From an uncultured virus (IMG/VR IMGVR_UViG_3300006169_000035) (taxonomy: Duplodnaviria; Heunggongvirae; Uroviricota; Caudoviricetes): 64,000 nt of DNA. The notes under the pieces were generated by a model. It saw only the letters and a list, made by a program, of their open reading frames with translations. It did no database searches and was not told where the DNA came from. A program made the position numbers and the translations under genes. Shown here piece after piece: positions 1 to 64,000 of the stretch (its first letter is position 1; the number at the start of each line of letters is the position of its first letter). The stretch is taken from IMG/VR virus record IMGVR_UViG_3300006169_000035; one strand, 5' to 3'.

Positions 1-367
1 ACTCGATCTCGTGCTTCACCGATCCGATCGCCGCTTCTCGTTCGTTGTCGGTCTTCGCTGCGTCGAGGAGCTCGTAGATGACCACGAGCACCGAGCGATA
101 CTCCCGGAGCCGGAGGTCTGCGGCGATTCGGTACGCGGCGAGTTCTTCGTAGGTCACCTGCGGCGCCTCGAAGACCGCAGGTGTTGTCGTCGGCTCAGTG
201 GCGTCCCGGACACGGCGAAGCACACCGCGATCGAGCAGGTGGTTCTCGGTTGGCTGCTTGGTGGTTGAGCCGCCGAACGGAGTCTCGGGAGCGGGAGACT
301 TCACCTGTTCGCGAGCTCCCGGAGGAGGGGCTTGACGAACACTGGGGCGTTTGTTGCGGACGGTCAT
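1..367 (-). CDS. Hypothetical protein, 3' end outside window
   Basis: ATG at 367 overlaps the HerA stop (ATGA); frame stays open to position 1 (MTVRNKRPSVRQAPPPG...). Confidence 0.6.
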   Translation of the reverse strand, partial: MTVRNKRPSVRQAPPPGAREQVKSPAPETPFGGSTTKQPTENHLLDRGVLRRVRDATEPTTTPAVFEAPQVTYEELAAYRIAADLRLREYRSVLVVIYELLDAAKTDNEREAAIGSVKHEIE

Positions 368-2124
368 GGCTTGTTGTGGAAGAAGATGCCCGAAAGACGC
401 ATGGGCCACTTGCGATCCTCGAAGATCCCCTTCTTGCGCAGGCGTCCGACGTAGGTGGAGAAGGTGCCCGACGACGCCTCCATAACAGCGGCGTGAGCGA
501 GTTCGACGCGATCGAGTCCTCGTTCGCCGGCGGCGACGAGAGCGTCGAACATGCGCTCCAGTCCGCCGCCACCGATCTCGTCGCGCCAGATCTGCACGAG
601 ATGAGCTCCAAGAGGTTCCGGTACAGGATCGAACGATCCGAGTTCTTGGTAGCCGAGCTTGGTGATCTGTAGCTGGTCGCGGCCTTCGATGAGCGAGTCC
701 TTCTTGAGGCGGCCGAGGTACGTCGAGAACGTGCCCGATGTAGGCACAAGGCGAGCCACGATGGCGACATCCCTGCGACTGGCCTCTCCTCCAAGGGTGG
801 CCAGCGCGATCAAGATCCGCCGCATGCCACCGTCTCGCCCGACGTCGACGCCGTTGATCGGGGCTGCCGAGCGCGGCGGCGATCTCTGCTCCGGAGGATC
901 GACAGTGACCGGCTTGTCTGCTGCGGCGATGAGTATGTTCTGGATGGAGTTCGTGGCCCCGAGCAAGCTGGTGACACACTTGTCTATTTGTCCGAACTCC
1001 TTCTGCAAAACGGCGATCGTCTTCTTGTGGGCAGCGTCGCCTGCAGCAAGCTCCTTGCGATGGCGCGCCTCGGCGGCTTGTGTCTCACGGAGCACGGCCC
1101 GATCGACGAGGCCGCGCAGCTCATCGCGATCGAGAGCGGGAGGCGGAGCACTGCGAGACGCAGGTCGCTTCGCCTTGGATAGCTCGGCTTCGAGTTCAGC
1201 GATCCGTAGTCGCAGACCCTCGGGACTTTCGTCGGGCGCGCTGGGCAGGTCGGCAAACTGTGGGACGAAGCGACGGATCTTGTTCGACGGAGCCGGCGGA
1301 CGGATCGTTCGACGCTCGCTCAGATCGGGATGGGTAGTGGCCGCTTTCGCGCTCTGGAACATGGCCACCTGAGCAAACTTCTCCCCCTCGCGGTCGACGA
1401 GGGCGGGGCCGTAACCGAACCACTGGCCTGGTTCTAGGTTGCGGATCTTCGTGTCGTCGCTGTTGGCCATGCCGAGCATCTTGCGAGCTCGGACGACGTC
1501 GACGTCGAGGATCGTCCGGCCAACCATGCGGTTGAGGCACTCGGCCGCGGCGTCGTTGTGGAGCGCCGTCAGACGCTGCGTCGAGAGGATCCCGGCAAAG
1601 CCACGCTTGCGGCCTTGCGAGAGCAGCGTGATTACGGAGTCCGTGCTCTCGGCCGGCGTCCCGCCACGCTCTGGGCAGAACTTGTGGACCTCGTCGATCA
1701 TCATGAAACACGGCTTCCACAAGGACTTGGGCACGCTCATCATGCTGTCAATGAAGCGGCGGACGAACGCTCGGCGTTCAGGGATCTTGAGGTCGTAGAG
1801 ATCGATGACGGCGCTGACTTCGAGTTCGAGCAACTTGCGCGCGAGCTTGGCCGCGGTGGCGACCGAGGGCTTGATCTCGCCTTCGCTGCCCACGAGCACG
1901 AGATCGATCTTCTCGCGCAGGCTTGCAAACTCACCTTCCGGATCGATGACGATCGTCTGGATCTTGGGAGCGAAGCGTTCCGCGAGGACGCGGATCGCAT
2001 AGCTCTTGCCGCTGCCCGAGCTGCCGGTGACGAGCATGCGCGTGTTGAGCAGGGTCGTCGCGTCGAGCAGAACGGACAGGCCTGACGTCGTCTTGCCGAG
2101 ATCGATCCGGAAGGGCTTGGTCAT
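364..2124 (-). CDS. HerA/FtsK-superfamily (DUF87-like) ATPase with coiled coil and two C-terminal winged-helix-like repeats
   Basis: Walker A GSSGSGKS, IDPEGE, Walker B MMIDEVH, QGRKRG, STQR; duplicated SGTFSTY(L/V)GRL(K/R)K motif. Confidence 0.85.
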   Translation of the reverse strand: MTKPFRIDLGKTTSGLSVLLDATTLLNTRMLVTGSSGSGKSYAIRVLAERFAPKIQTIVIDPEGEFASLREKIDLVLVGSEGEIKPSVATAAKLARKLLELEVSAVIDLYDLKIPERRAFVRRFIDSMMSVPKSLWKPCFMMIDEVHKFCPERGGTPAESTDSVITLLSQGRKRGFAGILSTQRLTALHNDAAAECLNRMVGRTILDVDVVRARKMLGMANSDDTKIRNLEPGQWFGYGPALVDREGEKFAQVAMFQSAKAATTHPDLSERRTIRPPAPSNKIRRFVPQFADLPSAPDESPEGLRLRIAELEAELSKAKRPASRSAPPPALDRDELRGLVDRAVLRETQAAEARHRKELAAGDAAHKKTIAVLQKEFGQIDKCVTSLLGATNSIQNILIAAADKPVTVDPPEQRSPPRSAAPINGVDVGRDGGMRRILIALATLGGEASRRDVAIVARLVPTSGTFSTYLGRLKKDSLIEGRDQLQITKLGYQELGSFDPVPEPLGAHLVQIWRDEIGGGGLERMFDALVAAGERGLDRVELAHAAVMEASSGTFSTYVGRLRKKGIFEDRKWPMRLSGIFFHNKP

Positions 2125-2134
2125 TGGGCCCTCC

Positions 2135-2356
2135 TCAAGCTCCCGGGGCCGGCAGACTCTTCACGAGTTCGTAGTCGCGGGACTCGAGCCGTCGACAGGC
2201 GACACGCGTTCGGCGTCCGGTCGTGTTCGCCCGAACCCAGGCCTTGTCACCGTCGACCTCCTCGACGGTGAGGACGCGATCCTTGGTACGCGTGTCGCGA
2301 TCGCGGTATCGCTGACCGATCTGGACGTTGTGGGTGCCGTTTTTCTGAGTGCTCAT
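2135..2356 (-). CDS. Small hypothetical protein (SH3-like beta-barrel pattern)
   Basis: 73 aa, VQIGQRYRDRD...VLTVEEV; overlaps neighbour. Confidence 0.6.
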   Translation of the reverse strand: MSTQKNGTHNVQIGQRYRDRDTRTKDRVLTVEEVDGDKAWVRANTTGRRTRVACRRLESRDYELVKSLPAPGA

Positions 2357-2643
2357 CGTCTTCGTGCCTTGGCTTTCTTCTTCTTCCTGCCGCGACCTGC
2401 TTGCAGGTCTGCGGGAACTCGATCGGTGGCTGGAGGCGCGGCCGTCGGGACTGCCGGAACTGCGACTTGCAGCTGCTTGACGGTGAGGGATCCATCCTCC
2501 TCGATGGTGATCGCGATGAACCCCGGGAGACCTCCGTGAGGATGGATCCCGACCTGCACAGTGGCAGGAAGATCTGCTTCTTTGCTGAACGAAGACGGCT
2601 TTGCCCCGATGGACATCATCGTCACTGCGATCGTGGCCTTCAT
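2353..2643 (-). CDS. Hypothetical protein with basic C-terminus
   Basis: MKATIAVTMM...; ATGA coupling on both sides. Confidence 0.55.
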   Translation of the reverse strand: MKATIAVTMMSIGAKPSSFSKEADLPATVQVGIHPHGGLPGFIAITIEEDGSLTVKQLQVAVPAVPTAAPPATDRVPADLQAGRGRKKKKAKARRR

Positions 2644-3152
2644 GGCGCAGCTCCCGGAGCGAAGCCGAGGTCCTCCATGTGCTGAGCGACGAAGTCTCCG
2701 AGCCCGTCGATCATGCCGAGCCACGTTCCGTGCTCGACAAACTCGTCGTGTCCTACGAGGACGAGTTCGCAGACCTGGAACCTCGGAAGGCTCATCGCGA
2801 TCGTCCTGCCGCTCTGATCGCTGTGCACGAATAGCAGTCGACGGTCGCTCATGCCTGGTCGCGGATCGGGCTGAGCCGTGGAGAGAACGACGTACGTCGC
2901 GAACGCGCCGCGATACGTGAATCGTTGCTTGTGCTGCAGCTCGCTTGGGATCCGTTCGTTCTTCTTCATGGTGTTGTTCGATCCGCGTGGCGATGTTGGG
3001 GCAAGACGGACTCCTGCGAAGTGCGTGCGGTAGAACGACGCCGACAGGACAGTTCGACGACGACGAAACGCTCGCGCGATCGCAGCGCGCTCAAGGTACG
3101 AGACCCAGGTGCGCTCCATCGCAGCGAAGTCCGGATGAGGAGGAATGCCCAT
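2640..3152 (-). CDS. Hypothetical protein (alternative start 2969)
   Basis: ORF fits the operon, GGAGG upstream of 3152. Confidence 0.5.
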   Translation of the reverse strand: MGIPPHPDFAAMERTWVSYLERAAIARAFRRRRTVLSASFYRTHFAGVRLAPTSPRGSNNTMKKNERIPSELQHKQRFTYRGAFATYVVLSTAQPDPRPGMSDRRLLFVHSDQSGRTIAMSLPRFQVCELVLVGHDEFVEHGTWLGMIDGLGDFVAQHMEDLGFAPGAAP

Positions 3153-3158
3153 GCCTCC

Positions 3159-4265
3159 TCAGATGCACTCGCACACGAGCTGCTGAGGCGGCAGGCACTC
3201 GCCAGTGCTCGAGCCGTTGGTGTTCGACGAACTCGACGACTCGCCACCGTCGGAGCTGCTGCCGCCGACCTCGGGCTCGTCGACGAAGCGGCCGAGCCAG
3301 TTCGCGGCAGCGTCGCGGTAGTAGAGCGGCCAGCTGTGCCCGTTGCCTCCGGTGCCGGTGTACTCGCACCAGACCGTGCGCTCGCTTGTGCACGTGTATT
3401 CCAGGCACTCGCAGTCGATCTGACCGGTGCACGCAGTCCCGAGTCCAGCGCCGGCGGCCTGATCGGCGAAGGGCACCATGTGGTCGTAGTGCGTGCCGCT
3501 CTGCGGATCGCAGCCGTTGATCGCGAGCCACGCGTCGCGAGCCGGACGCGTGTACGTCGTCGGCGGAACGAGCGTGTCGTTCGTCGAGGCCATCGCCATG
3601 ATGGGCACCGGACCGTTGCACTCCTCGGGCTCGGGCAACGGATGGACCGTGACGCCGTAGGGGTTGACGGGGTGGTGCACGCCGCCAAGAGCCGCCCACA
3701 CCGCTGCAACGCCATCGCGACGGCACGCAAACCCCTGTGCAGCGAAGGCTCCAGAGCTCACGCCGGCGTGATAGCGGCGCTCTCCGTCGATGCAGTACGC
3801 GGACTCGACAGCCGTCCGCATCGCGTCGTAGTACGGTAGGTCGGAGGCGGTGGGCGCGATGTCCCAGCACGTACCCGCCGCATCGCCGGCGACGACGAGG
3901 ACGGGGTACGGATCCACATCGTCAGCGAGCCAGAAGGGGTTGTTCGTGCGTGCCCACAGGGTGTTCCACGAGCCGTTTTGCTCGTTGCCGCCGCAGGCAT
4001 GGAAGCTGTAGAGGACGGGGATCGGATCGGTCCCGTTCCAGCCGGCGGGGACGTCGACGCGGTAGTTGCGTGCGACGCCTCCGACGTCGACAGAGAAGGT
4101 TCCGGCGGCCGTGTTCGGCGTGCCATCGCATCCCGAGCTCGGCCCAACGCGGAAGGAGAACGGCTCGAGCCGAGCGACGGACTCGGGCTCGCTGCATCCG
4201 AGCAGCGTCAGCACGACGATGAAGAAGATCTTGGTGAATCTGTTGAAGTTGCACAGGGGGTACAT
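3159..4265 (-). CDS. Lipoprotein alpha/beta-hydrolase, PHB-depolymerase/LpqC-like esterase
   Basis: Lipobox LLGC; RNYRVDVP..PIPVLYSFHACGG; nucleophile elbow GVSSG; NDTLVP; GHSWP; Ser/Gly-rich tail. Confidence 0.8.
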   Translation of the reverse strand: MYPLCNFNRFTKIFFIVVLTLLGCSEPESVARLEPFSFRVGPSSGCDGTPNTAAGTFSVDVGGVARNYRVDVPAGWNGTDPIPVLYSFHACGGNEQNGSWNTLWARTNNPFWLADDVDPYPVLVVAGDAAGTCWDIAPTASDLPYYDAMRTAVESAYCIDGERRYHAGVSSGAFAAQGFACRRDGVAAVWAALGGVHHPVNPYGVTVHPLPEPEECNGPVPIMAMASTNDTLVPPTTYTRPARDAWLAINGCDPQSGTHYDHMVPFADQAAGAGLGTACTGQIDCECLEYTCTSERTVWCEYTGTGGNGHSWPLYYRDAAANWLGRFVDEPEVGGSSSDGGESSSSSNTNGSSTGECLPPQQLVCECI

Positions 4266-4270
4266 GGTCG

Positions 4271-4615
4271 TCAGTCCTCTGGGGGAACGATTCGAAGCTC
4301 GCGAGGATCGTCGCGAGGAGGTGCCGGTGGATCCGGAGGGTCGATGAACGCTGGGAACGGCGGCGGATCTTCCAGCTTGCGACCGAAGTTGAGGAGGAAC
4401 TCGATCCGCAGTCGAGCAGCGGCGAGGATGAAGCCCTGCTTGATCCCCGACTCCTTCGTCGTGTGCTCGAAGCCCCATGCGATCGCCTCGCGGGCGGCCT
4501 TCTCGGCACGCAACCTGCCTCTGCGATAGCCCTCGTGGTAGCTCAAGACACCCACGAATGCCGAGCCGGCAATCAAGGCAAGCGCAACGAGTACGCCGAA
4601 GACCTCCGCCGTCAT
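4271..4615 (-). CDS. Membrane-anchored hypothetical protein
   Basis: N-terminal TM VFGVLVALALIAGSAFVGVL. Confidence 0.6.
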   Translation of the reverse strand: MTAEVFGVLVALALIAGSAFVGVLSYHEGYRRGRLRAEKAAREAIAWGFEHTTKESGIKQGFILAAARLRIEFLLNFGRKLEDPPPFPAFIDPPDPPAPPRDDPRELRIVPPED

Positions 4616-5178
4616 CGTGGCCACCTCGACGGATGATGATCGGGATCTGGTGACCATTCCGGATCGGAGTCCTCGCGCAGGCCGCGAAGCAGGATCGCCA
4701 AGGTGATCTCGGTGTCATCGTGCGGCAGGAGCTGCATAAGCATCCGATCGCACAGTGGACCGTTGATCGGGCCGAAGTCCTCTGGGTCGTCGGACTGAAA
4801 CACGCGCAGGTCGAACTCAGCGACCACCATAGATGGGTCACAGTCGGATGGCTTCTGTTCGTAGTCGGCTTCTAGCCGCTCGACAAGGATCGTGCGGTGC
4901 GGATCGATGGCGACACTGAGCCCGAGGATCTGAGCGTGCGCATACGGCATCTCGACGTGGAGCCGCGTTCGCCGGCGAGCGGCCAAGTCAGCGCCAAACG
5001 CGAAGATCGACATGCCGTAGGTGACGAACGAAGACCCGATGTCTCGCACGCAGACGGAACGATCTCCGCGAGCGAAGATGAACTCGTCGATCTCGTCTTC
5101 GACGCGCTTGCTCGACGGCAGCACGAGAGCGGAGGCGGTGAGCCCGAGGCCCGAGAGAAAGGATCGTCGAGTCAGCAC
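4612..5178 (-). CDS. Hypothetical protein with twin-arginine-like N-terminus
   Basis: GTG start, LTRRSFLSGLGLTASALVL. Confidence 0.6.
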   Translation of the reverse strand: MLTRRSFLSGLGLTASALVLPSSKRVEDEIDEFIFARGDRSVCVRDIGSSFVTYGMSIFAFGADLAARRRTRLHVEMPYAHAQILGLSVAIDPHRTILVERLEADYEQKPSDCDPSMVVAEFDLRVFQSDDPEDFGPINGPLCDRMLMQLLPHDDTEITLAILLRGLREDSDPEWSPDPDHHPSRWPR

Positions 5179-5501
5179 GGCTTCACCTCGCCGCCCCACA
5201 TCAGCGGGCGAAGGCGTTCGAACTGCTCCTTTGTGATCGGCCACGCGCCGACGAGGACGGGCGGAACCGGCGGCGGCGCAGTCATCCACGTGAACGGCAC
5301 AGGTTGCTTTGCAGGACGTCCGAGGAGCACGTCCTCGACTTCCTGCCTGAGCCAGTCGACCGGTGATCCGTCGATGACGACGTTGTGGTAGTGGACCATG
5401 GGAGCACCGCCGGCGATGCGGATGTTCGTGGTGAGCGTGTACGCGATGAGGAAGTACTTTCTCTCGTCGCCGCGGTAGGGATCGTCTGGCGTCACGCTCA
5501 T
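5172..5501 (-). CDS. Hypothetical protein
   Basis: MSVTPDDPYRGDERKYFLIAY...; coupled to neighbours. Confidence 0.55.
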   Translation of the reverse strand: MSVTPDDPYRGDERKYFLIAYTLTTNIRIAGGAPMVHYHNVVIDGSPVDWLRQEVEDVLLGRPAKQPVPFTWMTAPPPVPPVLVGAWPITKEQFERLRPLMWGGEVKPC

Positions 5502-5767
5502 GATGCTGTCTCCCGGAGACGCCGAATGATCGCGACGACGGTTCGCTCGACGAGCTTCGCTCCGGCAGCCAGTGCTGCAGCGTGTCGTGTCGGGTTGAGA
5601 TCGTAGTGCGGGCTCGAGCCGTCCTGGAACCACTGCCGACGCAGGCCGATCTTCTTCGCGAACGCGTGCAGCTCGTCGAGGCTGTCGGCGAGCATGTGAG
5701 CGGCCCGTGGCCACCGCCAGCTTCGCGACACCGACACGGTACGCAGCTTGTCGACGTAGACGGTCAC
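5498..5767 (-). CDS. DUF4031 family protein
   Basis: VYVD...HMLADSLDELHAFAKKIGLRRQWFQ...PHYDL...ALAAGA. Confidence 0.85.
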   Translation of the reverse strand: MTVYVDKLRTVSVSRSWRWPRAAHMLADSLDELHAFAKKIGLRRQWFQDGSSPHYDLNPTRHAAALAAGAKLVERTVVAIIRRLRETAS

Positions 5768-5903
5768 TTCGATTCGGCCTCTACTTCGGCGGGTGGCGGC
5801 GTGCGGGTGCGCAGCGCGAACGAGAGCGCCAGGCCGCCGGCGAACACCGTGATGATGATCGCCAGCATGATGAAGAGATCAGCGTCGCGCTTGAGTGGAC
5901 GGG

Positions 5904-6254
5904 TCACTTCTTGCCCTTCCTTCGTTGATGGATCCTCTGCTCGACGGCTGAGCGAGCCGCCGAGCCCTTGCCAGGGGTCAGGCGGCCGCGGGTCTTCGCA
6001 GGCGCCTCGGGCTCGCTGGACGCAGGAGCCGGCACCACCTCTCGCGCAAGGATCAGCCTGGCCCCGATCACTCCGTCGGGATCGACCTCGTTCGGGACCA
6101 TGCGGAGACGTATGCGATAGCCCGCCTGCTCCAGAGCAGCAACGAGGCGTTGAAGCTCGACGAGCTCGGTGTACAGCGCGTCGATGATCAGGATGGCGGA
6201 GAAGCCTACGGGACGAGGCGAGTCTTTGGTGAGCGGTGTGATCATGGGGTGCAC
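5904..6254 (-). CDS. Hypothetical protein
   Basis: ORF with GGAGG upstream, fits the operon. Confidence 0.5.
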   Translation of the reverse strand: MHPMITPLTKDSPRPVGFSAILIIDALYTELVELQRLVAALEQAGYRIRLRMVPNEVDPDGVIGARLILAREVVPAPASSEPEAPAKTRGRLTPGKGSAARSAVEQRIHQRRKGKK

Positions 6255-6263
6255 CCTCCTTCA

Positions 6264-6854
6264 TCATGGCGATCTGATCGCGCGGTACTTCTCCAGCCAC
6301 GCGCAGACTTCGTCGTCGTTGTAGTCGTCTCCGCCGTCGTTGTGTGTCGATCGGCTCTCCAGGAGCTCGAAGGCCTCGGTGAGGAGTTGCTCGTGCTCAT
6401 GCTTGAGCAGGTCCTTGAATGCTTCTCGGCCCTTCTCATCCAGGGGAGTTCCGGGCGGACGCACGCGAAGACCCTCACGGAGCCGGCGCTGAGCCAACGC
6501 GATCTGGTTGGCCACAGCAGGCCGTCGACGAGCCGTCATGCTCATCGTCACCACGATCGGTTCGTTCGCGAGATGCTCGTGAATCGTCGTGTCCTCATCG
6601 GTCGCCAGCGTCGCCTGGATCCGATCGGCCTCTGCAGCAGCGCGGCAGCTCGGGCATGGCTTGCCGTGTTTCTCCGCTCGCTCTTCGGGCGGCACGCCAG
6701 GATCGACGCACGGGATCGGATCAGGGCGGTGGCGCGGACACAAGATCACCGGCCCTGGCTGGAAGTACCAGCCGATCGCGCGCAGGCCCACGGCTCCACC
6801 TTCGCCGACTGCGGTTGCGTCGCAACCCGGCTCTTCACACTCCCAGAGATTCAT
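6264..6854 (-). CDS. Cys-rich (Zn-finger-like) hypothetical protein
   Basis: CEEPGC, CPRH, CPSC motifs; GGAG RBS. Confidence 0.55.
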   Translation of the reverse strand: MNLWECEEPGCDATAVGEGGAVGLRAIGWYFQPGPVILCPRHRPDPIPCVDPGVPPEERAEKHGKPCPSCRAAAEADRIQATLATDEDTTIHEHLANEPIVVTMSMTARRRPAVANQIALAQRRLREGLRVRPPGTPLDEKGREAFKDLLKHEHEQLLTEAFELLESRSTHNDGGDDYNDDEVCAWLEKYRAIRSP

Positions 6855-7152
6855 GCTGCTCCTTTGCTGCCGCGATCGCGGCGTCACGAGTTGCCTTGCG
6901 GCGCAGACGCTCTTCGACTTCCTGAAGAAGGATCGAGCCGGACACGCCGAGTGCGGCCCCGATCCGGTGAAGCACCTCGACGCCGACCTGGTATCGCGCC
7001 GTCTCGATCGCGCTGATGGTGCGGTGGTCGAGTTCGGCGAGCTCGGCGAGGCGCGCCTGTGAGAAACCGCGACCGGTCCGGCGCGCCGCGATCACGACCC
7101 CGAGTACGCGACTGAGCTCACCGGGTCGACTTCGAAGAGTTCGGCGCTTCAC
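6835..7152 (-). CDS. XRE/Cro-family HTH transcriptional regulator
   Basis: RGFSQARLAELAELDHRTISAIETA...LHRIGAALGV. Confidence 0.85.
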   Translation of the reverse strand: MKRRTLRSRPGELSRVLGVVIAARRTGRGFSQARLAELAELDHRTISAIETARYQVGVEVLHRIGAALGVSGSILLQEVEERLRRKATRDAAIAAAKEQHESLGV

Positions 7153-7799
7153 GACTCGGCCTCCGGGTTCGCGCGATGCTTCTCGCACGGGTGCACGTGT
7201 GGTCCGCCGCCGTGGGTCTGATTGTCGTCGTCGGGGTGATAGCGGCAGCCGCAGCGATCGTCGATCCATTCGACACCGCTCCACACGAGATGATGAGGTC
7301 GGTTCGGTTCAGTGGGGGGTGCGAAGTCAATCGCCGCACACCTATAGCCCTCGGCCCAGTGCGACGTGGGCACGAGCGTGCGACGACGAAGAGCACGCTC
7401 CGTCTCCGGGAGCGTGTACTCGGCGAAGGGAAGCCGTGCGTTGGCGGCGGACCTCCACGCTGCACGAAACCTCTCCGCGGCGTCTGGTGACACGTGCTCG
7501 TGAAGCCACGCGATGGGGTCAATCGAGAAGTCCTCGAAGTCGGTTCGCTGGGGCTCCGGACGATCCGGCTTCGAGGACAGAGCTGAGAGCACCGCGATCG
7601 GCTTGCCGTCGCGGGTGATCGCGACGGCACCGATGCTCGCGGCCTGGGAGAGCCAGGCGTCCGGCGCGGCACGAAACTGCTCCTGTGTGCACTCGCGATC
7701 GTGCGGGTCGCAGGGAAGCGCGTCGAAGTCGATCTGGTCGCAGATCGGGCAGCCGGGGTGACCGTAGTCGGCGCACGTCTTGTTCTCGAAGACACTCAT
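7149..7799 (-). CDS. Cys/His-rich hypothetical protein
   Basis: MSVFENKTCADYGHPGCPIC...CGCRYH...HPCEKH. Confidence 0.55.
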   Translation of the reverse strand: MSVFENKTCADYGHPGCPICDQIDFDALPCDPHDRECTQEQFRAAPDAWLSQAASIGAVAITRDGKPIAVLSALSSKPDRPEPQRTDFEDFSIDPIAWLHEHVSPDAAERFRAAWRSAANARLPFAEYTLPETERALRRRTLVPTSHWAEGYRCAAIDFAPPTEPNRPHHLVWSGVEWIDDRCGCRYHPDDDNQTHGGGPHVHPCEKHRANPEAES

Positions 7800-8388
7800 C
7801 GGTAGTCCTCCCGTGCGATCACGGCCGGGCGCAGCTTCGGAAGAAAGAGCTCGACGCGCTCCCACCACTCGAACGGCAACACGGCCGTCGCAGTGCGCCG
7901 CTGCCACCGACCGCCGCGAAGACGTCGGTACAGCGCGACGTCGCCTAGGAGTACGTCAACGATGCGCACCGGACGTGCTCCCTTTCTTGGGTTCATAGTG
8001 GCCGCCCGAGCAGACCCGCGAGTCGTAGCAGCCGCTCGGACAGTAGAAGTCCTTGCGACCCGGCACGAGGACGAACGGAGCCATCAGGCCGGGTTGCTGT
8101 CGAAGCGTCGAGACAGTCTCGACCACGATGAGCGGCTGCCGGCACCAGGGGCAGGTCGTACCCGTTGTTGTCGTGCCAGCGATCACGACGTGCTCCCTTC
8201 TTCGGGCTCGCAGCTGCAAACCCTCACGACTGGGCTACATCCGTTGCCCCCCTCGACACGGATCCGGTGTCTCGGATGCGGGCAGGTCAGGCCTCCGTCG
8301 ATCGTGCGATCACGGCACGGCTGGTCGGCGGAGATCGGTTCGGGATTGCAGGCTGTCGCGATGAGCAGCAGCGCGAGACGAAGCGCCG

Positions 8389-8763
8389 TCAGCCCTTTCC
8401 GAGCTTCTTCGCCTCGGCCTGCAGCTTCTTCTGCATGGCCTTGGTCTTGACCCGACCGGATCCGGGTCCGACGTCCTTCGAGGCCCGGGCCACGGCCGCA
8501 TTCCGAGCGCAGGCCTCCCGGGCCTTCTCCGAGAGCGGGCTGCGAGCAGGGTTCGGCGCTGCGCCGCGGGCCGAGATCTCGCTGCGCAGCGCCTCGACGT
8601 CGTCGTGCAGCTCCGCAACCTCCTCTCGTGTCGCGCCGAGTTCGGCGAGCTGCTCGCGAAGTGCTTGCAGCTCGAGCCGTAGGGCGGCGATCTCGGTGGC
8701 CGTCGGGTTGGTCGGTGTGCGTGGTGGAGGTTGGCGTCTCGGCATCGCGCATGACGGGGCCAT
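8389..8763 (-). CDS. Coiled-coil hypothetical protein, first gene of the leftward arm
   Basis: Heptad pattern EIAALRLELQALREQLAEL...; exact start uncertain. Confidence 0.55.
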   Translation of the reverse strand: MAPSCAMPRRQPPPRTPTNPTATEIAALRLELQALREQLAELGATREEVAELHDDVEALRSEISARGAAPNPARSPLSEKAREACARNAAVARASKDVGPGSGRVKTKAMQKKLQAEAKKLGKG

Positions 8764-8799
8764 GCCCCAGTGGTGGAGGTGAGAGCGTGCGCGGCATGG

Positions 8800-8961
8800 G
8801 ACGAATCTTGTAGAATCTAATAGGAATCTTATGGGAAACGCAAGTCTTCCGTGCCGCGCCCGCTACGCAGGCCTCCCGCCGGCGGCTAGATCCCGTCTAA
8901 ACGCCCGTTTACGGCACTTCTGAGGCATCCTGCTTCCGTACGCCAAAGAACACTTCATTAT
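8800..8961. promoter_or_regulatory. Divergent control region with three GAATCT direct repeats
   Basis: AT-rich patch; GAATCT at 8803, 8813, 8824; lies between the leftward arm and the integrase. Confidence 0.55.
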
Positions 8962-10056
8962 ATGGCGCACGTGAACTCGCTGGTCCCCGCGTCTCGCTCA
9001 CAGCTGCCCGCCCGGCTCCGGGCCAAGGTCGGCCGGGCGATCACGGCCTGGTTCGAGCACCTCGGCGGCCCGTCCCGATCCTTATATAGGCGGGGGCTCG
9101 TCCACTTCGCCGAGTGGCTCCGGAGTCAGGAGGCCATCGAGCTCGACTCGGGACCCGACGCGAGGTCGGACGAGCGGGGGGCATGGGAAGACGTCGCGTG
9201 CTCGCGCGCCGGGCAGTACCTGCTCGGCTTCCCGTTCTACGAGGCGGTCCATCTGGTCGAGGCGTATCTCGCCGACTGCCTCTTCGAGGAGCCGAAGCTC
9301 TCGCGTGCCACAGCTCAATCCCGTCTCGCCTCGCTCCGATGGGCGACCCGAGAGGCTCGACGCCAGAACCTCATCGAGTGGGACCTGCAGACCGCGAAAC
9401 TTCCCCGACCGCGCAAGGACAAGGGCGGTCGCCTCGTAGAACGGGACGGACGAGACATGCGAGGGCCTGAGCCCGACGAGAAGCAGGCGCTGCTCTCCGT
9501 GGCGTTCAGCGAGGACGATCCTCGGATCGCCGTCATCATTTCGATGATGCTCAACGAGGGCTATCGCGAACATGAGGTTCGCCAGCTCGACTGCGAGGAC
9601 GTCGATCTCAAGAAAGGGATCGTGCTCATGGTCCGTAAGAAGCGGGGGCGCCCCGAGCCGTACCCGATTTCGGCCGTCACCATCCGAGCGCTTCGTCGAT
9701 GGCTCGAGCTCCGCGGAACCCAGAAGGGACCGCTCCTGCAAGGTGGGCGGTTCCCCCGGTTGTCACGCAAGCGGATCGGACAGAAGGCTTTGTTCCGCTG
9801 GGTGCAGCGCTGCTGCAGCACGGCACAGCTGCGCTACTTGAGCCCTCACCGTTTGCGTCACCGAGCGTGCACAGACATCGTCGACCACGCCGTGAAGATG
9901 GGGATCGCAGAGGAGCGGATCCTCTTCCTCACCGGCCACAGCAACCGCTCCGCGCTCCGGCCCTACTACGACGCGTCGAAAGACCAGGCTCCACTGCGAA
10001 GTCTTCTCGACGCCGCCTCAGGCCAAGCTCCGCCGAAGAAGGGCCGTAGACGATGA
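8962..10056 (+). CDS. Tyrosine recombinase / integrase
   Basis: Catalytic R (GYREHEV), K (RKKRG), HRLRH, LTGH and Y (RPYY); N-terminal SAM-like helical domain. Confidence 0.9.
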   Translation: MAHVNSLVPASRSQLPARLRAKVGRAITAWFEHLGGPSRSLYRRGLVHFAEWLRSQEAIELDSGPDARSDERGAWEDVACSRAGQYLLGFPFYEAVHLVEAYLADCLFEEPKLSRATAQSRLASLRWATREARRQNLIEWDLQTAKLPRPRKDKGGRLVERDGRDMRGPEPDEKQALLSVAFSEDDPRIAVIISMMLNEGYREHEVRQLDCEDVDLKKGIVLMVRKKRGRPEPYPISAVTIRALRRWLELRGTQKGPLLQGGRFPRLSRKRIGQKALFRWVQRCCSTAQLRYLSPHRLRHRACTDIVDHAVKMGIAEERILFLTGHSNRSALRPYYDASKDQAPLRSLLDAASGQAPPKKGRRR

Positions 10057-10343
10057 AGCAGCGCTGCTACATCTGCGACGAGCCAGCAGACGAGATCGAC
10101 CACTTCCCGCGATCTCGCTCACTCGGCGGCACTGAGACGCTCCCGATCTGCGCCTCGTGTCACACGGAGAAAGACCGCGCCACGATCGACGGATGGGATC
10201 CTGCAGCGTTCCATCAGGCGGTGCTCGGCCTGTGGAACAAGGCGGATGCCGCTGAGCGACTCGCGATCGCGAAGATGGTTCACGTCGTGAACCAGGCCAT
10301 CGCTTGCATCAAGAAGGCCGGACTCACGAAAGGGATGAAGTGA
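10053..10343 (+). CDS. Small HNH endonuclease-like protein
   Basis: CYIC...EIDHFPRSRSLGG...PICASCH. Confidence 0.75.
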   Translation: MKQRCYICDEPADEIDHFPRSRSLGGTETLPICASCHTEKDRATIDGWDPAAFHQAVLGLWNKADAAERLAIAKMVHVVNQAIACIKKAGLTKGMK

Positions 10344-10801
10344 TGGAGCCGCACGAGATCCTCGAACTCGACGATGCACCCGACAGCATCTGGATGGCGC
10401 TCAGCCTCGGTGACGGCGATAACATGCGGTACTACGTCGTCTTCATCGGCGTTATCGACATAGCCCACTGGATCGTCGAGCAGATGGCGCCCGTCGATGT
10501 GGCGTGCGTGAAGGCGACGATCCAGAGCCAGCGGTTCGCGATCGAGGGAGATGTCGGCGTCATCATCATCGGCGTGTTCCCGACGGTCGAGGAAGCCATC
10601 GCGATCGCGAGTCTCATCCACAACGCCGAGCCCGAGCGTTGGCCAGATCAGATCCGCAAGTTCATCGCCAACTGCCCTGACCGCGTTCTGCCTGCCTCGT
10701 TCATGAGTCGAGGGAATGCTGACGCGGTCGAACTCGTCAGGCTCGCTGCAGGACAGATGGCCGAAGCGACCGAGACGTTCATCATCCAACACCAGCAGTA
10801 G
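10343..10801 (+). CDS. Hypothetical protein
   Basis: MEPHEILELDD...; TGATG coupling. Confidence 0.55.
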   Translation: MEPHEILELDDAPDSIWMALSLGDGDNMRYYVVFIGVIDIAHWIVEQMAPVDVACVKATIQSQRFAIEGDVGVIIIGVFPTVEEAIAIASLIHNAEPERWPDQIRKFIANCPDRVLPASFMSRGNADAVELVRLAAGQMAEATETFIIQHQQ

Positions 10802-10807
10802 AAGACT

Positions 10808-11761
10808 ATGAGCAAGAACGACGGAAAGAAAGCACCACCCAGGCCCGAATCGCGCAAGGTCGCGTTCGAGTTCCAGCGAGGCACGTCCTTCAAGGCGCCC
10901 CCCGAGGATCTCGTGATCATCGGGCTCGACACGAAGGACGGCCCCGAGCACCCGCTCTACAAGGAGGACATCCACAAGCCGCTCGACGAAGCGTTCGTCC
11001 AGAACGTCGATGAGAACGGCGTGATCCAGCCGATCTCCGTCCGCAAGAACGGCACCGCCGCAGAGGTCACCTGGGGTCGTACGCGCGTGCGTGCGGCTCG
11101 CGAGGTGAACCGACGTCGAGCCAAGCGCGGCGATCCGCCGATCGTTGTCGAGTTCACGCTCAAGAAGGCCGAGCTCAAGTCTCTCCACGCCATGTCGGTC
11201 GCCGAGAACTTCGCTCGCAAGAAGTTCTCGGCCGTCGAGGAGGCGCGCGAGATGGAGAAGCTGATGCGCTCGGGCTACGACGAGGAAGATGTGGCGGTAC
11301 ACTTCGCGTGCAGCGTCGCGAAGGTCAAGAACCGCCGCGAGCTGCTCACGCTCGCTCCCGAGCTCATCGCCGTGGTCGAGAACGGCAAGGCGTCCGCGAC
11401 CGCAGTGCTCAACTTCAAGAGTCTCGACCACGAGAGCCAGAAGCAGAAGCTCGCAGAGCTCCTCTCCGGTCCGGCTCCGGTCTTGCGCGAAGACGACGAG
11501 CAGATCGTTCCTGCCGCGATCACCGAGACCAAGAACGGGAGCAACGGGAAGCGACGCTCGACGGCGCAGGCGGCCAAGGTCGCGATGGGCAAGCGCGTGC
11601 TGCCGAGCAAGAGCCAGCTCAAGAAGATGATCGAGCACGGCACGCTCAGCCAGGCCACGGCAGAGGACTACGCTCGCTGGGCGACAGGGGAGTGGCCCGC
11701 ATCGAAGGTCAAGGGCCTCAAGTCGGCGCTGCGTGCCGTCGGGATCGATCCGGAGGCGTAG
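10808..11761 (+). CDS. ParB/Spo0J-like partition protein
   Basis: GVIQPISVR, WGRTRVRAA, AENFARKKFSAVEEA and a following HTH. Confidence 0.85.
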   Translation: MSKNDGKKAPPRPESRKVAFEFQRGTSFKAPPEDLVIIGLDTKDGPEHPLYKEDIHKPLDEAFVQNVDENGVIQPISVRKNGTAAEVTWGRTRVRAAREVNRRRAKRGDPPIVVEFTLKKAELKSLHAMSVAENFARKKFSAVEEAREMEKLMRSGYDEEDVAVHFACSVAKVKNRRELLTLAPELIAVVENGKASATAVLNFKSLDHESQKQKLAELLSGPAPVLREDDEQIVPAAITETKNGSNGKRRSTAQAAKVAMGKRVLPSKSQLKKMIEHGTLSQATAEDYARWATGEWPASKVKGLKSALRAVGIDPEA

Positions 11762-11763
11762 CC

Positions 11764-12033
11764 ATGGATGCCTCCGACGATGATGTCTACGACGTTCTGC
11801 GCGACCGCGAGATCTCCATCGGTCCGTACATCGACGCGATCGCAGACGGCGACACGATCCGCGTCCAGGTGAGCTCCACCTTCGAGACCGACCTGCGCCG
11901 ACGCGTCACCGCGGAGGTCGGGCGCCAGCTCGCCGACATCCGGTTCGTCGAACTCAGCAACGATGCTAAGACCAGGATCATCAGGGCGATGATGCTCGGC
12001 GACATGCCAGTGATCGCGGATCCAAAGGCTTGA
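11764..12033 (+). CDS. Hypothetical protein
   Basis: MDASDDDVYDVLRD...; GGAGG upstream. Confidence 0.5.
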   Translation: MDASDDDVYDVLRDREISIGPYIDAIADGDTIRVQVSSTFETDLRRRVTAEVGRQLADIRFVELSNDAKTRIIRAMMLGDMPVIADPKA

Positions 12034-12539
12034 AGAAGATGGACGAGGATGGCGCATCACTTCCGAGCCGCGTAGTCGACCTGAGCGTCCCTCTTGACGA
12101 GTGCGATCTTCCGCGTGGAAGAGCAAGGGTCGTCAACGCCATTCTCAATGCCCGCTACCGATGGCCGGAAGTAACGACGCTCTACGACCTCACGCAGCTG
12201 CGTCGATCTGACCTCATGATGATGAAAAACATCGGCCGGAAGACGGTCTCGATCATCGAAGCCTGGCTTGCCGATTGGGGCCTGATGCTCCGACCGACGA
12301 TGGCTCAGGCAGAACTCGAAGCCAAGCTCGGCACGCAGCGTCGTCCGCGGGTCGCCATCGACGCCGATCGGTCCAAGCGGCTGTACGATCGAGGCCGAGC
12401 TGCCGGCTGGTACGAGGCTGCCGACTTCGTCGAGGTGCACACCGGCAAGCGCTTCGGCAAGCCGCTGGCGAAGAACATGCGTGATCACGCGAAGGAACTC
12501 GCGCCGGCGGGCTCCAGAGAGAAAGAGTGGAAGCCATGA
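12030..12539 (+). CDS. Stand-alone RNA polymerase alpha-subunit C-terminal-domain-like protein
   Basis: LSVPLDECDL..R..NAI..TTLYDLTQL..SDLMMMKNIGRKTVSIIEAWLADWGL parallels alpha-CTD ([37 protein letters not shown]..GL). Confidence 0.8.
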   Translation: MKKMDEDGASLPSRVVDLSVPLDECDLPRGRARVVNAILNARYRWPEVTTLYDLTQLRRSDLMMMKNIGRKTVSIIEAWLADWGLMLRPTMAQAELEAKLGTQRRPRVAIDADRSKRLYDRGRAAGWYEAADFVEVHTGKRFGKPLAKNMRDHAKELAPAGSREKEWKP

Positions 12540-14149
12540 GCGAAGGTCTCTACGGACGATGCGACTGCGGTCGCGCCCGCTACCAGCCGGGGGAGAAGTG
12601 CGCCACGTGCCAGCTCGACGACATGCGCCGCCGGCTCAACGACACAGTGACCAACCAACTCGTCGAGCGCAACAACGCCCTGCGACAGATCCTGATCGAA
12701 TCCGACTACGACGCGAGTTCGATCGATGTCGCCGTCGATCGCATGATCGAGGCGCGCAGGCTACAACCGATCCCCGCCGGCGGAGCTCACTACGCCGCGG
12801 CCGCGGCCGCCCTGCGCCGTGTCGTGAGCCCGACACGCGTCTTCGACAAGACGATCGGGCAGCTCGACCGCGTGCTCTCGGAGCTGATGCTCTTCAAGCG
12901 CCTCGCCAAGCGCAACGACCTCGATGCTGCCGACAAGCAGACGCTCAAGCACCATGCCGAGGACATGCGCGCAGCCGCGGACAGCATCCTCGCCGAGCTC
13001 ACGACCACAGAAGCCACGCCGCAACCCGAAGCGATCCGAGCGCATGTAACACTCAAGCTCGCGCATCGCACGTATTCCAGCGCCGACGTGTCCGACCAAG
13101 CCGCCTCCGAGGCGTCCAGCGCCCCCAAGAAGCTGGGCGCCTCGGAGGTTGGGGCTGAGGTCGAGGCCATCATCACGGGCTGCGTCGACGAGCTCTGCGA
13201 GACCTGGGACTTCTCGGTCGAGCAGGTTGGGCACTTCCATCAGCGTCTGCGCCATCTCGTGTCGGACTGCCACGGCATCATCGAGCGCGACGTACGGCTC
13301 GAGCTCCGCGAGGACGAAGAGTCCCGAGTGTCACTCGACGCGGATGACTACCAAGCGATCGCAGAGCTCAACGGCGATAGCCCGGTTGACTTCGGAACCT
13401 TCTCCAACGGTGCCCCGAAGAACGAGATCGATCCTCCGGACGAGATCGATCCACCGGACGACGGAAGCCCGTGGCGAGCGATCGCTATGCGCGATCGCAA
13501 GCGGTGGCTCGAAGACAATCGGATCGTCAAAGATCTGACCGTGGCTTGTTCTCGACTGGAGCGCGACCTCGCGACGGCTCGAGCATCAGAGGTGAACGCG
13601 ATCAACGATCGCGATGACGCACGAGCCCGCCTCGCCGAGGTCTCTCGTGTTCTCGATAGCCCGCTCACGTCTGACTTCCTCGGCGCGCTGCCGAAGGAAG
13701 CGGCACACCAGGTGAAGCGCTGGGGCACGAAGCACGATGCCGGAAAGGAGCCGCAGGACTGGTTTTGGTTGCTCGCGTACTTGAGCGGCAAGGCCCTGCG
13801 CGCCGCAATCGACGGCGACGTCGAGAAGGCGAAGCACCACACGATCAGCAGCGGCGCAGTGCTCCTGAACTGGCATCGCCATCTGTCTGGCCAGGACTCG
13901 CTCTTCCGTTCCGGCATCGAGCCGCCGGTTCCTGACCAGAGCTACGAGAGATGCGAGGCGACCGACGGCGACCCGAGCGACGTGACCGCCGTGATCTGGG
14001 AATGCCAGCTCGCCGCGGGACACACCGGCATGCACGCTTCGCCGACGGCGGACCTCAAGCACGTGCACATCTGGGGCACGTCGGACGGGTTCGAGCGCCA
14101 GGACTACCCGCTGCCAGAACACGACCAGTCGAACGGAGAGAAGGAATGA
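12536..14149 (+). CDS. Large mosaic hypothetical protein; possible MazG-like helical domain near the C-terminus
   Basis: Zn-finger N-terminus, coiled coils, EAAHQVKRWG..HD..K..DWFWLLAYL.GKA segment. Confidence 0.55.
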   Translation: MSEGLYGRCDCGRARYQPGEKCATCQLDDMRRRLNDTVTNQLVERNNALRQILIESDYDASSIDVAVDRMIEARRLQPIPAGGAHYAAAAAALRRVVSPTRVFDKTIGQLDRVLSELMLFKRLAKRNDLDAADKQTLKHHAEDMRAAADSILAELTTTEATPQPEAIRAHVTLKLAHRTYSSADVSDQAASEASSAPKKLGASEVGAEVEAIITGCVDELCETWDFSVEQVGHFHQRLRHLVSDCHGIIERDVRLELREDEESRVSLDADDYQAIAELNGDSPVDFGTFSNGAPKNEIDPPDEIDPPDDGSPWRAIAMRDRKRWLEDNRIVKDLTVACSRLERDLATARASEVNAINDRDDARARLAEVSRVLDSPLTSDFLGALPKEAAHQVKRWGTKHDAGKEPQDWFWLLAYLSGKALRAAIDGDVEKAKHHTISSGAVLLNWHRHLSGQDSLFRSGIEPPVPDQSYERCEATDGDPSDVTAVIWECQLAAGHTGMHASPTADLKHVHIWGTSDGFERQDYPLPEHDQSNGEKE

Positions 14150-14349
14150 AGAACCCCAACACCATCGCGCGTCCCGGGGCGAGATACAGGCACTTCAAGG
14201 ACGTTCTTGTCACCGTGCAGAGCGTGGCGGTCCACGCCGACAGCGGGGAGTTGCTCGTGATCTACACGATCGATGGAGCTGACGGAACGGTGTGGGCTCG
14301 CTCGCGTCAGAAGTTCGAGGACGGTCGTTACACACGCGTCGAGGAGTAG
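14146..14349 (+). CDS. DUF1653 family protein
   Basis: GARYRHFK...VAVHADSGELLVIY...VWAR...F. Confidence 0.8.
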   Translation: MKNPNTIARPGARYRHFKDVLVTVQSVAVHADSGELLVIYTIDGADGTVWARSRQKFEDGRYTRVEE

Positions 14350-14353
14350 TCGA

Positions 14354-14692
14354 ATGGCTCAGGACTTTCACGATCGTATTTCCGCACTCGACATCTACAT
14401 GGCAAACGATTGCATCGTCGCCATCGATCCGAGCGATGTCGTCACGTACGCTGTCTTTGTTCGTGAGCGAAAGCCGGCTCCAAGGAGTGCTCCTGGCGGC
14501 TGCCCCGAGCTAACCGTCTTCATTCCTGGATGGCTCAACGACTCTCCGCGGATCGGAGTTTCCGTGTTCCAGCGGGATGGAAAACCGGTGTGGCGCTTCG
14601 ATTCCGGAGACGAAGTGCATTGCTTGGACGATTTCATTCGCGAGCTCGACAGTCGGCTTCCTCAGCTCGCTCCCAAACCCGGAGCATCGTGA
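14354..14692 (+). CDS. Hypothetical protein
   Basis: GAGGAG RBS then MAQDFHDR... Confidence 0.5.
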   Translation: MAQDFHDRISALDIYMANDCIVAIDPSDVVTYAVFVRERKPAPRSAPGGCPELTVFIPGWLNDSPRIGVSVFQRDGKPVWRFDSGDEVHCLDDFIRELDSRLPQLAPKPGAS

Positions 14693-15198
14693 TGATCCGG
14701 ATCAAACGAGACTGGAAGCCGCCGTCGCCGGTCTTGCTCGGGCAGATCACACCTGCAGCGATCGATGTCGAGTGGACGATCTTCCAGTCGTCGGTGCCGT
14801 ATCCCTTCCCGCAGAAGGTGCTCGTGGCGACGCGAGGGTGCGGCGAGCACCCGCTTCACCTCGACGAGCTGCGCGAGTACCTGCAGCCGGAGGCAGCCGC
14901 GAAGCGTTTCGCCACCTGGAAGGCGTCGCTACGGATCTCCGCCTCCTCGGCCTCCGACTCGTTCGCTGATGCTCGCGCTCATATCGACGGGGGCTACCCG
15001 TGCTCGGGGATCGCAGCCAGCTGGTGTCCGAACTGTGGCGACTGCACGTGCCCTCGCGACGAGGACGGATCGCCGGTTACTCGCGTTCGTGAGACGGCAT
15101 TCTGCTCCCGGACCATCGTCTCGTCCGAGGTCGTACACAGCGAGAGCTGTCCGCTGCACTCTCCAAACAGCCCTCACGCGACAGGAGCAGTCGATTGA
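14692..15198 (+). CDS. Hypothetical protein with Cys-rich C-terminus
   Basis: CSGIAASWCPNCGDCTC...CPLH. Confidence 0.55.
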   Translation: MIRIKRDWKPPSPVLLGQITPAAIDVEWTIFQSSVPYPFPQKVLVATRGCGEHPLHLDELREYLQPEAAAKRFATWKASLRISASSASDSFADARAHIDGGYPCSGIAASWCPNCGDCTCPRDEDGSPVTRVRETAFCSRTIVSSEVVHSESCPLHSPNSPHATGAVD

Positions 15199-15527
15199 CC
15201 AACGGGGCCAAGATCCTCGCTGCCATCGAGCGAGCTCACGGTCGCAAAGGTCGCTCCACGGTCCTGGTGATCGGGACGTGGGACGTCGTGTTGGTGTGCT
15301 TCGAAGTCGCTCCCAACCTGACGCTCTGGCATGTCGCGCTCGAGCCGTTGTGGCACGACGGCAACAATCCGCACGAGCGCGAAATAGTTCAAACCCTGCG
15401 AGACACGACCTGGCTCGGCTTCGACATCGCACTCCGAACCTCCGTTACACCTCTGCCGATCGATCACTCCTACGTCTGGCTCGTCCGAGAGATCCCATGT
15501 CCACCAAGCACACCATCAGCTACGTGA
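15195..15527 (+). CDS. Hypothetical protein
   Basis: GGAG RBS plus TTG start overlapping the previous stop. Confidence 0.45.
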   Translation: MTNGAKILAAIERAHGRKGRSTVLVIGTWDVVLVCFEVAPNLTLWHVALEPLWHDGNNPHEREIVQTLRDTTWLGFDIALRTSVTPLPIDHSYVWLVREIPCPPSTPSAT

Positions 15528-16234
15528 CCTACCAGCACCCGACCGAAGGACTGCTCGTGCGCGGCACCTGGCACCTCGGCAACGAGAAGCCGTGGGTACA
15601 GTCGTGGCGCCGGTGCGAGAACGACGGCAAGCAGATCACGCCCGAGGAGACGCTCGGGCATGGCGTCGACATGACGAGCATCGAACTTCGGAACGATGGC
15701 GTGGTCAACGAGGCGCCTGAGCTTCGCGTCGGAGTCACGGCCGAGCACGGCGAGACGCACGGCGAGCTCAACGAAGGCGGGATCCGAATCGAGTGGGGCG
15801 GAGCCTGTCCGGTGCAGGGCATGGGCTCCGTCGACGGGCGCACGCTCTACTACCGAGCTCGTGGATCCGGATGGAGCGTCGACATCGCCGAGGGCGGCCC
15901 CGAGGAGATGAGCTTCGACCAGAACTGCTACATCTGGCCTGACGGCGGATGGGTGAGCCCCGCGGAGTCGGAACGCAACATCCGCTTCGCCGTCGAGCAG
16001 TGGCGCGCCAAGATGCGGGAGCCTTGCCGGCCGGCGAAGCTGCTCGTCGAGGCCGAGTTCGACGCGTCCGGAGCTCTCGTCGTCCGCCTGTGGTCCAACG
16101 GTGCAGACGGATCTCCTGTGACGTACTGCCTTCACGACCTCGAACGCGTCGGATCGATCGTCGCCGCGATCGGGATCAACGGGTGCGCGCCGGCGAGCTC
16201 GCACCACGAAGATCTCCTGCTCCGAAAGGGATAG
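15497..16234 (+). CDS. Hypothetical protein
   Basis: MSTKHTISY...GACPVQGMGSVDGRTLYYRARG. Confidence 0.55.
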   Translation: MSTKHTISYVTYQHPTEGLLVRGTWHLGNEKPWVQSWRRCENDGKQITPEETLGHGVDMTSIELRNDGVVNEAPELRVGVTAEHGETHGELNEGGIRIEWGGACPVQGMGSVDGRTLYYRARGSGWSVDIAEGGPEEMSFDQNCYIWPDGGWVSPAESERNIRFAVEQWRAKMREPCRPAKLLVEAEFDASGALVVRLWSNGADGSPVTYCLHDLERVGSIVAAIGINGCAPASSHHEDLLLRKG

Positions 16235-16236
16235 AC

Positions 16237-16845
16237 GTGACCGAACCAGAATCCTTTCGTCGTCGTCAGGCTGCGACCGTCGTAGCCCACCTGAGCGACT
16301 TCAACCCCGAGCTACGTACGCACGGGTTCGGCGATGACCAGTCTGACCAGTGGAGCGTGGCCGTTCGCGTCCCCGACTCCGCCGAGGATCTCATCGTGAT
16401 GGCGCAGGATCTGCTTCTTTGCGTCGAGCCCCACAGCCATGGTGAGCCGTTGTTTCCGATCTCACCCGAGGTGCTTGCAGCGGTACGTCAGGCAATCGAG
16501 CAGACCGAGGTGGCGTTCCGTCAGATCTGCGACGAGCGCAAGCCCGCCGGCGAGGATTTCATGGGCGACTGCATCGACCCCGCGGCGTCCATCGACATGC
16601 GGCGCTCCGATACCCCTGAGTCCCAAGCCCGAATTGTCGTCACCAACCCCGCCGACATCCCGCGAATGCCGATCCCGATGATCCTCACCTGTCCGTGCTG
16701 CGGGGCTCGGCACGTGGATCGTGGCGAGTACGCCACCAAGCCCCACCACACGCACGCGTGCCAGAGCTGCGGGATCTGCTGGCGTCCAGCCGTGCAACCG
16801 ACGGTCGGCGTACAGTTCTTGCCCGGCTTCAAGGACGATCCGTGA
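16237..16845 (+). CDS. Hypothetical protein with C-terminal Zn ribbon
   Basis: CPCCGARHVD...PHHTHACQSCG. Confidence 0.55.
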   Translation: MTEPESFRRRQAATVVAHLSDFNPELRTHGFGDDQSDQWSVAVRVPDSAEDLIVMAQDLLLCVEPHSHGEPLFPISPEVLAAVRQAIEQTEVAFRQICDERKPAGEDFMGDCIDPAASIDMRRSDTPESQARIVVTNPADIPRMPIPMILTCPCCGARHVDRGEYATKPHHTHACQSCGICWRPAVQPTVGVQFLPGFKDDP

Positions 16846-17098
16846 GCACCGCCCTCGAACTCTACCGTGTGTACTGGCAGCGCCAGATCGCGATTGCGAA
16901 CACGCTCGGGCTGCCGCGTCCTGTGATCGGTGGCCGGATGCAGCGACGCAAGAGGGTCGCCATCCGCAACAGGATCTGGCTGACCAAGGATGAGGTCGCC
17001 GAGCGTGACGCCGAAGCGATCGGCGAGACATACAGCCACGTCTATGAGGAGCTCCGTCGCGTGTTCGACTGGGCGCCGTCTTCAACCAAGGAGGAGTC

Positions 17099-17404
17099 AT
17101 GAGCCCGTACAAGAACGATCCGCCACTGCCTGATCCGATCGTCGAGACCTACCAGGAGCTGCACGCAGCCCGTGCTGACATCGATCACGTCGAGCACGCC
17201 TCGGTGATCACCAACATCAGCGCCGACTGTGCGGTCGCCACGCTGCTCAACAAGCCGTGCGCATCGTCGACGCACGAGGCCGCGATCGCGATCGAGCAAC
17301 CAGACGTCAACGTCACGGTCGACATGGAACCCGTCGGGATCGGCCTGAGCATCTTCGGCTTCTGCATCGCCGCGGCCGCAGTCGTCATCGCGCGGAGGAT
17401 GTGA
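17099..17404 (+). CDS. Small protein with C-terminal TM helix
   Basis: GGAG RBS; VGIGLSIFGFCIAAAAVVIA. Confidence 0.55.
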   Translation: MSPYKNDPPLPDPIVETYQELHAARADIDHVEHASVITNISADCAVATLLNKPCASSTHEAAIAIEQPDVNVTVDMEPVGIGLSIFGFCIAAAAVVIARRM

Positions 17405-17730
17405 TGGAGCTCGCCTGGATCATCACGTGCGCCGCGCTGCTCCTGCTCGTCATCACACGTCACTCCCTCTACCGGACACGCCGACAGCTGACGCTGCAGC
17501 TCATTCGCGAGCTGTGTGCCCGACCGCATCGCAGTGACGGCGTCACGGGCCTCGACATCATTCGGGCATCGGACGAAGTTCTTCCTCGCGGGGTGATCCA
17601 CGTGATCCTCGGCAACCTCGTCGACGAAGGCCTCATCGTCTACGAACGCGATCCGGCGGACGGTCGCTACTTCTACCTGCCAGTCGTCCGCGAGCAGCGA
17701 GCCGTCGTCGGCTCGAGGAAGCCAGGTTGA
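17404..17730 (+). CDS. Membrane-anchored winged-helix (PadR-like) protein
   Basis: N-terminal TM, then TGLDII...RGVIHVILGNLVDEGLI...RYFY. Confidence 0.55.
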   Translation: MELAWIITCAALLLLVITRHSLYRTRRQLTLQLIRELCARPHRSDGVTGLDIIRASDEVLPRGVIHVILGNLVDEGLIVYERDPADGRYFYLPVVREQRAVVGSRKPG

Positions 17731-18408
17731 ACCGTGAGCGACCCGACCGAAGACCCTGTCATCGCGAACCAGGCGAAGATCGCCCAGCTCGCCGTCGCTC
17801 GTGACCGATGCGAGCGAGCCTCCTTCTTACTCGGCGGCATCATCGAAGATCTCTCGGCTCCTCCGCCGGAGCAGTTCGACAACGGCGAGCGTCTCCGCAA
17901 CGCCGGCAGTGCACTCTACGAAGCCCTGACCCGACTCGTCGCACTCGACGACAGGATCCCCAAGGTGAAGACATGAAGGACTTCATCTCGTTCGCGTGGT
18001 GGCGGATCTGCGTCGTGCTCGTATCGACCGGCATCATGCTGTGCGGAGTCTCGACCGCAGTGGAGCACAGCGAAAACCGTATCGTCGACGAGCAGTGTCG
18101 CGAGGTTCTCAAGTGCATGGACCTCGGCGTAGCGCGTGACCACTGTGACGCGCTCTATCCCTCGTGCCCGGAGCGTGAGCCATGAGCGAGTGGAAGCCTA
18201 CGCGCTGGCAGCGACGCGACGACAACGGCTACGAGCTCACCGTCCTGCAGCAGGGCGATCGGTTCACGTGGACCGTCGAACTTGGCTTCACGATCCGCAT
18301 CGACGAAACCTGCCATCGCGACGTCGCGATGCGAGAGGCCGAGGAGTTCGCTCAAGACGACTATGAGAACCAGTGCGCGGCGCGACGCGAGCGCTGGAAG
18401 GGGGCGAC

Positions 18409-18885
18409 GTGAAGGTGATCAGCCTCTGGCAGCCGTGGGCAACGTTCATGGCGATTGGCGAGAAGGAGATCGAGACCCGCGGCAAGCGGACCCATCACCG
18501 TGGGCCACTTGCGATCCACGCGGCTCGGCGTTGGGAAGCCGACCAAGTCGAGTTCTGCCGTAGCTGGATCCCGGCCCAGATCCTCGCTCGCACCGGCTAC
18601 ACGTACCTCGGCGGGACGAACCTTCCTCTCGGTGCCATCGTGGCCGTCGTCGAACTCGTCGACTGCATCCCGATCTCCGACCCGGCGCAGTGCGGGTTCG
18701 ACTGGTTGTCGGACCGAACGATCTCGGACACCGAGAAGGCGCTAGGCAACTACTCCCCAGGTCGTTTCGCCTGGCTCACAACCAACCTCCGCCAGATCCA
18801 TCCGCCGATCCCGTATCGCGGAGCTCAGTGGCTCTTCGACATCGAGGAAGCCATCATCAACGGAGCCCTCTCCGGCTCGCCGTAA
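18409..18885 (+). CDS. ASCH domain protein
   Basis: ISLWQPWATFMAIGEKEIETR...RGPLAIHAA...GAIVAVVELVDC. Confidence 0.9.
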   Translation: MKVISLWQPWATFMAIGEKEIETRGKRTHHRGPLAIHAARRWEADQVEFCRSWIPAQILARTGYTYLGGTNLPLGAIVAVVELVDCIPISDPAQCGFDWLSDRTISDTEKALGNYSPGRFAWLTTNLRQIHPPIPYRGAQWLFDIEEAIINGALSGSP

Positions 18886-18900
18886 CCCGAAGGACCGATC

Positions 18901-20049
18901 ATGCCCACCGCTACAGCCCAAAGCACTTCGTTCAAGGCCTCCTTGCGAGCCCGCGAGCTCGCGAACGCGATCCGCCGCTGCCTCTCGTTCCTGCCCAAAA
19001 GCCCGATCCAGAGCCGGCAGATCCGCGTGTGTTGTTCCTCCGACTACTTGGCGCTCCAGAGCGGCGACGCAGAGTGCGGCCTCACAGCGCTCGTGCGAGC
19101 GGGCGTCGTCGATCCTCAAGAGTTCTGCGTCCCAGGCGACCTGATACTTCGCACGATCGAGGCGTGCCAGAAGAGCGTCGAGCACGTCACCTCGCACGCA
19201 ATCGAGCTCTCTCTGGTTGATGGCAAGCTCCGGATCGAGTCCGAGGCGGGCATGGTGCTGGAGATCCTTTGCAGCGACGAGGATCGCGTGCCCGCCTGGC
19301 CGGTGCTCAAGAAGCCGTGGGTCTCAGGCACCATTCCGTCAACGATCGCATTCGGTCCTCTGCTCGACGAGATCGAGTCGCACGCATCGAAGGACGAGCA
19401 GCGGATCAACCTCCACTGCCTGGCGGTCGAGCACGACGGAGAAGTGTGCCACGCGATCGCGTGCGATGGGCACCGCATGGTGATCGCCCGTCGCGAGTTC
19501 ATGTTCCCAAAGATGGAGCTGACACCGCTCCCGTTGCAGCTCGCAAGCATCCTGCCCGAGGGGCAGCTCGACGTGACGATCGACGAAACGTACGTGATGT
19601 TCACGTGTCCCGACGGATCGAAGATCTGGGCGAAGAAGATCCCGGTGACATACCCGCCTTGGCGCTCTGTCGTACCCAAGGACTACTTCGAGAAAGGGAT
19701 CCGTCTCGACACCGCTCGACTGCGCACCACCGTCGAAGCGATGGCGGTGATCATGACGGGGTCGAAGAGCGCCATGAAGATGGAGTTCGGAGCGTCCGCC
19801 CTCGTCTGCAGCCTCGATAACGACGGCATCGAGCGGGCAGCGGCTCGTCGTAGCGTGCGTCGATTCGGCAAGCTGAAGCCACCTAGCTCGAAGCCGACGG
19901 CTGTCCAGCCGAAGTTCGTCGCCGAGGCTCTCGACGTCATCGGCGAGTGCCCGCAGGTGCGGGTGTACTGGGAGAGCAATCTCGACCCTGTGGTCTTCTA
20001 CAACGACGACAACAGCATCGTGGTCGTCACGATGCCGATGAGGATCTGA
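18901..20049 (+). CDS. dnaN: DNA polymerase III beta-subunit-like sliding clamp
   Basis: 382 aa; ACDGHRM, YPPWRSVVP, C-terminal VTMPMRI. Confidence 0.8.
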   Translation: MPTATAQSTSFKASLRARELANAIRRCLSFLPKSPIQSRQIRVCCSSDYLALQSGDAECGLTALVRAGVVDPQEFCVPGDLILRTIEACQKSVEHVTSHAIELSLVDGKLRIESEAGMVLEILCSDEDRVPAWPVLKKPWVSGTIPSTIAFGPLLDEIESHASKDEQRINLHCLAVEHDGEVCHAIACDGHRMVIARREFMFPKMELTPLPLQLASILPEGQLDVTIDETYVMFTCPDGSKIWAKKIPVTYPPWRSVVPKDYFEKGIRLDTARLRTTVEAMAVIMTGSKSAMKMEFGASALVCSLDNDGIERAAARRSVRRFGKLKPPSSKPTAVQPKFVAEALDVIGECPQVRVYWESNLDPVVFYNDDNSIVVVTMPMRI

Positions 20050-20762
20050 TGCCGACGTTCATGGACAGAGTGCTCCGCGGGGAGATCCGCGATCTCGCTG
20101 CGGAGATCGATGCTTGCGTCGATCGCTGGCATCAAGGTGATGGGGATGAGTTTGAGCTTCACGACTATCTCGGGCTCACCTTCGAGGAGTACGGTGTCTG
20201 GGCCAAGGATCCCAAGAGGATCGACGACGTCGTCGCGATGGCGAAGGAGCGTCGACTGCCTGCCTGCGCCTGCGGAACGAAGCTGCGGACGATGGCCGCT
20301 CAGTCTGCCGGATCGTGCCCGCAATGCGACGCGGCCCGACGGGACCGGGCTCGAGCCGATCGGCTCGCTCGCGAAGCGATCATCGACATGATCGATCCGG
20401 AGCAGTTCGACCTCGCGTCAATCCGCTTCGAGTCGATGTCGTTCACAGGAGATGACGGTGGGGTTGTCCACGTCGAAGCTACCTCCGACCTCGTGAAGCT
20501 CGCTGCCGATGCGCCAGTGGGGGACGTCCAATCGTGGATCAAGGACCACGACGGCTGGAAGAGGATCGACTTCACCAGCATGCTCGCCGAGCACACCTCA
20601 ACGATCGAACGACAACAGCGCTCGCTCGACTACATCAAGACCAAGCTCACTCAGATCCGGGATCGTACAGGCTTCGCGCCGGGCAGCCACAACCTACTCG
20701 ACTTGATCGACGCGATCGCTGCGTGCGAGTACCAGAAGGAGGAAGAACGTGTCCCTCGTTGA
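20049..20762 (+). CDS. Hypothetical protein
   Basis: MPTFMDRVLRGE...WH...LHDYLGLTFEEY..W. Confidence 0.55.
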   Translation: MPTFMDRVLRGEIRDLAAEIDACVDRWHQGDGDEFELHDYLGLTFEEYGVWAKDPKRIDDVVAMAKERRLPACACGTKLRTMAAQSAGSCPQCDAARRDRARADRLAREAIIDMIDPEQFDLASIRFESMSFTGDDGGVVHVEATSDLVKLAADAPVGDVQSWIKDHDGWKRIDFTSMLAEHTSTIERQQRSLDYIKTKLTQIRDRTGFAPGSHNLLDLIDAIAACEYQKEEERVPR

Positions 20763-21029
20763 CGTCACCAACCCGATCGACGTGCCGCGGATCATTGCGG
20801 CCGTCAACGAGGCTCGCAAGCGCGAGCGTCTACTCCCGACCTGGGCTGAGCTCGGGCCAGCTCTTCAGCAGGCGCTCAAGCAACCAGGCGAACTCGTCGA
20901 CAACCTCGTCCCGATCTTCGGGATCCACATCCACCGGAGCATCGCGGTCTTCCGCGATGTTCTCGTCGAGCGATACGGAGCCGAGTACGCTGACGACCTC
21001 TGGCTCCGGCTCAGCCGAAGGACACCAAG

Positions 21030-21641
21030 ATGAGCGACAACATCGTCGGACTGCGCGTCACCGAGCAGGAGTACGACTTCGTCAGCAAGGGCCTCAACGC
21101 TCTGGCTGATCAAGCCAACAAGGCCGGCCAGGCCCACATCGCCAACCACCTTCGGCACTTCGTACAGCGGCTCAAGCAAGCCGTCTTCGTCGGCAATGGC
21201 ATCCCGAAGGAGACGATGCAAGGGCTCACGGACGAACTCGGCAGCGCTCTGCATGGCACTGATTTCGACAAGGTGCGCAAGGTGATGTCCACGATCGTGG
21301 CAGCCGCGGTGCGCATGGAACCCGATCCAGGCAACGCTGTCGGGCACATCGTAGGACCGTTCGCAGCGCAGATGATGCACCAGTGGGCGATGGGTCAGGG
21401 CGGCCAGATCGCCGCGGGCACGCTGCGTCACTTCTCTCGTCGCCTCAAGAAGGAGCGCAAGGCCTTTGAGAAGAACGGATGGAGCGATCCGGCCGCCACC
21501 TTCGACTACCTGCACGAGCTCACCAAGTACTGCGCGAGCGAACTCGAAAACGGAATCGACCCGTTCGCAGATCTGGGCGACGAAGGCGACGAGGACGAGG
21601 ACGCCGAGGACAGCTCCGACGAAGGACCGGCACCGCACTAA
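21030..21641 (+). CDS. Hypothetical protein with acidic tail
   Basis: 203 aa, ATGA coupling, DEGDEDEDAED tail. Confidence 0.6.
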   Translation: MSDNIVGLRVTEQEYDFVSKGLNALADQANKAGQAHIANHLRHFVQRLKQAVFVGNGIPKETMQGLTDELGSALHGTDFDKVRKVMSTIVAAAVRMEPDPGNAVGHIVGPFAAQMMHQWAMGQGGQIAAGTLRHFSRRLKKERKAFEKNGWSDPAATFDYLHELTKYCASELENGIDPFADLGDEGDEDEDAEDSSDEGPAPH

Positions 21642-22801
21642 TGGAGTTCTCCGAAGACCAGCTCGCTGCCCTCGATGCGATCGAGCGGTGGTTTGGTCGC
21701 GGCAGCGAGCCCTACTTCACCGTCGGCGGATGGGCCGGCACAGGCAAGACCACGATCATCGCGGAGATCAAGCGCCGTTACCGTGGTCGCGACGTCCGCG
21801 TCGCCGCGTACACAGGCAAGGCTGCATACGTGCTTCGTACGAAGGGCGTGAACGCATCCACGATCCATAGTCTCATCTACGCGCCTGTCGAGGTGTGCTT
21901 GCAGTCGAAGGAGCCGTCGGTCGACTGCGGTCTGCACGAGAAGATGGTCGACGTGTTCGGAGCCAAGATCCCCACGTGCAAGGACGTGGACACCGAGTTT
22001 CGTCGCGTGCCGGAGCTTTCGTGCGGCCTCATCGTCGTCGACGAAGCGTCGATGGTGAGCACCGAGATCTTCGAGGACCTCCTGAGCTTCAAGATCCCGT
22101 TGCTGTTCATCGGCGATCACGGTCAGCTCGAGCCGATCGGTCGAAACCCAGGCCTCATGCGCGACCCGTTGGTGAAGCTGGAGCGGATCCACAGGCAGGC
22201 CGAAGGCTCTCCGATCCTGCAGTTCGCCCACCGCGTTCGTCGCGGATTCGCTCCTTCGACCACCGGAGATGCCGCCCGCGTAGAGCAGATCCGGACTGCT
22301 CCTCGCAACCTGGATGACTTCGATGCGGTGCTCGTCGGTCGCAACGCAACGCGCGTCGAGATCAACAAGAAGATGAGACGTCTCTTGGGCTACGAGGGCG
22401 AGCTTCCTTGCCCGGGAGAGCGCGTGATCTGCCTGCGCAACGACAAGATGCGCGGGATCTTCAACGGCATGATCGCAACGGTTCGCGAGATCGATTCCCC
22501 CGACGATGGAAGCGGGATCTCCATGACAGTCACGGACGATCTGGGCGAGGTCTTCTCGGACATGCCGATCGCTCCCGAGCAGTTCAACAGCGAGAAGACG
22601 CTCGACAAGGAGATCAGTCGTCGCAAGACGCTGTGGGACTACGGATACTGCATGACGGTCCACAAGGCGCAGGGCAGCGAGTGGAGCAGCGTCTGCGTCC
22701 TCGAATGGATCCATCGCGATTGGAGTGCCGAGAGGTGGCGGTACACGGCCGCAACTCGAGCCGTAGACGAGCTGCTCTACTGCGTGAACCCTGGCAGGTG
22801 A
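21641..22801 (+). CDS. RecD/Dda-like SF1B helicase
   Basis: GWAGTGKTT, VDEASM, GDHGQL, HRQA, TVHKAQGSEW, YTAATRA. Confidence 0.92.
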   Translation: MEFSEDQLAALDAIERWFGRGSEPYFTVGGWAGTGKTTIIAEIKRRYRGRDVRVAAYTGKAAYVLRTKGVNASTIHSLIYAPVEVCLQSKEPSVDCGLHEKMVDVFGAKIPTCKDVDTEFRRVPELSCGLIVVDEASMVSTEIFEDLLSFKIPLLFIGDHGQLEPIGRNPGLMRDPLVKLERIHRQAEGSPILQFAHRVRRGFAPSTTGDAARVEQIRTAPRNLDDFDAVLVGRNATRVEINKKMRRLLGYEGELPCPGERVICLRNDKMRGIFNGMIATVREIDSPDDGSGISMTVTDDLGEVFSDMPIAPEQFNSEKTLDKEISRRKTLWDYGYCMTVHKAQGSEWSSVCVLEWIHRDWSAERWRYTAATRAVDELLYCVNPGR

Positions 22802-22804
22802 AGG

Positions 22805-23596
22805 ATGGCGGTACGCGAGAAGACGATCGACAGGATCAGAAAGGTGCTCGCGCTCACACGGAGCAGCGAGGTCAACGAGGCGGCGAATGCCGCCGCGCAG
22901 GCCGCAAAGCTCATGGCAGAGCACGGGCTCACCGAGGACGACCTCGCCGAAGAGGAAGATCCCTTCGGCGACAACCGAGACATGCACGTGCAGGTCGGGA
23001 CCAGCAAGCGTCTGACGAGCTGGAAGTGGAACCTCGCATGGGTTGTCGGTTACAGCGCACGGTGCAAGCCGTTCGTGCTCGACCTCCTGGAAGGTGATGT
23101 GTTCGTTGCAAAGGTCATCGCCTTCATCGGACGCCGTTCGGACGCCGAGCTCTGCGTCTACCTCTTCAGCTATCTGCTCGTCGAGATCAAGCGCCTGCAC
23201 GACGAAAGGCGTCCTCCGATCGGCAAGCGGATCCAGAGGTACGTCCCTGGCCAACCGGAGATGCCCGTTGTCGACCGCACCTACCAACGTCGGTGGAGTC
23301 GAGACTTCTACCTCGGCGCCACGCATACGATCTCGCAGCGGATCACCGAGGCCAGCGACGCCGTCATGCGTACCGCGAGCGATAAGGCGCTCGCGAGGAT
23401 CGACGTGATGAACGCAGAGGTGAAGAAGATCGCCGAGGAGCTGGGGATCCAGTTCCTCAAGACGCGCGAGGTCGACATCGTCTCGCACTCCGGCTACGCG
23501 TCCGGCGTCAAAGCGGCCAAGGAGATCGATCTCTCGCGTGATCATCGTGCACTTGTGTCCGGACGCGTGTTACCACCGTCCAACGACGAGACCTGA
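22805..23596 (+). CDS. DUF2786 domain protein
   Basis: IDRIRKVLAL..S..NEAANAAAQAAKLMAEHGL; F.LG; GY..G. Confidence 0.8.
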   Translation: MAVREKTIDRIRKVLALTRSSEVNEAANAAAQAAKLMAEHGLTEDDLAEEEDPFGDNRDMHVQVGTSKRLTSWKWNLAWVVGYSARCKPFVLDLLEGDVFVAKVIAFIGRRSDAELCVYLFSYLLVEIKRLHDERRPPIGKRIQRYVPGQPEMPVVDRTYQRRWSRDFYLGATHTISQRITEASDAVMRTASDKALARIDVMNAEVKKIAEELGIQFLKTREVDIVSHSGYASGVKAAKEIDLSRDHRALVSGRVLPPSNDET

Positions 23597-23629
23597 AGCC
23601 GTCTCGCGAGCCGGTGCTACGCTTGATCG

Positions 23630-24040
23630 GTGATCGAGAGCGCCAGCCTTGCCGCACTTCGCGAGCATGCAACGCTGGACGAAGTATGGGAGCGAGCGAT
23701 CGAGATCGGATCTCGGCTTCGTGGAGGGGGTGACCTGGTCGAGCTCGCCGACGCGATCGACGATCTTGCCAGACACCTACGTCCGCCAAAGCTCGAAGGG
23801 ATCGTCGCCGAGCTCGCTCACCCCCAGATGTGGGCGACCCGAGAGCACGCGCTGCAGCTTGCCGCCTGGATCACCGACGCGGCCCGGATCATCTGCCGTC
23901 TACGAGACGATGCCGAGATCACAGGCAGCACCGCCACGATCGCCGACGCCGACGCGTGGCTGAAGTCCGTCGGAATCCCGTCCAAACCCGTCCCCGGCAC
24001 AGATCCTCCGCCAGATCCGCCAGACGACGCGCCCGCGTAG
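23630..24040 (+). CDS. Hypothetical protein
   Basis: GTG start 6 nt after TG-c-TACGCT. Confidence 0.5.
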   Translation: MIESASLAALREHATLDEVWERAIEIGSRLRGGGDLVELADAIDDLARHLRPPKLEGIVAELAHPQMWATREHALQLAAWITDAARIICRLRDDAEITGSTATIADADAWLKSVGIPSKPVPGTDPPPDPPDDAPA

Positions 24041-24057
24041 AGCTTTTGGTAGGGTCG
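24041..24057 (+). promoter_or_regulatory. 17-bp motif AGCTTTTGGTAGGGTCG (putative -10 TAGGGT), copy 1
   Basis: Identical copy at 32451-32467 on the minus strand; TAGGGT is 6 nt before ATG 24062. Confidence 0.6.
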
Positions 24058-24061
24058 ATCC

Positions 24062-24556
24062 ATGCCCAAGCGCAAGACCTGGGTCTGGGTCGGAGTCGGA
24101 TCCGCTGCATTGCTCACCGCTGTTGCCGCGGCTGGAGTGGTCACCTACCGACGGCGCAAGAAGGCGAAGGAGCTCACGCTCGTCGACCTCACGGTCCCGC
24201 CGCCGCCTCGTCCCACGAGAACGACGCCTTCGGAAGTACTCGACGCGGAGATCTGCACGCAGTGGAAGACCGGAAACCATCGTCCGAGGTGGAGACCAGC
24301 TCTCTTCGACCGCGTCAACGAAGCGCTCGCGGTCGCGATGACGACGATCGATCCGCAGTGGAGAAACGAGGCTCAACGAGGCCGCAAGGCCTTCCAGATC
24401 GCTCGTACTGCGCTCGGCAGCATGTGCCCCTCAGTCCCTCTGCCCCGCGACGAGGCTGAGGTCGAGGAGCTCAGCCAGAGGTTCTACTGGGACGAACTCT
24501 GGGGTCGTCTCTACGCGAGCTCGATCAACATGCTCGCCGACTACGGTCCGAGCTAG
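24062..24556 (+). CDS. Single-pass membrane protein
   Basis: MPKRK-TM-YRRRKK, Pro-rich linker, helical domain ending MCPSVPLP...W. Confidence 0.7.
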   Translation: MPKRKTWVWVGVGSAALLTAVAAAGVVTYRRRKKAKELTLVDLTVPPPPRPTRTTPSEVLDAEICTQWKTGNHRPRWRPALFDRVNEALAVAMTTIDPQWRNEAQRGRKAFQIARTALGSMCPSVPLPRDEAEVEELSQRFYWDELWGRLYASSINMLADYGPS

Positions 24557-24679
24557 CCAAGGGAACTCCCTTCGAGCAGCCTCCAGGCGCCTGTCGGTTC
24601 GGTCGAGGATCATCCACACGGTCTTCACGCCCGGGAGCATCGGCGAGCCCCACGGGGACTTGAGGTAGAATGTGGCCCG

Positions 24680-25006
24680 ATGGCGAACTTCGAGTACCCC
24701 GAGGCCGGCATCGACGCCTCTCCGGGCGTCAAGCAGGACATCCAGGCCTTCCGCCGGCTCCCGGTGATCCAGCGCCAGGGCGTCCCACTTCTGTACTACC
24801 TGCTCGGATCAGGGACGCCGCCCTACAAGATGGACGCCGTCGAGTCCGCCTACCAAGATGAGCCCAAGCGCGTATTGCTGATCGCCGAGCAGAACTGCGC
24901 CAACTGCAGTGCGAGCTACATCCACGCCAAGAGCGGCAACTGGATCTGCGATCAGATCAGCCCTTTCATCGCGCCTCAGGGATGGTGCCGCCTGTGGCGG
25001 CCGTGA
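24680..25006 (+). CDS. HiPIP-like four-Cys iron-sulfur domain protein
   Basis: AYQDEPK...NCANC...C...I.PQGWCRLW. Confidence 0.6.
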   Translation: MANFEYPEAGIDASPGVKQDIQAFRRLPVIQRQGVPLLYYLLGSGTPPYKMDAVESAYQDEPKRVLLIAEQNCANCSASYIHAKSGNWICDQISPFIAPQGWCRLWRP

Positions 25007-25452
25007 AGCTCGAGCCGTCGCCGATCGTAGTGGTGACCGGAGGCCGCGACTTCGAAGGATCAGCCGGGGACGAGCGCCGACTGGTCGAGCTTCTCGACGA
25101 GTTCCGTCCGAGGATCGTGCGGCACGGCGGATGTCGAGGCGCCGACACGTGGTCCGGGTACATCGCGCACAACCTCGGGATGCACGTCGAGGTGTGGCCC
25201 GCAACGCAAGCCGACGCGCAGCGCTGGGCGTCGCGCATGGACTACGCACGGATCGTCTACCCGCCGAGCTGGGCTCGCTGGCCTTCAGCCGGCCCCAAGC
25301 GCAACGTGGCGATGCTCCTCGGCAACGGGCATCCAGCCGGCCAAGTCATCGCGTGTCCAGGTGGGACCGGAACGATGCGCTGCATCGAGGCCGCGACAAC
25401 GATCGCTCCTGTCACCTTCTTGCACGACGCGGATTCCGTCGCTGCACGTTGA
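25003..25452 (+). CDS. YspA/SLOG-family (DUF2493-like) protein
   Basis: VVVTGGRDF, HGGCRGAD, AGPKRN, PGGTGT. Confidence 0.85.
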   Translation: MKLEPSPIVVVTGGRDFEGSAGDERRLVELLDEFRPRIVRHGGCRGADTWSGYIAHNLGMHVEVWPATQADAQRWASRMDYARIVYPPSWARWPSAGPKRNVAMLLGNGHPAGQVIACPGGTGTMRCIEAATTIAPVTFLHDADSVAAR

Positions 25453-25969
25453 GCAGCTCGATCGCTCTTCGAACGTGACCGATCTGCAAGCCACCCGTGG
25501 CGAAGTCGGTCTGGACGTGCCAGGGCGAGAGGTGTTCCATGTCGTCGTCATCGTCGAGGATCACGAAGGCGGCGACGTCGTCAGCGCTGTCGAGCCACTG
25601 CTGGATCTCGTAGCCCCGTGGGTACGGCTCCTGCGGATGCGGTCTGCGACCTGCGTAGCGAGCGAAGACATCCGGGTCGTGTTCGGAGGGGATCGGCGTT
25701 CGGCCGATCATGGCGCCCGTCATGCCTCGGCGATCTCGAAGAGCGTTCGCGGTGTCCTCCCAGGTGTGGAAGGTGCGCCACGTGCTGCTGAGCACCACGA
25801 CGGCGTCCGTAACCTCGGTGATCATGTTGAGGCGAGCGATGCAGGCAGGATCGGTGGAGTGCTGCACGTCGTCGGCGTACGTCGGGTTGCGGACACGGGA
25901 CCCACGAGTCTCGGCCCACTGCTGGCTGTTGAGCACGCCGTCGATGTCGAGGAAGACGACCTTCTTCAT
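25412..25969 (-). CDS. HAD-superfamily phosphatase (Swiss-Army-knife RNA-repair type)
   Basis: FLDIDGVLN, VLSSTWR, RGYEIQQWL, FVILDDD. Confidence 0.88.
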   Translation of the reverse strand: MKKVVFLDIDGVLNSQQWAETRGSRVRNPTYADDVQHSTDPACIARLNMITEVTDAVVVLSSTWRTFHTWEDTANALRDRRGMTGAMIGRTPIPSEHDPDVFARYAGRRPHPQEPYPRGYEIQQWLDSADDVAAFVILDDDDDMEHLSPWHVQTDFATGGLQIGHVRRAIELLNVQRRNPRRARR

Positions 25970-26304
25970 CGCGCATTCGATAGTACCGGATCGGAGCCAA
26001 GGAGTCCTTCGCGTCGCATCCACGTCCACGCGGCCACTACGACGTCGCCGTGGCACGGACGAGGCTTGCAGCTGCAGACGAGGAGATCACCGGGCTTGAT
26101 CCGGCGCATCTCTTCCATCACCGCCACGTCCCGCTGGCGGATCTTCTTCCACAACCACTTGCGGTACAGCTCCAGCGCGCTCGAGCCGTGCTCGGCAACG
26201 GTGTACGGGTTGCCAAGCGGAGTACCCCTACCGATGTACCGAGCTCCACGAGGAAGTCCGGTACGGCGGTAGTGGTGCCGGTTGACGACCTGCGGAGGCG
26301 TCAC
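25966..26304 (-). CDS. DUF4326 family protein
   Basis: YIGRGTPLGNPY...Y.KWL...LVCSCKPRPCHGDVV. Confidence 0.88.
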   Translation of the reverse strand: MTPPQVVNRHHYRRTGLPRGARYIGRGTPLGNPYTVAEHGSSALELYRKWLWKKIRQRDVAVMEEMRRIKPGDLLVCSCKPRPCHGDVVVAAWTWMRREGLLGSDPVLSNAR

Positions 26305-26777
26305 TGCGAGGACTCAGCCTGCTTGAGCTTTCGCGCTTCAGCGTCAGCCCGCATCTTTTCACGCGCCTTGCGCTGCTCGTTCCGATGTCCCCGTCCATCG
26401 GGATCGCATCGATCGCAGGCGTACCCGAGATCTCTATGCTCGATCGACGTCGGTGCCTCGTGACCGTGCCAGTCACGAAAGCTCCGCGCCGCGATGGCGT
26501 GCAGACCACGAAGGGCTGCTGACGCACCACCAAAGGCGGACGCAAAGGGAGGGGAGAACAGCAGCCGCAGCAGGTTGTGCTCACCTTCCACGAGTGCGTG
26601 GAGCGTGTAGTCGCAACACTCGATTTCGACCAGCCATCGGTTCTGGCGCTCATCGATCGGCCAGTAGATCTTGCCGGCGAGCTCCGGACACCCGTCATCC
26701 GCGTCTCCAGACGTACTGATCGTCGGGTGCTCAGAGAACCCGTTGGACTTCAGGTAGTCCCCCCCAGCTCGATCCAT
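26301..26777 (-). CDS. Hypothetical protein
   Basis: 158-aa ORF, GGAAGG upstream, coupled to DUF4326. Confidence 0.5.
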   Translation of the reverse strand: MDRAGGDYLKSNGFSEHPTISTSGDADDGCPELAGKIYWPIDERQNRWLVEIECCDYTLHALVEGEHNLLRLLFSPPFASAFGGASAALRGLHAIAARSFRDWHGHEAPTSIEHRDLGYACDRCDPDGRGHRNEQRKAREKMRADAEARKLKQAESSQ

Positions 26778-26867
26778 CCTTCCATTTTTCCCAAGGCACG
26801 TGCCTGCGTTGGAAATCGCCGTCGTAGACGGTGATCGTATGGTGTTCCTGTTGCGGATGTTCGTCGC

Positions 26868-27386
26868 TCATATCGCGTGTCCTGGTTGATGCCACGGCAC
26901 CGGGGCCAATCGCTTCGGGAGGTAAAGAGGATGCTCGGGGTGCCCTTCCTTCGTCCTACGCAGGCAGAAGGTCTCGACCCCGAGATCGCGCAGGACGGAC
27001 AGCACACGCGCGACAGCTTCAGGCTTCGCATTGGTGCCCCACCCGAGCACGACGAGCGCCGCATCCTTGCACTGCTCCTCGATGTGCCGCAGGTTGTCGG
27101 GTCCGTAGGGATCGTCGACCTCCCAGAGGCCCTTTGGATCGGTCGAGCGCAGCCCGTAGAGGTTGAGGATCACCATCGCAGGGTGACCCCAGCGCATCGT
27201 GAAGTCCTGGCAGCGACGCAGCGTGGGGTCGAGATCGGTCTCGTCTGCGGTGCTCGGGTTGAGCATGATCCATACGACGGCGGGTCCGATACCCCAGCGG
27301 CGCCAGAGCACGTAGCGGTAGACACGGTCCTCGTCGAAGATAGCGCCCGCCTCGTCGGCGGAACGAGCAAAGAGATCAGCTTGCAA
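26868..27386 (-). CDS. DUF1643 family protein
   Basis: YRYVLWRRW, IMLNPSTAD..DPTLRRC, NLY..RSTDP, GWG, GHPEHPLY. Confidence 0.9.
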   Translation of the reverse strand: MQADLFARSADEAGAIFDEDRVYRYVLWRRWGIGPAVVWIMLNPSTADETDLDPTLRRCQDFTMRWGHPAMVILNLYGLRSTDPKGLWEVDDPYGPDNLRHIEEQCKDAALVVLGWGTNAKPEAVARVLSVLRDLGVETFCLRRTKEGHPEHPLYLPKRLAPVPWHQPGHAI

Positions 27387-27754
27387 GAGCAGCCTCCTCT
27401 CGATTGCGCAGCACGTTGTCAGCGAACTCGATCCCCGACGGACTCAGGCCGAAGTACTTCTTGCCGAGTCGCCCCTGAACAGCGATCCCGATCCGAAGCA
27501 GTCGCCTGGCGTGCTTGAGGTCGGTACGATCGGTGAGGAAGATCGGTGTCTCGCTTTGCCGTATGCGGATCGCGAGATCCGTCTCTTCGACACTGACGGT
27601 CTCGTGCTTCCAGGCGACGTCCGTCTGCCAGTTGCTCACGCCGTGACTCGTCGAGAGGATCGGCGCGAGATCAGGTGCGCAGCTGTGAAGCCGGCAACCC
27701 CGAGCAGCGTGAGACCGAGGAGCAGGACGGGTGGACTCTTCCAGTTGAGCTTCA

Positions 27755-28783
27755 TCAGAAACATCCGTTGGCGAGACGCCGGGCGGCACGATGGAGCCGC
27801 GGGTTGTCGATGGTGAGCGCCCGACGGAGCGCCGAGCTGTTTCGCAGAAGTGGATCGATCTCGGACATGGCCTTCTCGTTGCCGGCGTCAGCCTCCGCAG
27901 CGAGCTCGGTGAGTCTGTCCATGCTCTCGACGTCGAGGACACCGCGCTTGTACGGCGTGTGGCTCGCCTTCGAGATCTCGGCCATGCGCCGCGTCTTCAC
28001 CTGAACCTCGACCGGTCGACCGTCGACCGAGACGATGTAGTGCATCGCGCGGTAGCCCTGTTGGGGCGTCTTGTAGTAGTCGACCTTCTCCAGGACAGGG
28101 AAGTCCTCCTCGATCGCGGAGGTCGCCTTGCGCAGGCCGGCCTCGTCGGGCACGACGATCCGTGTGCCAGCGATGTCCGTCAGCGTGTCGAGGCGCTTGC
28201 GGCGAAGCTTGTTGACGATCGAGAACGGGGTCTTGACGCGGCCCTGGACTTTGGCCCCTTTGATCCGAAGCCCTTGCAGCCGATCGATCACGGTCTGCAT
28301 CGCCGGTAGGAACTCCTGCCGCGTGTCGATGAAGTGGCCGATTTCGTCCGAGAGCTGGACCTCCTCGATGCTCTTCTCGTCGCCGGCCTGAAACGGCCTC
28401 GGGTCGTCGACGTCCGGGATCGTGTCCGCGTCCGAGTCGTCGAAGACGGACGGGTAATCGCTGCGCCGGATCGGTCGCGGAGAGTTTGTCTCCCGCTCGA
28501 CCAGTGCCGGGATGCTGGACCATCCGGACTCGACAGCGACGGCGTAGGTGCTGTTGCCATCCAGAACCCTTCCGTCATGAGAGATCGAGATCGGGGCACG
28601 CTTGGTGCCGCCGGCACACGCCGCCTCCATGTGCTTGCGCGCGTTCACGATCCCGCTCGGCCGAGCACGGATCGGCTTGAGCTCGGCGATCGGCACAAGG
28701 ATCGTGCCGCGAGGTCGCGTGAAGTAGCTCCACGGCGACTCCGGCAGCGAGGCGCACTCCACGTTATGACGTCGCCGTGCCAT
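27755..28783 (-). CDS. ParB/Srx-like domain fused to RelA/SpoT small alarmone synthetase domain
   Basis: PISISHDGRVLDGNSTY; synthetase motifs GRVK..SI..KL, DIAGTRIV, GYRAMH, VEVQVKT. Confidence 0.85.
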   Translation of the reverse strand: MARRRHNVECASLPESPWSYFTRPRGTILVPIAELKPIRARPSGIVNARKHMEAACAGGTKRAPISISHDGRVLDGNSTYAVAVESGWSSIPALVERETNSPRPIRRSDYPSVFDDSDADTIPDVDDPRPFQAGDEKSIEEVQLSDEIGHFIDTRQEFLPAMQTVIDRLQGLRIKGAKVQGRVKTPFSIVNKLRRKRLDTLTDIAGTRIVVPDEAGLRKATSAIEEDFPVLEKVDYYKTPQQGYRAMHYIVSVDGRPVEVQVKTRRMAEISKASHTPYKRGVLDVESMDRLTELAAEADAGNEKAMSEIDPLLRNSSALRRALTIDNPRLHRAARRLANGCF

Positions 28784-29739
28784 GTCCAGATCTTACAGCA
28801 ACCGAGCCTCAAAAGAGTTCCTGCTGCCCTGGCTTCGGAGGAGGCACCAGGGAAGCAGGTTCTGGCGGTTGGGTTTCTTGCTTGGGAGCCGCCTTCGGGA
28901 TCTCGTCGGTCTTCGGAGGCGCTACGGGTTGTTCCTTCACGGCTCGAGCTCGCACGTCGACGACGGTGTCGTCAGGAGCCAGACGCACGAACCGATCGTG
29001 CAGCGTGAGGACGATGTGCCAGTCCGTCGTGACGGCGACGGCCTCGATCGTCTCGCCGTTCCACGCGTCGCCGATCTTCCAGCGCTTAGCGTGCTCTGCT
29101 CGAGCCATCGCTTCCGATCCGACGCTCATGCGTCCTTGTTCCGGCGCTCGGCGAGGTTGCAAGCGGCGATGATCTGCCGGGCCCATGCTCGCGCAGCCTT
29201 GGGTGTCATCGACCGTTCTTCATCCTCTGACACGCGCACCAGTACGCGAAACGAACCGTTGATCGTCGTGACGGACGCACCGACGTCGCTCTTCGTGGGG
29301 TAACGGACGATGGGCTCTTCGAGTTCGACGAGGATCGCTCGACCAAGGGGCGTAGCGTCGGAGACTTCGAGGCCCATGGCAGTCGCCGACGCCACATAGC
29401 CGGCGAGCGTAGGCTCGAACTGCAGCTGCCAGTGGCAGTACTTCGTCCAGATCTTAGCCCACGTGGCACCGTCATGGCTCGTGCGCAGCGCGATGGAGAG
29501 CTGCTCGATGATGGCTGCGACATCGCCGGCGTCGCGCTCACGAGCCAACGACGCCGACAGGATGCGACCTTCGAGCTCCTCGACGATCCTGATCGCACGC
29601 TGATGACGCGAGTGGTTGAGAACTGCCTTCGCAGAAGGCGTGAAGGCCGAAGCTTCTAGCATCGGAGATCCTTTCGGGTGAAGCGGCTCCTCGCCGCGTT
29701 GTGTCCGAGCTCGCTTGCGCTTGCACGAACGACACGAGA

Positions 29740-30075
29740 ATGCCATCGTCGAAGAGCGCCGTCAACAAGTCGGCGAAACAAGCGGCGAGGAGCCGCTTCA
29801 AGGAGAACGACATGGCGAAAGCGATGCGCAGGCGCTCATCTTCGATGCGCCCCGAAACGTACTGGAGACTGTTGCAACTCGTCCGCAAGGGCATAGCCGA
29901 AAGCGGATCGGCGATCATCGAGCGAACGGTCAACGACCTCGCCGACGCACACGGGATCCGCAAGGTGAGCCGCGAAGAAGCGTCGAGCATGCTCAACAAG
30001 GAGCAACGCAAGGGCAGACCGCCGGGTCCGGTCCCGAAGACGGAAGAGATCGTCTCGCAGCACTTCACCTTCTGA
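29740..30075 (+). CDS. Small basic protein, possible ribbon-helix-helix regulator
   Basis: RRSSSMRPETYWRLLQLVRKG..SGSAIIERTV. Confidence 0.45.
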   Translation: MPSSKSAVNKSAKQAARSRFKENDMAKAMRRRSSSMRPETYWRLLQLVRKGIAESGSAIIERTVNDLADAHGIRKVSREEASSMLNKEQRKGRPPGPVPKTEEIVSQHFTF

Positions 30076-30300
30076 TGGGCGCCGTCAATCCCAAGCAACG
30101 GCGCGAGCTCCATCAGAAGCTCGACGCTCTCATCGACGATCACGATGGCGGAGCCGAAGGAGCCTACGGCTTCCTACTTCTTCGCGAGGTCGATGTTCCC
30201 GACGGTGCGCACCGCAAGCGCAGCGTCGTAGCCCAGGGATGGATCGGCAAGAAGTCGTGGATCCTCTACGACCTCATCCGCCGCCTTCGAGGCCCGGACG

Positions 30301-30339
30301 AATAAAGAGACGGGCGCCTCGGTGAAGAGGCGCCCGTCA
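30301..30339 (-). terminator. Intrinsic terminator between convergent genes
   Basis: GACGGGCGCC (30309-18) pairs with GGCGCCCGTC (30330-39); TCTTTATT follows on the minus strand. Confidence 0.65.
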
Positions 30340-30390
30340 TGGCGAAAGGCTCCCCGTCATGCCGCTGCCAGAGAGCCGCCTCGAAGCGTA

Positions 30391-30864
30391 CTACAGCACC
30401 CCTGCGTCCTGCAGGATCCCGCGAAGGGTGAGCGCCTTCGTGAAGCCCATCGAGCTGACCAGATCGCGTTCGAGTTGCTGACGCTGATCGTCGGTCCACT
30501 CGACGAGATCGACCCCGATCGGCTGCAGCGTCTGCGAGAACGCTTCGTCGGTCGCCTGGCGGGTCGCGTCGAGGATCGCCGGCCACCAGGTGGCAGGCAT
30601 GGCGTTGCGGGCGGCAACGAGCGCGGCGTCGTCGAGTTCGGTCACGAGTTCGCCCAGGCGGGCCGCCAGCGGGCCCGGCTGTGGGTCACCCGAGGAGGCC
30701 GGAGCAGGTCGCAAGGGCGCCGTGGGCTGCCCTGGCGGCGTCGGATAGCGGGGTTCCCGGGGTCGCGCCGCGGCCCGTGCGACGCCGTAGCCGGCTGCAG
30801 AGACGAGGCCCACAGCGGCAAGGACGCCGAGCACCGTCAGAACTCTGCGCGATCGGCGTGTCAT
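30391..30864 (-). CDS. Single-pass membrane protein
   Basis: MTRRSRR-TM-Pro-rich linker-helical domain. Confidence 0.65.
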   Translation of the reverse strand: MTRRSRRVLTVLGVLAAVGLVSAAGYGVARAAARPREPRYPTPPGQPTAPLRPAPASSGDPQPGPLAARLGELVTELDDAALVAARNAMPATWWPAILDATRQATDEAFSQTLQPIGVDLVEWTDDQRQQLERDLVSSMGFTKALTLRGILQDAGVL

Positions 30865-31778
30865 ACGGTCTCGGCCGCGTCCTCGTGGTGGACCCGCTGA
30901 GCTCGAACGAGGTAGCGCGTCGGGTCGAGGATCCCAAGCGGCGGCGCGTCGCCCTTCCACCACTGCATCTCGCCGCGTCGGATCTGTTCGACCGTCACTC
31001 CGGGCGCGTAGGTTTCGACGTGCAGCATGTGACTGCCGTCGTCGCTGACACCGACGCGACCGAGTTCGTCTCCGGCTTTGACTCGTGTTCCAGCCGCGAC
31101 GTCGAAGTCTCTCCAGCTGCCGCGTTCGATCTCGCCATAGTTGACGATGACGCCGCCGTCGGTGAGCAAGTAGAGCGCTCCGGTCCCCTTGTAGAACGGG
31201 AGCGCGGCGAGCACTTGACCGCCCTCGGTCGCGACGATGACATCGCCGGGATCAGCGAACAGATCGACGCCGACGTGGACGCGCTCCGCCCCGGTCTTCT
31301 TGCTCTTGCGTGTCGCTCCGAACTCGCGGCCCCATCTCCCGTGCCACTTCCCGCGCACGTCCTGATACGAGACCTGAAGCTTCCGCTTCGCGTTCGTGTC
31401 GATCGGCCACTTCGGTCGATCTCCGCCGACGGCGAACTCCACGTCGGTCTTCTTGCGGGGTTCGAGTTCGGAGGGGAGCGTGCAGAACTCGCTTGCCGGC
31501 GCCGACAGTGCAGCGGCGTCGTCGGGATCTTCGGGCCCGATGCAAGGTGCGTCGAACTCGTCATACTCGATGTCGGCCGGCTCGTCCTCGACGACCTCGT
31601 CGTCGTAGTCGAGCAGATCGGGCAGCTCGTAGTACGGGCTGTAGCCGTGGTCGGGGATCCGAGTGCGCCTGCGTCCGACGACGGCTCCGATCGCGACGCC
31701 AATCCCAACGCCTGGCACTGCGACGAGTAGCACCTGCTGCCATCGCGGTCGCTGACGCCACCAGGTCGAGATCGTCAT
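30861..31778 (-). CDS. Membrane-anchored M23-family peptidoglycan endopeptidase
   Basis: N-terminal TM; HVGVDL, VKAGDELGRVG, LHVE. Confidence 0.88.
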   Translation of the reverse strand: MTISTWWRQRPRWQQVLLVAVPGVGIGVAIGAVVGRRRTRIPDHGYSPYYELPDLLDYDDEVVEDEPADIEYDEFDAPCIGPEDPDDAAALSAPASEFCTLPSELEPRKKTDVEFAVGGDRPKWPIDTNAKRKLQVSYQDVRGKWHGRWGREFGATRKSKKTGAERVHVGVDLFADPGDVIVATEGGQVLAALPFYKGTGALYLLTDGGVIVNYGEIERGSWRDFDVAAGTRVKAGDELGRVGVSDDGSHMLHVETYAPGVTVEQIRRGEMQWWKGDAPPLGILDPTRYLVRAQRVHHEDAAETV

Positions 31779-32450
31779 CGCTGATCAGCTCCTCGCAGGA
31801 GACCATCGACGACGGACTTCGTCTGACCTCTGCGCCACAGCTCCAAGGTCACGTCGTCGGTGACGTCGACCCAGTTGATCTCCGGCCGAGGAGGATCGGG
31901 CAACCTTGTTGGTCCGTACACCACATGATGCGGGCAACAGCACTGGTGTTGAGCCATCGGATCAGATCCTGCCGCGGGCTCGAGCCCGCAGGTACGCGAC
32001 GCCTCGCCGGATCGCGAGCCTTGCAGGCCCGATCTTCGGGACGGCTGCGCGAGCTCGTGCAAGGGCGACTGTGTCGCGTCGGAGTTCATCGGTGAGCCAT
32101 CGCGGACATGTTTCGAGACCGGGCGTGCACGCGCCTCGTGTCCCTGGTCGCCCAGGAAGATCGGGCCAACTGCAGCGGTAGATCCCGGTCGACATGAGCT
32201 TGCAGCACGCGTCCTTGACGAAGACGCAGTCGCCTCCGAGTACGCGGGCCTGAGCGGCGACGGCATTGACACGTGCCTGCGCGAGAGCAGGCACCGTGAT
32301 CGGACGAAGCGTGCTCATCGAGACCTCCGCTTCGGCCGCCGTGACCACGGCCGCGGCTCGGCCTTGGCGACCTGCCAGCCGAACCATCCGGCAGCGAGCA
32401 TCTCGACGGCGAGCCAACCCCAGAACAGCTTGTTCTTGACCGTCACCATC

Positions 32451-32467
32451 CGACCCTACCAAAAGCT
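32451..32467 (-). promoter_or_regulatory. 17-bp motif AGCTTTTGGTAGGGTCG, copy 2
   Basis: Exact reverse-complement match to 24041-24057; heads the leftward unit that includes the M23 gene. Confidence 0.6.
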
Positions 32468-32491
32468 GCGCTGGCCTGCGTATGATGGGGT

Positions 32492-32722
32492 GTGGGCGTC
32501 AAGATCGGCACCAAGAACACCAGGAAGTCAAGCGGCGGCAAGGCCGAGGCGGCGGTCGCGGGCTCATTTGGGCTCGGCGATGCCGTGGAAACGGTTGCGA
32601 AGCCCGTCGCGAACCTCCTCGGGATCAAGAACTGCGCGCCTTGCCAACGACGCAAGGCCGTGCTCAACGCGATGAGCTCGCGCGCAAGCGCACGCGTGAA
32701 GGCCTTCTTCAAGCGAAGCTAG
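32492..32722 (+). CDS. Small phage-type protein with GLGD...CxxC..R...LN motif
   Basis: GLGDAVETVAKP....GIKNCAPCQRRKAVLN. Confidence 0.65.
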   Translation: MGVKIGTKNTRKSSGGKAEAAVAGSFGLGDAVETVAKPVANLLGIKNCAPCQRRKAVLNAMSSRASARVKAFFKRS

Positions 32723-32734
32723 AGGGGTCGGAGA

Positions 32735-34138
32735 ATGCCGTACGCAGTCTTGTCGGAGAACGGAGAGGTACAGCTCGTCGAAAGCAGCCTGCGGCGCGCT
32801 GTCGATGCAGCCGAGAACGCTGGAGCGCTCGACGTCGTCATCGACACCGCGCCGACGGGGCGTCGACATAACCCGCCTCCGCGAGGCGAAGGCGCGCTCA
32901 AACAGCTGCGCCTGCCTGGCGGTCCGCAGCTCGCGATCCCAGCGGAGGCGTGCGACATGCCGCTGCGGGATGCGTGGCAGAACGTCAGAGCGAAGACGGA
33001 ACCGTTCACGCAGACCGGTCGCACGGGAATCGTCAGGCAGTTCTACCCCGCCGAGAAGTCGGCGACGCTCGTCAAGAGCATGCTCGGCCAGAACGCCAAG
33101 ACGGAGAAGAAGAAGGGGCACGCCGAGAACGTCGACGTCCAGGGCCTCAATCTCACGCCCTACTGGATGTTCGCCAACGAAGGCAAGCCGCTCGACGAAG
33201 TTCTGCACAGCAGCAAGCGCTTGCCGAACATGTGCGCCGGCAGCACCGAAGCGTGCCGTCACAGCTGTCTCGTCTTCGCCGGCCAGAACTACGCCGCCGA
33301 CTGGTCGATCTACGCCAAGTTCCTCAAGACGCGGATGCTCTTCGACGATCCGGTGTCGTTTGGGCGCCTGCTCTACGCCGCGTGCGAGCGTCACTATCGC
33401 AACTCGCCCAAGCACGGTTTCCTTCCAGCGGTGCGGCTCAACGTGCTCTCCGACGTCCCATGGGAGCTCGTGTTTCCCGAGCTCTTCGTGCGGCTGCCGG
33501 GTCTGCAGTTCTACGACTACACGAAGGTCCCAGGACGGGAGCCGCCGGCAAACTACGACCTGACCTTTTCCAACAGCGGCGGCAACGTCAAGCTCGTCGA
33601 GAAGCACCTCGCACAAGGCGGTCGCGTCGCCGTGGTTGCGCACGTGCCCGAGTGGCGCTTCGGTCCTCCAGTGCCTCCACGCAAGGAAGAGAGCAAGGCC
33701 GACTATGAGGCGCGCAAGGAAGAAGCGGCGCACAAGCTGTGGGTGCAGCGACTCCCGAAGTACTGCGAGATCGGCGGTCGCCGCTACCCTGTCATCGACG
33801 GCGATCGCAATGACGTTCGGTTCCTCGACAGCAAGCCGGCCATCGTCGCCCTGCGCTGGAAGAACCCCGGAGGCCAAGCAGCAGCTCGGGCTGCCGGTGC
33901 GCTCGGGATCAGCCAGCGCACCATGTTCGTCACCGAGATCGAAGACTTCTGCGGCTTGTGGATCGGAGCGGTGACACCATCGGAACAGCCCGACACGTTG
34001 GAGCCGACCGTCTACAATCTCACGCCGCTCGAAGCCAATCCCGGTGGCTCTCGAAGATCGAACCGCTGGGGCACGGCTCGAGCCGGCTACGGCGATGACA
34101 GGGCTCGACGAGCCGCCAACAGACTTGTCAACGGCTAG
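32735..34138 (+). CDS. GP88-like phage protein (Cys triad) with NP-bounded extensions
   Basis: MCAGSTEACRHSCL, RLNVLSDVPWE, QFYDYTK, NYDLTFS, VIDGDRNDVRFLD. Confidence 0.75.
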   Translation: MPYAVLSENGEVQLVESSLRRAVDAAENAGALDVVIDTAPTGRRHNPPPRGEGALKQLRLPGGPQLAIPAEACDMPLRDAWQNVRAKTEPFTQTGRTGIVRQFYPAEKSATLVKSMLGQNAKTEKKKGHAENVDVQGLNLTPYWMFANEGKPLDEVLHSSKRLPNMCAGSTEACRHSCLVFAGQNYAADWSIYAKFLKTRMLFDDPVSFGRLLYAACERHYRNSPKHGFLPAVRLNVLSDVPWELVFPELFVRLPGLQFYDYTKVPGREPPANYDLTFSNSGGNVKLVEKHLAQGGRVAVVAHVPEWRFGPPVPPRKEESKADYEARKEEAAHKLWVQRLPKYCEIGGRRYPVIDGDRNDVRFLDSKPAIVALRWKNPGGQAAARAAGALGISQRTMFVTEIEDFCGLWIGAVTPSEQPDTLEPTVYNLTPLEANPGGSRRSNRWGTARAGYGDDRARRAANRLVNG

Positions 34139-34149
34139 GAGAAACGACG

Positions 34150-34821
34150 ATGCCAATGACACTGCTCGAAGAGACCCGCTTTTGGACCAACCAGTTCTCG
34201 GAGCACCTCGGCTTCCTCGGCGAGATGCTGCAAGGTGAACTTCGCCAAGAGGCCGAAGCGCGACACAGCGAGTACGAGCAGATGAGGCGCGAGGCAATGC
34301 TCCTCGAAAGCGGAGAGGCAATGGCTGACGCGGTCGAGGGTCCGACCCGCAGCCTGTACGCGTTCCAGGTCGAGCTGTGCGAGATGCTCGATGCCGGCGA
34401 GTGGCTCGGGTTTGCGTGGCCACTCTTCTGCGATCACATCACACGGGAGGTCGAGCTCTACATGCACCTCGCGTACGGCGATCCTCCTCCTCCAGGCGGC
34501 ATCTCTGCTGCCGTGTCGCAGATGGGAGGCGAACACGCCTTGTTCGCCGCGAGCCTGATCGATCCCGCATCGCAAGCGCCAAGCACGATCGCCCGGGAAG
34601 CCGGATCGAAGCTCATCGACATGTCCGCCAAGGAACAGACCCGGATCCGGATCGCCGGCGAGATCGCGCTTCAGCAGACGATCAGGGCCTTCGTCGAAAC
34701 CACGGGGCTCGGCACTCCGACAGGCGTCAAGAGTCTCGTGAGCCCCATCTTGCGCGACCACGTTCTGCGCGAGCAGACCTACTACACCGACAAGCTGCAG
34801 GACGCGATCTTCAGCCTCTGA
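34150..34821 (+). CDS. DUF2935 family protein
   Basis: RFW...SEHLGFL; PLFCDHITRE..LY; EHALF; PILRDHVLRE..YY (two repeats). Confidence 0.75.
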   Translation: MPMTLLEETRFWTNQFSEHLGFLGEMLQGELRQEAEARHSEYEQMRREAMLLESGEAMADAVEGPTRSLYAFQVELCEMLDAGEWLGFAWPLFCDHITREVELYMHLAYGDPPPPGGISAAVSQMGGEHALFAASLIDPASQAPSTIAREAGSKLIDMSAKEQTRIRIAGEIALQQTIRAFVETTGLGTPTGVKSLVSPILRDHVLREQTYYTDKLQDAIFSL

Positions 34822-34848
34822 TCTGGAAGCAGAAGGGAACACGAAGCG

Positions 34849-36039
34849 ATGCCACCCAATCCGCTCATCACCCAACTCGTCGACGCGCTCTACCAGAATC
34901 AGGCCGTCTTTCGCGTCATCACCGAGTTCGAGGAGAACGGCGAGCCCGTTCGTCCCACGGTCGCAACGGAAAACGTCGACATCCAGGCGATCGACGGCAG
35001 CCCCGAAGGTCGATCGGTAGGCTCGCCGGGAGACATTCGGATCCAGCGTGATGTTCCTGCGATCTGGCAGAAGGCGACGGGCGTCCGGACGACCGAGGGC
35101 TGGATCCTGATCGCAGGTGCTGCGAGCGAGGGTTGTCCGACAAACCTGATCACGGTCGGTCCGGGCTGTCTCTTCGAGACGATCCAGGCCGGCATCAACT
35201 TCGCAGCCACGATCCCAAGCGACACCGTCGTGCAGATCGCTCCAGGGACGTACACCGAGGACATCACGCTCGAACCGGGTGTGGCACTCGCTGGCATCGA
35301 GAACGCTCTGGTGACGATCAACGGAACCGTGACGTACCCGGGCGATCCAGGCGGAGAGGTGCGACTGCAGGACCTGACGATCTTCCCCGTGGGTGACGAT
35401 GCGATCGTGGTGGGCGGCACCGGCTCGCTTCTGCTGGAGGCGGATCGGATGCAGATCAACGGCAACATCGTCTTCACCAACACGGGAGCCGCCAGCAGCA
35501 TGGTGCTGCGCGACTCGGTCGTGGAGACTCCGGGACCCACGGCGATCACATGGAGCGGCGCACCGGGGTCCGTGTTCGAACTCGACGACACCAACGTGCT
35601 CGTCAGCGACCCGAGCAACAACGTCGCGATCGACTTCAACTCCGGCACGCTCATCGCCCAGTACGCGCTGATCTCAGGTCTCGTGGACTTCGCCGATGGT
35701 ACCGAAGGTGCCTTCCTTTTCTCGCGTATCGACGGCGCCGATCAGGAGGCGATGATCGTAGGCGCAGGAGCCGAGGTCGAGATGTACATCGTCGACCTCC
35801 ACAGCAACAACGCGAGCGGTAGCGTGATCGCGGGCGGTGGTGGAGCGATCGTCTTCAGCAACCTGTCGCTGTCAGGTAGCGCGAAGGACTACTCGGGCGC
35901 TGCCTCGACCGACGAGAGCGAGGCCTACGACACGGCCGTGGGAGCCAACTGGGCCGGAGCCTCTCCGCTCACGGTGAAGGAAGCCCTCGATCGACTGGCC
36001 GCTGCTGTCTCGGGCCTGCTCGGCGCCCCAATCCCGTGA
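34849..36039 (+). CDS. Pectin-lyase-like beta-helix protein, putative fibre/spike
   Basis: FETIQAGINFA...IAPGTYTEDITL..GVAL; repetitive beta pattern; C-terminal TVKEALDRLA. Confidence 0.65.
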   Translation: MPPNPLITQLVDALYQNQAVFRVITEFEENGEPVRPTVATENVDIQAIDGSPEGRSVGSPGDIRIQRDVPAIWQKATGVRTTEGWILIAGAASEGCPTNLITVGPGCLFETIQAGINFAATIPSDTVVQIAPGTYTEDITLEPGVALAGIENALVTINGTVTYPGDPGGEVRLQDLTIFPVGDDAIVVGGTGSLLLEADRMQINGNIVFTNTGAASSMVLRDSVVETPGPTAITWSGAPGSVFELDDTNVLVSDPSNNVAIDFNSGTLIAQYALISGLVDFADGTEGAFLFSRIDGADQEAMIVGAGAEVEMYIVDLHSNNASGSVIAGGGGAIVFSNLSLSGSAKDYSGAASTDESEAYDTAVGANWAGASPLTVKEALDRLAAAVSGLLGAPIP

Positions 36040-36043
36040 TCCT

Positions 36044-36676
36044 TCACGGCGGGTAGCCTTCGAGCCAAGCGAGATCTGTCGGGAAAGGAAGCTCGGCGGG
36101 TCGTCCGACCGTGGTGCGACACACGTGCGGGAATGACACCTGGTCGTGCGTCGACCAGCGCTCTTGCTCGGTAAGCCAGCGCGTTCCGAGGTCGAGCACC
36201 TGCGGAGTCATGCGTCGCACGACGATCATCGTCCAGTAGAGACCCCAGTCATCGGGGTGACCAAGGGCGACGTAGTGGCGTGACTGTTCGAGCGGATGCT
36301 GACCGACGAACCTCGGATCAGACGATCCGGCCGCTCCTTCATCGAGAAGTGTCCGTCTCCACGGGTGCCTCATGAGAGCGATGTCGTCGTTGCCCAGATG
36401 CTCGATGCAGAACGCAGCGAACTCCGTACTCGTCACTCGCAGCTGGGCATCGATCCAGATGACGATGTCGTCGATCACATACCGCTCGGGATGGCACTTG
36501 ACGATCTTGGAGGCCATGCGCGGGCTCGAGCCGAGATCGGTGACGATGGTCTGCCAACCGTAGAGATTCTGCTCCTTGTCGCTGACGAGCACGGCCTGAC
36601 CGGGCAAGCTCTGTTGCGGGAGCGCAACGGGTCGCTGGTGGTAGTCCCCGAAGTGCGCGCTCACGACAGCTACCAT
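36044..36676 (-). CDS. DUF616 (TOD1/MUCI70-like) glycosyltransferase
   Basis: SAHFGDY, K..K..P, IWIDA, HPWR, DQVSFP. Confidence 0.75.
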   Translation of the reverse strand: MVAVVSAHFGDYHQRPVALPQQSLPGQAVLVSDKEQNLYGWQTIVTDLGSSPRMASKIVKCHPERYVIDDIVIWIDAQLRVTSTEFAAFCIEHLGNDDIALMRHPWRRTLLDEGAAGSSDPRFVGQHPLEQSRHYVALGHPDDWGLYWTMIVVRRMTPQVLDLGTRWLTEQERWSTHDQVSFPHVCRTTVGRPAELPFPTDLAWLEGYPP

Positions 36677-37275
36677 CAGCGCAGCCTCGTAACCGCCAGG
36701 CGATCGCAGTGGATCGTTGGTTCAACGATGGCACCTGTCTCCACGAGGTGACGGACGGCCCCGAGGACACCATCGAAGGGCGGAGCGTGGTCATCGAACA
36801 CGATGACGGCATCACGCGAGAGGTTCGACTTCCAGCTCGCGAAGTCGGCCAGCACAGCTGTCTCGTGATGATCAGCGTCGATGTAGATCAACCCCACCGG
36901 AGGACCGATCCAGGCAAGACCGGCTGCGGCGGAGAACGACCGATGAAGCGTCACTGCCTCATCGAGGCCTGCATCGTGGACGTGCTGCTTTGCCATCGCC
37001 ATGGTCTTCGGGCTTCCGAACCCGTCAGGTGACGCCGGCAGCCCGAGCATGGACTCCTCGTATGTCTTGCGCTCGCCGGGAAGATCCCAGGCATCGATCC
37101 CCCAGACGTGCGCACCACGGCCCTCTTGAGCTCCGGCTGCCAGGTAGCAGACGCTTCGACCAAGCCACACCCCGAGCTCGACGATGGCCTGAGGCGCAGG
37201 CACCGAGGCGGCCATGGACCGCAAGTACTCGCATGCGGGCAGGGGCGTAGCACCGGGGATGTCCGAGAGGTCCAT
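36676..37275 (-). CDS. Class I SAM-dependent methyltransferase (Methyltransf_24-like)
   Basis: IVELGVWLGRS, GIDAW, LIYIDADH, IVFDD. Confidence 0.85.
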   Translation of the reverse strand: MDLSDIPGATPLPACEYLRSMAASVPAPQAIVELGVWLGRSVCYLAAGAQEGRGAHVWGIDAWDLPGERKTYEESMLGLPASPDGFGSPKTMAMAKQHVHDAGLDEAVTLHRSFSAAAGLAWIGPPVGLIYIDADHHETAVLADFASWKSNLSRDAVIVFDDHAPPFDGVLGAVRHLVETGAIVEPTIHCDRLAVTRLR

Positions 37276-37294
37276 GGATGCGATACTACGGCAG

Positions 37295-38038
37295 ATGCGC
37301 CCGCTGTTCATCCTCGGCAACAAGCGCTCAGGAACATCGCATCTGACCGGGCTGCTAAACCGCCATCCACACGTGTTCGTCAGCAGCGAGTCGGACATCA
37401 TCTGGATCCTCTACCAGATCGATCGCGGGCTGACTCCGAGGTGTTACGACTGGGATGGCCCCGTTGGCATGCAGGCGACGCTGTCCGCGTGCTCTGAGAT
37501 CGTGCACGAGCCGGGATCTGTGCGGGACAAGTACTTTCGGATCCAGGACTACCTCATGCGGCATGGCTCTGCCGTTCAGAGCATCGTGCACAAGCACGAC
37601 CTGGCGTGGGTGGGCGACAAGAAGCCGGTACAAGCTTCCGATCCGACTCTGCATGCCTTCATCCGAGAGCATCTATCCGACGCGAGGTTCATTCACATCG
37701 TTCGGCATCCAAGAGCCGTCGTGGGGAGCATGCTTGCCGCGGGTCGCTCGTGGGCTCAGGTCGAGTACTGGCGGGAAGGGAGCAAACAGGTGCTCGGCAG
37801 GTGGGTGGAGCACGAGAACTGGGCGCAGAAAGCTGCCGCCCTAGGAGACGTGATCGATGTCCGCTTCGAAGACCTCGTCTCCGGACCCAAGACCATGGAG
37901 ACGATCTTCTCTTTCCTGGAAGTGGACCCGATAGCGCTCGATGTCGAGTGGCGCACCGACTGGAACGACAAGTACACCGAGCTCGAGCTCGAACTCGGCG
38001 ATGCGCGACCGATCATGGATCGCTACGGCTACAGCTGA
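37295..38038 (+). CDS. Sulfotransferase family protein (alternative start 37274)
   Basis: FILGNKRSGTSHL...LNRHP, GDKKP, FIHIVRHPRAVVGS, RFEDLV. Confidence 0.85.
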   Translation: MRPLFILGNKRSGTSHLTGLLNRHPHVFVSSESDIIWILYQIDRGLTPRCYDWDGPVGMQATLSACSEIVHEPGSVRDKYFRIQDYLMRHGSAVQSIVHKHDLAWVGDKKPVQASDPTLHAFIREHLSDARFIHIVRHPRAVVGSMLAAGRSWAQVEYWREGSKQVLGRWVEHENWAQKAAALGDVIDVRFEDLVSGPKTMETIFSFLEVDPIALDVEWRTDWNDKYTELELELGDARPIMDRYGYS

Positions 38039-38637
38039 TGCGACACCACATCATCATCTCTGGCACGGGACGAAGCGGGACGACGTTGCTCGTTCAGCTC
38101 CTTTCCCACATGGGGCTGCCCACGGGCGCCTTCGAGGGAAAACTCTCTGGGATCTCACCGGTCTCGCACGCTGGGTTGGAGTACGACATCCGCAAGGACG
38201 ATGCGCCCTACATCGTCAAGAGCCCGGTCATGTGCGCCTACCTCCCGAAGGCGCTGGCTGCCGACGTCGTGATCGACTACGCGATTGTTCCGATCCGATC
38301 CCTGACGGCGGCAGCAGAGAGCCGGCGCGACGTGGTGCGGCGTCACGCGTGGCAAGGCGATCCGATGGCGCTTCCTGGCGGACTGTTTGGCACGAGAGAG
38401 CCACGCGATCAGGAAGCCAAGCTCGCCGAGCTTCTCTATGGGCTGCTGCACACCCTCGCCCTGCACGAGATCCCGGTGGTACTCGTGGAGTTCCCGCGCC
38501 TCGTTCGCGACCCAGACTACCTGTTCCGTTGCCTTCGCAAGGCCATTCCCATAGAACGGGGCGCGTTCGATGAAGCGTTCTCGGCCGTTGTGCGGCCTGA
38601 ACTCGTACACGACTTCGGCCTTGGTATCATCGAGTGA
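38038..38637 (+). CDS. Sulfotransferase-like P-loop protein
   Basis: IIISGTGRSGTTLLVQLL, IVKSP, IR....AAES. Confidence 0.7.
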   Translation: MRHHIIISGTGRSGTTLLVQLLSHMGLPTGAFEGKLSGISPVSHAGLEYDIRKDDAPYIVKSPVMCAYLPKALAADVVIDYAIVPIRSLTAAAESRRDVVRRHAWQGDPMALPGGLFGTREPRDQEAKLAELLYGLLHTLALHEIPVVLVEFPRLVRDPDYLFRCLRKAIPIERGAFDEAFSAVVRPELVHDFGLGIIE

Positions 38638-39272
38638 TGAGCGACTTTCACGTGCAGTACTACAACAGCAACGTCTGGAAGCAGACGCGCTGGCTCGGTC
38701 ACGTAATGCTGAAGTGCCCGCTCGACCTGTGGATCTACCAGGAGCTCATCGTCCGCGTTCGTCCGTCGCTCATCATTGAGACCGGCACGTACGCTGGCGG
38801 CAGCGCGATGTTCATGGCCTCAATCTGCGACCTTCTCGATCGCGGCCAGGTGCTGACCATCGACATCGCTCCGTTGGCGCAGCCAGCTCATCCGCGGGTG
38901 CAGTACCTGACAGGGTCTTCGATCGACGCCGAGATCGTCCAGCAGGTGTATGAGACGGCAAGGGGCCATGACACCGTGCTCGTCATCCTCGACTCTGACC
39001 ACGTCAAGTCGCACGTCATTCGCGAGATGAAGGCCTACGCGCCTCTCGTGAGCGAGCGAAGCTACCTCATCGTCGAGGACACCAACATCAACGGGCACCC
39101 CGTGGTCGCCGACTACGGACCTGGACCTGCCGAGGCCGTGACCCAGTTCCTGCGCCATCGATCGGACTTCGAACTCGACCGCAGCTGCGAACGGCACCTT
39201 CTGACGTTCAATCCAGCCGGATTTTTGCGTCGTATTGCCCCAGAACCCAAATCTTCGCCGATTTCGGACTAG
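38637..39272 (+). CDS. CmcI (cephalosporin hydroxylase) family methyltransferase
   Basis: WLG...KCPLDLWIYQE, IIETGT..GGS, VILDSDH, YLIVEDT, GP.EAV, TFNP.GFL. Confidence 0.9.
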   Translation: MSDFHVQYYNSNVWKQTRWLGHVMLKCPLDLWIYQELIVRVRPSLIIETGTYAGGSAMFMASICDLLDRGQVLTIDIAPLAQPAHPRVQYLTGSSIDAEIVQQVYETARGHDTVLVILDSDHVKSHVIREMKAYAPLVSERSYLIVEDTNINGHPVVADYGPGPAEAVTQFLRHRSDFELDRSCERHLLTFNPAGFLRRIAPEPKSSPISD

Positions 39273-39366
39273 CGGCTGCGCTCGGGCGTGTCAGGATCGA
39301 AAGGGCGACTCCGCGACGGAGCCGCCAACCACGCAGCGAGGAGCTGCGCCAAAAAGGTAGCCCATC

Positions 39367-40263
39367 ATGAACCGCTTCTGCGCGACTCTGCCCGTTCTTG
39401 CGGCCTGTTGCGGCTTCGACCCCGAGGGCGTCGGATCCGATACAGATACAGACCCGAGTTCATCCACGACCGAAGTGTCCTCGTCCTCGACGGCCGTCGA
39501 CGCCACGGCGAGCTCGACGTCTTCTTCCAGCACGTCTTCGTCATCGTCTTCCGGAGAACCTTCCTCGGAAGACTCCACCACCTCCGGGTCGGACGAAGAG
39601 TCCTCGTCGAGCGGAACCGTCTTCGTCGATCACGCTCTGTCGTTCGAGGGCCAGCAGCACGGCGTCACGGAGCCGCTTCCCGGCCTGCCCCAGAACTACA
39701 CGATCGAGTTCTGGGTACGAACCGAGGGCGAACTCCACGGCGCGCTCTTGTCGAGCGCTGCGGGCGATCCGATCCACGGGATCTTCTGCTACCACGAGAC
39801 CGGAGAGTGGACGGCGTTCGACAACGTCCTGACGTTCATCGACTACAACGCTCCGTCGCCAGGTTGGGACTACGTCGTCGACCCCGAGCTCGACATCAAC
39901 GAGCAGCCTGGATGGCACCACATCGCGCTCACGAAGGATGCAAGCGGACTCATCCGCATGTTCTTCGACGGTGGCCAGGTGGCGCAGAGACAGTTCTCGG
40001 CTCCGTTTGCCCTCGTAGAGCGTCAGCTGAAGGTCGGCCTCGATGGCGGCGGCATCATTCCGTTGCACGGCGCCGTGATCGACGAACTGCGGATCTCGTC
40101 TGTCGCCCGCTACGATGCACTCTTCGAGCCCGAGAAGGATCTCGACGCCGATGGCGACACGCTCTACCTCTGGCACTTCGACGAAGGCGAAGGAGATGAC
40201 GCCCTCGACGAGGTGCAAGGCACCGTCCTGAGCCTGACCGATCCCGTCTGGGTCGAGCGCTAG
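39367..40263 (+). CDS. Lipoprotein with Ser/Thr-rich linker and LamG/ConA-like domain
   Basis: LAAC lipobox; TIEFWVR, WHHIAL, FDG, IDELRISSVARY, WHFDEG.G. Confidence 0.8.
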   Translation: MNRFCATLPVLAACCGFDPEGVGSDTDTDPSSSTTEVSSSSTAVDATASSTSSSSTSSSSSSGEPSSEDSTTSGSDEESSSSGTVFVDHALSFEGQQHGVTEPLPGLPQNYTIEFWVRTEGELHGALLSSAAGDPIHGIFCYHETGEWTAFDNVLTFIDYNAPSPGWDYVVDPELDINEQPGWHHIALTKDASGLIRMFFDGGQVAQRQFSAPFALVERQLKVGLDGGGIIPLHGAVIDELRISSVARYDALFEPEKDLDADGDTLYLWHFDEGEGDDALDEVQGTVLSLTDPVWVER

Positions 40264-41594
40264 ACCGTGTAGAAGGTGGTGCCCGCGTACTTCTGCACGA
40301 GTCGTTCGCGGTAGCGCCAGAACGCTTCCACCCACTTCTTGGGATTTTCGCCCCCGTGTTCGAGGTGGTACGCCTTCGCGCGTGGCACGAGCGCACGTAC
40401 GCCTCGAGCCGCGGCCTGAAGGCACAGGTCCTCGACCACGCAGTGGAAGTCATCGAAGGTCGTCCCATCGAACCGAAGACCGAGGCGACGCCGGAAGAAC
40501 ACGCTGCACGAGTCCAAGGTGCTCACGATGCCGCCGCTGTTGCTGCACCACACGTAGCCAGAGAACGGCTCCTCGGGATCAGGAGCTCGCCGGCCTACGA
40601 TTCCGGTCAAGCAGTTGTGCTCGACTGCTCGACGAGCGAAGACAGCGATGGCTCCTTTCTCGAACTTCGTGTCCGCGTGCACGATGCCGACGACGTCCTC
40701 GACAGCGTCGTCTAGGAACGGATTGGCAATGGCCGCGGTGCCACCGAGCATCCGATTGGGGTTGGAAACGCAGACGACCCGCGCTTCGTGCTCGGCGTCG
40801 GGGTTGTTCTTCCGGAAGATCTCGATCTCCTCGTCATCCTTGCCGATGACGAGGAGTGCAATCGTAGGCGGCTCCCACATGCATGACGCGAGCTCGCGAA
40901 AGACCGACACTGGCTGCGGGCGCATCCAGGTTTGGCGATTGGCCTCGAAGTCGGCGTAGGTCAGCTTGTCCATCGGCTTCGCGATCGTGATGGGCAGAGG
41001 ATTCTTGACGCGACGGATGAGACCCACTCCGTAGTCGAAGTCTCCGCAGACGGCGTCCAGATCGAGTCGCTGACGGAACTGCACGAACGCTCGCCAGGTC
41101 GTGCCGCAGAGAGTGATCTCTCCGGTTGTGGGGTCGAGCTCGTGCGCGGCGTTTGGCGGCAGGCAGTCGTGCATCAAGATCGCACCGCCACGATTGAGGC
41201 ACGCGAGGCTGTTCTCGACATCGCGAAAGACCTGGTCGTGGTGATGAAGGCCGTCGATGAAGATGATGTCGAACTTCTCTCCGGCCGCGATCGCTTCGTC
41301 GAAGTACGCGTCGCTCGTCTTGCGTACCGTGCCTCCCGATGCCGGGTCGACGCCGACCTTGTGCTTGGCCTTGATCCGGCTGAAGCACGCATCGGAAGCG
41401 CAGCCGATCTCCAGGTAGCTCTCGTATCCACGCTTGGTGATGAAAAGGTTGATGGCGTCGATGCGAGAGAACGGCGGCTCCGCTGGCGCTTCCTGCTGGT
41501 GCGTCGGGGCTGCAGGTCCTCGAACGACAGCACGCGGATGAGCCGGCTTGGCTGTGGGTCGCTTGCGTGGTCCCTTGGACTTGATGCGGAGCAT
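40260..41594 (-). CDS. Methyltransf_24-like domain fused to glycosyltransferase-like domain
   Basis: YLEIG, GVDP, FDIIFIDGLH, MHDC; C-terminal VHAD, TLD, FD, DLCLQ. Confidence 0.8.
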   Translation of the reverse strand: MLRIKSKGPRKRPTAKPAHPRAVVRGPAAPTHQQEAPAEPPFSRIDAINLFITKRGYESYLEIGCASDACFSRIKAKHKVGVDPASGGTVRKTSDAYFDEAIAAGEKFDIIFIDGLHHHDQVFRDVENSLACLNRGGAILMHDCLPPNAAHELDPTTGEITLCGTTWRAFVQFRQRLDLDAVCGDFDYGVGLIRRVKNPLPITIAKPMDKLTYADFEANRQTWMRPQPVSVFRELASCMWEPPTIALLVIGKDDEEIEIFRKNNPDAEHEARVVCVSNPNRMLGGTAAIANPFLDDAVEDVVGIVHADTKFEKGAIAVFARRAVEHNCLTGIVGRRAPDPEEPFSGYVWCSNSGGIVSTLDSCSVFFRRRLGLRFDGTTFDDFHCVVEDLCLQAAARGVRALVPRAKAYHLEHGGENPKKWVEAFWRYRERLVQKYAGTTFYTV

Positions 41595-41599
41595 TTTCC

Positions 41600-42283
41600 T
41601 CACCTCGGTGTCGTGGAGTTGTCGTTGGGGTCGAACTGGTAGATGTAGAGGGCGCGCTCGATGGTGGAGACGCGTTCGGCTCGCGAAGCGATCTGCTCGG
41701 CCCACTGTGTGTCTTCACCGATCGCGATGGCCGGAAATGGCACGCTCGCGGCGAGCTCGCGTCTCCAGACCATGATGTGGTTGGGCTTGCGTCGATACTC
41801 GCCATCCAGCGTGACATGGTCGAAGTCTGGGTGGTACCGACACGGCTTCTCCGGGCCGTACCCGCGCACGAGCACGGTGAAGCAGAGCACGTCCGGGCGT
41901 TCCCGGGTCAATCGCTCACAGATCGTAGCGACGTAGTCGGTTGCTACGGCGTCGTCGTCGTCACAGAAGGCAACGAAGTCTCCACGAGCGAGAGAGATCA
42001 TCTTGTTGCGCTTCTCTCCGATGCTCATCGAACGGTTGTCGCGCAGAACCAGAAGCTCTACGTCGCGTCGCGCCGCGACCTGGACATCGAGCGACGACAA
42101 GAGCGCACGGAGCTTGGGCTCTCGCCCTGGCACGGTGGGAACGAGGATCGACAGAAGTGTCGAGGTGGCAGAGGCGCGTGCAACGGGGTTGATGCGAGGG
42201 GCGTGAGGACGAGTTCGCAACGGTGCGCCGCGAGGACGAGTGGTAGGGACCTGTCTGATGTCCTTGCGAACCTTGATGCCCAT
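41600..42283 (-). CDS. GT2-family glycosyltransferase
   Basis: LSILVPT, IGEKRN, ARGDFVAFCDDDD, GEDTQW. Confidence 0.85.
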   Translation of the reverse strand: MGIKVRKDIRQVPTTRPRGAPLRTRPHAPRINPVARASATSTLLSILVPTVPGREPKLRALLSSLDVQVAARRDVELLVLRDNRSMSIGEKRNKMISLARGDFVAFCDDDDAVATDYVATICERLTRERPDVLCFTVLVRGYGPEKPCRYHPDFDHVTLDGEYRRKPNHIMVWRRELAASVPFPAIAIGEDTQWAEQIASRAERVSTIERALYIYQFDPNDNSTTPR

Positions 42284-43125
42284 CAGAACCCAAACCTCTT
42301 GCTGCGCGACACGAAGAGATCGTGATCGCGGGTGAAGCTGCGCTGCCCGAGTGCGTACACGGGATCGCTCTTGGCTTTCCCCCACAACGGATGCAGGTGC
42401 TCGATGATGCAGTCGACGCGGTGCCGATACAGGCCTCGGCGTTTCGCCGTGGCGACCAGCTCGGTGTCGGGGAAGTTGTGGTCGTAGCCCTCGTGTACCA
42501 CGCATCCGCGGCAGTCCACGGTGCCACAGCAGTCCGCGTACGCGCGCCGCACAAGCGGGTGTGTTGAGTGCTGACCTCTTGTGGTGGCGACGTTGCCCAG
42601 ATCGTTGGTCCCAAGGACGCCTTCAAACGAGAGCAGCTCGCCTCGTATCACGTCGATCCACCCAGGACGAAAGGACAGGTCGTCGGCGCCGAGCAAGATC
42701 CATGGCTCATGCGTACGCTGGTAGCCGCGGTTGATCTTCTTGGCCCACGAGCGATCCTCGTCGCCCACGACGATCGGCTCGAGCCCAGCCGCACGGATCG
42801 CAGCGAGCTCGGCGGTGTCGGATGCCTGAGCGACGAAGTAGATCGCGGCGTCTTCGTCCTTGGTTGCTGCCCGGAAGCTGTCGACGAGCGGCTGCACCCG
42901 CTGTGGGCGCGAAAGCACGGGTACGATCGCGGCAATCAGCCGGCCTGTGATCGCCTCCTCGCCGACGCGCTGCGCGAGAGCCACTCGCTGCTGCTCCCAT
43001 GCCGAGTTGTCCCAAGCGCTCTGCGATCGCATCAGCACGCGCGTATCGGCTGATCGACGAGGAGCGTGCGAAACGACTCGCACCGAGGGACGACGAACCT
43101 TGATCGCCTTGTGCTTCCGGATCAC
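42283..43125 (-). CDS. GT2-like glycosyltransferase
   Basis: IVPVLSRP, KINRGY, LGADD, YDHNFPDTEL, EHLHP. Confidence 0.8.
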   Translation of the reverse strand: MIRKHKAIKVRRPSVRVVSHAPRRSADTRVLMRSQSAWDNSAWEQQRVALAQRVGEEAITGRLIAAIVPVLSRPQRVQPLVDSFRAATKDEDAAIYFVAQASDTAELAAIRAAGLEPIVVGDEDRSWAKKINRGYQRTHEPWILLGADDLSFRPGWIDVIRGELLSFEGVLGTNDLGNVATTRGQHSTHPLVRRAYADCCGTVDCRGCVVHEGYDHNFPDTELVATAKRRGLYRHRVDCIIEHLHPLWGKAKSDPVYALGQRSFTRDHDLFVSRSKRFGF

Positions 43126-43961
43126 GGAGTCTCCTTTCGGACGCGCACACCGTTGCCCGCACGCCGCACCGATCGCTTCTCGGATGCGAACACCTCGCTC
43201 TTCGGCATAGTGATCGGAGGCGGGGACACGTGTGCGTGCTCGGGATGGTCGTAGCGAACCGCCACGAACTCGCCGAAGTACGCGCTCACGATCGCCTTGC
43301 GTCGCACCGCGACGCGTTGAAGCTCGACGTCCTCGCCGATTGTGATATCCGGGTAGCGCAACGCTCGTTGCTTCCACACGGCAGCCGGGATCGAGATCGT
43401 CGCACCAGCGACACCAGCAACAACCCCGCCCTGAGCAGCCGCGCCGTAGCTCGGAGGATCTCTCGGTGGCACCGTTGCCGTAGTCACAGCCCACGAGGCA
43501 ACACCGACGATGAGTGCATCGGAATGCTTCCTCCACGCGTCCAAGATCCCCTCGAAGTACCGCGTGCCGTAGAGATCGTCGTCGTCGATGGTGCAGCAGA
43601 TCGTCTCGTCGTCGGAGTCTGCGGCTGCATGATCCATCGCGAGGTTACGCAGAGCACCCAGGACCATGTGCTTCGGAGCGGGGACAATAACGACGGGGAT
43701 ACCAGGGAGCGCAGCGATGATCGGGTCGGGGTAGTAGTCGTCGACGGCGCTGCACACCACGACGCGGATCGGCTTGACGGTCTGCCAGGCGAGCTTGAGG
43801 CCCACGTGCTCAGCGAGCCACGGTCGCTTCGTGACCACGACCGCGACGACCTTGCCGGCTGTGATCGGCAGCCTCGTGGCACGACCGTAGGTCCCGGAAG
43901 CAAAGCCCGATCGCTTGCCTCCGCGAACGATCTTCATCGGTCTGTGGATGCGCACGGCCAT
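43122..43961 (-). CDS. GT2-like glycosyltransferase
   Basis: TKRP, LGALRN, IDDDDLY, GAT, GED. Confidence 0.75.
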   Translation of the reverse strand: MAVRIHRPMKIVRGGKRSGFASGTYGRATRLPITAGKVVAVVVTKRPWLAEHVGLKLAWQTVKPIRVVVCSAVDDYYPDPIIAALPGIPVVIVPAPKHMVLGALRNLAMDHAAADSDDETICCTIDDDDLYGTRYFEGILDAWRKHSDALIVGVASWAVTTATVPPRDPPSYGAAAQGGVVAGVAGATISIPAAVWKQRALRYPDITIGEDVELQRVAVRRKAIVSAYFGEFVAVRYDHPEHAHVSPPPITMPKSEVFASEKRSVRRAGNGVRVRKETP

Positions 43962-43971
43962 CTCGCGCCCG

Positions 43972-44772
43972 TCACCGCTTGCCGATGCGACGTCGCTCCG
44001 GGCTTCGCTGGACCTTCTTTGTCGCGCCTTCGGTCGGCAGCTCTCGACCGATCCGGATCCGTTCTCCTCCGTACTCGACGGGGTGACGACCGCCTTCGCC
44101 CTGCCGCAGGGGCGCCCTGCTCTGGTCGTGCCAGATGCAGTGATGGTCGTTCATCTTCCCGTGGTAGTGCCGGTTGATCTTGAAGCGCAGTACGTCAAGC
44201 GGGCTCCCGACATCGATCATCGGCACTCGCAAGCTCGGCTGCTGGCGTCGCCAGTACCGATAGATGATGACGTTGGAGCACGGACCGGCAGCGAACAGCA
44301 CCGGACGATCGGTCACCTTGAGCAGCTTCTCGACCAGGCCATCGACATCCCATGCCTCGGTCACTCCGTCGAGCGGGACTTCGTATCCCGGCGTTCCGTA
44401 CTCGCCGTTGATGATGATGGCGTCCTTGAAGCGGTCTTCGAGCTCGCGCGCTCGTGGGAGGTTCCCGTGCATGAACAGCGTGGAGAACGTCTGTGCTGAC
44501 TTCGGCACGCTCACCCCAGCGCGAAGCCCCAGTCCTGTGCGATGGCAGCACGCCGGCGGAAGTCCAACGCAGTAGGCGTCCATCCCAGCGGTCAGAGACG
44601 AGAGGACCTCGTTCTGGCACCACACGGGACCGCGTGCCCACCACGCGTCCGCCGAGCGGTTCTCCTTCCCTTGGATGATCGCCTGCTCACCATCGCCGAA
44701 GCGGACCAGAGCGAAGGCCTTTCGCGATTTCAACACGGCGTCGAAGTCGGCTCGGTGGTCTTGCACGAACAT
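43972..44772 (-). CDS. GT-D-fold-like glycosyltransferase domain protein
   Basis: FALVRFGDGE, LFAAGP, IDVGS.LD. Confidence 0.7.
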   Translation of the reverse strand: MFVQDHRADFDAVLKSRKAFALVRFGDGEQAIIQGKENRSADAWWARGPVWCQNEVLSSLTAGMDAYCVGLPPACCHRTGLGLRAGVSVPKSAQTFSTLFMHGNLPRARELEDRFKDAIIINGEYGTPGYEVPLDGVTEAWDVDGLVEKLLKVTDRPVLFAAGPCSNVIIYRYWRRQQPSLRVPMIDVGSPLDVLRFKINRHYHGKMNDHHCIWHDQSRAPLRQGEGGRHPVEYGGERIRIGRELPTEGATKKVQRSPERRRIGKR

Positions 44773-44774
44773 CG

Positions 44775-45149
44775 TCAGTCCTTCGTTTTCTGCTGCTCCG
44801 CGAGCAGCTCTTCGAGTTTCTTGTGCGCGAGTTCCAGTGAACAGAGCATGCGGCGAGCTCGGAGCACACCGTACTTCGCCTGAGCGATCGCCACCGGCAG
44901 CAAGACACGCAGGAGTTCGACAGACGCCGGATCTTTCTCGATTCCGTAGCGGAACTGCATGAGCACGGGCTCGATCCAGTCCGTGCTCAGCATCATGTAG
45001 GCGTCAGCCTCGGCGAGGTATCCTCCGATGCTCGGTCCGCCGTTGTTGCGGACCGACTCCTCGATCTCGTCCGCGATGTCGTGGTCCTCGTCGCAGTACT
45101 CGGCCCAACGCCTGAGTTCCTCGGGGAGGTTGCTGTTGCTGTCGCTCAT
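44775..45149 (-). CDS. Hypothetical protein
   Basis: MSDSNSNLPEELRRW...; fits the operon. Confidence 0.55.
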   Translation of the reverse strand: MSDSNSNLPEELRRWAEYCDEDHDIADEIEESVRNNGGPSIGGYLAEADAYMMLSTDWIEPVLMQFRYGIEKDPASVELLRVLLPVAIAQAKYGVLRARRMLCSLELAHKKLEELLAEQQKTKD

Positions 45150-45339
45150 CGGCTGAGGACGCGCACGCAGGTCGGGCACCGGCTAATCGCGGTTCCTCTC
45201 GGCTTCGGTGCCGGCTGCGTTGGCGCGGTCGCCGTGCGCGTCGACAGCGACTGGGAAGCAGCGACCGGCACCTTTGCAGAGGTGCCGATGCGCTGCGTGA
45301 TGGGTTTCCCGATCCGGATGGCCATGGTCCGATCAGAGC

Positions 45340-46767
45340 CTAAGGCGCGGGCGCTGTCGACTCTGTTGTCGGATCGGGCTCCTTGAGCTCGTCCTTCTCG
45401 ATCCTCGCAGTATCGGCCGCCGCCGCCATGACGCACATCGGCTCCCAGCCGATGTCGCGATAGACCTGGTAGTCGCCGGCGTGCAGCTGCTCGGAGGTCG
45501 GACCGCCGCTCTTGGCCTCCATGTCGAACCGCGCCGACAGGCTACCAACGGCTTTGCGCGGCTCGAGCATCCCCCACATTTCACGCTTCTCGTGCGGGAA
45601 CGGAAGCACGACGATCGCCACGCCCGAGTGCTGAAGAGCTGCTGCAACGTGAAGCTGTGTCGCGAGCGGACAGCCTACGATCGGGAAGGCCAAGACTCCC
45701 CGAGCGTGCTCGACGTGCATGAGCCAAGCGCCGCGGCCAGTGTCGACATCCATCTCCTCGCGGCGAAGCGACTCGGGACCGATCGGCATGCCCGAGTCGA
45801 AGGAGTCCGACTGGAAGATCGTGCCCGCGGCCGCGATCGCGATCTTCTCACCTGTCGCCTCGGCGGACTCGATGCGTGCGAGAGCACTGCGCAGCCACTG
45901 CGGCCCAGGGATGCAGTCGTCATCGAGCATGAGGACGTACTTGGTGGGCACGCCCGAGACGAGGATCCAGCGGATCCACGGACCCATGTCGCGGCTTGCC
46001 TTGACGTGAGGAATGCGCTGCGACAGCAACGCGTCGTTGAGGCGTTGGCCGCCGGGGTTGATCCAGCAGAGCATCTGCTGCTCGCGCACGCCCGAGGCCT
46101 GGAGTGCCCGGAACTGAGCGTCGAGGAGCTCGCCGCGTGCGTGCTGGCTCATGATGACGGTGAGGTTGTCGATGGCCGTGGGCATCGCCGCGACGGCAGC
46201 AGCCGGAGCCACGGGCTGCACGGAAACTCCGTGCGGGACGGTGCCCGCACGCACGGCCTGCCCGAACTGGTCCATCTGCGCCTGCAAGGGCGTCCCAGCG
46301 GCGGCAGCCACCGGAACTCCGTGAGCGGGCGCTGATCCTCCTGTCGCTGGCGGACGAGCCTGCGGAGTACGAAGGGCTTGGCCAAGAGGAGTCGCAGCGG
46401 GAGCTGGTTGCGACGGCGGCTGCTGAACCACCACGTTCGCACCATAGACACCATGCGGACGAGTAGCGCGCTGCCGCGGGCCCGCTGTACGATCTTCCGG
46501 CCGCGAGATCTTCGCACCGAGCACCATCGGTCCCCGACCGCCACCGCCGCCAGTCGGTCGCACCGTGACGCCGCCTCGATGGTTGCGAACCTCGGTGGGC
46601 GGATTGTTCTCGTCGATGATCCGTACCTGGACATCACCGGTGGTGCGCACGACTCGTGCGGATGGAGCAGGCTCGGCGGCGGCAGGTGTTTCCGTCGGCT
46701 GGTATGGGTTCTGCGCCTGGCTTCGGCGAGCGCGTTCGAGGATTCGCTGACGATCTTCTTCGTTCAT
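45340..46767 (-). CDS. GT2-like protein with long Pro/Gln/Ala-rich disordered N-terminus
   Basis: YVLMLDDDCIPG..WL; GGAACAGCC-ATG start coupled to the MTase stop. Confidence 0.7.
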   Translation of the reverse strand: MNEEDRQRILERARRSQAQNPYQPTETPAAAEPAPSARVVRTTGDVQVRIIDENNPPTEVRNHRGGVTVRPTGGGGGRGPMVLGAKISRPEDRTAGPRQRATRPHGVYGANVVVQQPPSQPAPAATPLGQALRTPQARPPATGGSAPAHGVPVAAAAGTPLQAQMDQFGQAVRAGTVPHGVSVQPVAPAAAVAAMPTAIDNLTVIMSQHARGELLDAQFRALQASGVREQQMLCWINPGGQRLNDALLSQRIPHVKASRDMGPWIRWILVSGVPTKYVLMLDDDCIPGPQWLRSALARIESAEATGEKIAIAAAGTIFQSDSFDSGMPIGPESLRREEMDVDTGRGAWLMHVEHARGVLAFPIVGCPLATQLHVAAALQHSGVAIVVLPFPHEKREMWGMLEPRKAVGSLSARFDMEAKSGGPTSEQLHAGDYQVYRDIGWEPMCVMAAAADTARIEKDELKEPDPTTESTAPAP

Positions 46768-47783
46768 GGCTGTTCCTGTGCTTGCTCGGGGGCGGCCTCC
46801 GAGGCATCTGTGGGTTCGACTTTCTCGCCTGGTGCGAAGGATGCTCCGTACCAACGCGTCTCGCTCGTTCGACCGATGCGAACGATCTGAGTGGATTTCT
46901 GCATGCGCTTGAGAGCCGACGCGACCTCCTTGGGGGTTCCGTCTACGATCTCAGGCAGCATCGACGCTCGCACGCCCTGCTCACCCGCAGAGATCACGAC
47001 GTTGAGCACGCGGCGTTCGAGCTCCATTCGAGCGCGTACGCGGGCGCCCTTGACGGGCATGTCTGGGATGCTCGTCTGCGACGGGCGTGGTCGCTCGAAG
47101 AGCGGAAGCTCGAGCCGTGCGAGGCCAGCCTGGTAGTGCTCCTTGTCGAGCTCCCAACCAACGAAGCGCCGCCCAAGACCGACGGCTGCAACTCCGGTTG
47201 TTGCCCATCCGGCGAACATATCGGCAATCGTCTCGCCCTCGTCGGTGAAGTCGGCGATGAGATCACGCATGAGACCTGCCGGCTTCTGTGTCGGATGCCG
47301 CGGCTTGTCGCGGCAGATCATGTGAGGCCAGATCGCCGGCTTGCCGCCACCGTTCCACCGCTGCGTCAGGATCCGACTGTGCGCGATGACGATCGCCTCG
47401 GTTCCTTGAGCAGGTCCATCGCCCGTCATCTGTGGCTGCGTGCCGAGACGAAGCCAATGGCCTGTCCGGTAGTACGACATGCCGGCGGCGATGATGGCGA
47501 AGCGCCATAGATGCGCCTCTTCCTCATCGCAGAAGATGAGCGCCCAGCGACGACACTTCTGCGCGGTGACTCGAGCCGTCCGATTGCGGAGCTCGTCGTT
47601 CATCGGCGCGAAGTTGAACTGGTTGTCGCGGACGCGGTTGGCGGCGTTGCCGTCGTCGACGGCCTTCGAGTACGGCGGGTCGATGAAGACGTGGTCGACG
47701 TCGGGATGGGCGAGGAGCCCCTCGACGCCATCGCCGTAGTGAAATCTCCAGGGTCGATCGGGCTGGGCAGGTTCGGGAGTCAC
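46764..47783 (-). CDS. Amino-methyltransferase (N6-A/N4-C DNA methylase, beta class) with C-terminal HTH-like segment
   Basis: IDPPY, HPTQKP..LM, DMFAG..TTGVAA..LGR.F.G.E. Confidence 0.9.
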   Translation of the reverse strand: MTPEPAQPDRPWRFHYGDGVEGLLAHPDVDHVFIDPPYSKAVDDGNAANRVRDNQFNFAPMNDELRNRTARVTAQKCRRWALIFCDEEEAHLWRFAIIAAGMSYYRTGHWLRLGTQPQMTGDGPAQGTEAIVIAHSRILTQRWNGGGKPAIWPHMICRDKPRHPTQKPAGLMRDLIADFTDEGETIADMFAGWATTGVAAVGLGRRFVGWELDKEHYQAGLARLELPLFERPRPSQTSIPDMPVKGARVRARMELERRVLNVVISAGEQGVRASMLPEIVDGTPKEVASALKRMQKSTQIVRIGRTSETRWYGASFAPGEKVEPTDASEAAPEQAQEQP

Positions 47784-47822
47784 ACGCTCATCTTCTGCCA
47801 GATCGGTAGAAGATAGGCAAGC

Positions 47823-47874
47823 TTCTACCCAACGGGCAGAACCATTTTCGCCACCTTTCGCCCGTTGGGAAGAA
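47823..47874. repeat. Inverted repeat upstream of the MTase-glycosylation operon
   Basis: CCCAACGGGC (47828-37) and GCCCGTTGGG (47860-69) plus TTCT/AGAA extension; 22-nt spacer. Confidence 0.6.
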
Positions 47875-48323
47875 CGGTTTCGTGGATCTTCTCCCCGAAG
47901 GGACGAACCGAATCAACTGGTCCGCCGGCCTGTGCCCTGCGATACGCTGCCGATCGATGCAGGAGCCTCGCTTCGTTGCCAGTTCGGTCGAGGAACTCGT
48001 CGAGCTCGCCAGGCGAGCCGACCCGCCGGTCGCCATGGGTGAGACAGCAGAGCTCGCGTTGCCGCGTCGTCGTGTTCGTGTTGTCGTGAGGGAGATCGAT
48101 CCGCTCGTCGTCTGGGATGAGGACGAAGAAGGAGGTTGCCCGTGAACAAGACAGCGCCTGCGCCAGGCTTCCGCGTCCTCTTCAATCGCCACGTCGGAAA
48201 GTGGGGATGGAAGGATCAGAAGAGCGGCCCCGACTCGAAGCACCCTCGCGAGAAGTTCACCTTCGACGATCGGCACGCTGCGACGAAGGACACGTACACC
48301 GAACTCACGCGGCGTCGCAGCCC

Positions 48324-48770
48324 TCAGGCTGCTGCAGCGAGAGCGACTGGGGCTGTGTAGGGAACCGCGTAGGGAGCGGTCCAGCCCGGGTAGCTGTAGC
48401 CGTAGCCGAACGGGTAGCTGTACGGCCATCCGCCGAACCAAGTCGGCGCGATGGGCCTCGCGACCGCGTACGAGACCGGCGGATACACGGGCGCAGCGTA
48501 CGGGTACGGCCAGCCGTAGCCGTATCCGTATCCGCCCCAAGGCCAGCCCCAGCCGCCCCAGCCGCCCCAGCCGCCCCAGCCGCCCCAGCCGCCCCAGCCT
48601 CGCCAGCGATGGCCGCCGCCGCTGCCGACGATGCTCGTTCCGCCACCGCCACCATCTCCGCTGATCCCCGAAGGCACGTGCGCAGCTCCGCTGACGATGC
48701 GTGTCTGATTCAAGAGACGACCACCGGGGACGGACGTCAGGCTGCTGCGACGGATTCTTTTTCGGGCCAC
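48324..48770 (-). CDS. Basic leader plus Gly/Trp/Tyr/Pro low-complexity protein
   Basis: GGAGG RBS; (GWG)n then GWPWGGYGYGYGWPYPY. Confidence 0.7.
   Translation of the reverse strand: MARKRIRRSSLTSVPGGRLLNQTRIVSGAAHVPSGISGDGGGGGTSIVGSGGGHRWRGWGGWGGWGGWGGWGGWGWPWGGYGYGYGWPYPYAAPVYPPVSYAVARPIAPTWFGGWPYSYPFGYGYSYPGWTAPYAVPYTAPVALAAAA
48547..48599. repeat. 9-bp tandem repeat (CCCCAGCCG) x5 plus partial copy, encoding GWG repeats
   Basis: Read directly from the sequence. Confidence 0.95.
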
Positions 48771-48837
48771 AGGGGAACCTCCGGATCGACCCTACATCGG
48801 CCGCGCCCCAAACCCAAGGGGCGTCGCAGAACAGGGT

Positions 48838-49125
48838 CTAGCTCTCGTTCCAGACGGTTCCGAGCCAGTGGCCCAGGCCGAAGACGATGAGGTCGACCGC
48901 GATGTTCGGGTAGTCCTCGGGGCCCGATGTGTTGAAGATCGTCTTGCCCACGTCGGCTCGTTCGAGAGCCTGCTCGAAGACTTCGTACGCCGACGCCGCG
49001 AGCATCGACCACACGAAAGGGATCTCCATCAGGCCGAAGCTGAGCCCGATCCCGAAGTGCACGATCGTCCACGGATCGATCGCTGCTCCGTTCTGCTCGC
49101 TCTTGCGGGTCGCAACGAGCTTCAT
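48838..49125 (-). CDS. Small polytopic membrane protein with D-x-W-x-x-x-H / E-x-x-E / N-x-x-x-D polar motifs
   Basis: IDPWTIVHFGIG...AYEVFEQ...PEDYPNIAVDL. Confidence 0.7.
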   Translation of the reverse strand: MKLVATRKSEQNGAAIDPWTIVHFGIGLSFGLMEIPFVWSMLAASAYEVFEQALERADVGKTIFNTSGPEDYPNIAVDLIVFGLGHWLGTVWNES

Positions 49126-49553
49126 CGCACCACGTTCGCTCCGATGAGCGCGCCTCCGATCGGCAGCGCGTAGATCCAGATGTTGCCGAGCACAGGGTGC
49201 ATCGCGACCAGGTCAGGATCGAGAACGAACGGAAGCTCGCCGAGTACGACCCCGATCGCGGTGCCGATCGTGGCGGCAGTTCGCGTAGGGCGAGGTGACG
49301 TGATGGCTGCGCCTGCGCTCGCGGCAACGAGGTGGAAAGCGGCGCATCGGAGACGGACGTTACGGTTGCGTCCGTAGGTCTGGTCGTAGTTCCAGCCGCC
49401 GGTACGGAGACGAGTGAATGCGGCCGCGGCGAGCGCTGCGAGAACTCCTCCCGCTGCAGCTCCGAGCGCAGCTCGTCCTCCGATCGGCAACGGGTTCTGC
49501 TCGACCCACGGATCGAGCATGTCGTCCTCGAGAACTTCGTAGAGCTCGCTCAC
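49122..49553 (-). CDS. Polytopic membrane protein
   Basis: Acidic leader, QNP, then 3-4 hydrophobic segments. Confidence 0.65.
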   Translation of the reverse strand: MSELYEVLEDDMLDPWVEQNPLPIGGRAALGAAAGGVLAALAAAAFTRLRTGGWNYDQTYGRNRNVRLRCAAFHLVAASAGAAITSPRPTRTAATIGTAIGVVLGELPFVLDPDLVAMHPVLGNIWIYALPIGGALIGANVVR

Positions 49554-49771
49554 GACGGCTCCTTTCGATCGTCGTCGAAGATGTTGCCCCATGGCAGATG
49601 GGCGATCGCTACGCCGGCGCCGAGCACGAGTGCACCGATCGCGATGGCTGGCTTGCGATAGAGATCGGCGATCGTTGCTCCCACGCCAGCGATCCCGATG
49701 CCGAGACCGAGCGCTGCAAGAGTGCGACGCGTCGGACCTCGTGAGATCGGATTCTGGTCGTCCACGGGCAA
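49550..49771 (-). CDS. Small two-TM protein
   Basis: DDQNP...LAALGLGIGIAGVG...IAIGALVLGAGVAIA. Confidence 0.6.
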   Translation of the reverse strand: MPVDDQNPISRGPTRRTLAALGLGIGIAGVGATIADLYRKPAIAIGALVLGAGVAIAHLPWGNIFDDDRKEPS

Positions 49772-49777
49772 GCTCCT

Positions 49778-50560
49778 TTACGGCGCGAACGACAGCTGGC
49801 CGGGTTGCGCTCCGCCACCCTTACCGACGCCGGGCCCTGGATCGGGATCAGGGAGTCTGATCTCCGGAACCACCGTCGGATCGAAGTCGCCGAATCCGAG
49901 CTCAGCGAGACGCTCGGCGATCTGCTCGTCGACGAAGTCGGGGTCGCTCGTGCCGAGAACGCGACCACCTTCGGCGATGATGGTCCGGCCGATCACGTAG
50001 ACGAGCCCCATGTAGAGGTTCGCCATGCGGGCCGTCGACGACGGATCGCCTGGCATCGGGACCGGTGGCCAGCGGCACTCCTCCCAGAACTCCATGAAGA
50101 AGTCCGTCGCGAGTTCGGTTGGGTCGGCGCTCTTGGCTGCTGCATCGCTGCTCTCGGCCACGGCGACGTCGATGAGCGCGGAGAGGTACTGGATCTGCGG
50201 ACCTTCTTCGCCTTCGACGAAGACGAAGTCCGAGCAGCCCTCGCCGACGTAGAAGCCAGCCGGCGTCGTCGGTCCCGGTTCGCAACCGTCCTTGTCGCGA
50301 ACGAAGCCGGGATAGTCGGCGCCGCACGGACCAACGCCGAGTCCCCGATCGGGCGGCTCTGTGATGATCGGCGGGATCGGCCGATCGGGCTTGCCGTTCT
50401 GTGGTGGCGGCGGAAGCTCGGACATGTCCTTCTTCCGCCGCCGATCCTCGTATGCACGGTAGCCCCAGTAGCTGAGGCCTCCGACGGCGATGGCGCTGAC
50501 CCCGATGATCGCCCAGGTCAACGGCTTGGGGTTGCGTCGAGATCTGCGTCGCTTCGCCAT
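49778..50560 (-). CDS. Single-pass membrane protein with basic-NP leader
   Basis: MAKRRRSRRNPKPLTWAIIGVSAIAVGGLSYWGY; Cys-containing ectodomain. Confidence 0.8.
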   Translation of the reverse strand: MAKRRRSRRNPKPLTWAIIGVSAIAVGGLSYWGYRAYEDRRRKKDMSELPPPPQNGKPDRPIPPIITEPPDRGLGVGPCGADYPGFVRDKDGCEPGPTTPAGFYVGEGCSDFVFVEGEEGPQIQYLSALIDVAVAESSDAAAKSADPTELATDFFMEFWEECRWPPVPMPGDPSSTARMANLYMGLVYVIGRTIIAEGGRVLGTSDPDFVDEQIAERLAELGFGDFDPTVVPEIRLPDPDPGPGVGKGGGAQPGQLSFAP

Positions 50561-50571
50561 CGTCGTTCTCC

Positions 50572-51351
50572 TTACGGATTGCTCAGCCGGTTCGCCAGTC
50601 GCTTCTGGCGTTCGGGGTTGTTCGCGAGGTCGCCCTGTCGCTCGCGCTCGTAGGCACCAGGGTTCCCCTGGCGAGCCCTGACGCCCATCGCGGAGAACGT
50701 ATCCGCTGCTGCCTTCTGGCTCGGCGCTCCGGGTCCGCATACCGCCTTGGCACGACGGGCACTCGGGCGCTTGCCGCCGGTGCGCTTGCGACTTCCCGAA
50801 CCGACGACGCACGCGGCCTTCGTCGACTTCGAGATCCGACCTGAGCGCTTCGCGACCGGAAGCGGCGTCTTGCGCTTCTTCTTGCCGCGCTTCTTGCCAC
50901 GCTTCTTCTTGCCGGCCTTCTTGCCGCGCTTCTTCTTCGGCGGGTTGTCGTCGCGCATCTCGGCGTTCGAGGCGACGGCCCGAGCGCGCTTCTTGCTGCG
51001 ACGCTTGGCGCCCTTCTTCCCGCGCTTCTTCCCGCGACGCTTCTTGCCGACCTTCTTGCGACGCTTCTTGCCGGCCTTCTTCGCGACCTTCTTGCGACGT
51101 CGCTTGCCGACCTTCTTGCCGGCCTTCTTCCCGCGCTTCTTCCCGCGCTTCTTCCCGCGACGCTTCTTGCCGACCTTCTTGCGACGCTTCTTCTTGCCGG
51201 CGGGAGCCTCGGCCGAAGCGGCCTTCTTGCGGCGCTTCTTCTTGCCGCCCTTCTTCTTGCCGCGGCGCTTGCCGGCCTTCACGGCCGTGCTGCCGGCCTT
51301 CTTGCCGCGGCGCTTGCCGGACTTCTTGGATGCTGTCTTGGCACGAGCCAT
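50572..51351 (-). CDS. Lys/Arg-rich histone/protamine-like protein
   Basis: KKRGKK / KKVGKKRR repeats over about 170 aa; GAGGAG RBS; AAG/CGC codon bias. Confidence 0.85.
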   Translation of the reverse strand: MARAKTASKKSGKRRGKKAGSTAVKAGKRRGKKKGGKKKRRKKAASAEAPAGKKKRRKKVGKKRRGKKRGKKRGKKAGKKVGKRRRKKVAKKAGKKRRKKVGKKRRGKKRGKKGAKRRSKKRARAVASNAEMRDDNPPKKKRGKKAGKKKRGKKRGKKKRKTPLPVAKRSGRISKSTKAACVVGSGSRKRTGGKRPSARRAKAVCGPGAPSQKAAADTFSAMGVRARQGNPGAYERERQGDLANNPERQKRLANRLSNP

Positions 51352-51390
51352 GGGGTTTCTCCTCTTCCAGATACTACAACGTTCGCGGTG

Positions 51391-51693
51391 TCAATGGTCG
51401 AGTAGTAGATGCAGGTGCTTGCGAAACTGCTGCAGGAAGTCGTCCGCGGCGACCGTTTGCGAGGTCTCGGTGGCGTCCCGGAGTTCCCGCTGCAGCTTCG
51501 TCAACGCGGAGCGTGAGAGATCCGCGTCACCGATCGGAAATCCGTGGATCCACATCCGCTGCTGGACGAGCGGTAGATCAGCGCGGAGCTGGATGAGCTC
51601 ACGCTGAGGCGCCCTCGCGGCAGGATTCACGGCCTTGGCCCGGCGAGCCCACGGCCGCACGCGCACAGGAGCAGCAAGTGCCTTGCGAGTCAT
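51391..51693 (-). CDS. Hypothetical protein with basic-NP leader
   Basis: MTRKALAAPVRVRPWARRAKAVNP...; ATGA coupling. Confidence 0.55.
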   Translation of the reverse strand: MTRKALAAPVRVRPWARRAKAVNPAARAPQRELIQLRADLPLVQQRMWIHGFPIGDADLSRSALTKLQRELRDATETSQTVAADDFLQQFRKHLHLLLDH

Positions 51694-52655
51694 CTCGACT
51701 CCCCTCGGGCGAGTCGACGCGCCATGTTGCGGATCCGTTGTTGCTCGGTCCGCTCGCTCACCGAGCGAGGGCCCCACGGGTTGAGAGCTCGAGCCGGGCG
51801 GTAGACGATCTTCTGCGGGTTCGGCTCGGATCCGCCAGCGAGTCGTACCAGGGCGTTAGGGTTCGCATGGCGCCCTCGCAGGAGCTTCTTGTAGTCGCCT
51901 GGTCGCACGTCGAGTTCGAGATCGGCGTCGCGCGGATATCCCTTGTCGATCAGCTTCGCGACGTCTTCGAGCGGCACTTCGACGACGTCGACAAGGCGAT
52001 CTCCACGAAAGAGGAAGTACGCCTCCTTGGGACCACCACTTCCGATCCAGCTGGTTGGCGTGACGCGGATGAGCGTCATGCCAGAAGATGGGTTGTGCTC
52101 CTTCTCGATCGTGGCGAGCTTCCGATAGTAGTCGCGATCCTCGACGAGATGGTCCATGGCGATCGCGAGAGCCGTGTCCGTATCGTCCGTGTGTTCGAGC
52201 TCCACCTTCAGCCCGCGGACGACCTCGGCCGTCTTGAACTCGTCTGCGGTGCGGCCGTCGGCAAGACCGCCGCGTCGAGGCGCTCGCCAACCCTCATGCT
52301 GGCGAGCCTTGACGTGGCACTTGATCTTGTCGTCGCTCATCGGTCCCGGATTTCCTTTGCGATCGGAAAGCTCGGCTTCGTAGACAGCTCCCGATGGGTC
52401 CACGATCCATCCGTTGACCTTGGTCGTTCCCGGCTTGTATTTGCCGAGATCTTCGGTCTCGAACCCGATGAAGTTCACGGGGCGCATGAAGCTCGAACCC
52501 GGAATGACCACGCGGTTCTTGCCGTCCTTGCGGGCGTAGTGTGCAGCGGCCACGATCGCGTACTCGGTGTTCTCCGGGTGGGCGCGCCAGTTCGCGACGG
52601 CGCGCTTTGGCTTCGCGCTCACCTGACCCAACCGATCGCCTCGCGTGACCTTCAT
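51690..52655 (-). CDS. NP-punctuated multi-module protein containing a DUF5661-like domain
   Basis: GLKVELEHT....ALAIAMDHL.E..DYY.KL flanked by KGNP and EHNP; 5 NP. Confidence 0.75.
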   Translation of the reverse strand: MKVTRGDRLGQVSAKPKRAVANWRAHPENTEYAIVAAAHYARKDGKNRVVIPGSSFMRPVNFIGFETEDLGKYKPGTTKVNGWIVDPSGAVYEAELSDRKGNPGPMSDDKIKCHVKARQHEGWRAPRRGGLADGRTADEFKTAEVVRGLKVELEHTDDTDTALAIAMDHLVEDRDYYRKLATIEKEHNPSSGMTLIRVTPTSWIGSGGPKEAYFLFRGDRLVDVVEVPLEDVAKLIDKGYPRDADLELDVRPGDYKKLLRGRHANPNALVRLAGGSEPNPQKIVYRPARALNPWGPRSVSERTEQQRIRNMARRLARGESR

Positions 52656-52667
52656 CTGCCTTGTCCG

Positions 52668-53390
52668 CTAGTTCGCCTTCAGCCACTTCGCGAAGTCGCT
52701 GCCCCAGTCGTCCATGTTCGCACGGAGCTCCTTGAGGCGCTTGCGCGACTGTTCGAGACCCTCGCCGCCGGCGTAGTCCTTCTCGGCACTTGCCTCACCG
52801 ATCCAGTAGGCAGCGCGCACGAGCGATCCGACCGACCGGCGCACGTCGTTGCGTTCTAGCTGGTCGGACGCAGCGGTGAGCTCGCGGTCGGCCGCTGCGA
52901 CAGCAGACTTGAACGATCGAGCCGACTGTGCAGGGTCGTGCGTGTTGCGGGCTCGGGCGCCCCGCTGCGAGCCTCCTCGCTTCGTGCCCGGATTTCTCAC
53001 CTTGGCGGTCTCCAACCACCTCGGGTGCGCCCAGTTTTCGGCGCTCTTGGGAAGCTGCCTGTCTTGTATGAAAGCGTCGACGGTGTCGTTCCAGGCTTCG
53101 CGTCGAGCCGGCTTGTCGGGCACGCCATCTTGCTCGTACTGCTGCGCGATGTAGGGCAGAACCTCCTCACGAAAATACGACTCGAAGTCCTTCTTCGACA
53201 TGGGGTTGCTGCGACGACGCTTCGTTTGCTTCGCCCACTTCACGCGCCAGTCGTTGCCCTGCTTGAAGACGGAGACGTTTTTCACGTCGGGGGACTTCGA
53301 GATGAAGTCTGCGAACGCCTGAGCATCCGACTTCTTCGCATACGGAACTCCGACTCTCGCCTCCCATGGATTCGTGCTCTTCTTCGCCAT
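52668..53390 (-). CDS. NP-punctuated three-module protein
   Basis: MAKKSTNP..., RRRSNP MSKKDF..DKPARREAWND..., KVRNP... Confidence 0.75.
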   Translation of the reverse strand: MAKKSTNPWEARVGVPYAKKSDAQAFADFISKSPDVKNVSVFKQGNDWRVKWAKQTKRRRSNPMSKKDFESYFREEVLPYIAQQYEQDGVPDKPARREAWNDTVDAFIQDRQLPKSAENWAHPRWLETAKVRNPGTKRGGSQRGARARNTHDPAQSARSFKSAVAAADRELTAASDQLERNDVRRSVGSLVRAAYWIGEASAEKDYAGGEGLEQSRKRLKELRANMDDWGSDFAKWLKAN

Positions 53391-53404
53391 CGCCTTGTTC
53401 TCCC

Positions 53405-55684
53405 TCAGCCCGGGTTCGCGAGTCGAGCCGCTGCTCGGCGCTCGCAGATGTTCGCGCAGTGGCAGGGGTTGCCCGCCTTCGGCTGCGCTGTCATCACGCG
53501 CTCGTAGTACGCCTTGTCGATGTTGTCGGTCGAACGGATGACGACGTAGTCGCCGTAGCGCTTGTCCTCCCAGACCGACTGCGCGGTACCGTGGTGATCG
53601 GCTCGAGCCTGGGCGTACTTCTTCGCGAGCGCCAGGTCGTCGAGGCTCACGCCGCCCTTGTCCTTCACCCACGCCTCGTTGAGGCCCTTCGGGTTCGAGG
53701 ATCGAGGCTTGACCGGCGGCGGACCGCGACGACCACCGCGCTCCCACTTCTCCCGCTCCTTGCGGTACTTCGCGAGTTCGACCGCGTCGCCCTTGTAGGG
53801 GTTCTTTCGCTTACCCTCCTTCGTGTACTCGGTACGAAGAACATCGCGAGTCTCACGCCCAAGCGACGTCAGCCCATCGTCGTCGACGAGCTCCATGCGA
53901 TCGAGCAACAGCCACACCTTGTCTGGTATGTGCTGACGCGCTTGTGCTCCACCGGCCGCCGCGAACAAGGCTTTGATGTGGCGACCCGTCGGTTTCTTGT
54001 CCAAGGACATAAGCTCCTCGGCAGCATCACGGGCCTTATTGCGTTCGCTGTTGCGGGCAGGATTGCGGCCAGGCTTGGCCTCCTTCTTCTGGCGTCGCCT
54101 TGGGTTGCTCTGCTTGCGCTCCTCGGCTGCATCGATCGCGGAGTAGACGACGTTGTCCATCTCTGCCGAGAGCTTCTCGTACGACTTGCGCAGCTTCTTG
54201 TCGGAGTCGATCGCTCGCTTGAGGTTCTCCCAGTCGGGCCCGTCGATGTTCTCCCAGAAGCCGACGCCGTGGCCGACGAACGCAGCCCAAGTGTTGAAGG
54301 CGATGTCGTCCTCGGACTCGACGTCGTCGGTGCCCTCAAGGCCTGACGTGCTGCCCGGCGGCCTCTTCATCCACGCGTTCACGACGCGGTTCGCCTCGCG
54401 CGTGAACGCGTTCTTGGCGGCTTCGAGTTCCTTGGTGTGGTGGACCTCGTTCTCCACGTCGCTCGTCGTCAAATCGTCGCGTTCTTGGACCGCGCCTTCG
54501 ATCATGCCGTCGATCTCGAAGTCCACCCACTCGCTGGCGGAGTAGTGGCGCCCTTGGTTGGTCTTGCGACCGCGAGGGTTTTCGCTCTTGCGTGCGGCCT
54601 CGAAGGCCTTCTTTGCAGCCGCGTAGCTGCGGCGTGCGACCGCGTTGATGTCGTCGCCGAACGTCTCCTCCATCTCGGCGTAGGTCTTGGTGGACGGTTC
54701 CGCATCGACGTTGTCGGAGCCGTGATACCCCGCGCCCATTTCAGCGACGCGCCACTTCGCGAGCGGATCACCGGATGCGAGCTCTCGGATCTCTGCCTTG
54801 GTCGTGCCGTACGTGCTGGCGATCTCCCCGAGGTCGGACTTCATCCAGTCGAGCTGGTTTTCGAGGACGTCCTCGTCGGGATCGTACGGGAACCACCGAA
54901 CCTCGTAGGTTGCGGACTCGATCTCGTCCTCGTCCTCTGGTGCTTCCCAGAAGATCCAGCGCAACTCCTTGTACGTGGGGTCGTAGTACAGGATCCCTCC
55001 GCCGTGCGTCAGCGGATCGACGTCGCCGGTGCTGAGGATCGGAATGTTGCGCTCTGGGTTCTTCCGACCCTTCTTCTTCCCACTCTTCTTCTTCACGCTC
55101 TGCCTCTTCTTTCCGCGCCAGCCAGGTTCGATCCGATCGGCGATCGCGGCACAGTAGGCACCGGGATCGGAAACCTTCTTCTTCCCGCGGCGCTTGCTGA
55201 CCTTCTTGATGCAGCCGCTGACGCTGCCGCCGGGCATCTCCTTCATCGGGTTGCCCTTGCGACCTCGCTTCTTGCGACGCGGGTTGTCCTCGGAGTACGC
55301 CGCGCTCACCAGCGCCTCTTCGAGCATCGCGTAGGGCTCTTCGAGCTCCTTGCGGAGGCACGACGATATCTTCTGCCAACGGCGCTCGGTGGCATCGGGG
55401 TAGAACTCGTCCCATCTGCCATCCCAGATCCCGACGCCTTCGCCGGCGAGTGTCGCGTAGACGTCGTACGCGGTCCCCGGATCGTTGAAGAGCCGCGACG
55501 TGTTTCCCTTCGGAGGGAACTTCTTGAAGCAGGACTTGAGCGCTTCCTGGACGCTCTCCTCGAAGTAGACCGATGCGTCCCGTACCTCGTCAGGCATGCT
55601 GACCCGCTTGTCCGCGAGACCGTCGAGGACGAACTGCGCCCAGTCTTCAGGCGCATACTCCGGGTTCTTCTTCTTGCGTGCCAT
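53405..55684 (-). CDS. 759-aa NP-punctuated multi-module protein (putative polyprotein)
   Basis: 11 NP dipeptides in basic linkers separating mostly acidic modules. Confidence 0.8.
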   Translation of the reverse strand: MARKKKNPEYAPEDWAQFVLDGLADKRVSMPDEVRDASVYFEESVQEALKSCFKKFPPKGNTSRLFNDPGTAYDVYATLAGEGVGIWDGRWDEFYPDATERRWQKISSCLRKELEEPYAMLEEALVSAAYSEDNPRRKKRGRKGNPMKEMPGGSVSGCIKKVSKRRGKKKVSDPGAYCAAIADRIEPGWRGKKRQSVKKKSGKKKGRKNPERNIPILSTGDVDPLTHGGGILYYDPTYKELRWIFWEAPEDEDEIESATYEVRWFPYDPDEDVLENQLDWMKSDLGEIASTYGTTKAEIRELASGDPLAKWRVAEMGAGYHGSDNVDAEPSTKTYAEMEETFGDDINAVARRSYAAAKKAFEAARKSENPRGRKTNQGRHYSASEWVDFEIDGMIEGAVQERDDLTTSDVENEVHHTKELEAAKNAFTREANRVVNAWMKRPPGSTSGLEGTDDVESEDDIAFNTWAAFVGHGVGFWENIDGPDWENLKRAIDSDKKLRKSYEKLSAEMDNVVYSAIDAAEERKQSNPRRRQKKEAKPGRNPARNSERNKARDAAEELMSLDKKPTGRHIKALFAAAGGAQARQHIPDKVWLLLDRMELVDDDGLTSLGRETRDVLRTEYTKEGKRKNPYKGDAVELAKYRKEREKWERGGRRGPPPVKPRSSNPKGLNEAWVKDKGGVSLDDLALAKKYAQARADHHGTAQSVWEDKRYGDYVVIRSTDNIDKAYYERVMTAQPKAGNPCHCANICERRAAARLANPG

Positions 55685-55686
55685 CC

Positions 55687-55992
55687 TCATTTCCCTTCGG
55701 CGTAGTCGCGAGCTTCTTGCAGGGATCCTACAACAAGAGGCCTGCCCGACGACGGCTCGAGCTGCCAGCGTCCGTCTTCGAGTTCGTAGGTGACCCACGT
55801 GGTCCCGTTGATCCTGACGGTTAGCGCGTGGCCAAGCGGAGCCTGAGCGTGATCGATCCTCGACCACTGCAGACGCCTGGGGTTCCGCTGTCGTTGCTCC
55901 GGTCGCCGCACGAGCCTGTAGATCCCGTAGCTCACAGCTGCAACGCCGAGAGCTGCGCCTCCTGCAACGAGGATCTTCGTGGTGCGCGTCAT
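55687..55992 (-). CDS. Single-pass membrane protein with internal RQRNP
   Basis: KILVAGGAALGVAAVSYGIYRL. Confidence 0.7.
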   Translation of the reverse strand: MTRTTKILVAGGAALGVAAVSYGIYRLVRRPEQRQRNPRRLQWSRIDHAQAPLGHALTVRINGTTWVTYELEDGRWQLEPSSGRPLVVGSLQEARDYAEGK

Positions 55993-55996
55993 GGGA

Positions 55997-56380
55997 TCAG
56001 ATCGGTGGCAGCACTTGGCTAGGTGTGACGCGACCGGGACATCCTGAGAGGCAGACCGCTGCGCCCATCTGCGCAGCGATCCACTTGCGAGCCTTGTCGC
56101 TCGCCTTCTCGGCGGTCTTCGCTGAGAAGACGCGGATCATCGCGCCGTCGAGATAGACGAGCGCCCAGTACGGCCTGCCGAACGGCATGCGCTGCACTCG
56201 GTACTCGTAGGTCGCTCCGGGCAGCCCGAGTCCGCCCTCGGGCGTGTCGCTCGCGGCCGTGGGTCGCGTGAGGCGGTAGATCCCGTAGCCGATGAGGCCC
56301 GCTCCTGCGAGCCCCCCGATCGTCAGCACAGCGATCTGTGCTCCGCTCGGGTTCTTCTTCCTTCGTCGTCTGCGTGCCAT
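55997..56380 (-). CDS. Single-pass membrane protein with basic-NP leader
   Basis: MARRRRRKKNPSGAQIAVLTIGGLAGAGLIGYGIYRL. Confidence 0.8.
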   Translation of the reverse strand: MARRRRRKKNPSGAQIAVLTIGGLAGAGLIGYGIYRLTRPTAASDTPEGGLGLPGATYEYRVQRMPFGRPYWALVYLDGAMIRVFSAKTAEKASDKARKWIAAQMGAAVCLSGCPGRVTPSQVLPPI

Positions 56381-56393
56381 GGTGCTTCTCCCT

Positions 56394-56609
56394 TCAGGTC
56401 CCGATGACATCTTCGGGACCGGCCCAGTTCTCGCCGGGGATGAGGACTCCGGTCTCGATCGCCTTGTTGAAGAGACGGTTGCATCCCCAGCCGGCGAGGA
56501 CGAAGCCTCCGACTCCGCCGACGAGTACCGCTGCGCCCATCAGCAGACCCGTTTCGAGTCCGGTGGGATTTCTGCGACGTCGACCGCCGCGTCTGTTTCG
56601 CTTGGCCAT
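56394..56609 (-). CDS. Small membrane protein with basic-NP leader
   Basis: MAKRNRRGGRRRRNPTGLETGLLMGAAVLVGGVGGFVLAGW. Confidence 0.75.
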   Translation of the reverse strand: MAKRNRRGGRRRRNPTGLETGLLMGAAVLVGGVGGFVLAGWGCNRLFNKAIETGVLIPGENWAGPEDVIGT

Positions 56610-56631
56610 GTTCGTGTCTCCCTTCTTCGCT

Positions 56632-56862
56632 TCAGCTCCACGTGTCCGGAACGCCGTAGTCGGGCTCCATCGGGAAGTCGTCGGTGCGTTCGTCGAAGCG
56701 CTTCTGCGCGTCGTCGACCATCTTCGTCCCCTTCTTGATCCCGTAGATCATGACGCCTCCCACGATGAGCGCTGGGACCACGACGCCGAGGGTGACCCCG
56801 ATCGCGACCCATGCTCCCGTGCTGAGGTTCTTCTTGCGCTTGCGTCTTCGTTTGCCTGCCAT
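56632..56862 (-). CDS. Small membrane protein with basic-N leader
   Basis: MAGKRRRKRKKNLSTGAWVAIGVTLGVVV. Confidence 0.75.
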   Translation of the reverse strand: MAGKRRRKRKKNLSTGAWVAIGVTLGVVVPALIVGGVMIYGIKKGTKMVDDAQKRFDERTDDFPMEPDYGVPDTWS

Positions 56863-57386
56863 CACTGCAACTCCTCGATGGACACGCCCTGGCCTTGCGC
56901 CCACCGTTGCATCATCGCGTACCAGGTCGCGACGTCGTCTTCGGTCAGCATGCTGTCCTGCTGCATCACCGTGATCAGCTCGGAGAACACGACCGCGAAC
57001 AGCTTGGCTTCGCCCGGGAGATTGGTCCGGGCCGGATAGGTCGCGCAGCTCGGAGCCAGGCTTCGCACGTAGCGAGCTGCAATCGCGAACGGATCGACGG
57101 GTCCCGACGCCGAAGCAGACCGGATGCGCTGACGAAGTTCGTCGCGCAGTCGTGGCTGATCGACGAGATCGAACGACGCGCAACCGGGAGCGACTACGAT
57201 CGGACGACTCAGCAGATCGTCGTCCGTGGCTGCCCACGCGATGGTGGCGATGGTAGCGATCGCGATGACGCTGCCGCCTACGCCGAGCGCGATCTTCTCG
57301 GCGCGCGAGAGATTTCGCAGCGGGTTCCTGATGCGCCGCAGCGGGTTACCGATCCGCCGAAGCGGATTGCGAGGGCTGACCCTCAT
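56862..57386 (-). CDS. Single-pass membrane protein with triple NPLR leader
   Basis: RNPLRRIGNPLRRIRNPLRNLS then TM. Confidence 0.8.
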   Translation of the reverse strand: MRVSPRNPLRRIGNPLRRIRNPLRNLSRAEKIALGVGGSVIAIATIATIAWAATDDDLLSRPIVVAPGCASFDLVDQPRLRDELRQRIRSASASGPVDPFAIAARYVRSLAPSCATYPARTNLPGEAKLFAVVFSELITVMQQDSMLTEDDVATWYAMMQRWAQGQGVSIEELQ

Positions 57387-57389
57387 CGG

Positions 57390-57887
57390 TCAGCACTCCC
57401 CTTCTGGCGGACACGGCATCCACGAGTAGTACCAGCTTGGGGGATAGAAGGCCGTCGGACGCGGGGCAGCCAACGGCCGCGCCGCCATCTGCTGGGCGAT
57501 TTGCATCGCCGAAAACGGGTTCGCGATCGGCAAGCCGCCGCGACTGGCGATGTAAGCCGAGGCGACCGTCTGCGCGACCTCGGGCGACTCGTAGGGGCCG
57601 GGAAAGAGCACCGGCCCACCGGGGCCATGACCGACCGTCGTCGAATAGCCTGCCGGCGTCTGCTGGACCGAGTAGGGCTGCGTCGGAGCGACCCACGGCC
57701 TGCCGTATGGGTAGTACGACGAGTAGCCCCACGGCCATCCGTATGGGTTGCGCTGTCCGGAGCTCGCGAGGAAGGTGTTGCTGCCTCCTCCGTAGCTGCG
57801 GAAGCGCGGGTTCGCCGAAGGATTGGAAAGCCCGAGCGCCTGACGGCGGGCTTCCATGATCGGGCCACTGCTTCTTCGTCGTCTCAT
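57390..57887 (-). CDS. Tyr/Pro/Gly/Trp-rich low-complexity protein with NP motifs
   Basis: MRRRRSS...SNPSANPR...QRNPYGWPWGYSSYYPY; GGAGG RBS. Confidence 0.7.
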   Translation of the reverse strand: MRRRRSSGPIMEARRQALGLSNPSANPRFRSYGGGSNTFLASSGQRNPYGWPWGYSSYYPYGRPWVAPTQPYSVQQTPAGYSTTVGHGPGGPVLFPGPYESPEVAQTVASAYIASRGGLPIANPFSAMQIAQQMAARPLAAPRPTAFYPPSWYYSWMPCPPEGEC

Positions 57888-58885
57888 GCTGCACCTCCAA
57901 GCGTTCGCTTGTTGTAGTAGCTCTGATTGGCGACGGTCCCGAGGAGCTGCACGGCCGTCCAAGCCTTCCACTCGGCGCCCCCGTACGCGTACGGCGAGAG
58001 CCCCTGCGACCAGTCCGAGCTCGGCACGAGCTGCGTCAGGATCCGACCGATGGCCGCGTCTCGATCCGCTGCCTTCGACCAGTCCACGCCGTTGCCGATC
58101 TGCACGAGCGCAAGCTCGTACACGGCTCGAGTATGCTCGGGCGTGAGGCCGGTGATCAGCGTGGAGATCGCCTTGGGATCGACGTTGGTCGACAGCGAGT
58201 AGGTGCCGCCTTCGTCGACGAGCACCACATGCGTGTCGTCGAGCAGGCCGTCCGAGCCAACAACTCCGAACATCGCGCCGGCGGGCGACTCGACTTGTCC
58301 GGCGACGAGGACGTTGAGCACCGGCACGGTCTCGTACTCTTCGAAGTTCGCCTCCGGTGTCTGGACCATGATCGGCTGTTGGATGTCGAGCATGACGTAC
58401 GGCACGTCGCCGATCGTGGTCGAAGCGCCAAGGATGCTCGCGACACCTTCCCCGCCTCCAGGAAGCTGAGCTCGCCGACGCTGCACGAGACGATAGGCGC
58501 CGTAGCCTGTCGCGGCCGCAAGAACGCCTCCTCCGAGCGCGAGCAAGATCGTCGAGCCCGCAGGGTTCATGCGGGGGTTGCTCTTCTTGCTGTCGGGGCT
58601 GAAGCCAGCGAGGTAGCCACCGAGTGCCGCGCCGATCGGACCGAGGAACACGCCGCCGAGGCCACCGCCGATCGCACCTCTGCGCTTCCTGTCGTCCTTG
58701 GCTCCGTAGTAGCCGCCGAGCGCTGCTCCGCCTGCCCAGCCGACCCACGTCACGACGGCTCCGAAGCCCTTGGCTCCGAGCGCCATCAGCAGGTGACCTG
58801 GGATCCCGCCGATGATGCTGCCGATGAACGCTCCGAGGCCGGAGTGGTTGTTGACGGGGTTCTTCCTCTTGCGTCTGCGGCTCAT
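57884..58885 (-). CDS. Glycine-zipper membrane module joined by NP motifs to a second TM-anchored module
   Basis: MSRRRKRKNP...GAIGGGLGG...KKSNPRMNP-TM-domain. Confidence 0.8.
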   Translation of the reverse strand: MSRRRKRKNPVNNHSGLGAFIGSIIGGIPGHLLMALGAKGFGAVVTWVGWAGGAALGGYYGAKDDRKRRGAIGGGLGGVFLGPIGAALGGYLAGFSPDSKKSNPRMNPAGSTILLALGGGVLAAATGYGAYRLVQRRRAQLPGGGEGVASILGASTTIGDVPYVMLDIQQPIMVQTPEANFEEYETVPVLNVLVAGQVESPAGAMFGVVGSDGLLDDTHVVLVDEGGTYSLSTNVDPKAISTLITGLTPEHTRAVYELALVQIGNGVDWSKAADRDAAIGRILTQLVPSSDWSQGLSPYAYGGAEWKAWTAVQLLGTVANQSYYNKRTLGGAA

Positions 58886-59040
58886 GCTCCACCTCCGAGC
58901 GCTGCGCTCTTCTTCTTGCGGGACTTGTAGGCCAGGATCCCGCCGGCGACGACGAGCCCAACCGTGAGACTCACGGGTAGCAGCCAGGGGCTGACCCCGA
59001 GCTTGTAGTTCTTGCGTCTGCGTTTGCGCTTGCCTGCCAT
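58882..59040 (-). CDS. 52-aa membrane peptide with basic-N leader
   Basis: MAGKRKRRRKNYKLGVSPWLLPVSLTVGLVVAGGILAYKSRKKK. Confidence 0.7.
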   Translation of the reverse strand: MAGKRKRRRKNYKLGVSPWLLPVSLTVGLVVAGGILAYKSRKKKSAALGGGA

Positions 59041-59459
59041 CACGTCACCTGATCGTATTTGTCGACGAGGATCGCGAGCGCTTGCTCGCGGGTGGCCGTA
59101 GGCCAGAAGCCATCGACCACGAGACCTTTGAGGTTGCTTCCGGTTGCGACCACGACGTAGTTGCACGGCGGATCACAGACGTCGGAAGGTGAGCGGAGCT
59201 TGAGGATCCGCCACGCGAACTTGAACCCTTGCGGCCCTTCGACGTCGTAGAAGCCGACGTCGTCGAGATCCCATCCCATGGGGAACGAGCTCACCTCGGG
59301 CATCGTTCCCTCGAGCCGTTCTTCCCACCACTGCTTGGGCTGCTCGATCGCCTTGGGGCGGCTCAGCACACGCACGAGCAGGACGGCCGCCGACGCAGCG
59401 ACGACGCCGGTGCCGATGAGCGCGGGGATGAACCAGGTCGGGTTACGTCGCCGAGTCAT
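59040..59459 (-). CDS. Single-pass membrane protein with basic-NP leader
   Basis: MTRRRNPTWFIPALIGTGVVAASAAVLLV. Confidence 0.8.
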   Translation of the reverse strand: MTRRRNPTWFIPALIGTGVVAASAAVLLVRVLSRPKAIEQPKQWWEERLEGTMPEVSSFPMGWDLDDVGFYDVEGPQGFKFAWRILKLRSPSDVCDPPCNYVVVATGSNLKGLVVDGFWPTATREQALAILVDKYDQVT

Positions 59460-60214
59460 CAGTGGATGAGCCCCCTCGGATGCAAGTCGAGCTCGCCTCC
59501 GTGAATGATGATGATGTTCGGGACGGTGCGGTCGGTGTCCTGCCAGATCCAGACGTCGTACCAGTGGTTGTGGATGTACTCCTGCGCTTCGAGCTTCGCG
59601 GGATCGGGATCAGCGTCGTTCCACTTGTCCGACGCGTAGCTCAGACTGTCGGCTGCGCCGATCGCCTTCACGCTGACGTCTGGGATCCCGACGGTCAGCA
59701 GGCACTGCGGGTCGCGCTGATGCCAGCTGCGGTAGAGCTCGACGCTCTCCCACATGGAGTCCGGGATCGGGTTGCACTCCTGCGGGTAGGGCTGGTTCGG
59801 CATCGCGTAGAGCATCTTGCGGCCGTTGTCCCACCACAGCAGAGGCGGATGGTTGCGATCGAGCTCACGAACCTGCAGACGACCTCGCCGATCGAGGAAC
59901 ACGTACTCCACGAGGACACCGAGATCGATGAGCGGCTTCTTCGGCATGGGCGCCTTGCCGCCGCCGGGCCAGTGGCACACGCCGTCGCTACAGCGCTTCC
60001 AGGTCTGCTTGCCGGTCTGGTTCCACCGAAGCGTGATCTCTCGCCACGCTGCCCGACGAGCCAGATCCTTCTTCCCGTAGACGTCGAGGCCCTCCTCGTA
60101 CGCCTCGTCCCACTCCTCGCGCACCGCATCTGGCAGCGTTCGAGGGGATGGATCCGGGGGATCGTGGATCGACGGCAGCGCGTTGCGGCGTCGCTTTGGG
60201 ACCTTCGAAGGCAT
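59459..60214 (-). CDS. ChaB-like N-terminal domain fused to an unknown domain
   Basis: LPDAVREEWDEAYEEGLDVYG..DLARRAAWREI...W...G..W resembles ChaB. Confidence 0.65.
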   Translation of the reverse strand: MPSKVPKRRRNALPSIHDPPDPSPRTLPDAVREEWDEAYEEGLDVYGKKDLARRAAWREITLRWNQTGKQTWKRCSDGVCHWPGGGKAPMPKKPLIDLGVLVEYVFLDRRGRLQVRELDRNHPPLLWWDNGRKMLYAMPNQPYPQECNPIPDSMWESVELYRSWHQRDPQCLLTVGIPDVSVKAIGAADSLSYASDKWNDADPDPAKLEAQEYIHNHWYDVWIWQDTDRTVPNIIIIHGGELDLHPRGLIH

Positions 60215-60711
60215 CAGTCGTCGTCTTCCTCTTCCTCGTCGTCCTCGTAGAACTCCTCGATCCTCCGTTCGAGCTTGCGGAAGTGCTCTTCCTGCTTGGC
60301 GTCCTGTCGTGCCTCGAACTCCGAGAGCATCCGACGCAGATCGTCGGACGTCGTGCGCTGATCTGCAGCCGCAGCCGCCGTGGCCGCCGCTGTCGCACGA
60401 CGCCTGCGTCCCGTCGAGCGCAGTCGTGGGCTGTACGTGAGCGACTCCGGCATCGTGTCGTCGTACTGCGCTTCGGGCGGACCGTAGTCGCCTTCGAACC
60501 GAGGTGGCGGAGCAGGCGGAGCATCCTTGCGCTTCACCGCGCGACGAATGAGGTTGATGAGCCCATAGCCTCCGGCGACCGCGAAGACGCCGATGAAAGC
60601 ACTGACCGCGGACGTCAAGATCGTCGTCTTGATGAGCTCGACTCGCTGATCGCGGACCTGATCGTCTGTGGGCGGGTTGGGCACGGCACGGATGTTGGGA
60701 TTGTCGACCAT
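60214..60711 (-). CDS. Single-pass membrane protein with acidic tail
   Basis: MVDNPNIRAVPNP...TM...EDDEEEEDDD. Confidence 0.7.
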   Translation of the reverse strand: MVDNPNIRAVPNPPTDDQVRDQRVELIKTTILTSAVSAFIGVFAVAGGYGLINLIRRAVKRKDAPPAPPPRFEGDYGPPEAQYDDTMPESLTYSPRLRSTGRRRRATAAATAAAAADQRTTSDDLRRMLSEFEARQDAKQEEHFRKLERRIEEFYEDDEEEEDDD

Positions 60712-60715
60712 GGTG

Positions 60716-61345
60716 TCACGCGTACGCAGCCGAGCGACCGACGGCGGCAAGAACCGCATCGATGCCCGGCCAGTGGTAGTTGCTGCGGATTGCCCTCTTG
60801 AACATGAAGTTCGGATCGATGCCAGCGCATTCGAGACCGCGTGCGAGTTGCGATCGGTAGCCGGGATGATCGACATCGTCGGTGTCGGTCGGGTAGCCCC
60901 AGCAGCGGCGGAAGGCGAGCCAGTCGAGCTCCTGGCCCTCGTCGCCAAATGGGATGCACCGATGGATGTACCACGCCGCGAGAGCGGTCGCGGTCCACGG
61001 ATCCTTGAGCGCTGACGCAGGCAGCCCAAGATCGTAGACCCGAGCAGACTCGGGCCGCATGCCGTAGAGGCCACGGGCCGCGTTGCCGGAGTCCGATCCC
61101 GCGTTCGGATTGCCGCGGCTCTCGATCCAGGCGACGCCGGAGAGGAAGTCGCCGAGGCCGTCGAGGTTCGTGATCCGCTCGATCGGCTTGGCCATCTCGT
61201 GGATGAGCGCGGGCGCACCCGGATCGACCCATCCTCGGCAGAGCTGCGGAGCAGCATCGGGCAACAGGGCGTATACGCCGGTGCCCACGAGCGCCGCGAC
61301 GCCAACGCCCAGAGCTCCGTACGCCGCCCACTGCGGGATCTTCAA
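60716..61345 (-). CDS. Membrane-anchored lytic transglycosylase (SLT-like)
   Basis: N-terminal TM; VAWIESRGNPNA.....ARGLYGM...L.DP.....A.WY. Confidence 0.75.
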   Translation of the reverse strand: MKIPQWAAYGALGVGVAALVGTGVYALLPDAAPQLCRGWVDPGAPALIHEMAKPIERITNLDGLGDFLSGVAWIESRGNPNAGSDSGNAARGLYGMRPESARVYDLGLPASALKDPWTATALAAWYIHRCIPFGDEGQELDWLAFRRCWGYPTDTDDVDHPGYRSQLARGLECAGIDPNFMFKRAIRSNYHWPGIDAVLAAVGRSAAYA

Positions 61346-61668
61346 CGCCGCCCTCCCGCGCTGGCTCGCTTGCCGCGCTTCTTCTTGTATGCGAGGGCTT
61401 TCTCGGTGACGACGTGCACCATCGGCTCGGCGACGTCGAGCAGGTCTCGATGCTCTGGAAGAACGCGACGGCCAACGCGAGCCATGAGCGTCACCAGGTC
61501 GTTCTTCTTTTCGAGCCGGAACCGCGGGAGGTCTTCGTCGACCAGGAGTTCGGCGATGAGCTTGCCGAGTTCCTCTTCGTTCCTCGCGGAGTGGACACGT
61601 TCGAGCGCATCGGTGACCAGGTAGTGGTCGTCGACGCGACGGATGCTGAGCAAGATCGGATCGTTCAT
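61342..61668 (-). CDS. Hypothetical protein with basic tail
   Basis: MNDPILLSIRR...KKKRGKR; coupled ORF. Confidence 0.6.
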   Translation of the reverse strand: MNDPILLSIRRVDDHYLVTDALERVHSARNEEELGKLIAELLVDEDLPRFRLEKKNDLVTLMARVGRRVLPEHRDLLDVAEPMVHVVTEKALAYKKKRGKRASAGGRR

Positions 61669-62081
61669 CGCAGCCACCCCGTCAGTAGAGCACGGTACCA
61701 AGCCGGACCGGGAGGCATGTGTCGCGGCCGGGGCGTACGTGGCGGAGGCGGGTACGATGCGGGGATTCCCGTGGTGTTGAGCAGGGCGGCTACGCTGCTC
61801 GCAACGCGGCGCGTGAACTCCATCTCGGGACCGGTACGCGGGGCTCCGATCGGGATCGAAGGTGCAAGACTGGAAACGATCTCGGACGTGATCGCGTCAG
61901 CGTTGTCGCCCCAGGCCACGCGAGCTCGACCGTAGGTAGGCAAGAAGCACGACGAGATCCAAGAAGGCGTCACCCGGAGCCGGCCAGCGGCGAACGGAGA
62001 CGAGCACGGACGAGGATGCGCCGGCGCGAGTACGACGTAGCCGTGGCGGCTGCGACGAGGGTATGTGCTCGCGGCGACCAT
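61665..62081 (-). CDS. Hypothetical protein
   Basis: Fills the operon gap; ATG adjoins the upstream stop. Confidence 0.5.
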   Translation of the reverse strand: MVAASTYPRRSRHGYVVLAPAHPRPCSSPFAAGRLRVTPSWISSCFLPTYGRARVAWGDNADAITSEIVSSLAPSIPIGAPRTGPEMEFTRRVASSVAALLNTTGIPASYPPPPRTPRPRHMPPGPAWYRALLTGWLR

Positions 62082-62984
62082 TCAGACCCCTGGCAGCTCC
62101 ACTCCCGACATGTCGATGCCGAGTCTCATGATCGCAGGCGGGGGATGAAGCGTGCTCGAGCCGTCGCTCCACGCCCCGAAGCGGATCGAAGGCATCGGGT
62201 TGTTCGGTGACAACGCGGCGAGGTCGAAGGCAGGCATCCACACCAGCATCTGCCGGCTGCCGCGGGAGCCCGGCAGCGAGCGTCCTGCCACGCTCGTCGT
62301 CCTCCTGAGCGAGCGTCCCGACTGGATCCGATCGAGGTTGTCGGCGTGTCGCGGCAGCCAGTTGAGCCCGCGACCCTCCGCGTTGAGCACGTAGGCGCCG
62401 GAGAGTGGTCGCGCCGGATCGCCGCCGGGCTTGTTCGGATCGTTGCCGCCGGCGAGGTTGAGGTTGCTCTGTCCGTAGAGCAGATCGTTGATGCCACCGA
62501 CGACCATGATCGCATCGCGGGTCTCTCGTCGCAGACGTCGCCCAAGGGACGCGTTTGCTTGCTGACCCTCAGCGGCCGCGATCGATGGATCGTTGCCCGC
62601 CATCGCAAGCGCAGATCCGAGAAGGGCCCGCACCATGCGGTCATACCCCCACGATGGCTTGAAGGGTCCGCTCGCGTCGCCGGCGTTGAACCACGTCGAT
62701 GGCGTCGGGTAGTTCTCGTAGTGCAGCGCCGGGAACTCCCACGGGTATCCCGGGTCGTCAGGCGTGACGATCTCCCACGCTGTCGACTCGTCGGAAGGCT
62801 CGTCGTCCTCCTCGTCGCTCTCGCCATCGTCGACGTCAGGCAACCGCGGGCCGAGCGGCTCTTCGGCAGTCGCCCTCCTGCGACGCGATGCAGCGTACGC
62901 AGCTCCGCCTAGACCGAGTACGAGCGCTCCCGATCCGATCATGAGCACCCACTGCGTGGGCGTCGGATTTCGTCTACGCCTCAC
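62082..62984 (-). CDS. Single-pass membrane protein with basic-NP leader
   Basis: GGAGG RBS, GTG start: RRRRNPTPTQWVLMIGSGALVLGLGGAAYAASRRRR. Confidence 0.8.
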   Translation of the reverse strand: MRRRRNPTPTQWVLMIGSGALVLGLGGAAYAASRRRRATAEEPLGPRLPDVDDGESDEEDDEPSDESTAWEIVTPDDPGYPWEFPALHYENYPTPSTWFNAGDASGPFKPSWGYDRMVRALLGSALAMAGNDPSIAAAEGQQANASLGRRLRRETRDAIMVVGGINDLLYGQSNLNLAGGNDPNKPGGDPARPLSGAYVLNAEGRGLNWLPRHADNLDRIQSGRSLRRTTSVAGRSLPGSRGSRQMLVWMPAFDLAALSPNNPMPSIRFGAWSDGSSTLHPPPAIMRLGIDMSGVELPGV

Positions 62985-63742
62985 TCCACCTCCCAGAAGT
63001 TGTTCCAAGCGTACCAGCCGTCCTCGAAGTCGTAGATCCCGATCCCGAGACGCACCATGAGGTAGTCCCACCAGAGCTTGAAGTTCGGGTTCTGCTTGAG
63101 CGCCTGCTTGTTGAGCGGGTCGGGACACCGAGGCATGCGTGCCTGCATCTCGGCGAGCTCGGCGTAGATCCGTGATCCGATCTCGCGAATCGAGTCCTCT
63201 TCGAGAGGAACGTCGTCACGCGCGTAACGAGCGACGAGGCGCGCGACGTAGCCCCAGGCGGTTCCGGTCTGACCGGTTGGGCTGACGTATCGCAGCGCGT
63301 CGGCCAGCGTGGCCTGTGCAGACGGCCCTCCGTTGACCGGCATCCACCAGTTGCCCCACTCCTGGTAGCCGGGCACCGGCAAGAAGAGACGACCTTCCGC
63401 GATCACCTTGCAGTCCGGACTGATGTAGACGAGGTTGCCGTTCCAGTCGAAGTCGCGCGGGATCCCACCAGCTCCGTACTGTCCGCCTCCCCATCCCTTC
63501 TTGCGCGGCGGAGGACCTTGGTTGTCCGGGCCCGGGATGATCTCGCCCGATCCAGGGATGTCCGGATCGATGTCGGGCTCTCGCTCGCCAGGTGGCAGCA
63601 CGGGACCGATCGGCTCTTCGCCGGCACTCTTCTTCCGGCGGCGCATCGCGTACGCTCCGCCGGCAATGCCGAGTCCGAGCGTGCCAGCGGCAACGAGGAT
63701 GGCCCACTGAGTGGGCGACGGGTTTGGCAGACGCAGTCTCAT
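62981..63742 (-). CDS. Single-pass membrane protein with NP leader
   Basis: MRLRLPNPSPTQWAILVAAGTLGLGIAGGAYAMRRRKK. Confidence 0.8.
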   Translation of the reverse strand: MRLRLPNPSPTQWAILVAAGTLGLGIAGGAYAMRRRKKSAGEEPIGPVLPPGEREPDIDPDIPGSGEIIPGPDNQGPPPRKKGWGGGQYGAGGIPRDFDWNGNLVYISPDCKVIAEGRLFLPVPGYQEWGNWWMPVNGGPSAQATLADALRYVSPTGQTGTAWGYVARLVARYARDDVPLEEDSIREIGSRIYAELAEMQARMPRCPDPLNKQALKQNPNFKLWWDYLMVRLGIGIYDFEDGWYAWNNFWEVE

Positions 63743-64000
63743 GCTGGACCTCTGTCGTTGATGGGGCAGATCTCGGTGCTGATGAGCGCCTTGCGAGCCA
63801 CGAATCCGAGTTCGGAGAAGAGCTGCGAGGCGGTGGGGTGATCACCCGTCACGGGCGGCCAATCGAAGTCAGGGTATAGCTCGCGAGCCATGCACAGACG
63901 GATCTCGTTGGTGAGTTCGTCGATCGTGGTCGTTTCGCTTGCCGCCTTCACGAGAGGGGCTCCGCACTCGCAGACGAGTTCGTCGAGGACCTCGAACTGC
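63739..64000 (-). CDS. Hypothetical protein, 5' end probably outside window
   Basis: Frame open from the window edge (QFEVLDELVCECG...LYPDFDWPP...). Confidence 0.65.
   Translation of the reverse strand, partial: QFEVLDELVCECGAPLVKAASETTTIDELTNEIRLCMARELYPDFDWPPVTGDHPTASQLFSELGFVARKALISTEICPINDRGPA

What the first reader, a model, noticed from the sequence alone, without database searches (positions are those of the whole stretch)
48838..64000. Putative structural operon of membrane proteins without head-tail genes: possible lipid-containing virion
Seen: at least 14 co-oriented genes encode TM proteins, mostly basic leader-N(P)-Gly/Ala-rich helix-Y-basic cluster. They sit beside a histone-like protein, a ChaB-like protein and a TM-anchored transglycosylase. 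No terminase, portal, HK97 capsid, sheath or tape measure is recognisable in the 64 kb. Established: internal-membrane phages such as PRD1 encode many small membrane proteins and a membrane-bound transglycosylase (P7), but their genomes are far smaller. The leader layout also recalls class III (prepilin) signals. Inference: a large membrane-containing virus, or an unusual secreted particle.
Basis: partly seen in the sequence, partly recalled or inferred. Interest (0 to 1): 0.75.

Follow-up and report, generated by a model that had tools for sequence, protein, structure and literature searches.

The report
Tagged membrane and cargo protein operon
A tightly packed operon in an uncultivated phage-like element encodes about 16 small membrane proteins and several multi-module basic proteins that share unusual end-tags, so they look like cargo and entry proteins of a virus particle, but nothing here shows that the particle contains lipid.

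Summary
Window 48838-64000 (minus strand) is one compact operon of at least 26 genes. Fifteen or sixteen encode membrane proteins. It also holds a membrane-anchored SLT transglycosylase, a ChaB-fold protein and a 44% Lys+Arg protein. No terminase, portal, capsid or tail family was recognised in 88 window ORFs, nor in 61 ORFs of related contigs.

New findings:
- Asn-Pro is enriched four-fold (49 observed against 11.2 expected). It follows basic N-terminal leaders in 13 of 25 proteins and sits at module junctions.
- g17 (759 aa) is a fusion of at least six modules that are separate proteins elsewhere, so it resembles a polyvalent protein.
- A short C-terminal tail (RLxNP/RLARG here, LKxRLLR in relatives) ends unrelated proteins. 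These include a RelA/SpoT-domain protein, a primase-polymerase and glycine-zipper membrane proteins.
- The block is syntenic in metagenome contigs of 52 and 103 kb and in a 17.8-kb contig of a Gemmatimonadales MAG. It is absent from phage, plasmid and IMG/VR collections.

Best reading (0.4): a particle cargo and entry module whose tags sort and process the proteins. A lipid-containing virion stays possible (about 0.17) but unsupported. The only FtsK/HerA-type ATPase most resembles accessory ATPases of tailed-phage contigs.

The parts
63739..63999 (-). g1, soluble acidic ORF that is open at the window end, so the operon continues beyond 64000
62981..63742 (-). g2, bitopic membrane protein: leader MRLRLPNP, TM helix, Pro-rich linker, conserved 170-aa domain of unknown fold
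   Evidence: 14 homologue clusters. AF2 pLDDT 76. No fold match: best Foldseek E 0.3, best VIA Z 4.4.
62082..62984 (-). g3, bitopic membrane protein: leader MRRRRNP, TM helix, acidic linker, conserved C-terminal domain. Two homologues in L004.
61665..62081 (-). g3b, conserved Pro-rich ORF ending ...WYRALLTGWLR
   Evidence: homologues in L004 and L009
61342..61701 (-). g4, 119-aa soluble protein with a basic C-terminus
60716..61345 (-). g5, N-terminally membrane-anchored lytic transglycosylase (SLT, with the E-S motif)
   Evidence: PF01464, 8e-07, 29.1 bits against cut-off 21.3
60214..60711 (-). g6, bitopic membrane protein with Pro-rich and acidic tail
59459..60214 (-). g7, ChaB-fold N-terminal domain plus a conserved beta domain of unknown fold. 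Family of 36 clusters.
56394..59459 (-). g8-g14. Small membrane proteins with (K/R)n-N-P or (K/R)n-N-x leaders. g10 is a fusion of a glycine-zipper module and a second NP-leader plus TM unit. g12 has three NPLRR repeats. g11 is a non-membrane G/Y/P/W-rich protein.
55687..56380 (-). g15 and g16, bitopic membrane proteins with small C-terminal domains
53405..55684 (-). g17, 759-aa polyvalent-type protein with at least six modules separated by basic Asn-Pro linkers: A 5-140, B 141-196, C 205-375, A' 372-535, D 620-670, E 668-759. C-terminal tail RLANPG.
52668..53390 (-). g18, basic soluble protein with leader MAKKSTNP and internal NP junctions
51690..52655 (-). g19, modular basic protein with a DUF5661 module between NP junctions. 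Tail RRLARGESR.
51391..51693 (-). g20, 100-aa basic protein ending ...HLHLLLDH, conserved in L009
50572..51351 (-). g21, Lys/Arg-rich (44%) protein, presumed to condense DNA. Tail RLANRLSNP. Counterparts in L005, L006 and L009.
48838..50560 (-). g22-g25. g22 has leader MAKRRRSRRNP, a TM helix, a Pro-rich linker and a domain. g23-g25 have two or three TM helices. All are conserved in L006.
27755..28783 (-). Outside the block: RelA/SpoT-domain protein with leader MARRRHN and the same C-terminal tail (RRLANGCF)
32735..34138 (+). Outside the block: GP88-family protein with a tail-like C-terminus (RAANRLVNG)
364..2124 (-). DUF87/HerA-FtsK-type ATPase, the only packaging-ATPase-like gene in the window. 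Probably accessory.

Best explanation
The block is a conserved, late-type 'particle cargo and entry' module of an uncultivated, high-GC, temperate phage-like element. Its contig is 75 kb and contigs of relatives reach 103 kb.

Shown:
- at least 26 tightly packed genes (spacing -43 to +39 nt);
- about 16 small membrane proteins, including an anchored SLT transglycosylase;
- a ChaB-fold protein;
- polyvalent-type modular basic proteins (g17-g19);
- a 44% Lys+Arg protein (g21);
- lineage-specific tags, namely Met-(Arg/Lys)n-Asn-Pro leaders, Asn-Pro at module junctions, and a short C-terminal tail (RLxNP/RLARG in this clade, LKxRLLR in sister clades). The tail is also attached to otherwise ordinary enzymes.

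Inferred:
- The tags are sorting and processing signals that bring this protein set into one assembly, most likely the virion.
- From the virion the proteins enter the next host together with the DNA.
- The SLT and the membrane-active proteins open the envelope.
- The polyvalent modules, primase-polymerase and alarmone-synthetase-like enzyme act early.
- The Lys/Arg-rich protein condenses the DNA.
- Asn-Pro junctions are probably proteolytic maturation sites (about 50% likely). Otherwise they are structural Asx-Pro turns or helix caps in basic DNA-binding linkers.

Whether the particle is tailed or contains lipid is not settled.
For: Asn-Pro enrichment.
- 49 NP dipeptides against 11.2 +/- 3.1 expected in the 25 block proteins (2000 shuffles, maximum 23).
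- Upstream genes: 33 against 20.6 +/- 4.4.
- The codons for NP vary, so selection acts on the protein.

Modularity.
- Pieces of g17 match 232 cluster representatives as discrete modules at varying positions, many of them stand-alone.
- Module B is a 66-aa protein in L003 and module A' a 175-aa protein in L004.

NP at junctions. NP lies within 12 aa of extrapolated module starts in 55 of 109 cases (20.4 expected) and ends in 43 of 107 (18.5 expected). In proteins with at least 2 NP the figures are 52 of 67 against 17.9, and 38 of 66 against 16.5.

C-terminal tails.
- Window 5 of 96 ORFs, L003 1 of 11, L004 7 of 25, L005 10 of 19, L006 2 of 13.
- Unrelated phage loci L001, L002 and L008: 0 of 65.
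- Tagged proteins include a LigD-type primase-polymerase (L005), a RelA/SpoT-domain protein, a GP88 protein, Lys/Arg-rich proteins and glycine-zipper membrane proteins.
- Homologous modules outside the lineage lack both tails and leaders.

Fusion partners. In relatives the same modules are fused to RadC/JAB (2 of 148), ChaB (2), DUF4314, DUF6926, DUF5661, LigT and an HExxH peptidase-like domain. This is the repertoire of polyvalent proteins, which the authors predict are packaged or co-transferred and autoprocessed (PMC5512222, passages read).

Synteny. The block is syntenic in L004, L006 and L009.

Viral context.
- PHROG hits for a Dda-like helicase (5e-80), a clamp, ParB and an integrase.
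- Collagen-like fibres with phrog_13925 (about 1e-30 to 1e-32) in L004.

Precedents (search listings and abstracts only): T4 capsid-targeting sequences, and SPN3US ejection proteins cleaved by a prohead protease.
Against: - No capsid, portal, terminase or prohead protease was recognised in 88 window ORFs or in 61 ORFs of relatives by Pfam (35 of these also by PHROGs). Virion association is therefore pure inference.
- Bitopic membrane proteins cannot easily be stored in a membrane-less capsid, and 15-16 of them is far more than any known ejectosome has.
- A first, naive test using raw alignment-envelope edges showed no NP enrichment: 10 of 107 starts against 17.2 expected, and 11 of 81 ends against 12.5. 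Only boundaries extrapolated to g17's own NP-defined modules gave the signal. That is partly circular for g17 itself, though not for the targets.
- The tail regular expressions were written after seeing the tails.
- The NP leader is not conserved in L004-clade orthologues of g2.
- L009 has no tails (0 of 18).
- No protease is present in the window.
Confidence: 0.4

Rival explanations
1. The element is a large non-tailed virus, or a vesicle-like particle, with a lipid membrane. The roughly 16 membrane proteins are virion membrane proteins. Their basic N-termini face the DNA. The LKxRLLR-type tails act as amphipathic membrane-targeting helices that load soluble cargo onto the same membrane.
For: - Many co-oriented small membrane proteins plus a membrane-anchored SLT, as in PRD1-type phages (recalled).
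- No head-tail gene in 64 of 75 kb, nor in 61 relatives' ORFs.
- An FtsK/HerA-superfamily ATPase is present.
- No relatives were found in the IMG/VR copy in four scans with block queries (the two hits were spurious), nor in one with the ATPase.
- The same tail occurs on membrane and soluble proteins.
- Tails of the L004 and L005 clades are Leu- and basic-rich, like MinD- and FtsA-type membrane-targeting sequences (recalled).
Against: - No jelly-roll capsid family was hit in any scan.
- The ATPase lies 47 kb from the block. Its closest Atlas clusters are 79-94% viral with Uroviricota commonest, and it is far below the VirB4 and HerA family cut-offs.
- The fibre N-terminal domain in L004 most resembles predicted models from Uroviricota (TM 0.61, a lead only).
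- Tails in this window's clade (ARLANP, ARRLARG) are too polar to be a membrane-binding helix.
- The known membrane-containing phages I recall have genomes below about 45 kb.
Confidence: 0.17
2. The block does not encode virion components. It builds a complex in the host inner membrane during infection or lysogeny, for example for envelope remodelling, superinfection exclusion or lysis control. The C-terminal tails are degrons or docking peptides for a host factor, for example a ClpX-type basic C-terminal signal, that time the life of early proteins.
For: - Bitopic N-in/C-out topology with Pro-rich periplasm-spanning linkers.
- An adjacent cluster of glycosyl-, methyl- and sulfotransferases, conserved in L006.
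- M23 and SLT wall hydrolases with anchors.
- Basic C-terminal tags resemble MuA-type ClpX signals (recalled).
Against: - This does not explain why a DNA-condensing protein, a primase-polymerase and polyvalent anti-defence-type modules share the tag with membrane proteins and lie in the same tightly packed operon.
- It does not explain the NP-junction polyprotein architecture.
Confidence: 0.2
3. The block is a divergent conjugative or secretion apparatus of an integrative element or plasmid. The membrane proteins plus SLT form the mating channel. The DUF87 ATPase is VirB4- or TraB-like. The Arg-rich C-terminal tails are translocation signals for proteins transferred with the DNA.
For: - Integrase, ParB, DNA methylases, RadC/DUF4314-type modules and a tagged primase-polymerase are typical of conjugative elements.
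- About 40% of polyvalent proteins lie in conjugative contexts, and primases are transferred in conjugation (PMC5512222).
- T4SS signals are C-terminal and positively charged (recalled).
- The ATPase N-terminus matches 86 plasmid records.
Against: - No relaxase, coupling protein or VirB4 family was found. NCBIfam VirB4-like hits score 29 and 22 bits against cut-offs of 590 and 325.
- g17 and g7 have no match in 72,556 plasmids.
- There is no ATPase inside the block.
- L004 carries phage-type collagen-like fibres, and the window carries many phage-typical genes.
Confidence: 0.1

Closest known systems
Polyvalent proteins of phages and conjugative elements (Iyer et al. 2017, PMC5512222; passages read)
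   Same: g17-g19 are arrays of small, independently occurring modules. In relatives the same modules are fused to RadC/JAB, DUF4314, ChaB, LigT and HExxH peptidase-like domains. The authors predict that such proteins are delivered with the DNA and autoprocessed.
   Different: None of the six g17 modules has a Pfam or PHROG family. Junctions are marked by a regular basic Asn-Pro motif, and unrelated proteins carry a common C-terminal tail. ChaB, DUF4314 and 'linker' had 0 occurrences in my term search of the paper, and I saw no such motif or tail in the passages shown (12 of 19 places). The window itself encodes no peptidase domain.
Capsid-targeted internal and ejection proteins of tailed phages: T4 IPs and Alt with a capsid-targeting sequence, SPN3US E proteins, P1 Dar (search listings and abstracts; details recalled)
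   Same: Terminal peptide tags on many unrelated proteins, basic DNA-associated proteins, probable proteolytic maturation, and a lytic transglycosylase among entry proteins (T7 gp16, recalled).
   Different: No prohead protease, capsid or portal is visible. The tag chemistry is different (basic-Asn-Pro, and the RLxNP or LKxRLLR tail). Most members here are true bitopic membrane proteins.
PRD1-type internal-membrane phages (Tectiviridae and other Varidnaviria)
   Same: A cluster of small membrane proteins with a membrane-bound transglycosylase, an FtsK/HerA-superfamily ATPase in the genome, and no recognisable tail genes.
   Different: No jelly-roll capsid or protein-primed polymerase was found. 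The genome is at least five times larger. The ATPase resembles accessory DUF87 ATPases of tailed-phage contigs. The element carries an integrase and ParB.
Type IV pilin-like (class III) signal peptides
   Same: A short basic leader before a hydrophobic helix.
   Different: The junction is Asn-Pro, not Gly followed by Phe/Met. There is no Glu at +5 and no prepilin peptidase. The same leader occurs on soluble proteins and inside polyproteins.

Membership tests
PRD1-like internal-membrane viruses (Varidnaviria) | Vertical jelly-roll (double or single) major capsid protein | tested here: inconclusive
   No capsid family in Pfam or PHROG scans of 88 window ORFs or in 61 relatives' ORFs. These were sequence profiles only, no ORF was folded for this purpose, and about 11 kb of the contig is unseen.
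PRD1-like internal-membrane viruses (Varidnaviria) | FtsK/HerA-type genome-packaging ATPase in the morphogenesis module | tested here: inconclusive
   A DUF87/HerA ATPase lies at 364-2124 (DUF87 3.1e-14; phrog_2666 3.9e-17). It is 47 kb from the block, and its nearest Atlas clusters are mostly Uroviricota.
PRD1-like internal-membrane viruses (Varidnaviria) | Cluster of small virion membrane proteins with a membrane-bound transglycosylase | tested here: met
   15-16 of 25 block ORFs have TM helices, and there is an anchored SLT. Location in a virion was not tested.
Tectiviridae | Linear genome of about 15 kb with a protein-primed family-B polymerase | tested here: not met
   The contig is 75,067 bp. 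No PolB family was found in 88 ORFs. An integrase and ParB are present.
Caudoviricetes virion module | Large terminase, portal and HK97-fold capsid | tested here: inconclusive
   None was recognised, but the contigs are only partly visible. Indirect leads point to tailed phages.
Class III (prepilin) signal peptides | Gly at -1, Glu at +5, and a prepilin peptidase (A24) gene | tested here: not met
   The leaders end in Asn-Pro. I saw no Glu five residues after the junction when reading the 16 sequences. No Peptidase_A24 hit was found in 88 ORFs.
Polyvalent proteins | One polypeptide made of several domains that occur independently or in other combinations in mobile elements | tested here: met
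   g17 pieces A, B, C, A', D and E match 232 representatives at different positions, many of them stand-alone. Fusions to RadC, ChaB, DUF4314 and LigT were found.
Polyvalent proteins | Associated processing peptidase domain | tested here: inconclusive
   HExxH motifs occur in relatives P0068, P0129, P0064 and L004 9476-10399. None occurs in the block proteins, and only one HxxEH match occurs in a low-scoring upstream ORF.
SLT lytic transglycosylase (PF01464) | Profile match above the gathering score, and the catalytic Glu-Ser motif | tested here: met
   g5 scores 29.1 bits against 21.3. The sequence ...AWIESRGNP... is present.
ChaB (PF06150) | ChaB domain | tested here: met
   g7 itself is below E 0.01 in Pfam, but 11 of 36 family members carry PF06150. 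The model (pLDDT 86.6) matches ChaB 1sg7: Foldseek probability 0.99; VIA Z 5.8, rmsd 2.6 A, 56 residues aligned. It also matches baculoviral ChaB-like models.
Type IV secretion / conjugation | VirB4 ATPase, coupling protein and relaxase | tested here: not met
   No such Pfam family in 88 ORFs. The NCBIfam VirB4-like scores of the ATPase are 29 and 22 bits against cut-offs of 590 and 325.

The most novel reading that the evidence does not exclude
An uncultivated lineage of large (75 to over 100 kb) bacterial viruses, possibly of Gemmatimonadota-like hosts, uses a proteome-wide peptide address system. A basic Asn-Pro leader and a C-terminal RLxNP or LKxRLLR tail load dozens of unrelated proteins into a lipid-containing or otherwise unconventional particle. 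The loaded proteins include membrane proteins, a primase-polymerase, an alarmone-synthetase-like enzyme and a DNA-condensing protein. Multi-module polyproteins are then cut at Asn-Pro junctions. This would be the first large membrane-containing bacterial virus and a new kind of maturation signal.
Probability: 0.15. Interest if true: 0.9.

Novelty: new variant of a known kind. Interest (0 to 1): 0.62.

Why it matters
If the tags are sorting and processing signals, they give a sequence-only way to read out which proteins a whole uncultivated virus lineage delivers into its host. They would also provide portable tags for loading foreign proteins into particles.

The block also matters for virus detection. 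About 130 kb of related sequence contains no hallmark gene that current profile libraries recognise, and no relative was found in the IMG/VR copy searched here. Lineages like this one are therefore probably being missed, whatever the particle turns out to be.

The Asn-Pro junction rule would be a new example of polyprotein organisation in a bacterial dsDNA element.

Tried and rejected
Searches that found nothing.
- No whole genome is held for this window, and records behind the metagenome loci cannot be searched. The unseen 11 kb of the contig and the rest of the 103-kb relative could therefore not be read.
- IMG/VR scans with g17, module B, g2, g7 and the ATPase found no true relatives. The two hits (L001, L002) are unrelated tailed phages.
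- g17 and g7 have no match in 50,697 phage records or 72,556 plasmids.
- The first genome-collection scan found nothing. The second found only L009.

Folds.
- The beta domain of g7 and the g2 ectodomain have no convincing fold match. For g7 only ChaB matched, and the best non-ChaB VIA rows score Z 5.2 or less. For g2 the best Foldseek E is 0.3 and the best VIA Z is 4.4.
- Profiles of modules C and A found nothing in the PDB (best E 0.26 and 0.51).
- In PHROGs, 0 of 15 module C members matched, and 2 of 14 module A members matched only phrog_1915.

The ATPase.
- PADLOC and NCBIfam scans gave only generic HerA-superfamily hits.
- A phage record with a distant ATPase homologue (L008) was fetched but not analysed further.

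Rejected or negative.
- The 504-aa ORF 45340-46854 was considered as a capsid candidate. It was rejected because its conserved C-terminal half looks like a DxD glycosyltransferase (by eye).
- The naive NP-boundary test was negative.
- The first tail regular expression found only g21.
- The consensus scan found no sigma-70-type promoter and no convincing terminator bounding the block.
- Earlier findings of this scan returned nothing.

Not used. Complex prediction and the sequencing-run tools were not used. Supplements of the cited papers were not opened.

Full report
**What is there**

The window is 62-67% G+C throughout. No whole genome is held for it. An identical copy of one of its proteins lies on a contig of 75,067 bp, so about 11 kb of the contig is unseen.

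Between 48838 and 64000 the minus strand carries 25 ORFs (g1-g25, coordinates). A conserved 26th ORF, g3b, lies at 61665-62081. Third-position G+C is 0.69-0.88 for 24 of the 25 ORFs as called. For g11 (57390-57857) one search scored a different overlapping frame. Spacing is -43 to +39 nt. The most upstream ORF runs off the window, so the operon continues beyond 64000.

A Kyte-Doolittle scan finds a hydrophobic helix in 15 of 25 proteins, and g22 falls just below the threshold.

Only two Pfam families pass their cut-offs: SLT in the membrane-anchored g5 and DUF5661 in g19. PHROGs give only two weak hits, both to g5.

g21 is 44% Lys+Arg with pI 12.0.

g7 belongs to a family of 36 clusters, 11 of which carry ChaB. 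Its AF2 model (pLDDT 86.6) has a ChaB-fold N-terminal domain and a beta domain with no clear match.

*Asn-Pro enrichment.* Asn-Pro occurs 49 times in the 25 proteins, against 11.2 +/- 3.1 in 2000 shuffles (maximum 23). In 63 upstream proteins the figures are 33 against 20.6 +/- 4.4. NP lies in the first 16 residues of 13 of 25 block proteins but 2 of 63 upstream ones, usually after a run of Arg/Lys. Eight different codon pairs encode it, so the constraint is on the protein.

*Modular proteins.* The same basic Asn-Pro motif recurs inside g17, g18, g19, g21 and g10. An exhaustive phmmer search with g17 found 232 representatives with E up to 1e-3. They match discrete pieces (5-140, 141-196, 205-375, 372-535, 620-670, 668-759) at varying positions, often as stand-alone small proteins. 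Module B is a 66-aa protein in L003, and module A' is a 175-aa protein in L004.

*NP at junctions.* The junction claim rests on two tests.

| Test | Starts with NP nearby | Ends with NP nearby |
|---|---|---|
| Raw envelope edges | 10 of 107 (17.2 expected) | 11 of 81 (12.5 expected) |
| Edges extrapolated to g17's modules, NP within 12 residues | 55 of 109 (20.4 expected) | 43 of 107 (18.5 expected) |
| Same, proteins with at least two NP | 52 of 67 (17.9 expected) | 38 of 66 (16.5 expected) |

The claim rests only on the extrapolated test. The raw-edge test gave no enrichment.

*C-terminal tail.* Many unrelated proteins end in a short common tail.
- In this window's clade the tail is RLxNP or RLARG: g17, g19, g21, the RelA/SpoT-domain protein 27755-28783 and the GP88 protein 32735-34138. 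That is 5 of 96 called ORFs. L006 has 2 of 13.
- In sister clades it is LKxRLLR: L004 7 of 25, L005 10 of 19, L003 1 of 11.
- It was found in none of 65 ORFs of three unrelated phage loci, and in none of 18 in the more distant L009.
- The patterns were written after I had seen the tails.
- Tagged proteins include a LigD-type primase-polymerase, Lys/Arg-rich proteins and glycine-zipper membrane proteins.
- Homologues of modules A and C from outside the lineage lack both leader and tail. The tags were therefore added to pre-existing domains.

**Relatives and context**

The block is syntenic, with rearrangements, in three places:
- a 103-kb metagenome contig (L004);
- the end of a 52-kb contig (L006);
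- a 17.8-kb contig binned into a Gemmatimonadales MAG (L009).

No relative was found in the IMG/VR copy, in 50,697 phage records or in 72,556 plasmids.

The rest of the window looks phage-like or mobile: integrase, ParB, a clamp-like protein, a Dda-like helicase (PHROG 5e-80), DUF2786/DUF7168, DUF1643, an anchored M23 peptidase, a DNA methylase and a glycan-modification cluster. The GP88 homologue occurs in 263 phage records, 234 of them mycobacteriophages.

No terminase, portal, capsid, sheath or tape-measure family appears in 88 window ORFs, or in 61 ORFs of relatives by Pfam, 35 of which were also scanned with PHROGs.

The single FtsK/HerA-type ATPase (364-2124) hits phrog_2666, labelled 'terminase large subunit' (3.9e-17). 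Otherwise it is a generic DUF87 protein. Its nearest ESM-Atlas clusters (0.97-0.98) are same-sized DUF87 proteins, 79-94% from viruses, commonest phylum Uroviricota.

L004 carries three paralogous fibre-like proteins. Each has a collagen-like stretch and a C-terminal domain of phrog_13925 (about 1e-30 to 1e-32). Their N-terminal domain resembles predicted models from Uroviricota (TM 0.61, a lead only).

**Interpretation**

g17-g19 fit the definition of polyvalent proteins. In relatives the same modules are joined to RadC/JAB, ChaB, DUF4314, DUF6926, LigT, ferritin-like and HExxH peptidase-like domains. In the passages I read, PMC5512222 predicts that such proteins are packaged in capsids or co-transferred in conjugation, and that they may be autoprocessed.

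One address tag is shared by a DNA-condensing protein, a primase-polymerase, an alarmone-synthetase-like enzyme, polyvalent proteins and membrane proteins. I think this is best explained by a common destination from which the proteins accompany the DNA into the next cell. My preferred model (0.4) is therefore a particle cargo and entry module. The SLT and membrane-active proteins would breach the envelope, and the NP junctions would be maturation sites. That cleavage step is inferred at about 50%. Otherwise the junctions are Asx-Pro turns in basic DNA-binding linkers.

Precedents are T4 capsid-targeting sequences, SPN3US ejection proteins and P1 Dar proteins. For these I saw search listings and abstracts only, and the details are recalled.

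The weak point is that 15-16 true membrane proteins are hard to fit into a capsid without a membrane.

Two further rivals remain:
- a host-membrane complex whose tails are degrons (0.2);
- a divergent conjugative system whose tails are translocation signals (0.1).

**Limits**

- Gene calls are my own GC3 heuristic.
- TM calls come from a hydropathy scan.
- Only two proteins could be folded.
- The g2 ectodomain (pLDDT 76) and the g7 beta domain have no recognised fold.
- The ends of the contig and most of the relatives' contigs could not be read.

Noticed in passing
window 27755-28783 (-): A RelA/SpoT-domain (small alarmone synthetase-like) protein, with a PADLOC PDC-S33 hit of 1.7e-15. It starts MARRRHN and ends with the same RRLAN tail as the block's cargo proteins, which suggests it is delivered or sorted with them.
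   Followed up: partly
window 36044-46854: A glycan-modification cluster: Methyltransf_24 (x3), a sulfotransferase, a CmcI-type O-methyltransferase, a GT2, a GT-D-like protein and a 504-aa protein with a DxD-type C-terminal half. It is partly conserved next to the block in L006, where GDP-mannose dehydratase and epimerase genes follow.
   Followed up: partly
window 48324-48770 (-): A Gly/Trp/Tyr/Pro-rich repeat ORF (GWGGWGGWGG..., YGYGYGWPYPY) directly downstream of g25 on the same strand, with GC3 0.77. A stretch is 82% identical in L006. It resembles g11 and the first ORF of L009 in composition and may be a 27th gene of the block.
   Followed up: partly
window 34849-36039 (+) and 39367-40263 (+): A 396-aa protein whose sequence looks like a right-handed beta-helix (by eye), and a Ser/Thr-rich ConA-like lectin protein (Laminin_G_3 1.1e-08; PHROG 'virion structural protein' 3.4e-07). 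Either could be a fibre, spike or depolymerase.
   Followed up: no
window 3159 to about 4350 (-): An ORF with a lipobox-like signal (..LTLLGCSE..) and an esterase-like Cys-rich domain. Its upstream extension to 4841 is probably not coding (frame plot).
   Followed up: no
window 31013-31109 (+): ARAGORN calls a 97-nt tRNA-Val(GAC) inside the M23 peptidase ORF on the opposite strand. It is probably a false positive.
   Followed up: no
L005 1-9949 (+): Ten of 19 ORFs in this related contig end in ...LKRRLL(R/K), including a 662-aa LigD-type primase-polymerase. This is the densest run of the tail seen.
   Followed up: partly
L009 10967-11992 (+) and 13875-15167 (+): In the Gemmatimonadales-binned relative, a g16-like N-terminal domain is fused to a ferritin-like domain, and module D is fused to DUF4314. 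These are further examples of module shuffling.
   Followed up: no
window 50654-51607 (+): Long antisense ORFs rich in Phe/Leu/Arg opposite the Lys/Arg-rich gene g21 are artefacts of its codon composition. The same artefact misled my gene caller in L005, L006 and L009.
   Followed up: yes

Follow-up and report, generated by a model that had tools for sequence, protein, structure and literature searches.

The window analysed here, a stretch of 64,000 nucleotides from an uncultured virus, encodes on its minus strand (53405..55684) a single gene with 11 Asn-Pro (NP) dipeptides, whose translation is one open frame of 759 amino acids plus stop. The start of this target ORF is the ATG at 55684, with an alternative, ATGA-overlap start possible at 55690. 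The coding signal is even across the ORF (GC3 of 0.68-0.92 in 60-codon blocks), and a search for internal translation starts found no Shine-Dalgarno (SD)-plus-start pair at any module border and none at internal junctions. The modules and junctions, from N- to C-terminus, are:

55661..55684, minus strand: N-terminal leader MARKKKNP; a similar leader is present on 6 other genes of the cluster
55283..55663, minus strand: module A (residues 8-134), a helical, acidic domain characterised by TLxGxGVGIWDGRWD (65 of the 152 proteins kept are homologues; alignment A4; AF2)
55247..55285, minus strand: junction NP-RRKKRGRKG-NP, its NP positions conserved in the relative P0002
55058..55249, minus strand: module B (residues 146-209), mini-domain MPGGSVSGCI..DPGAYCAAIADRIEPGWR with two conserved Cys, then a Lys-rich run (24 homologues)
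54578..55057, minus strand: module C (residues 210-369), acidic alpha/beta domain with TGDVDPxxYGGG and a long helix at its end (42 homologues; alignment A1; AF2)
54104..54577, minus strand: module D (residues 370-527), a paralogue of module A (BLASTP)
54059..54106, minus strand: junction NP-RRRQKKEAKPGR-NP
53801..54061, minus strand: module E (residues 542-628), with 0 homologues among the 152 proteins kept
53693..53800, minus strand: module F (residues 629-664), PYKGDAVELAKYRKEREKWERGGRRGPPP (15 homologues, in proteins of 85-866 aa)
53468..53692, minus strand: module G (residues 665-739; 3 homologues)
53408..53467, minus strand: C-terminal tail PCHCANICERRAAARLANPG, a motif common to three other window proteins and 56 of the 153 collected proteins

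The preliminary description of this DNA had listed the 11 NP dipeptides, and translation returns them in exactly the same contexts, at residues 7, 134, 145, 209, 369, 527, 541, 628, 664, 739 and 757. With 31 Asn and 40 Pro in 759 residues, 1.6 NP are expected, and not one of 100,000 shuffles of the sequence contained 11 (the highest had 10). Codon usage differs from one NP to the next (AAC or AAT, then CCG, CCC, CCT or CCA), with all synonymous positions affected; therefore the signal resides at the protein level, and a DNA-level repeat as the origin of the NPs is ruled out. Eight of the 11 fit the junction motif [KR]-x-x-N-P, and the spacers have a high content of Lys, Arg and Gly. Two further observations of that description hold as well, namely that some NPs are paired around a short basic spacer (the two junctions tabulated above) and that the three large segments are strongly acidic and free of NP: they measure 127, 160 and 158 aa, carry net charges of -12, -19 and -13, and contain no internal NP.

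The ORF had been described as beads on a string, that is, independent modules with basic NP peptides between them, and this architecture is borne out by its relatives. Six modules have homologues of their own, with stand-alone versions with matching borders found for modules A, B, C, D, F and G. Each of the best 150 of 232 library matches spans one or two adjacent modules, many of them being stand-alone proteins of 60-185 aa, and among the matches listed a full-length alignment of homologues was never seen. For module C, 15 of the 23 near-full homologues begin at most 20 aa from the protein N-terminus; for module B, the stand-alone versions have 60 and 64 aa, and NP is found just ahead of the module in 23 of 24 homologues. 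NP likewise precedes module F in 15/15. Among the distant homologues of modules A, C and D, many are without NP at their borders (A 7/19 on the N side and 10/19 on the C side; C 6/23 on each side; D 0/14 and 5/14), and the NP punctuation is therefore specific to the lineage and not a property of the domains. The suggested duplication of a module is also recovered, as the two 'GVG(I/F)W' modules, A and D, match each other in BLASTP (33.1 bits, E 3e-7, 23% identity over 147 columns) and align as one family (alignment A4).

Structure prediction agrees with this division. Modules A and C, each predicted alone with AF2, come out as separate compact domains (pLDDT 93.2 and pTM 0.87 for A; pLDDT 95.4 and pTM 0.86 for C), with the NPs at or past the ends of the fold. 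Neither the target protein nor its modules match any family in Pfam, PHROGs or NCBIfam. The preliminary description had proposed a DNA-mimic or anti-defence role for the acidic modules, which no family or fold match supports, and a putative tethering of the acidic cargo to packaged DNA by the basic spacers. Foldseek against the PDB gives no match at E <= 1e-3 for modules A and C, the best Z-scores in a wide VIA-align search (5.6 for A, 4.2 for C) are below the tool's noise guidance, and for module C the BFVD contains only uncharacterised phage proteins at E >= 0.014 and the ESM Atlas no usable match. Among the INPHARED phages there are no relatives of the target. GTDB species genomes give 0 loci with module B as query and three with module A, one of which is read as real (L015, without tags). 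The other two were read as chance matches inside an 804-810-aa protein.

The closest relative, P0002 (512 aa), is collinear with the target, has an additional module between A and B, is without D, E and G, and retains all six NPs that it shares with the target, whether junction or terminal. Another relative is L007, from a 103-kb metagenome contig and collinear with the window over 54.1-63.7 kb, in which module D is found at the syntenic place as its own gene of 175 aa (L007:8171-8698), 70% identical to module D and equipped with its own leader, MAKKRNKNQGRRY, and its own tail, QLKNKLLR. This separate gene contradicts the proposition that the modules are never separate genes, on which a fusion origin would founder. 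The spacers of the target look like the N-terminal leaders of once separate genes, a point absent from the preliminary description, and the target is very probably a fusion of small tagged cassette genes.

Leaders of the type M-(K/R)n-NP are not confined to the target, as they start seven genes of the minus-strand cluster at 49.7-63 kb. The features of the window that bear on the tags are:

52668..53390, minus strand: next gene, 240 aa, MAKKSTNP.., NP-punctuated too (3 NP and basic runs)
51690..52655, minus strand: DUF5661-containing protein with 5 NP and the tail ..RRLARGESR
50572..51351, minus strand: extremely basic Lys/Arg/Gly-rich protein with the tail ..RLANRLSNP
49778..50560, minus strand: membrane protein with the N-terminus MAKRRRSRRNP, 53% identical to L009:665-1381
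55997..63742, minus strand: upstream cluster of small membrane proteins, mostly M-(K/R)n-NP followed by a hydrophobic helix, collinear with L007
60716-61345: SLT-domain protein in the upstream cluster
27755..28783, minus strand: RelA/SpoT-domain protein with a target-type tail (..NPRLHRAARRLANGCF)

Phage records contain no match to two further proteins of the cluster (62082-62984 and 59459-60214).

The NP peptides are part of a tagging scheme common to many neighbouring, unrelated proteins, which the preliminary description had not noted. Of all dipeptides in the 153 collected proteins, NP exceeds its expectation the most (351 observed vs 66.6 expected, 5.3x), and Arg occupies position -3 at 110 of 325 sites. 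Out of 1185 aligned cases, 527 (44.5%) retain NP, vs a mean of 17.6% for dipeptides and 21% for other Asn. At the other end of the proteins, a C-terminal tail ..RRLA-N/R-G/P is common to four window proteins, one of them the RelA/SpoT enzyme, and in relatives it has the form LKNKLLR or LKRRLLR. Counted by eye, LK(x)(K/R)LL-type tails close 13 of 15 consecutive ORFs in the relative L008 and 7 of 7 in L007. Tag-bearing proteins among the relatives and neighbours contain RelA/SpoT, Prim-Pol, RadC, 2H/LigT and zincin (DUF6782) domains. A literature search gave nothing relevant on the tail strings and no paper on NP-type junctions or such tails.

Clamp-binding motifs are of the QL(S/D)LF type. The window encodes a beta clamp, and clamp binding was considered as the meaning of the tail and discarded, as the tails do not fit this motif.

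Peptides that recur at the ends of genes could in principle be by-products of expression signals, with A-rich Lys/Asn codons easing initiation in a genome of 64% GC and tail codons serving as the ribosome-binding site of a coupled next gene. Indeed, GGAGG is found within 7 of the 15 tails of L008, some 8 nt ahead of the next gene's overlapping start, and the last codons in L007 (CTG AGG TGA TC) match the anti-SD complement; part of the tail thus overlaps the SD of the next gene in these relatives, so that some of its conservation may be at the RNA level. However, tails lacking any SD (CGC CGC, CAG CGG) still keep the residues LKRRL(L/M), and in the window the SD of the next gene is located after the stop codon. 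The NP codons differ at every synonymous position, the internal junctions have no start codon, and the Arg-rich leaders are built from GC-rich CGN codons. As an account of the shared peptides, expression signals are very improbable.

A different role for the same peptides would be in export. The leader and tail could be export or membrane-targeting signals (the tail an amphipathic anchor or a type IV C-terminal secretion signal), the element conjugative or plasmid-like, and the protein a translocated substrate. The window does encode a HerA/FtsK/VirB4-like P-loop ATPase (DUF87, E 3e-14; its VirB4 NCBIfam matches are weak), ParB, an integrase, SLT and M23 hydrolases and many small membrane proteins. 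IMG/VR yields no relatives when searched with the entire protein, with module C or with the ATPase, and with module B it yields five weak loci, without the tag system. Yet no relaxase, VirB4 above cut-off, VirD4, VirB6 or VirB8 was detected in the window, and there was no match in the 72,556 plasmid records of PLSDB. Phage gene families are spread across the window, among them a Dda-like helicase (578 phage records) and phrog_3230 (143), alongside a clamp and many other PHROG families; tail-fibre-like genes adjoin the tagged cluster in L007; and the tails of the window lineage (RLANPG, RLARGESR) are hardly hydrophobic. An export signal is accordingly an improbable explanation.

It is also conceivable that the protein is never processed. 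It would then work whole, for example as a scaffold-like or nucleoid-associated virion or early protein, in which the basic NP peptides form flexible hinges or DNA-contacting arms (Asx-Pro turns beside Lys/Arg). In line with this, the target ORF contains no protease domain, the 71 window ORFs scanned contain no protease family except the M23 cell-wall peptidase, and no DUF6782 domain was found in the window. NP is also found at the extreme termini, where cutting is pointless: the target ends ..NPG and one neighbour ..NP, so that a cut there would release only one or two residues. The Lys-, Arg- and Gly-rich spacers and the neighbouring gene for an extremely basic protein with a target-type tail would suit such a role too. 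However, ordinary linkers need no invariant dipeptide, let alone one that is 5.3-fold enriched, preceded by Arg at -3 and conserved 2.5 times better than the average dipeptide, and the same modules are separate gene products in relatives. An uncleaved multidomain protein is a serious possibility, if a minority one, and actual cleavage at the NP sites is likewise possible, though the balance is against it.

In peptides, Asn-Pro bonds undergo slow spontaneous breakage. A further possibility is that the bonds of the target are self-cutting, by the asparagine-lyase chemistry of YscU/FlhB NPTH, RsgI and reovirus mu1; the polyprotein would then fall apart without a protease. Asn-Pro is indeed the scissile bond in the periplasmic domains of RsgI and in the outer capsid proteins of reovirus and aquareovirus (mu1 and VP5), according to the available part of PMC10328401, and in YscU/FlhB proteins, according to that of PMC3189125. 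The known sites are folded turns with conserved surroundings, occurring once per protein, and need a folded pocket around NP; in the target, by contrast, all 11 sites fall outside the predicted folds, in spacers that are basic, unstructured and of low complexity, and 0/11 precede TH as in the NPTH-type folded turn. Self-cleavage in this manner is quite improbable.

The reading preferred here is that of cassette fusion with a role as virion cargo. The target gene very probably arose when small cassette genes, at least seven in number, became fused in frame in an uncultured element that is a large tailed phage or phage-like. In this lineage a typical cassette product consists of a Lys/Arg-rich leader ending in Asn-Pro, a compact domain, a second Asn-Pro and, 9-22 residues later, a C-terminal tail that is short, basic and contains Leu. 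Fusion has left no internal tails; the leaders persist as basic NP spacers, and a single tail stands at the very end. The leader, junction and tail peptides may be addressing and processing signals for virion cargo that enters the cell with the DNA, and the target a polyvalent or ejection-type cargo protein; if the tail is the address, one tail would carry several passenger domains. The [KR]-x-x-N-P junctions may be either cut by a protease, for which the tail-bearing, zincin-like DUF6782 domain of relatives is a candidate, or be flexible, DNA-contacting hinges. The link to the virion rests on context, because no capsid, portal, terminase or prohead-protease family was detected among the 71 ORFs scanned in the window, which is part of a genome. 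A point against it is that leaders of this kind are also found on membrane proteins, on which they could be a mere positive-inside signal followed by a helix cap. Taken as one statement, cassette fusion plus virion cargo is assigned slightly less than an even chance.

Several known systems resemble parts of this picture. Polyvalent proteins, as described by Iyer, Burroughs, Anand, de Souza and Aravind in 2017 (PMC5512222, in its available sections), carry RadC, RelA/SpoT, 2H, Primpol and zincin peptidase domains and are delivered with DNA, and their processing into units has likewise been proposed there. The target is like them in having many small domains per polypeptide, extensive shuffling, solo occurrence and an invasive element as its source; the seven modules fall within the two to fifteen shuffled domains, found also solo, that characterize the class, and the coding element is phage or conjugative. 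Moreover, the domains of the tag-bearing relatives (RadC, RelA/SpoT, 2H/LigT, Primpol, zincin peptidase) overlap with that repertoire. Unlike polyvalent proteins, none of the target's own modules matches a described family, and MuF, zincin peptidase, ArdC-N, methylase-helicase, RadC and others of the polyvalent repertoire were sought in the target and not found; in those sections of the paper no shared linear junction, leader or tail peptide was found to be named. With viral polyproteins the target has in common a repeated, conserved junction motif between units.

The T4 cleavage motif ends in Glu, and the N-terminal targeting peptide ends in (L/I)-x-E. According to the available part of PMC10052503, the capsid-targeting sequence of the internal proteins and Alt of phage T4 is removed by the gp21 protease, the ejection proteins of the giant phage SPN3US are cut by gp245, and the motif of the phiKZ type (SPN3US) ends in Glu. 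The likeness is that there, too, unrelated proteins have a common short terminal peptide, which serves loading into the prohead, that a head protease cuts a short motif, and that the cargo includes enzymes acting on the host at entry (PMC10052503, same part). The target differs in its motif, [KR]-x-x-N-P, and in a presumed address that is C-terminal as well as N-terminal; its N-terminus is MARKKKNP and its junctions end in NP and not in Glu. Unlike in T4, no T4-type protease was found in the window, and packaging of the target would be putative. The P22 scaffolding protein C-terminus and encapsulin cargo-loading peptides are C-terminal docking peptides. A short basic or amphipathic C-terminal peptide on unrelated proteins would similarly dock to the interior of a shell, but the tail motif differs from theirs, and no shell protein is identified for the target lineage.

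Pursued further, cassette fusion with virion cargo leads to a more far-reaching proposal, which we regard as unlikely. In a lineage of uncultured large tailed phages, an Asn-Pro peptide code not described before, made up of a Lys/Arg leader with NP at its end, [KR]-x-x-N-P junctions and a basic C-terminal tail anchored by NP, would label as virion cargo dozens of proteins unrelated to one another, from enzymes and membrane proteins to small acidic domains. The tail would be the loading address and NP the cutting points, with a dedicated Asn-at-P1 protease or Asn-lyase chemistry as the cutter. Fusion would let one address carry many passengers, freed after loading or injection, and the code would represent a second, chemically different solution to the task for which T4 uses gp21 and a capsid-targeting sequence.

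Should the tags be signals for loading and cutting, they would provide (i) a list, readable from sequence, of the proteins injected with the DNA by an uncultured phage lineage, with a RelA/SpoT enzyme and a primase-polymerase on it, (ii) good candidates for counter-defence among the many listed domains whose fold is unknown, and (iii) a portable tag with which foreign proteins could be loaded into capsids. An Asn-Pro-specific protease, or self-cleavage in unstructured peptides, would be new enzymology. Even without cutting, the case shows small phage genes fusing and splitting at standard junctions.

Finally, 2A-like ribosome-skipping peptides have the consensus D(V/I)ExNPGP. They were considered and set aside for the target ORF, which has no NPGP, only a terminal NPG, and lies among genes organised in the prokaryotic manner, with ATGA overlaps at starts and SD sequences. 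One NPGP, without the upstream 2A consensus, is present in the neighbouring gene at 51690-52655.

The minus-strand frame at 53405-55684 translates as a single open frame of 759 codons, and its ATG comes immediately after the stop codon of the gene upstream, the two overlapping as ATGA. GC3 is even along its length (0.68-0.92 in blocks of 60 codons), and no pair of a Shine-Dalgarno (SD) sequence and a start codon is found at any module border; the frame is one single gene, not a run of short genes misread through. All 11 Asn-Pro (NP) dipeptides listed for it in the preliminary description are present (residues 7, 134, 145, 209, 369, 527, 541, 628, 664, 739 and 757), far above the 1.6 expected from composition, a count of 11 being reached in 0 of 100,000 shuffles. 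Because the Asn and Pro codons differ from site to site, the signal lies at the protein level. Lys or Arg occupies position -3 in eight of the 11. Cutting between N and P defines the following pieces:

Leader, ending at residue 7: 7 residues
Module A, 8-134: acidic, 127 aa, net charge -12
Basic spacer between modules A and B: 11 aa
Module B, 146-209: 64 aa, net charge +18
Module C, 210-369: acidic, 160 aa, net charge -19
Module D, 370-527: acidic, 158 aa, net charge -13
Basic spacer between modules D and E: 14 aa
Modules E (542-628), F (629-664) and G (665-739), then the tail piece: four C-terminal pieces of 87, 36, 75 and 18 aa
Last piece: the dipeptide PG

Directly before the tail, a Cys-rich knuckle (CHCANIC; 53408-53467, minus strand), of CCxxC type in the homologues P0040 and P0094, may be a small metal-binding element.

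A word-indexed search returned only four relatives, the best covering 32% of the query. Exhaustive phmmer against 1.84 billion representatives gave 232 proteins at E <= 1e-3, and among the 150 matches listed each covers one module or two adjacent modules. Specifically, stand-alone homologues include:

Module A: P0020 (168 aa), for example
Module B: P0028 (64 aa) and P0095 (60 aa)
Module C: P0009 (185 aa) and P0097 (129 aa)
Module D: P0007 (175 aa)
Module F: P0094 (85 aa)
Module G: P0129 (191 aa)

When each module was searched again against the 152 proteins kept, modules A, B, C, D, F and G had 65, 24, 42, 41, 15 and 3 homologous proteins, and module E had none. In P0002, the closest relative, the order is collinear with that of the fused protein, but with one additional module between A and B and without D, E and G; all six NPs at junctions or ends common to the two proteins are retained in it. 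Other long strings share only module F (13 NPs in the 866 aa of P0092, 15 in the 837 aa of P0127). Modelled alone with AlphaFold2, module A is all helical (pLDDT 93.2, pTM 0.87) and module C combines a sheet with helices, including a long terminal one (pLDDT 95.4, pTM 0.86), with the NPs at or outside the ends of both predicted folds. The pieces are thus independent units, as the initial picture of a modular string had proposed, and A and C are predicted to be self-contained domains. The suggested duplication is likewise borne out, the two 'GVG(I/F)W' modules, A and D, being paralogues (BLASTP E 3e-7; joint alignment A4). No family or fold match pointing to function was found for any module; their acidity is compatible with the earlier idea of DNA mimicry. 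That role, like the suggested anti-defence activity and tethering to DNA, is putative.

The origin of the string can be read from a relative's locus, L007, which comprises 20 kb of a 103-kb metagenome contig. L007 is collinear with window 54.1-63.7 kb, and in it a row of separate genes occupies the place of the fused frame. Module D is there a separate 175-aa gene, 70% identical to window 54131-54577. It has a Lys-rich leader of its own (MAKKRNKNQGRRY; the fused protein reads NPRGRKTNQGRHY) and carries its own tail, QLKNKLLR, at the C-terminus. Therefore, the basic spacers correspond to leaders of once separate genes, and each NP-basic-NP pair consists of the pre-tail NP of one cassette (leader, domain and tail) and, behind it, the leader NP of the following cassette. 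The same construction, with three NPs, is seen in the gene downstream of the frame (52668-53390, MAKKSTNP...). We regard the protein, with high confidence, as a fusion of tagged cassettes.

The tags extend well beyond this gene. A scan of the window for leaders (M, then at most 13 residues that include three or more K/R and lack D/E, then NP) returned 16 rows, of which seven are true gene starts, all in the minus-strand cluster at 49.7-63 kb. Nine were discounted: in-frame starts that are alternative or internal to cluster genes, plus these Pro-rich or long tags:

8389
15350
40260
41600
51391 (two alternative starts)

In most leader-bearing neighbours a hydrophobic helix follows the leader; at 56862-57386 (minus strand) three tandem copies of an NP peptide, RNPLRRIGNPLRRIRNPLRN, precede a membrane helix. 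Of the 400 dipeptides, none is more over-represented than NP across the 153 collected proteins (351 observed, 66.6 expected), and 110 of 325 sites have Arg at -3. In 2608 pairwise alignments it is retained as NP in 527 of 1185 cases (44.5%); the mean dipeptide reaches 17.6%, and Asn without a following Pro 21%.

At the other end, a related peptide closes four coding-like frames of the window:

53405-55684, minus strand: the fused protein, tail ..ERRAAARLANPG
50572-51351, minus strand: very basic protein, tail ..RLANRLSNP
51690-52655: DUF5661 protein, tail ..RRLARGESR
27755-28783, minus strand: RelA/SpoT-domain protein (Pfam E 2e-16), 27 kb away, tail ..RRLANGCF / ..NPRLHRAARRLANGCF

The last is a candidate injected alarmone-type enzyme. 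The protein at 50572-51351 (259 aa, 4 NPs) consists almost wholly of K/R/G/A repeats (KKRRGKK...) and looks like a histone-H1-like DNA-coating protein. Relatives end in LKNKLLR, LKRRLLR, RLARGxx or LVGRLKF. A loose pattern finds the tail in 56 of 153 proteins; of the 53 among these that contain an NP, 42 have the last one no more than 25 residues from the end. Counted by eye, the tail closes 13 of 15 consecutive frames in L008, a locus of a relative, and 7 of 7 in L007. Tail-bearing proteins include LigD-type primase-polymerase, DUF5591, YunG and DUF6782 zincin-like domains; RadC/JAB, LigT, ChaB, DUF4314, DUF6926 and DUF5661 occur further among module homologues. Leader, junction and tail peptides are a tagging scheme common to many proteins, not private to the fused one.

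Tail codons also overlap translation signals. In 7 of the 15 L008 tails the codons CGG AGG contain GGAGG, placed about 8 nt ahead of the start of the overlapping downstream gene. At L007 gene ends, CTG AGG TGA TC (GAGGTGATC) matches the anti-SD complement, and tail-bearing genes of both loci end in ATGA or GTGA overlaps. The same residues are, however, kept in tails without a ribosome-binding site, and in the window the next gene's SD lies after the stop, outside the tail; we therefore read the tail as a protein signal accommodating ribosome-binding sites.

We consider actual cleavage at the NP junctions rather unlikely. A dipeptide that does not vary, with Arg favoured at -3, has the look of a recognition site, and PMC10328401 describes Asn-Pro as a scissile bond, but known Asn-Pro self-cleavage requires a folded pocket, no protease for such cutting was found among the frames of the window, and NP is also placed at extreme protein ends and ahead of membrane helices. 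A candidate processing peptidase of the tagged set is the protein (L007:9473-10396 and P0027) in which a DUF6782 zincin-like domain, bearing the HExxH motif HENCHH, is joined to module B and a tail; the domain is absent from the window.

As for function, the tags would send proteins to the virion interior, the fused protein then being a polyvalent cargo, a reading we put forward tentatively, at slightly less than even chances. With its small membrane proteins and SLT enzyme, the cluster presumably resembles the ejection-protein sets of other phages. Polyvalent proteins, as described in PMC5512222, enter the cell with the DNA, with processing by zincin peptidases proposed, and their domain set there overlaps that of the tag-bearing proteins. 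In T4 and giant phages such as SPN3US, according to PMC10052503, internal proteins are loaded and trimmed via short motifs, the head protease making the cuts. Polyvalent, capsid-targeted phage proteins are a known kind; the Asn-Pro-based punctuation with a shared C-terminal tail is apparently undescribed.

In our reading, this is an uncultured, large tailed phage or an element resembling one. Among the products encoded in the window are an integrase, ParB, a beta clamp, a Dda-like helicase, DNA methylases, an M23 peptidase and an SLT protein, together with numerous PHROG families without an assigned function. The window, a part of the genome, yielded no match to a capsid, portal or head-protease family. 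A 586-aa HerA/FtsK-like P-loop ATPase (364-2124, minus strand; DUF87, E 3e-14) has a second match, to a PHROG with the annotation terminase large subunit (E 4e-17). The ATPase's phage-record relatives are only two unannotated gut phage contigs; relatives of the Dda-like helicase occur in 578 phage records, and those of another early gene in 143. In L007 the tagged cluster is directly adjoined by tail-fibre-like genes (phrog_13925, E 4e-32). The lineage is absent from the cultured phages, plasmids and GTDB species genomes searched, and IMG/VR gave only weak module B relatives.

An island at 36044-44772 holds sugar- or small-molecule-modifying genes (CmcI-type and other methyltransferases, a sulfotransferase, glycosyltransferases, a Laminin_G_3 protein), with GDP-mannose dehydratase and epimerase genes additionally in L009, a locus of a relative. 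The 560-aa protein at 3159-4841 (minus strand) has a PHB-depolymerase/esterase-like domain at its C-terminus (NCBIfam E 2.5e-12, below cut-off) and may be an esterase that acts in lysis or on the envelope. The distant module B relatives (..FDACVRDNSDKRDPGAYCA..) on IMG/VR contigs L002-L005 (4.8-7.3 kb, GC 58%) stand at the N-terminus of very acidic 525-547-aa proteins, upstream of which lie proteins of 630-790 and 390-490 aa, an arrangement that may represent a head-morphogenesis context in another virus group.
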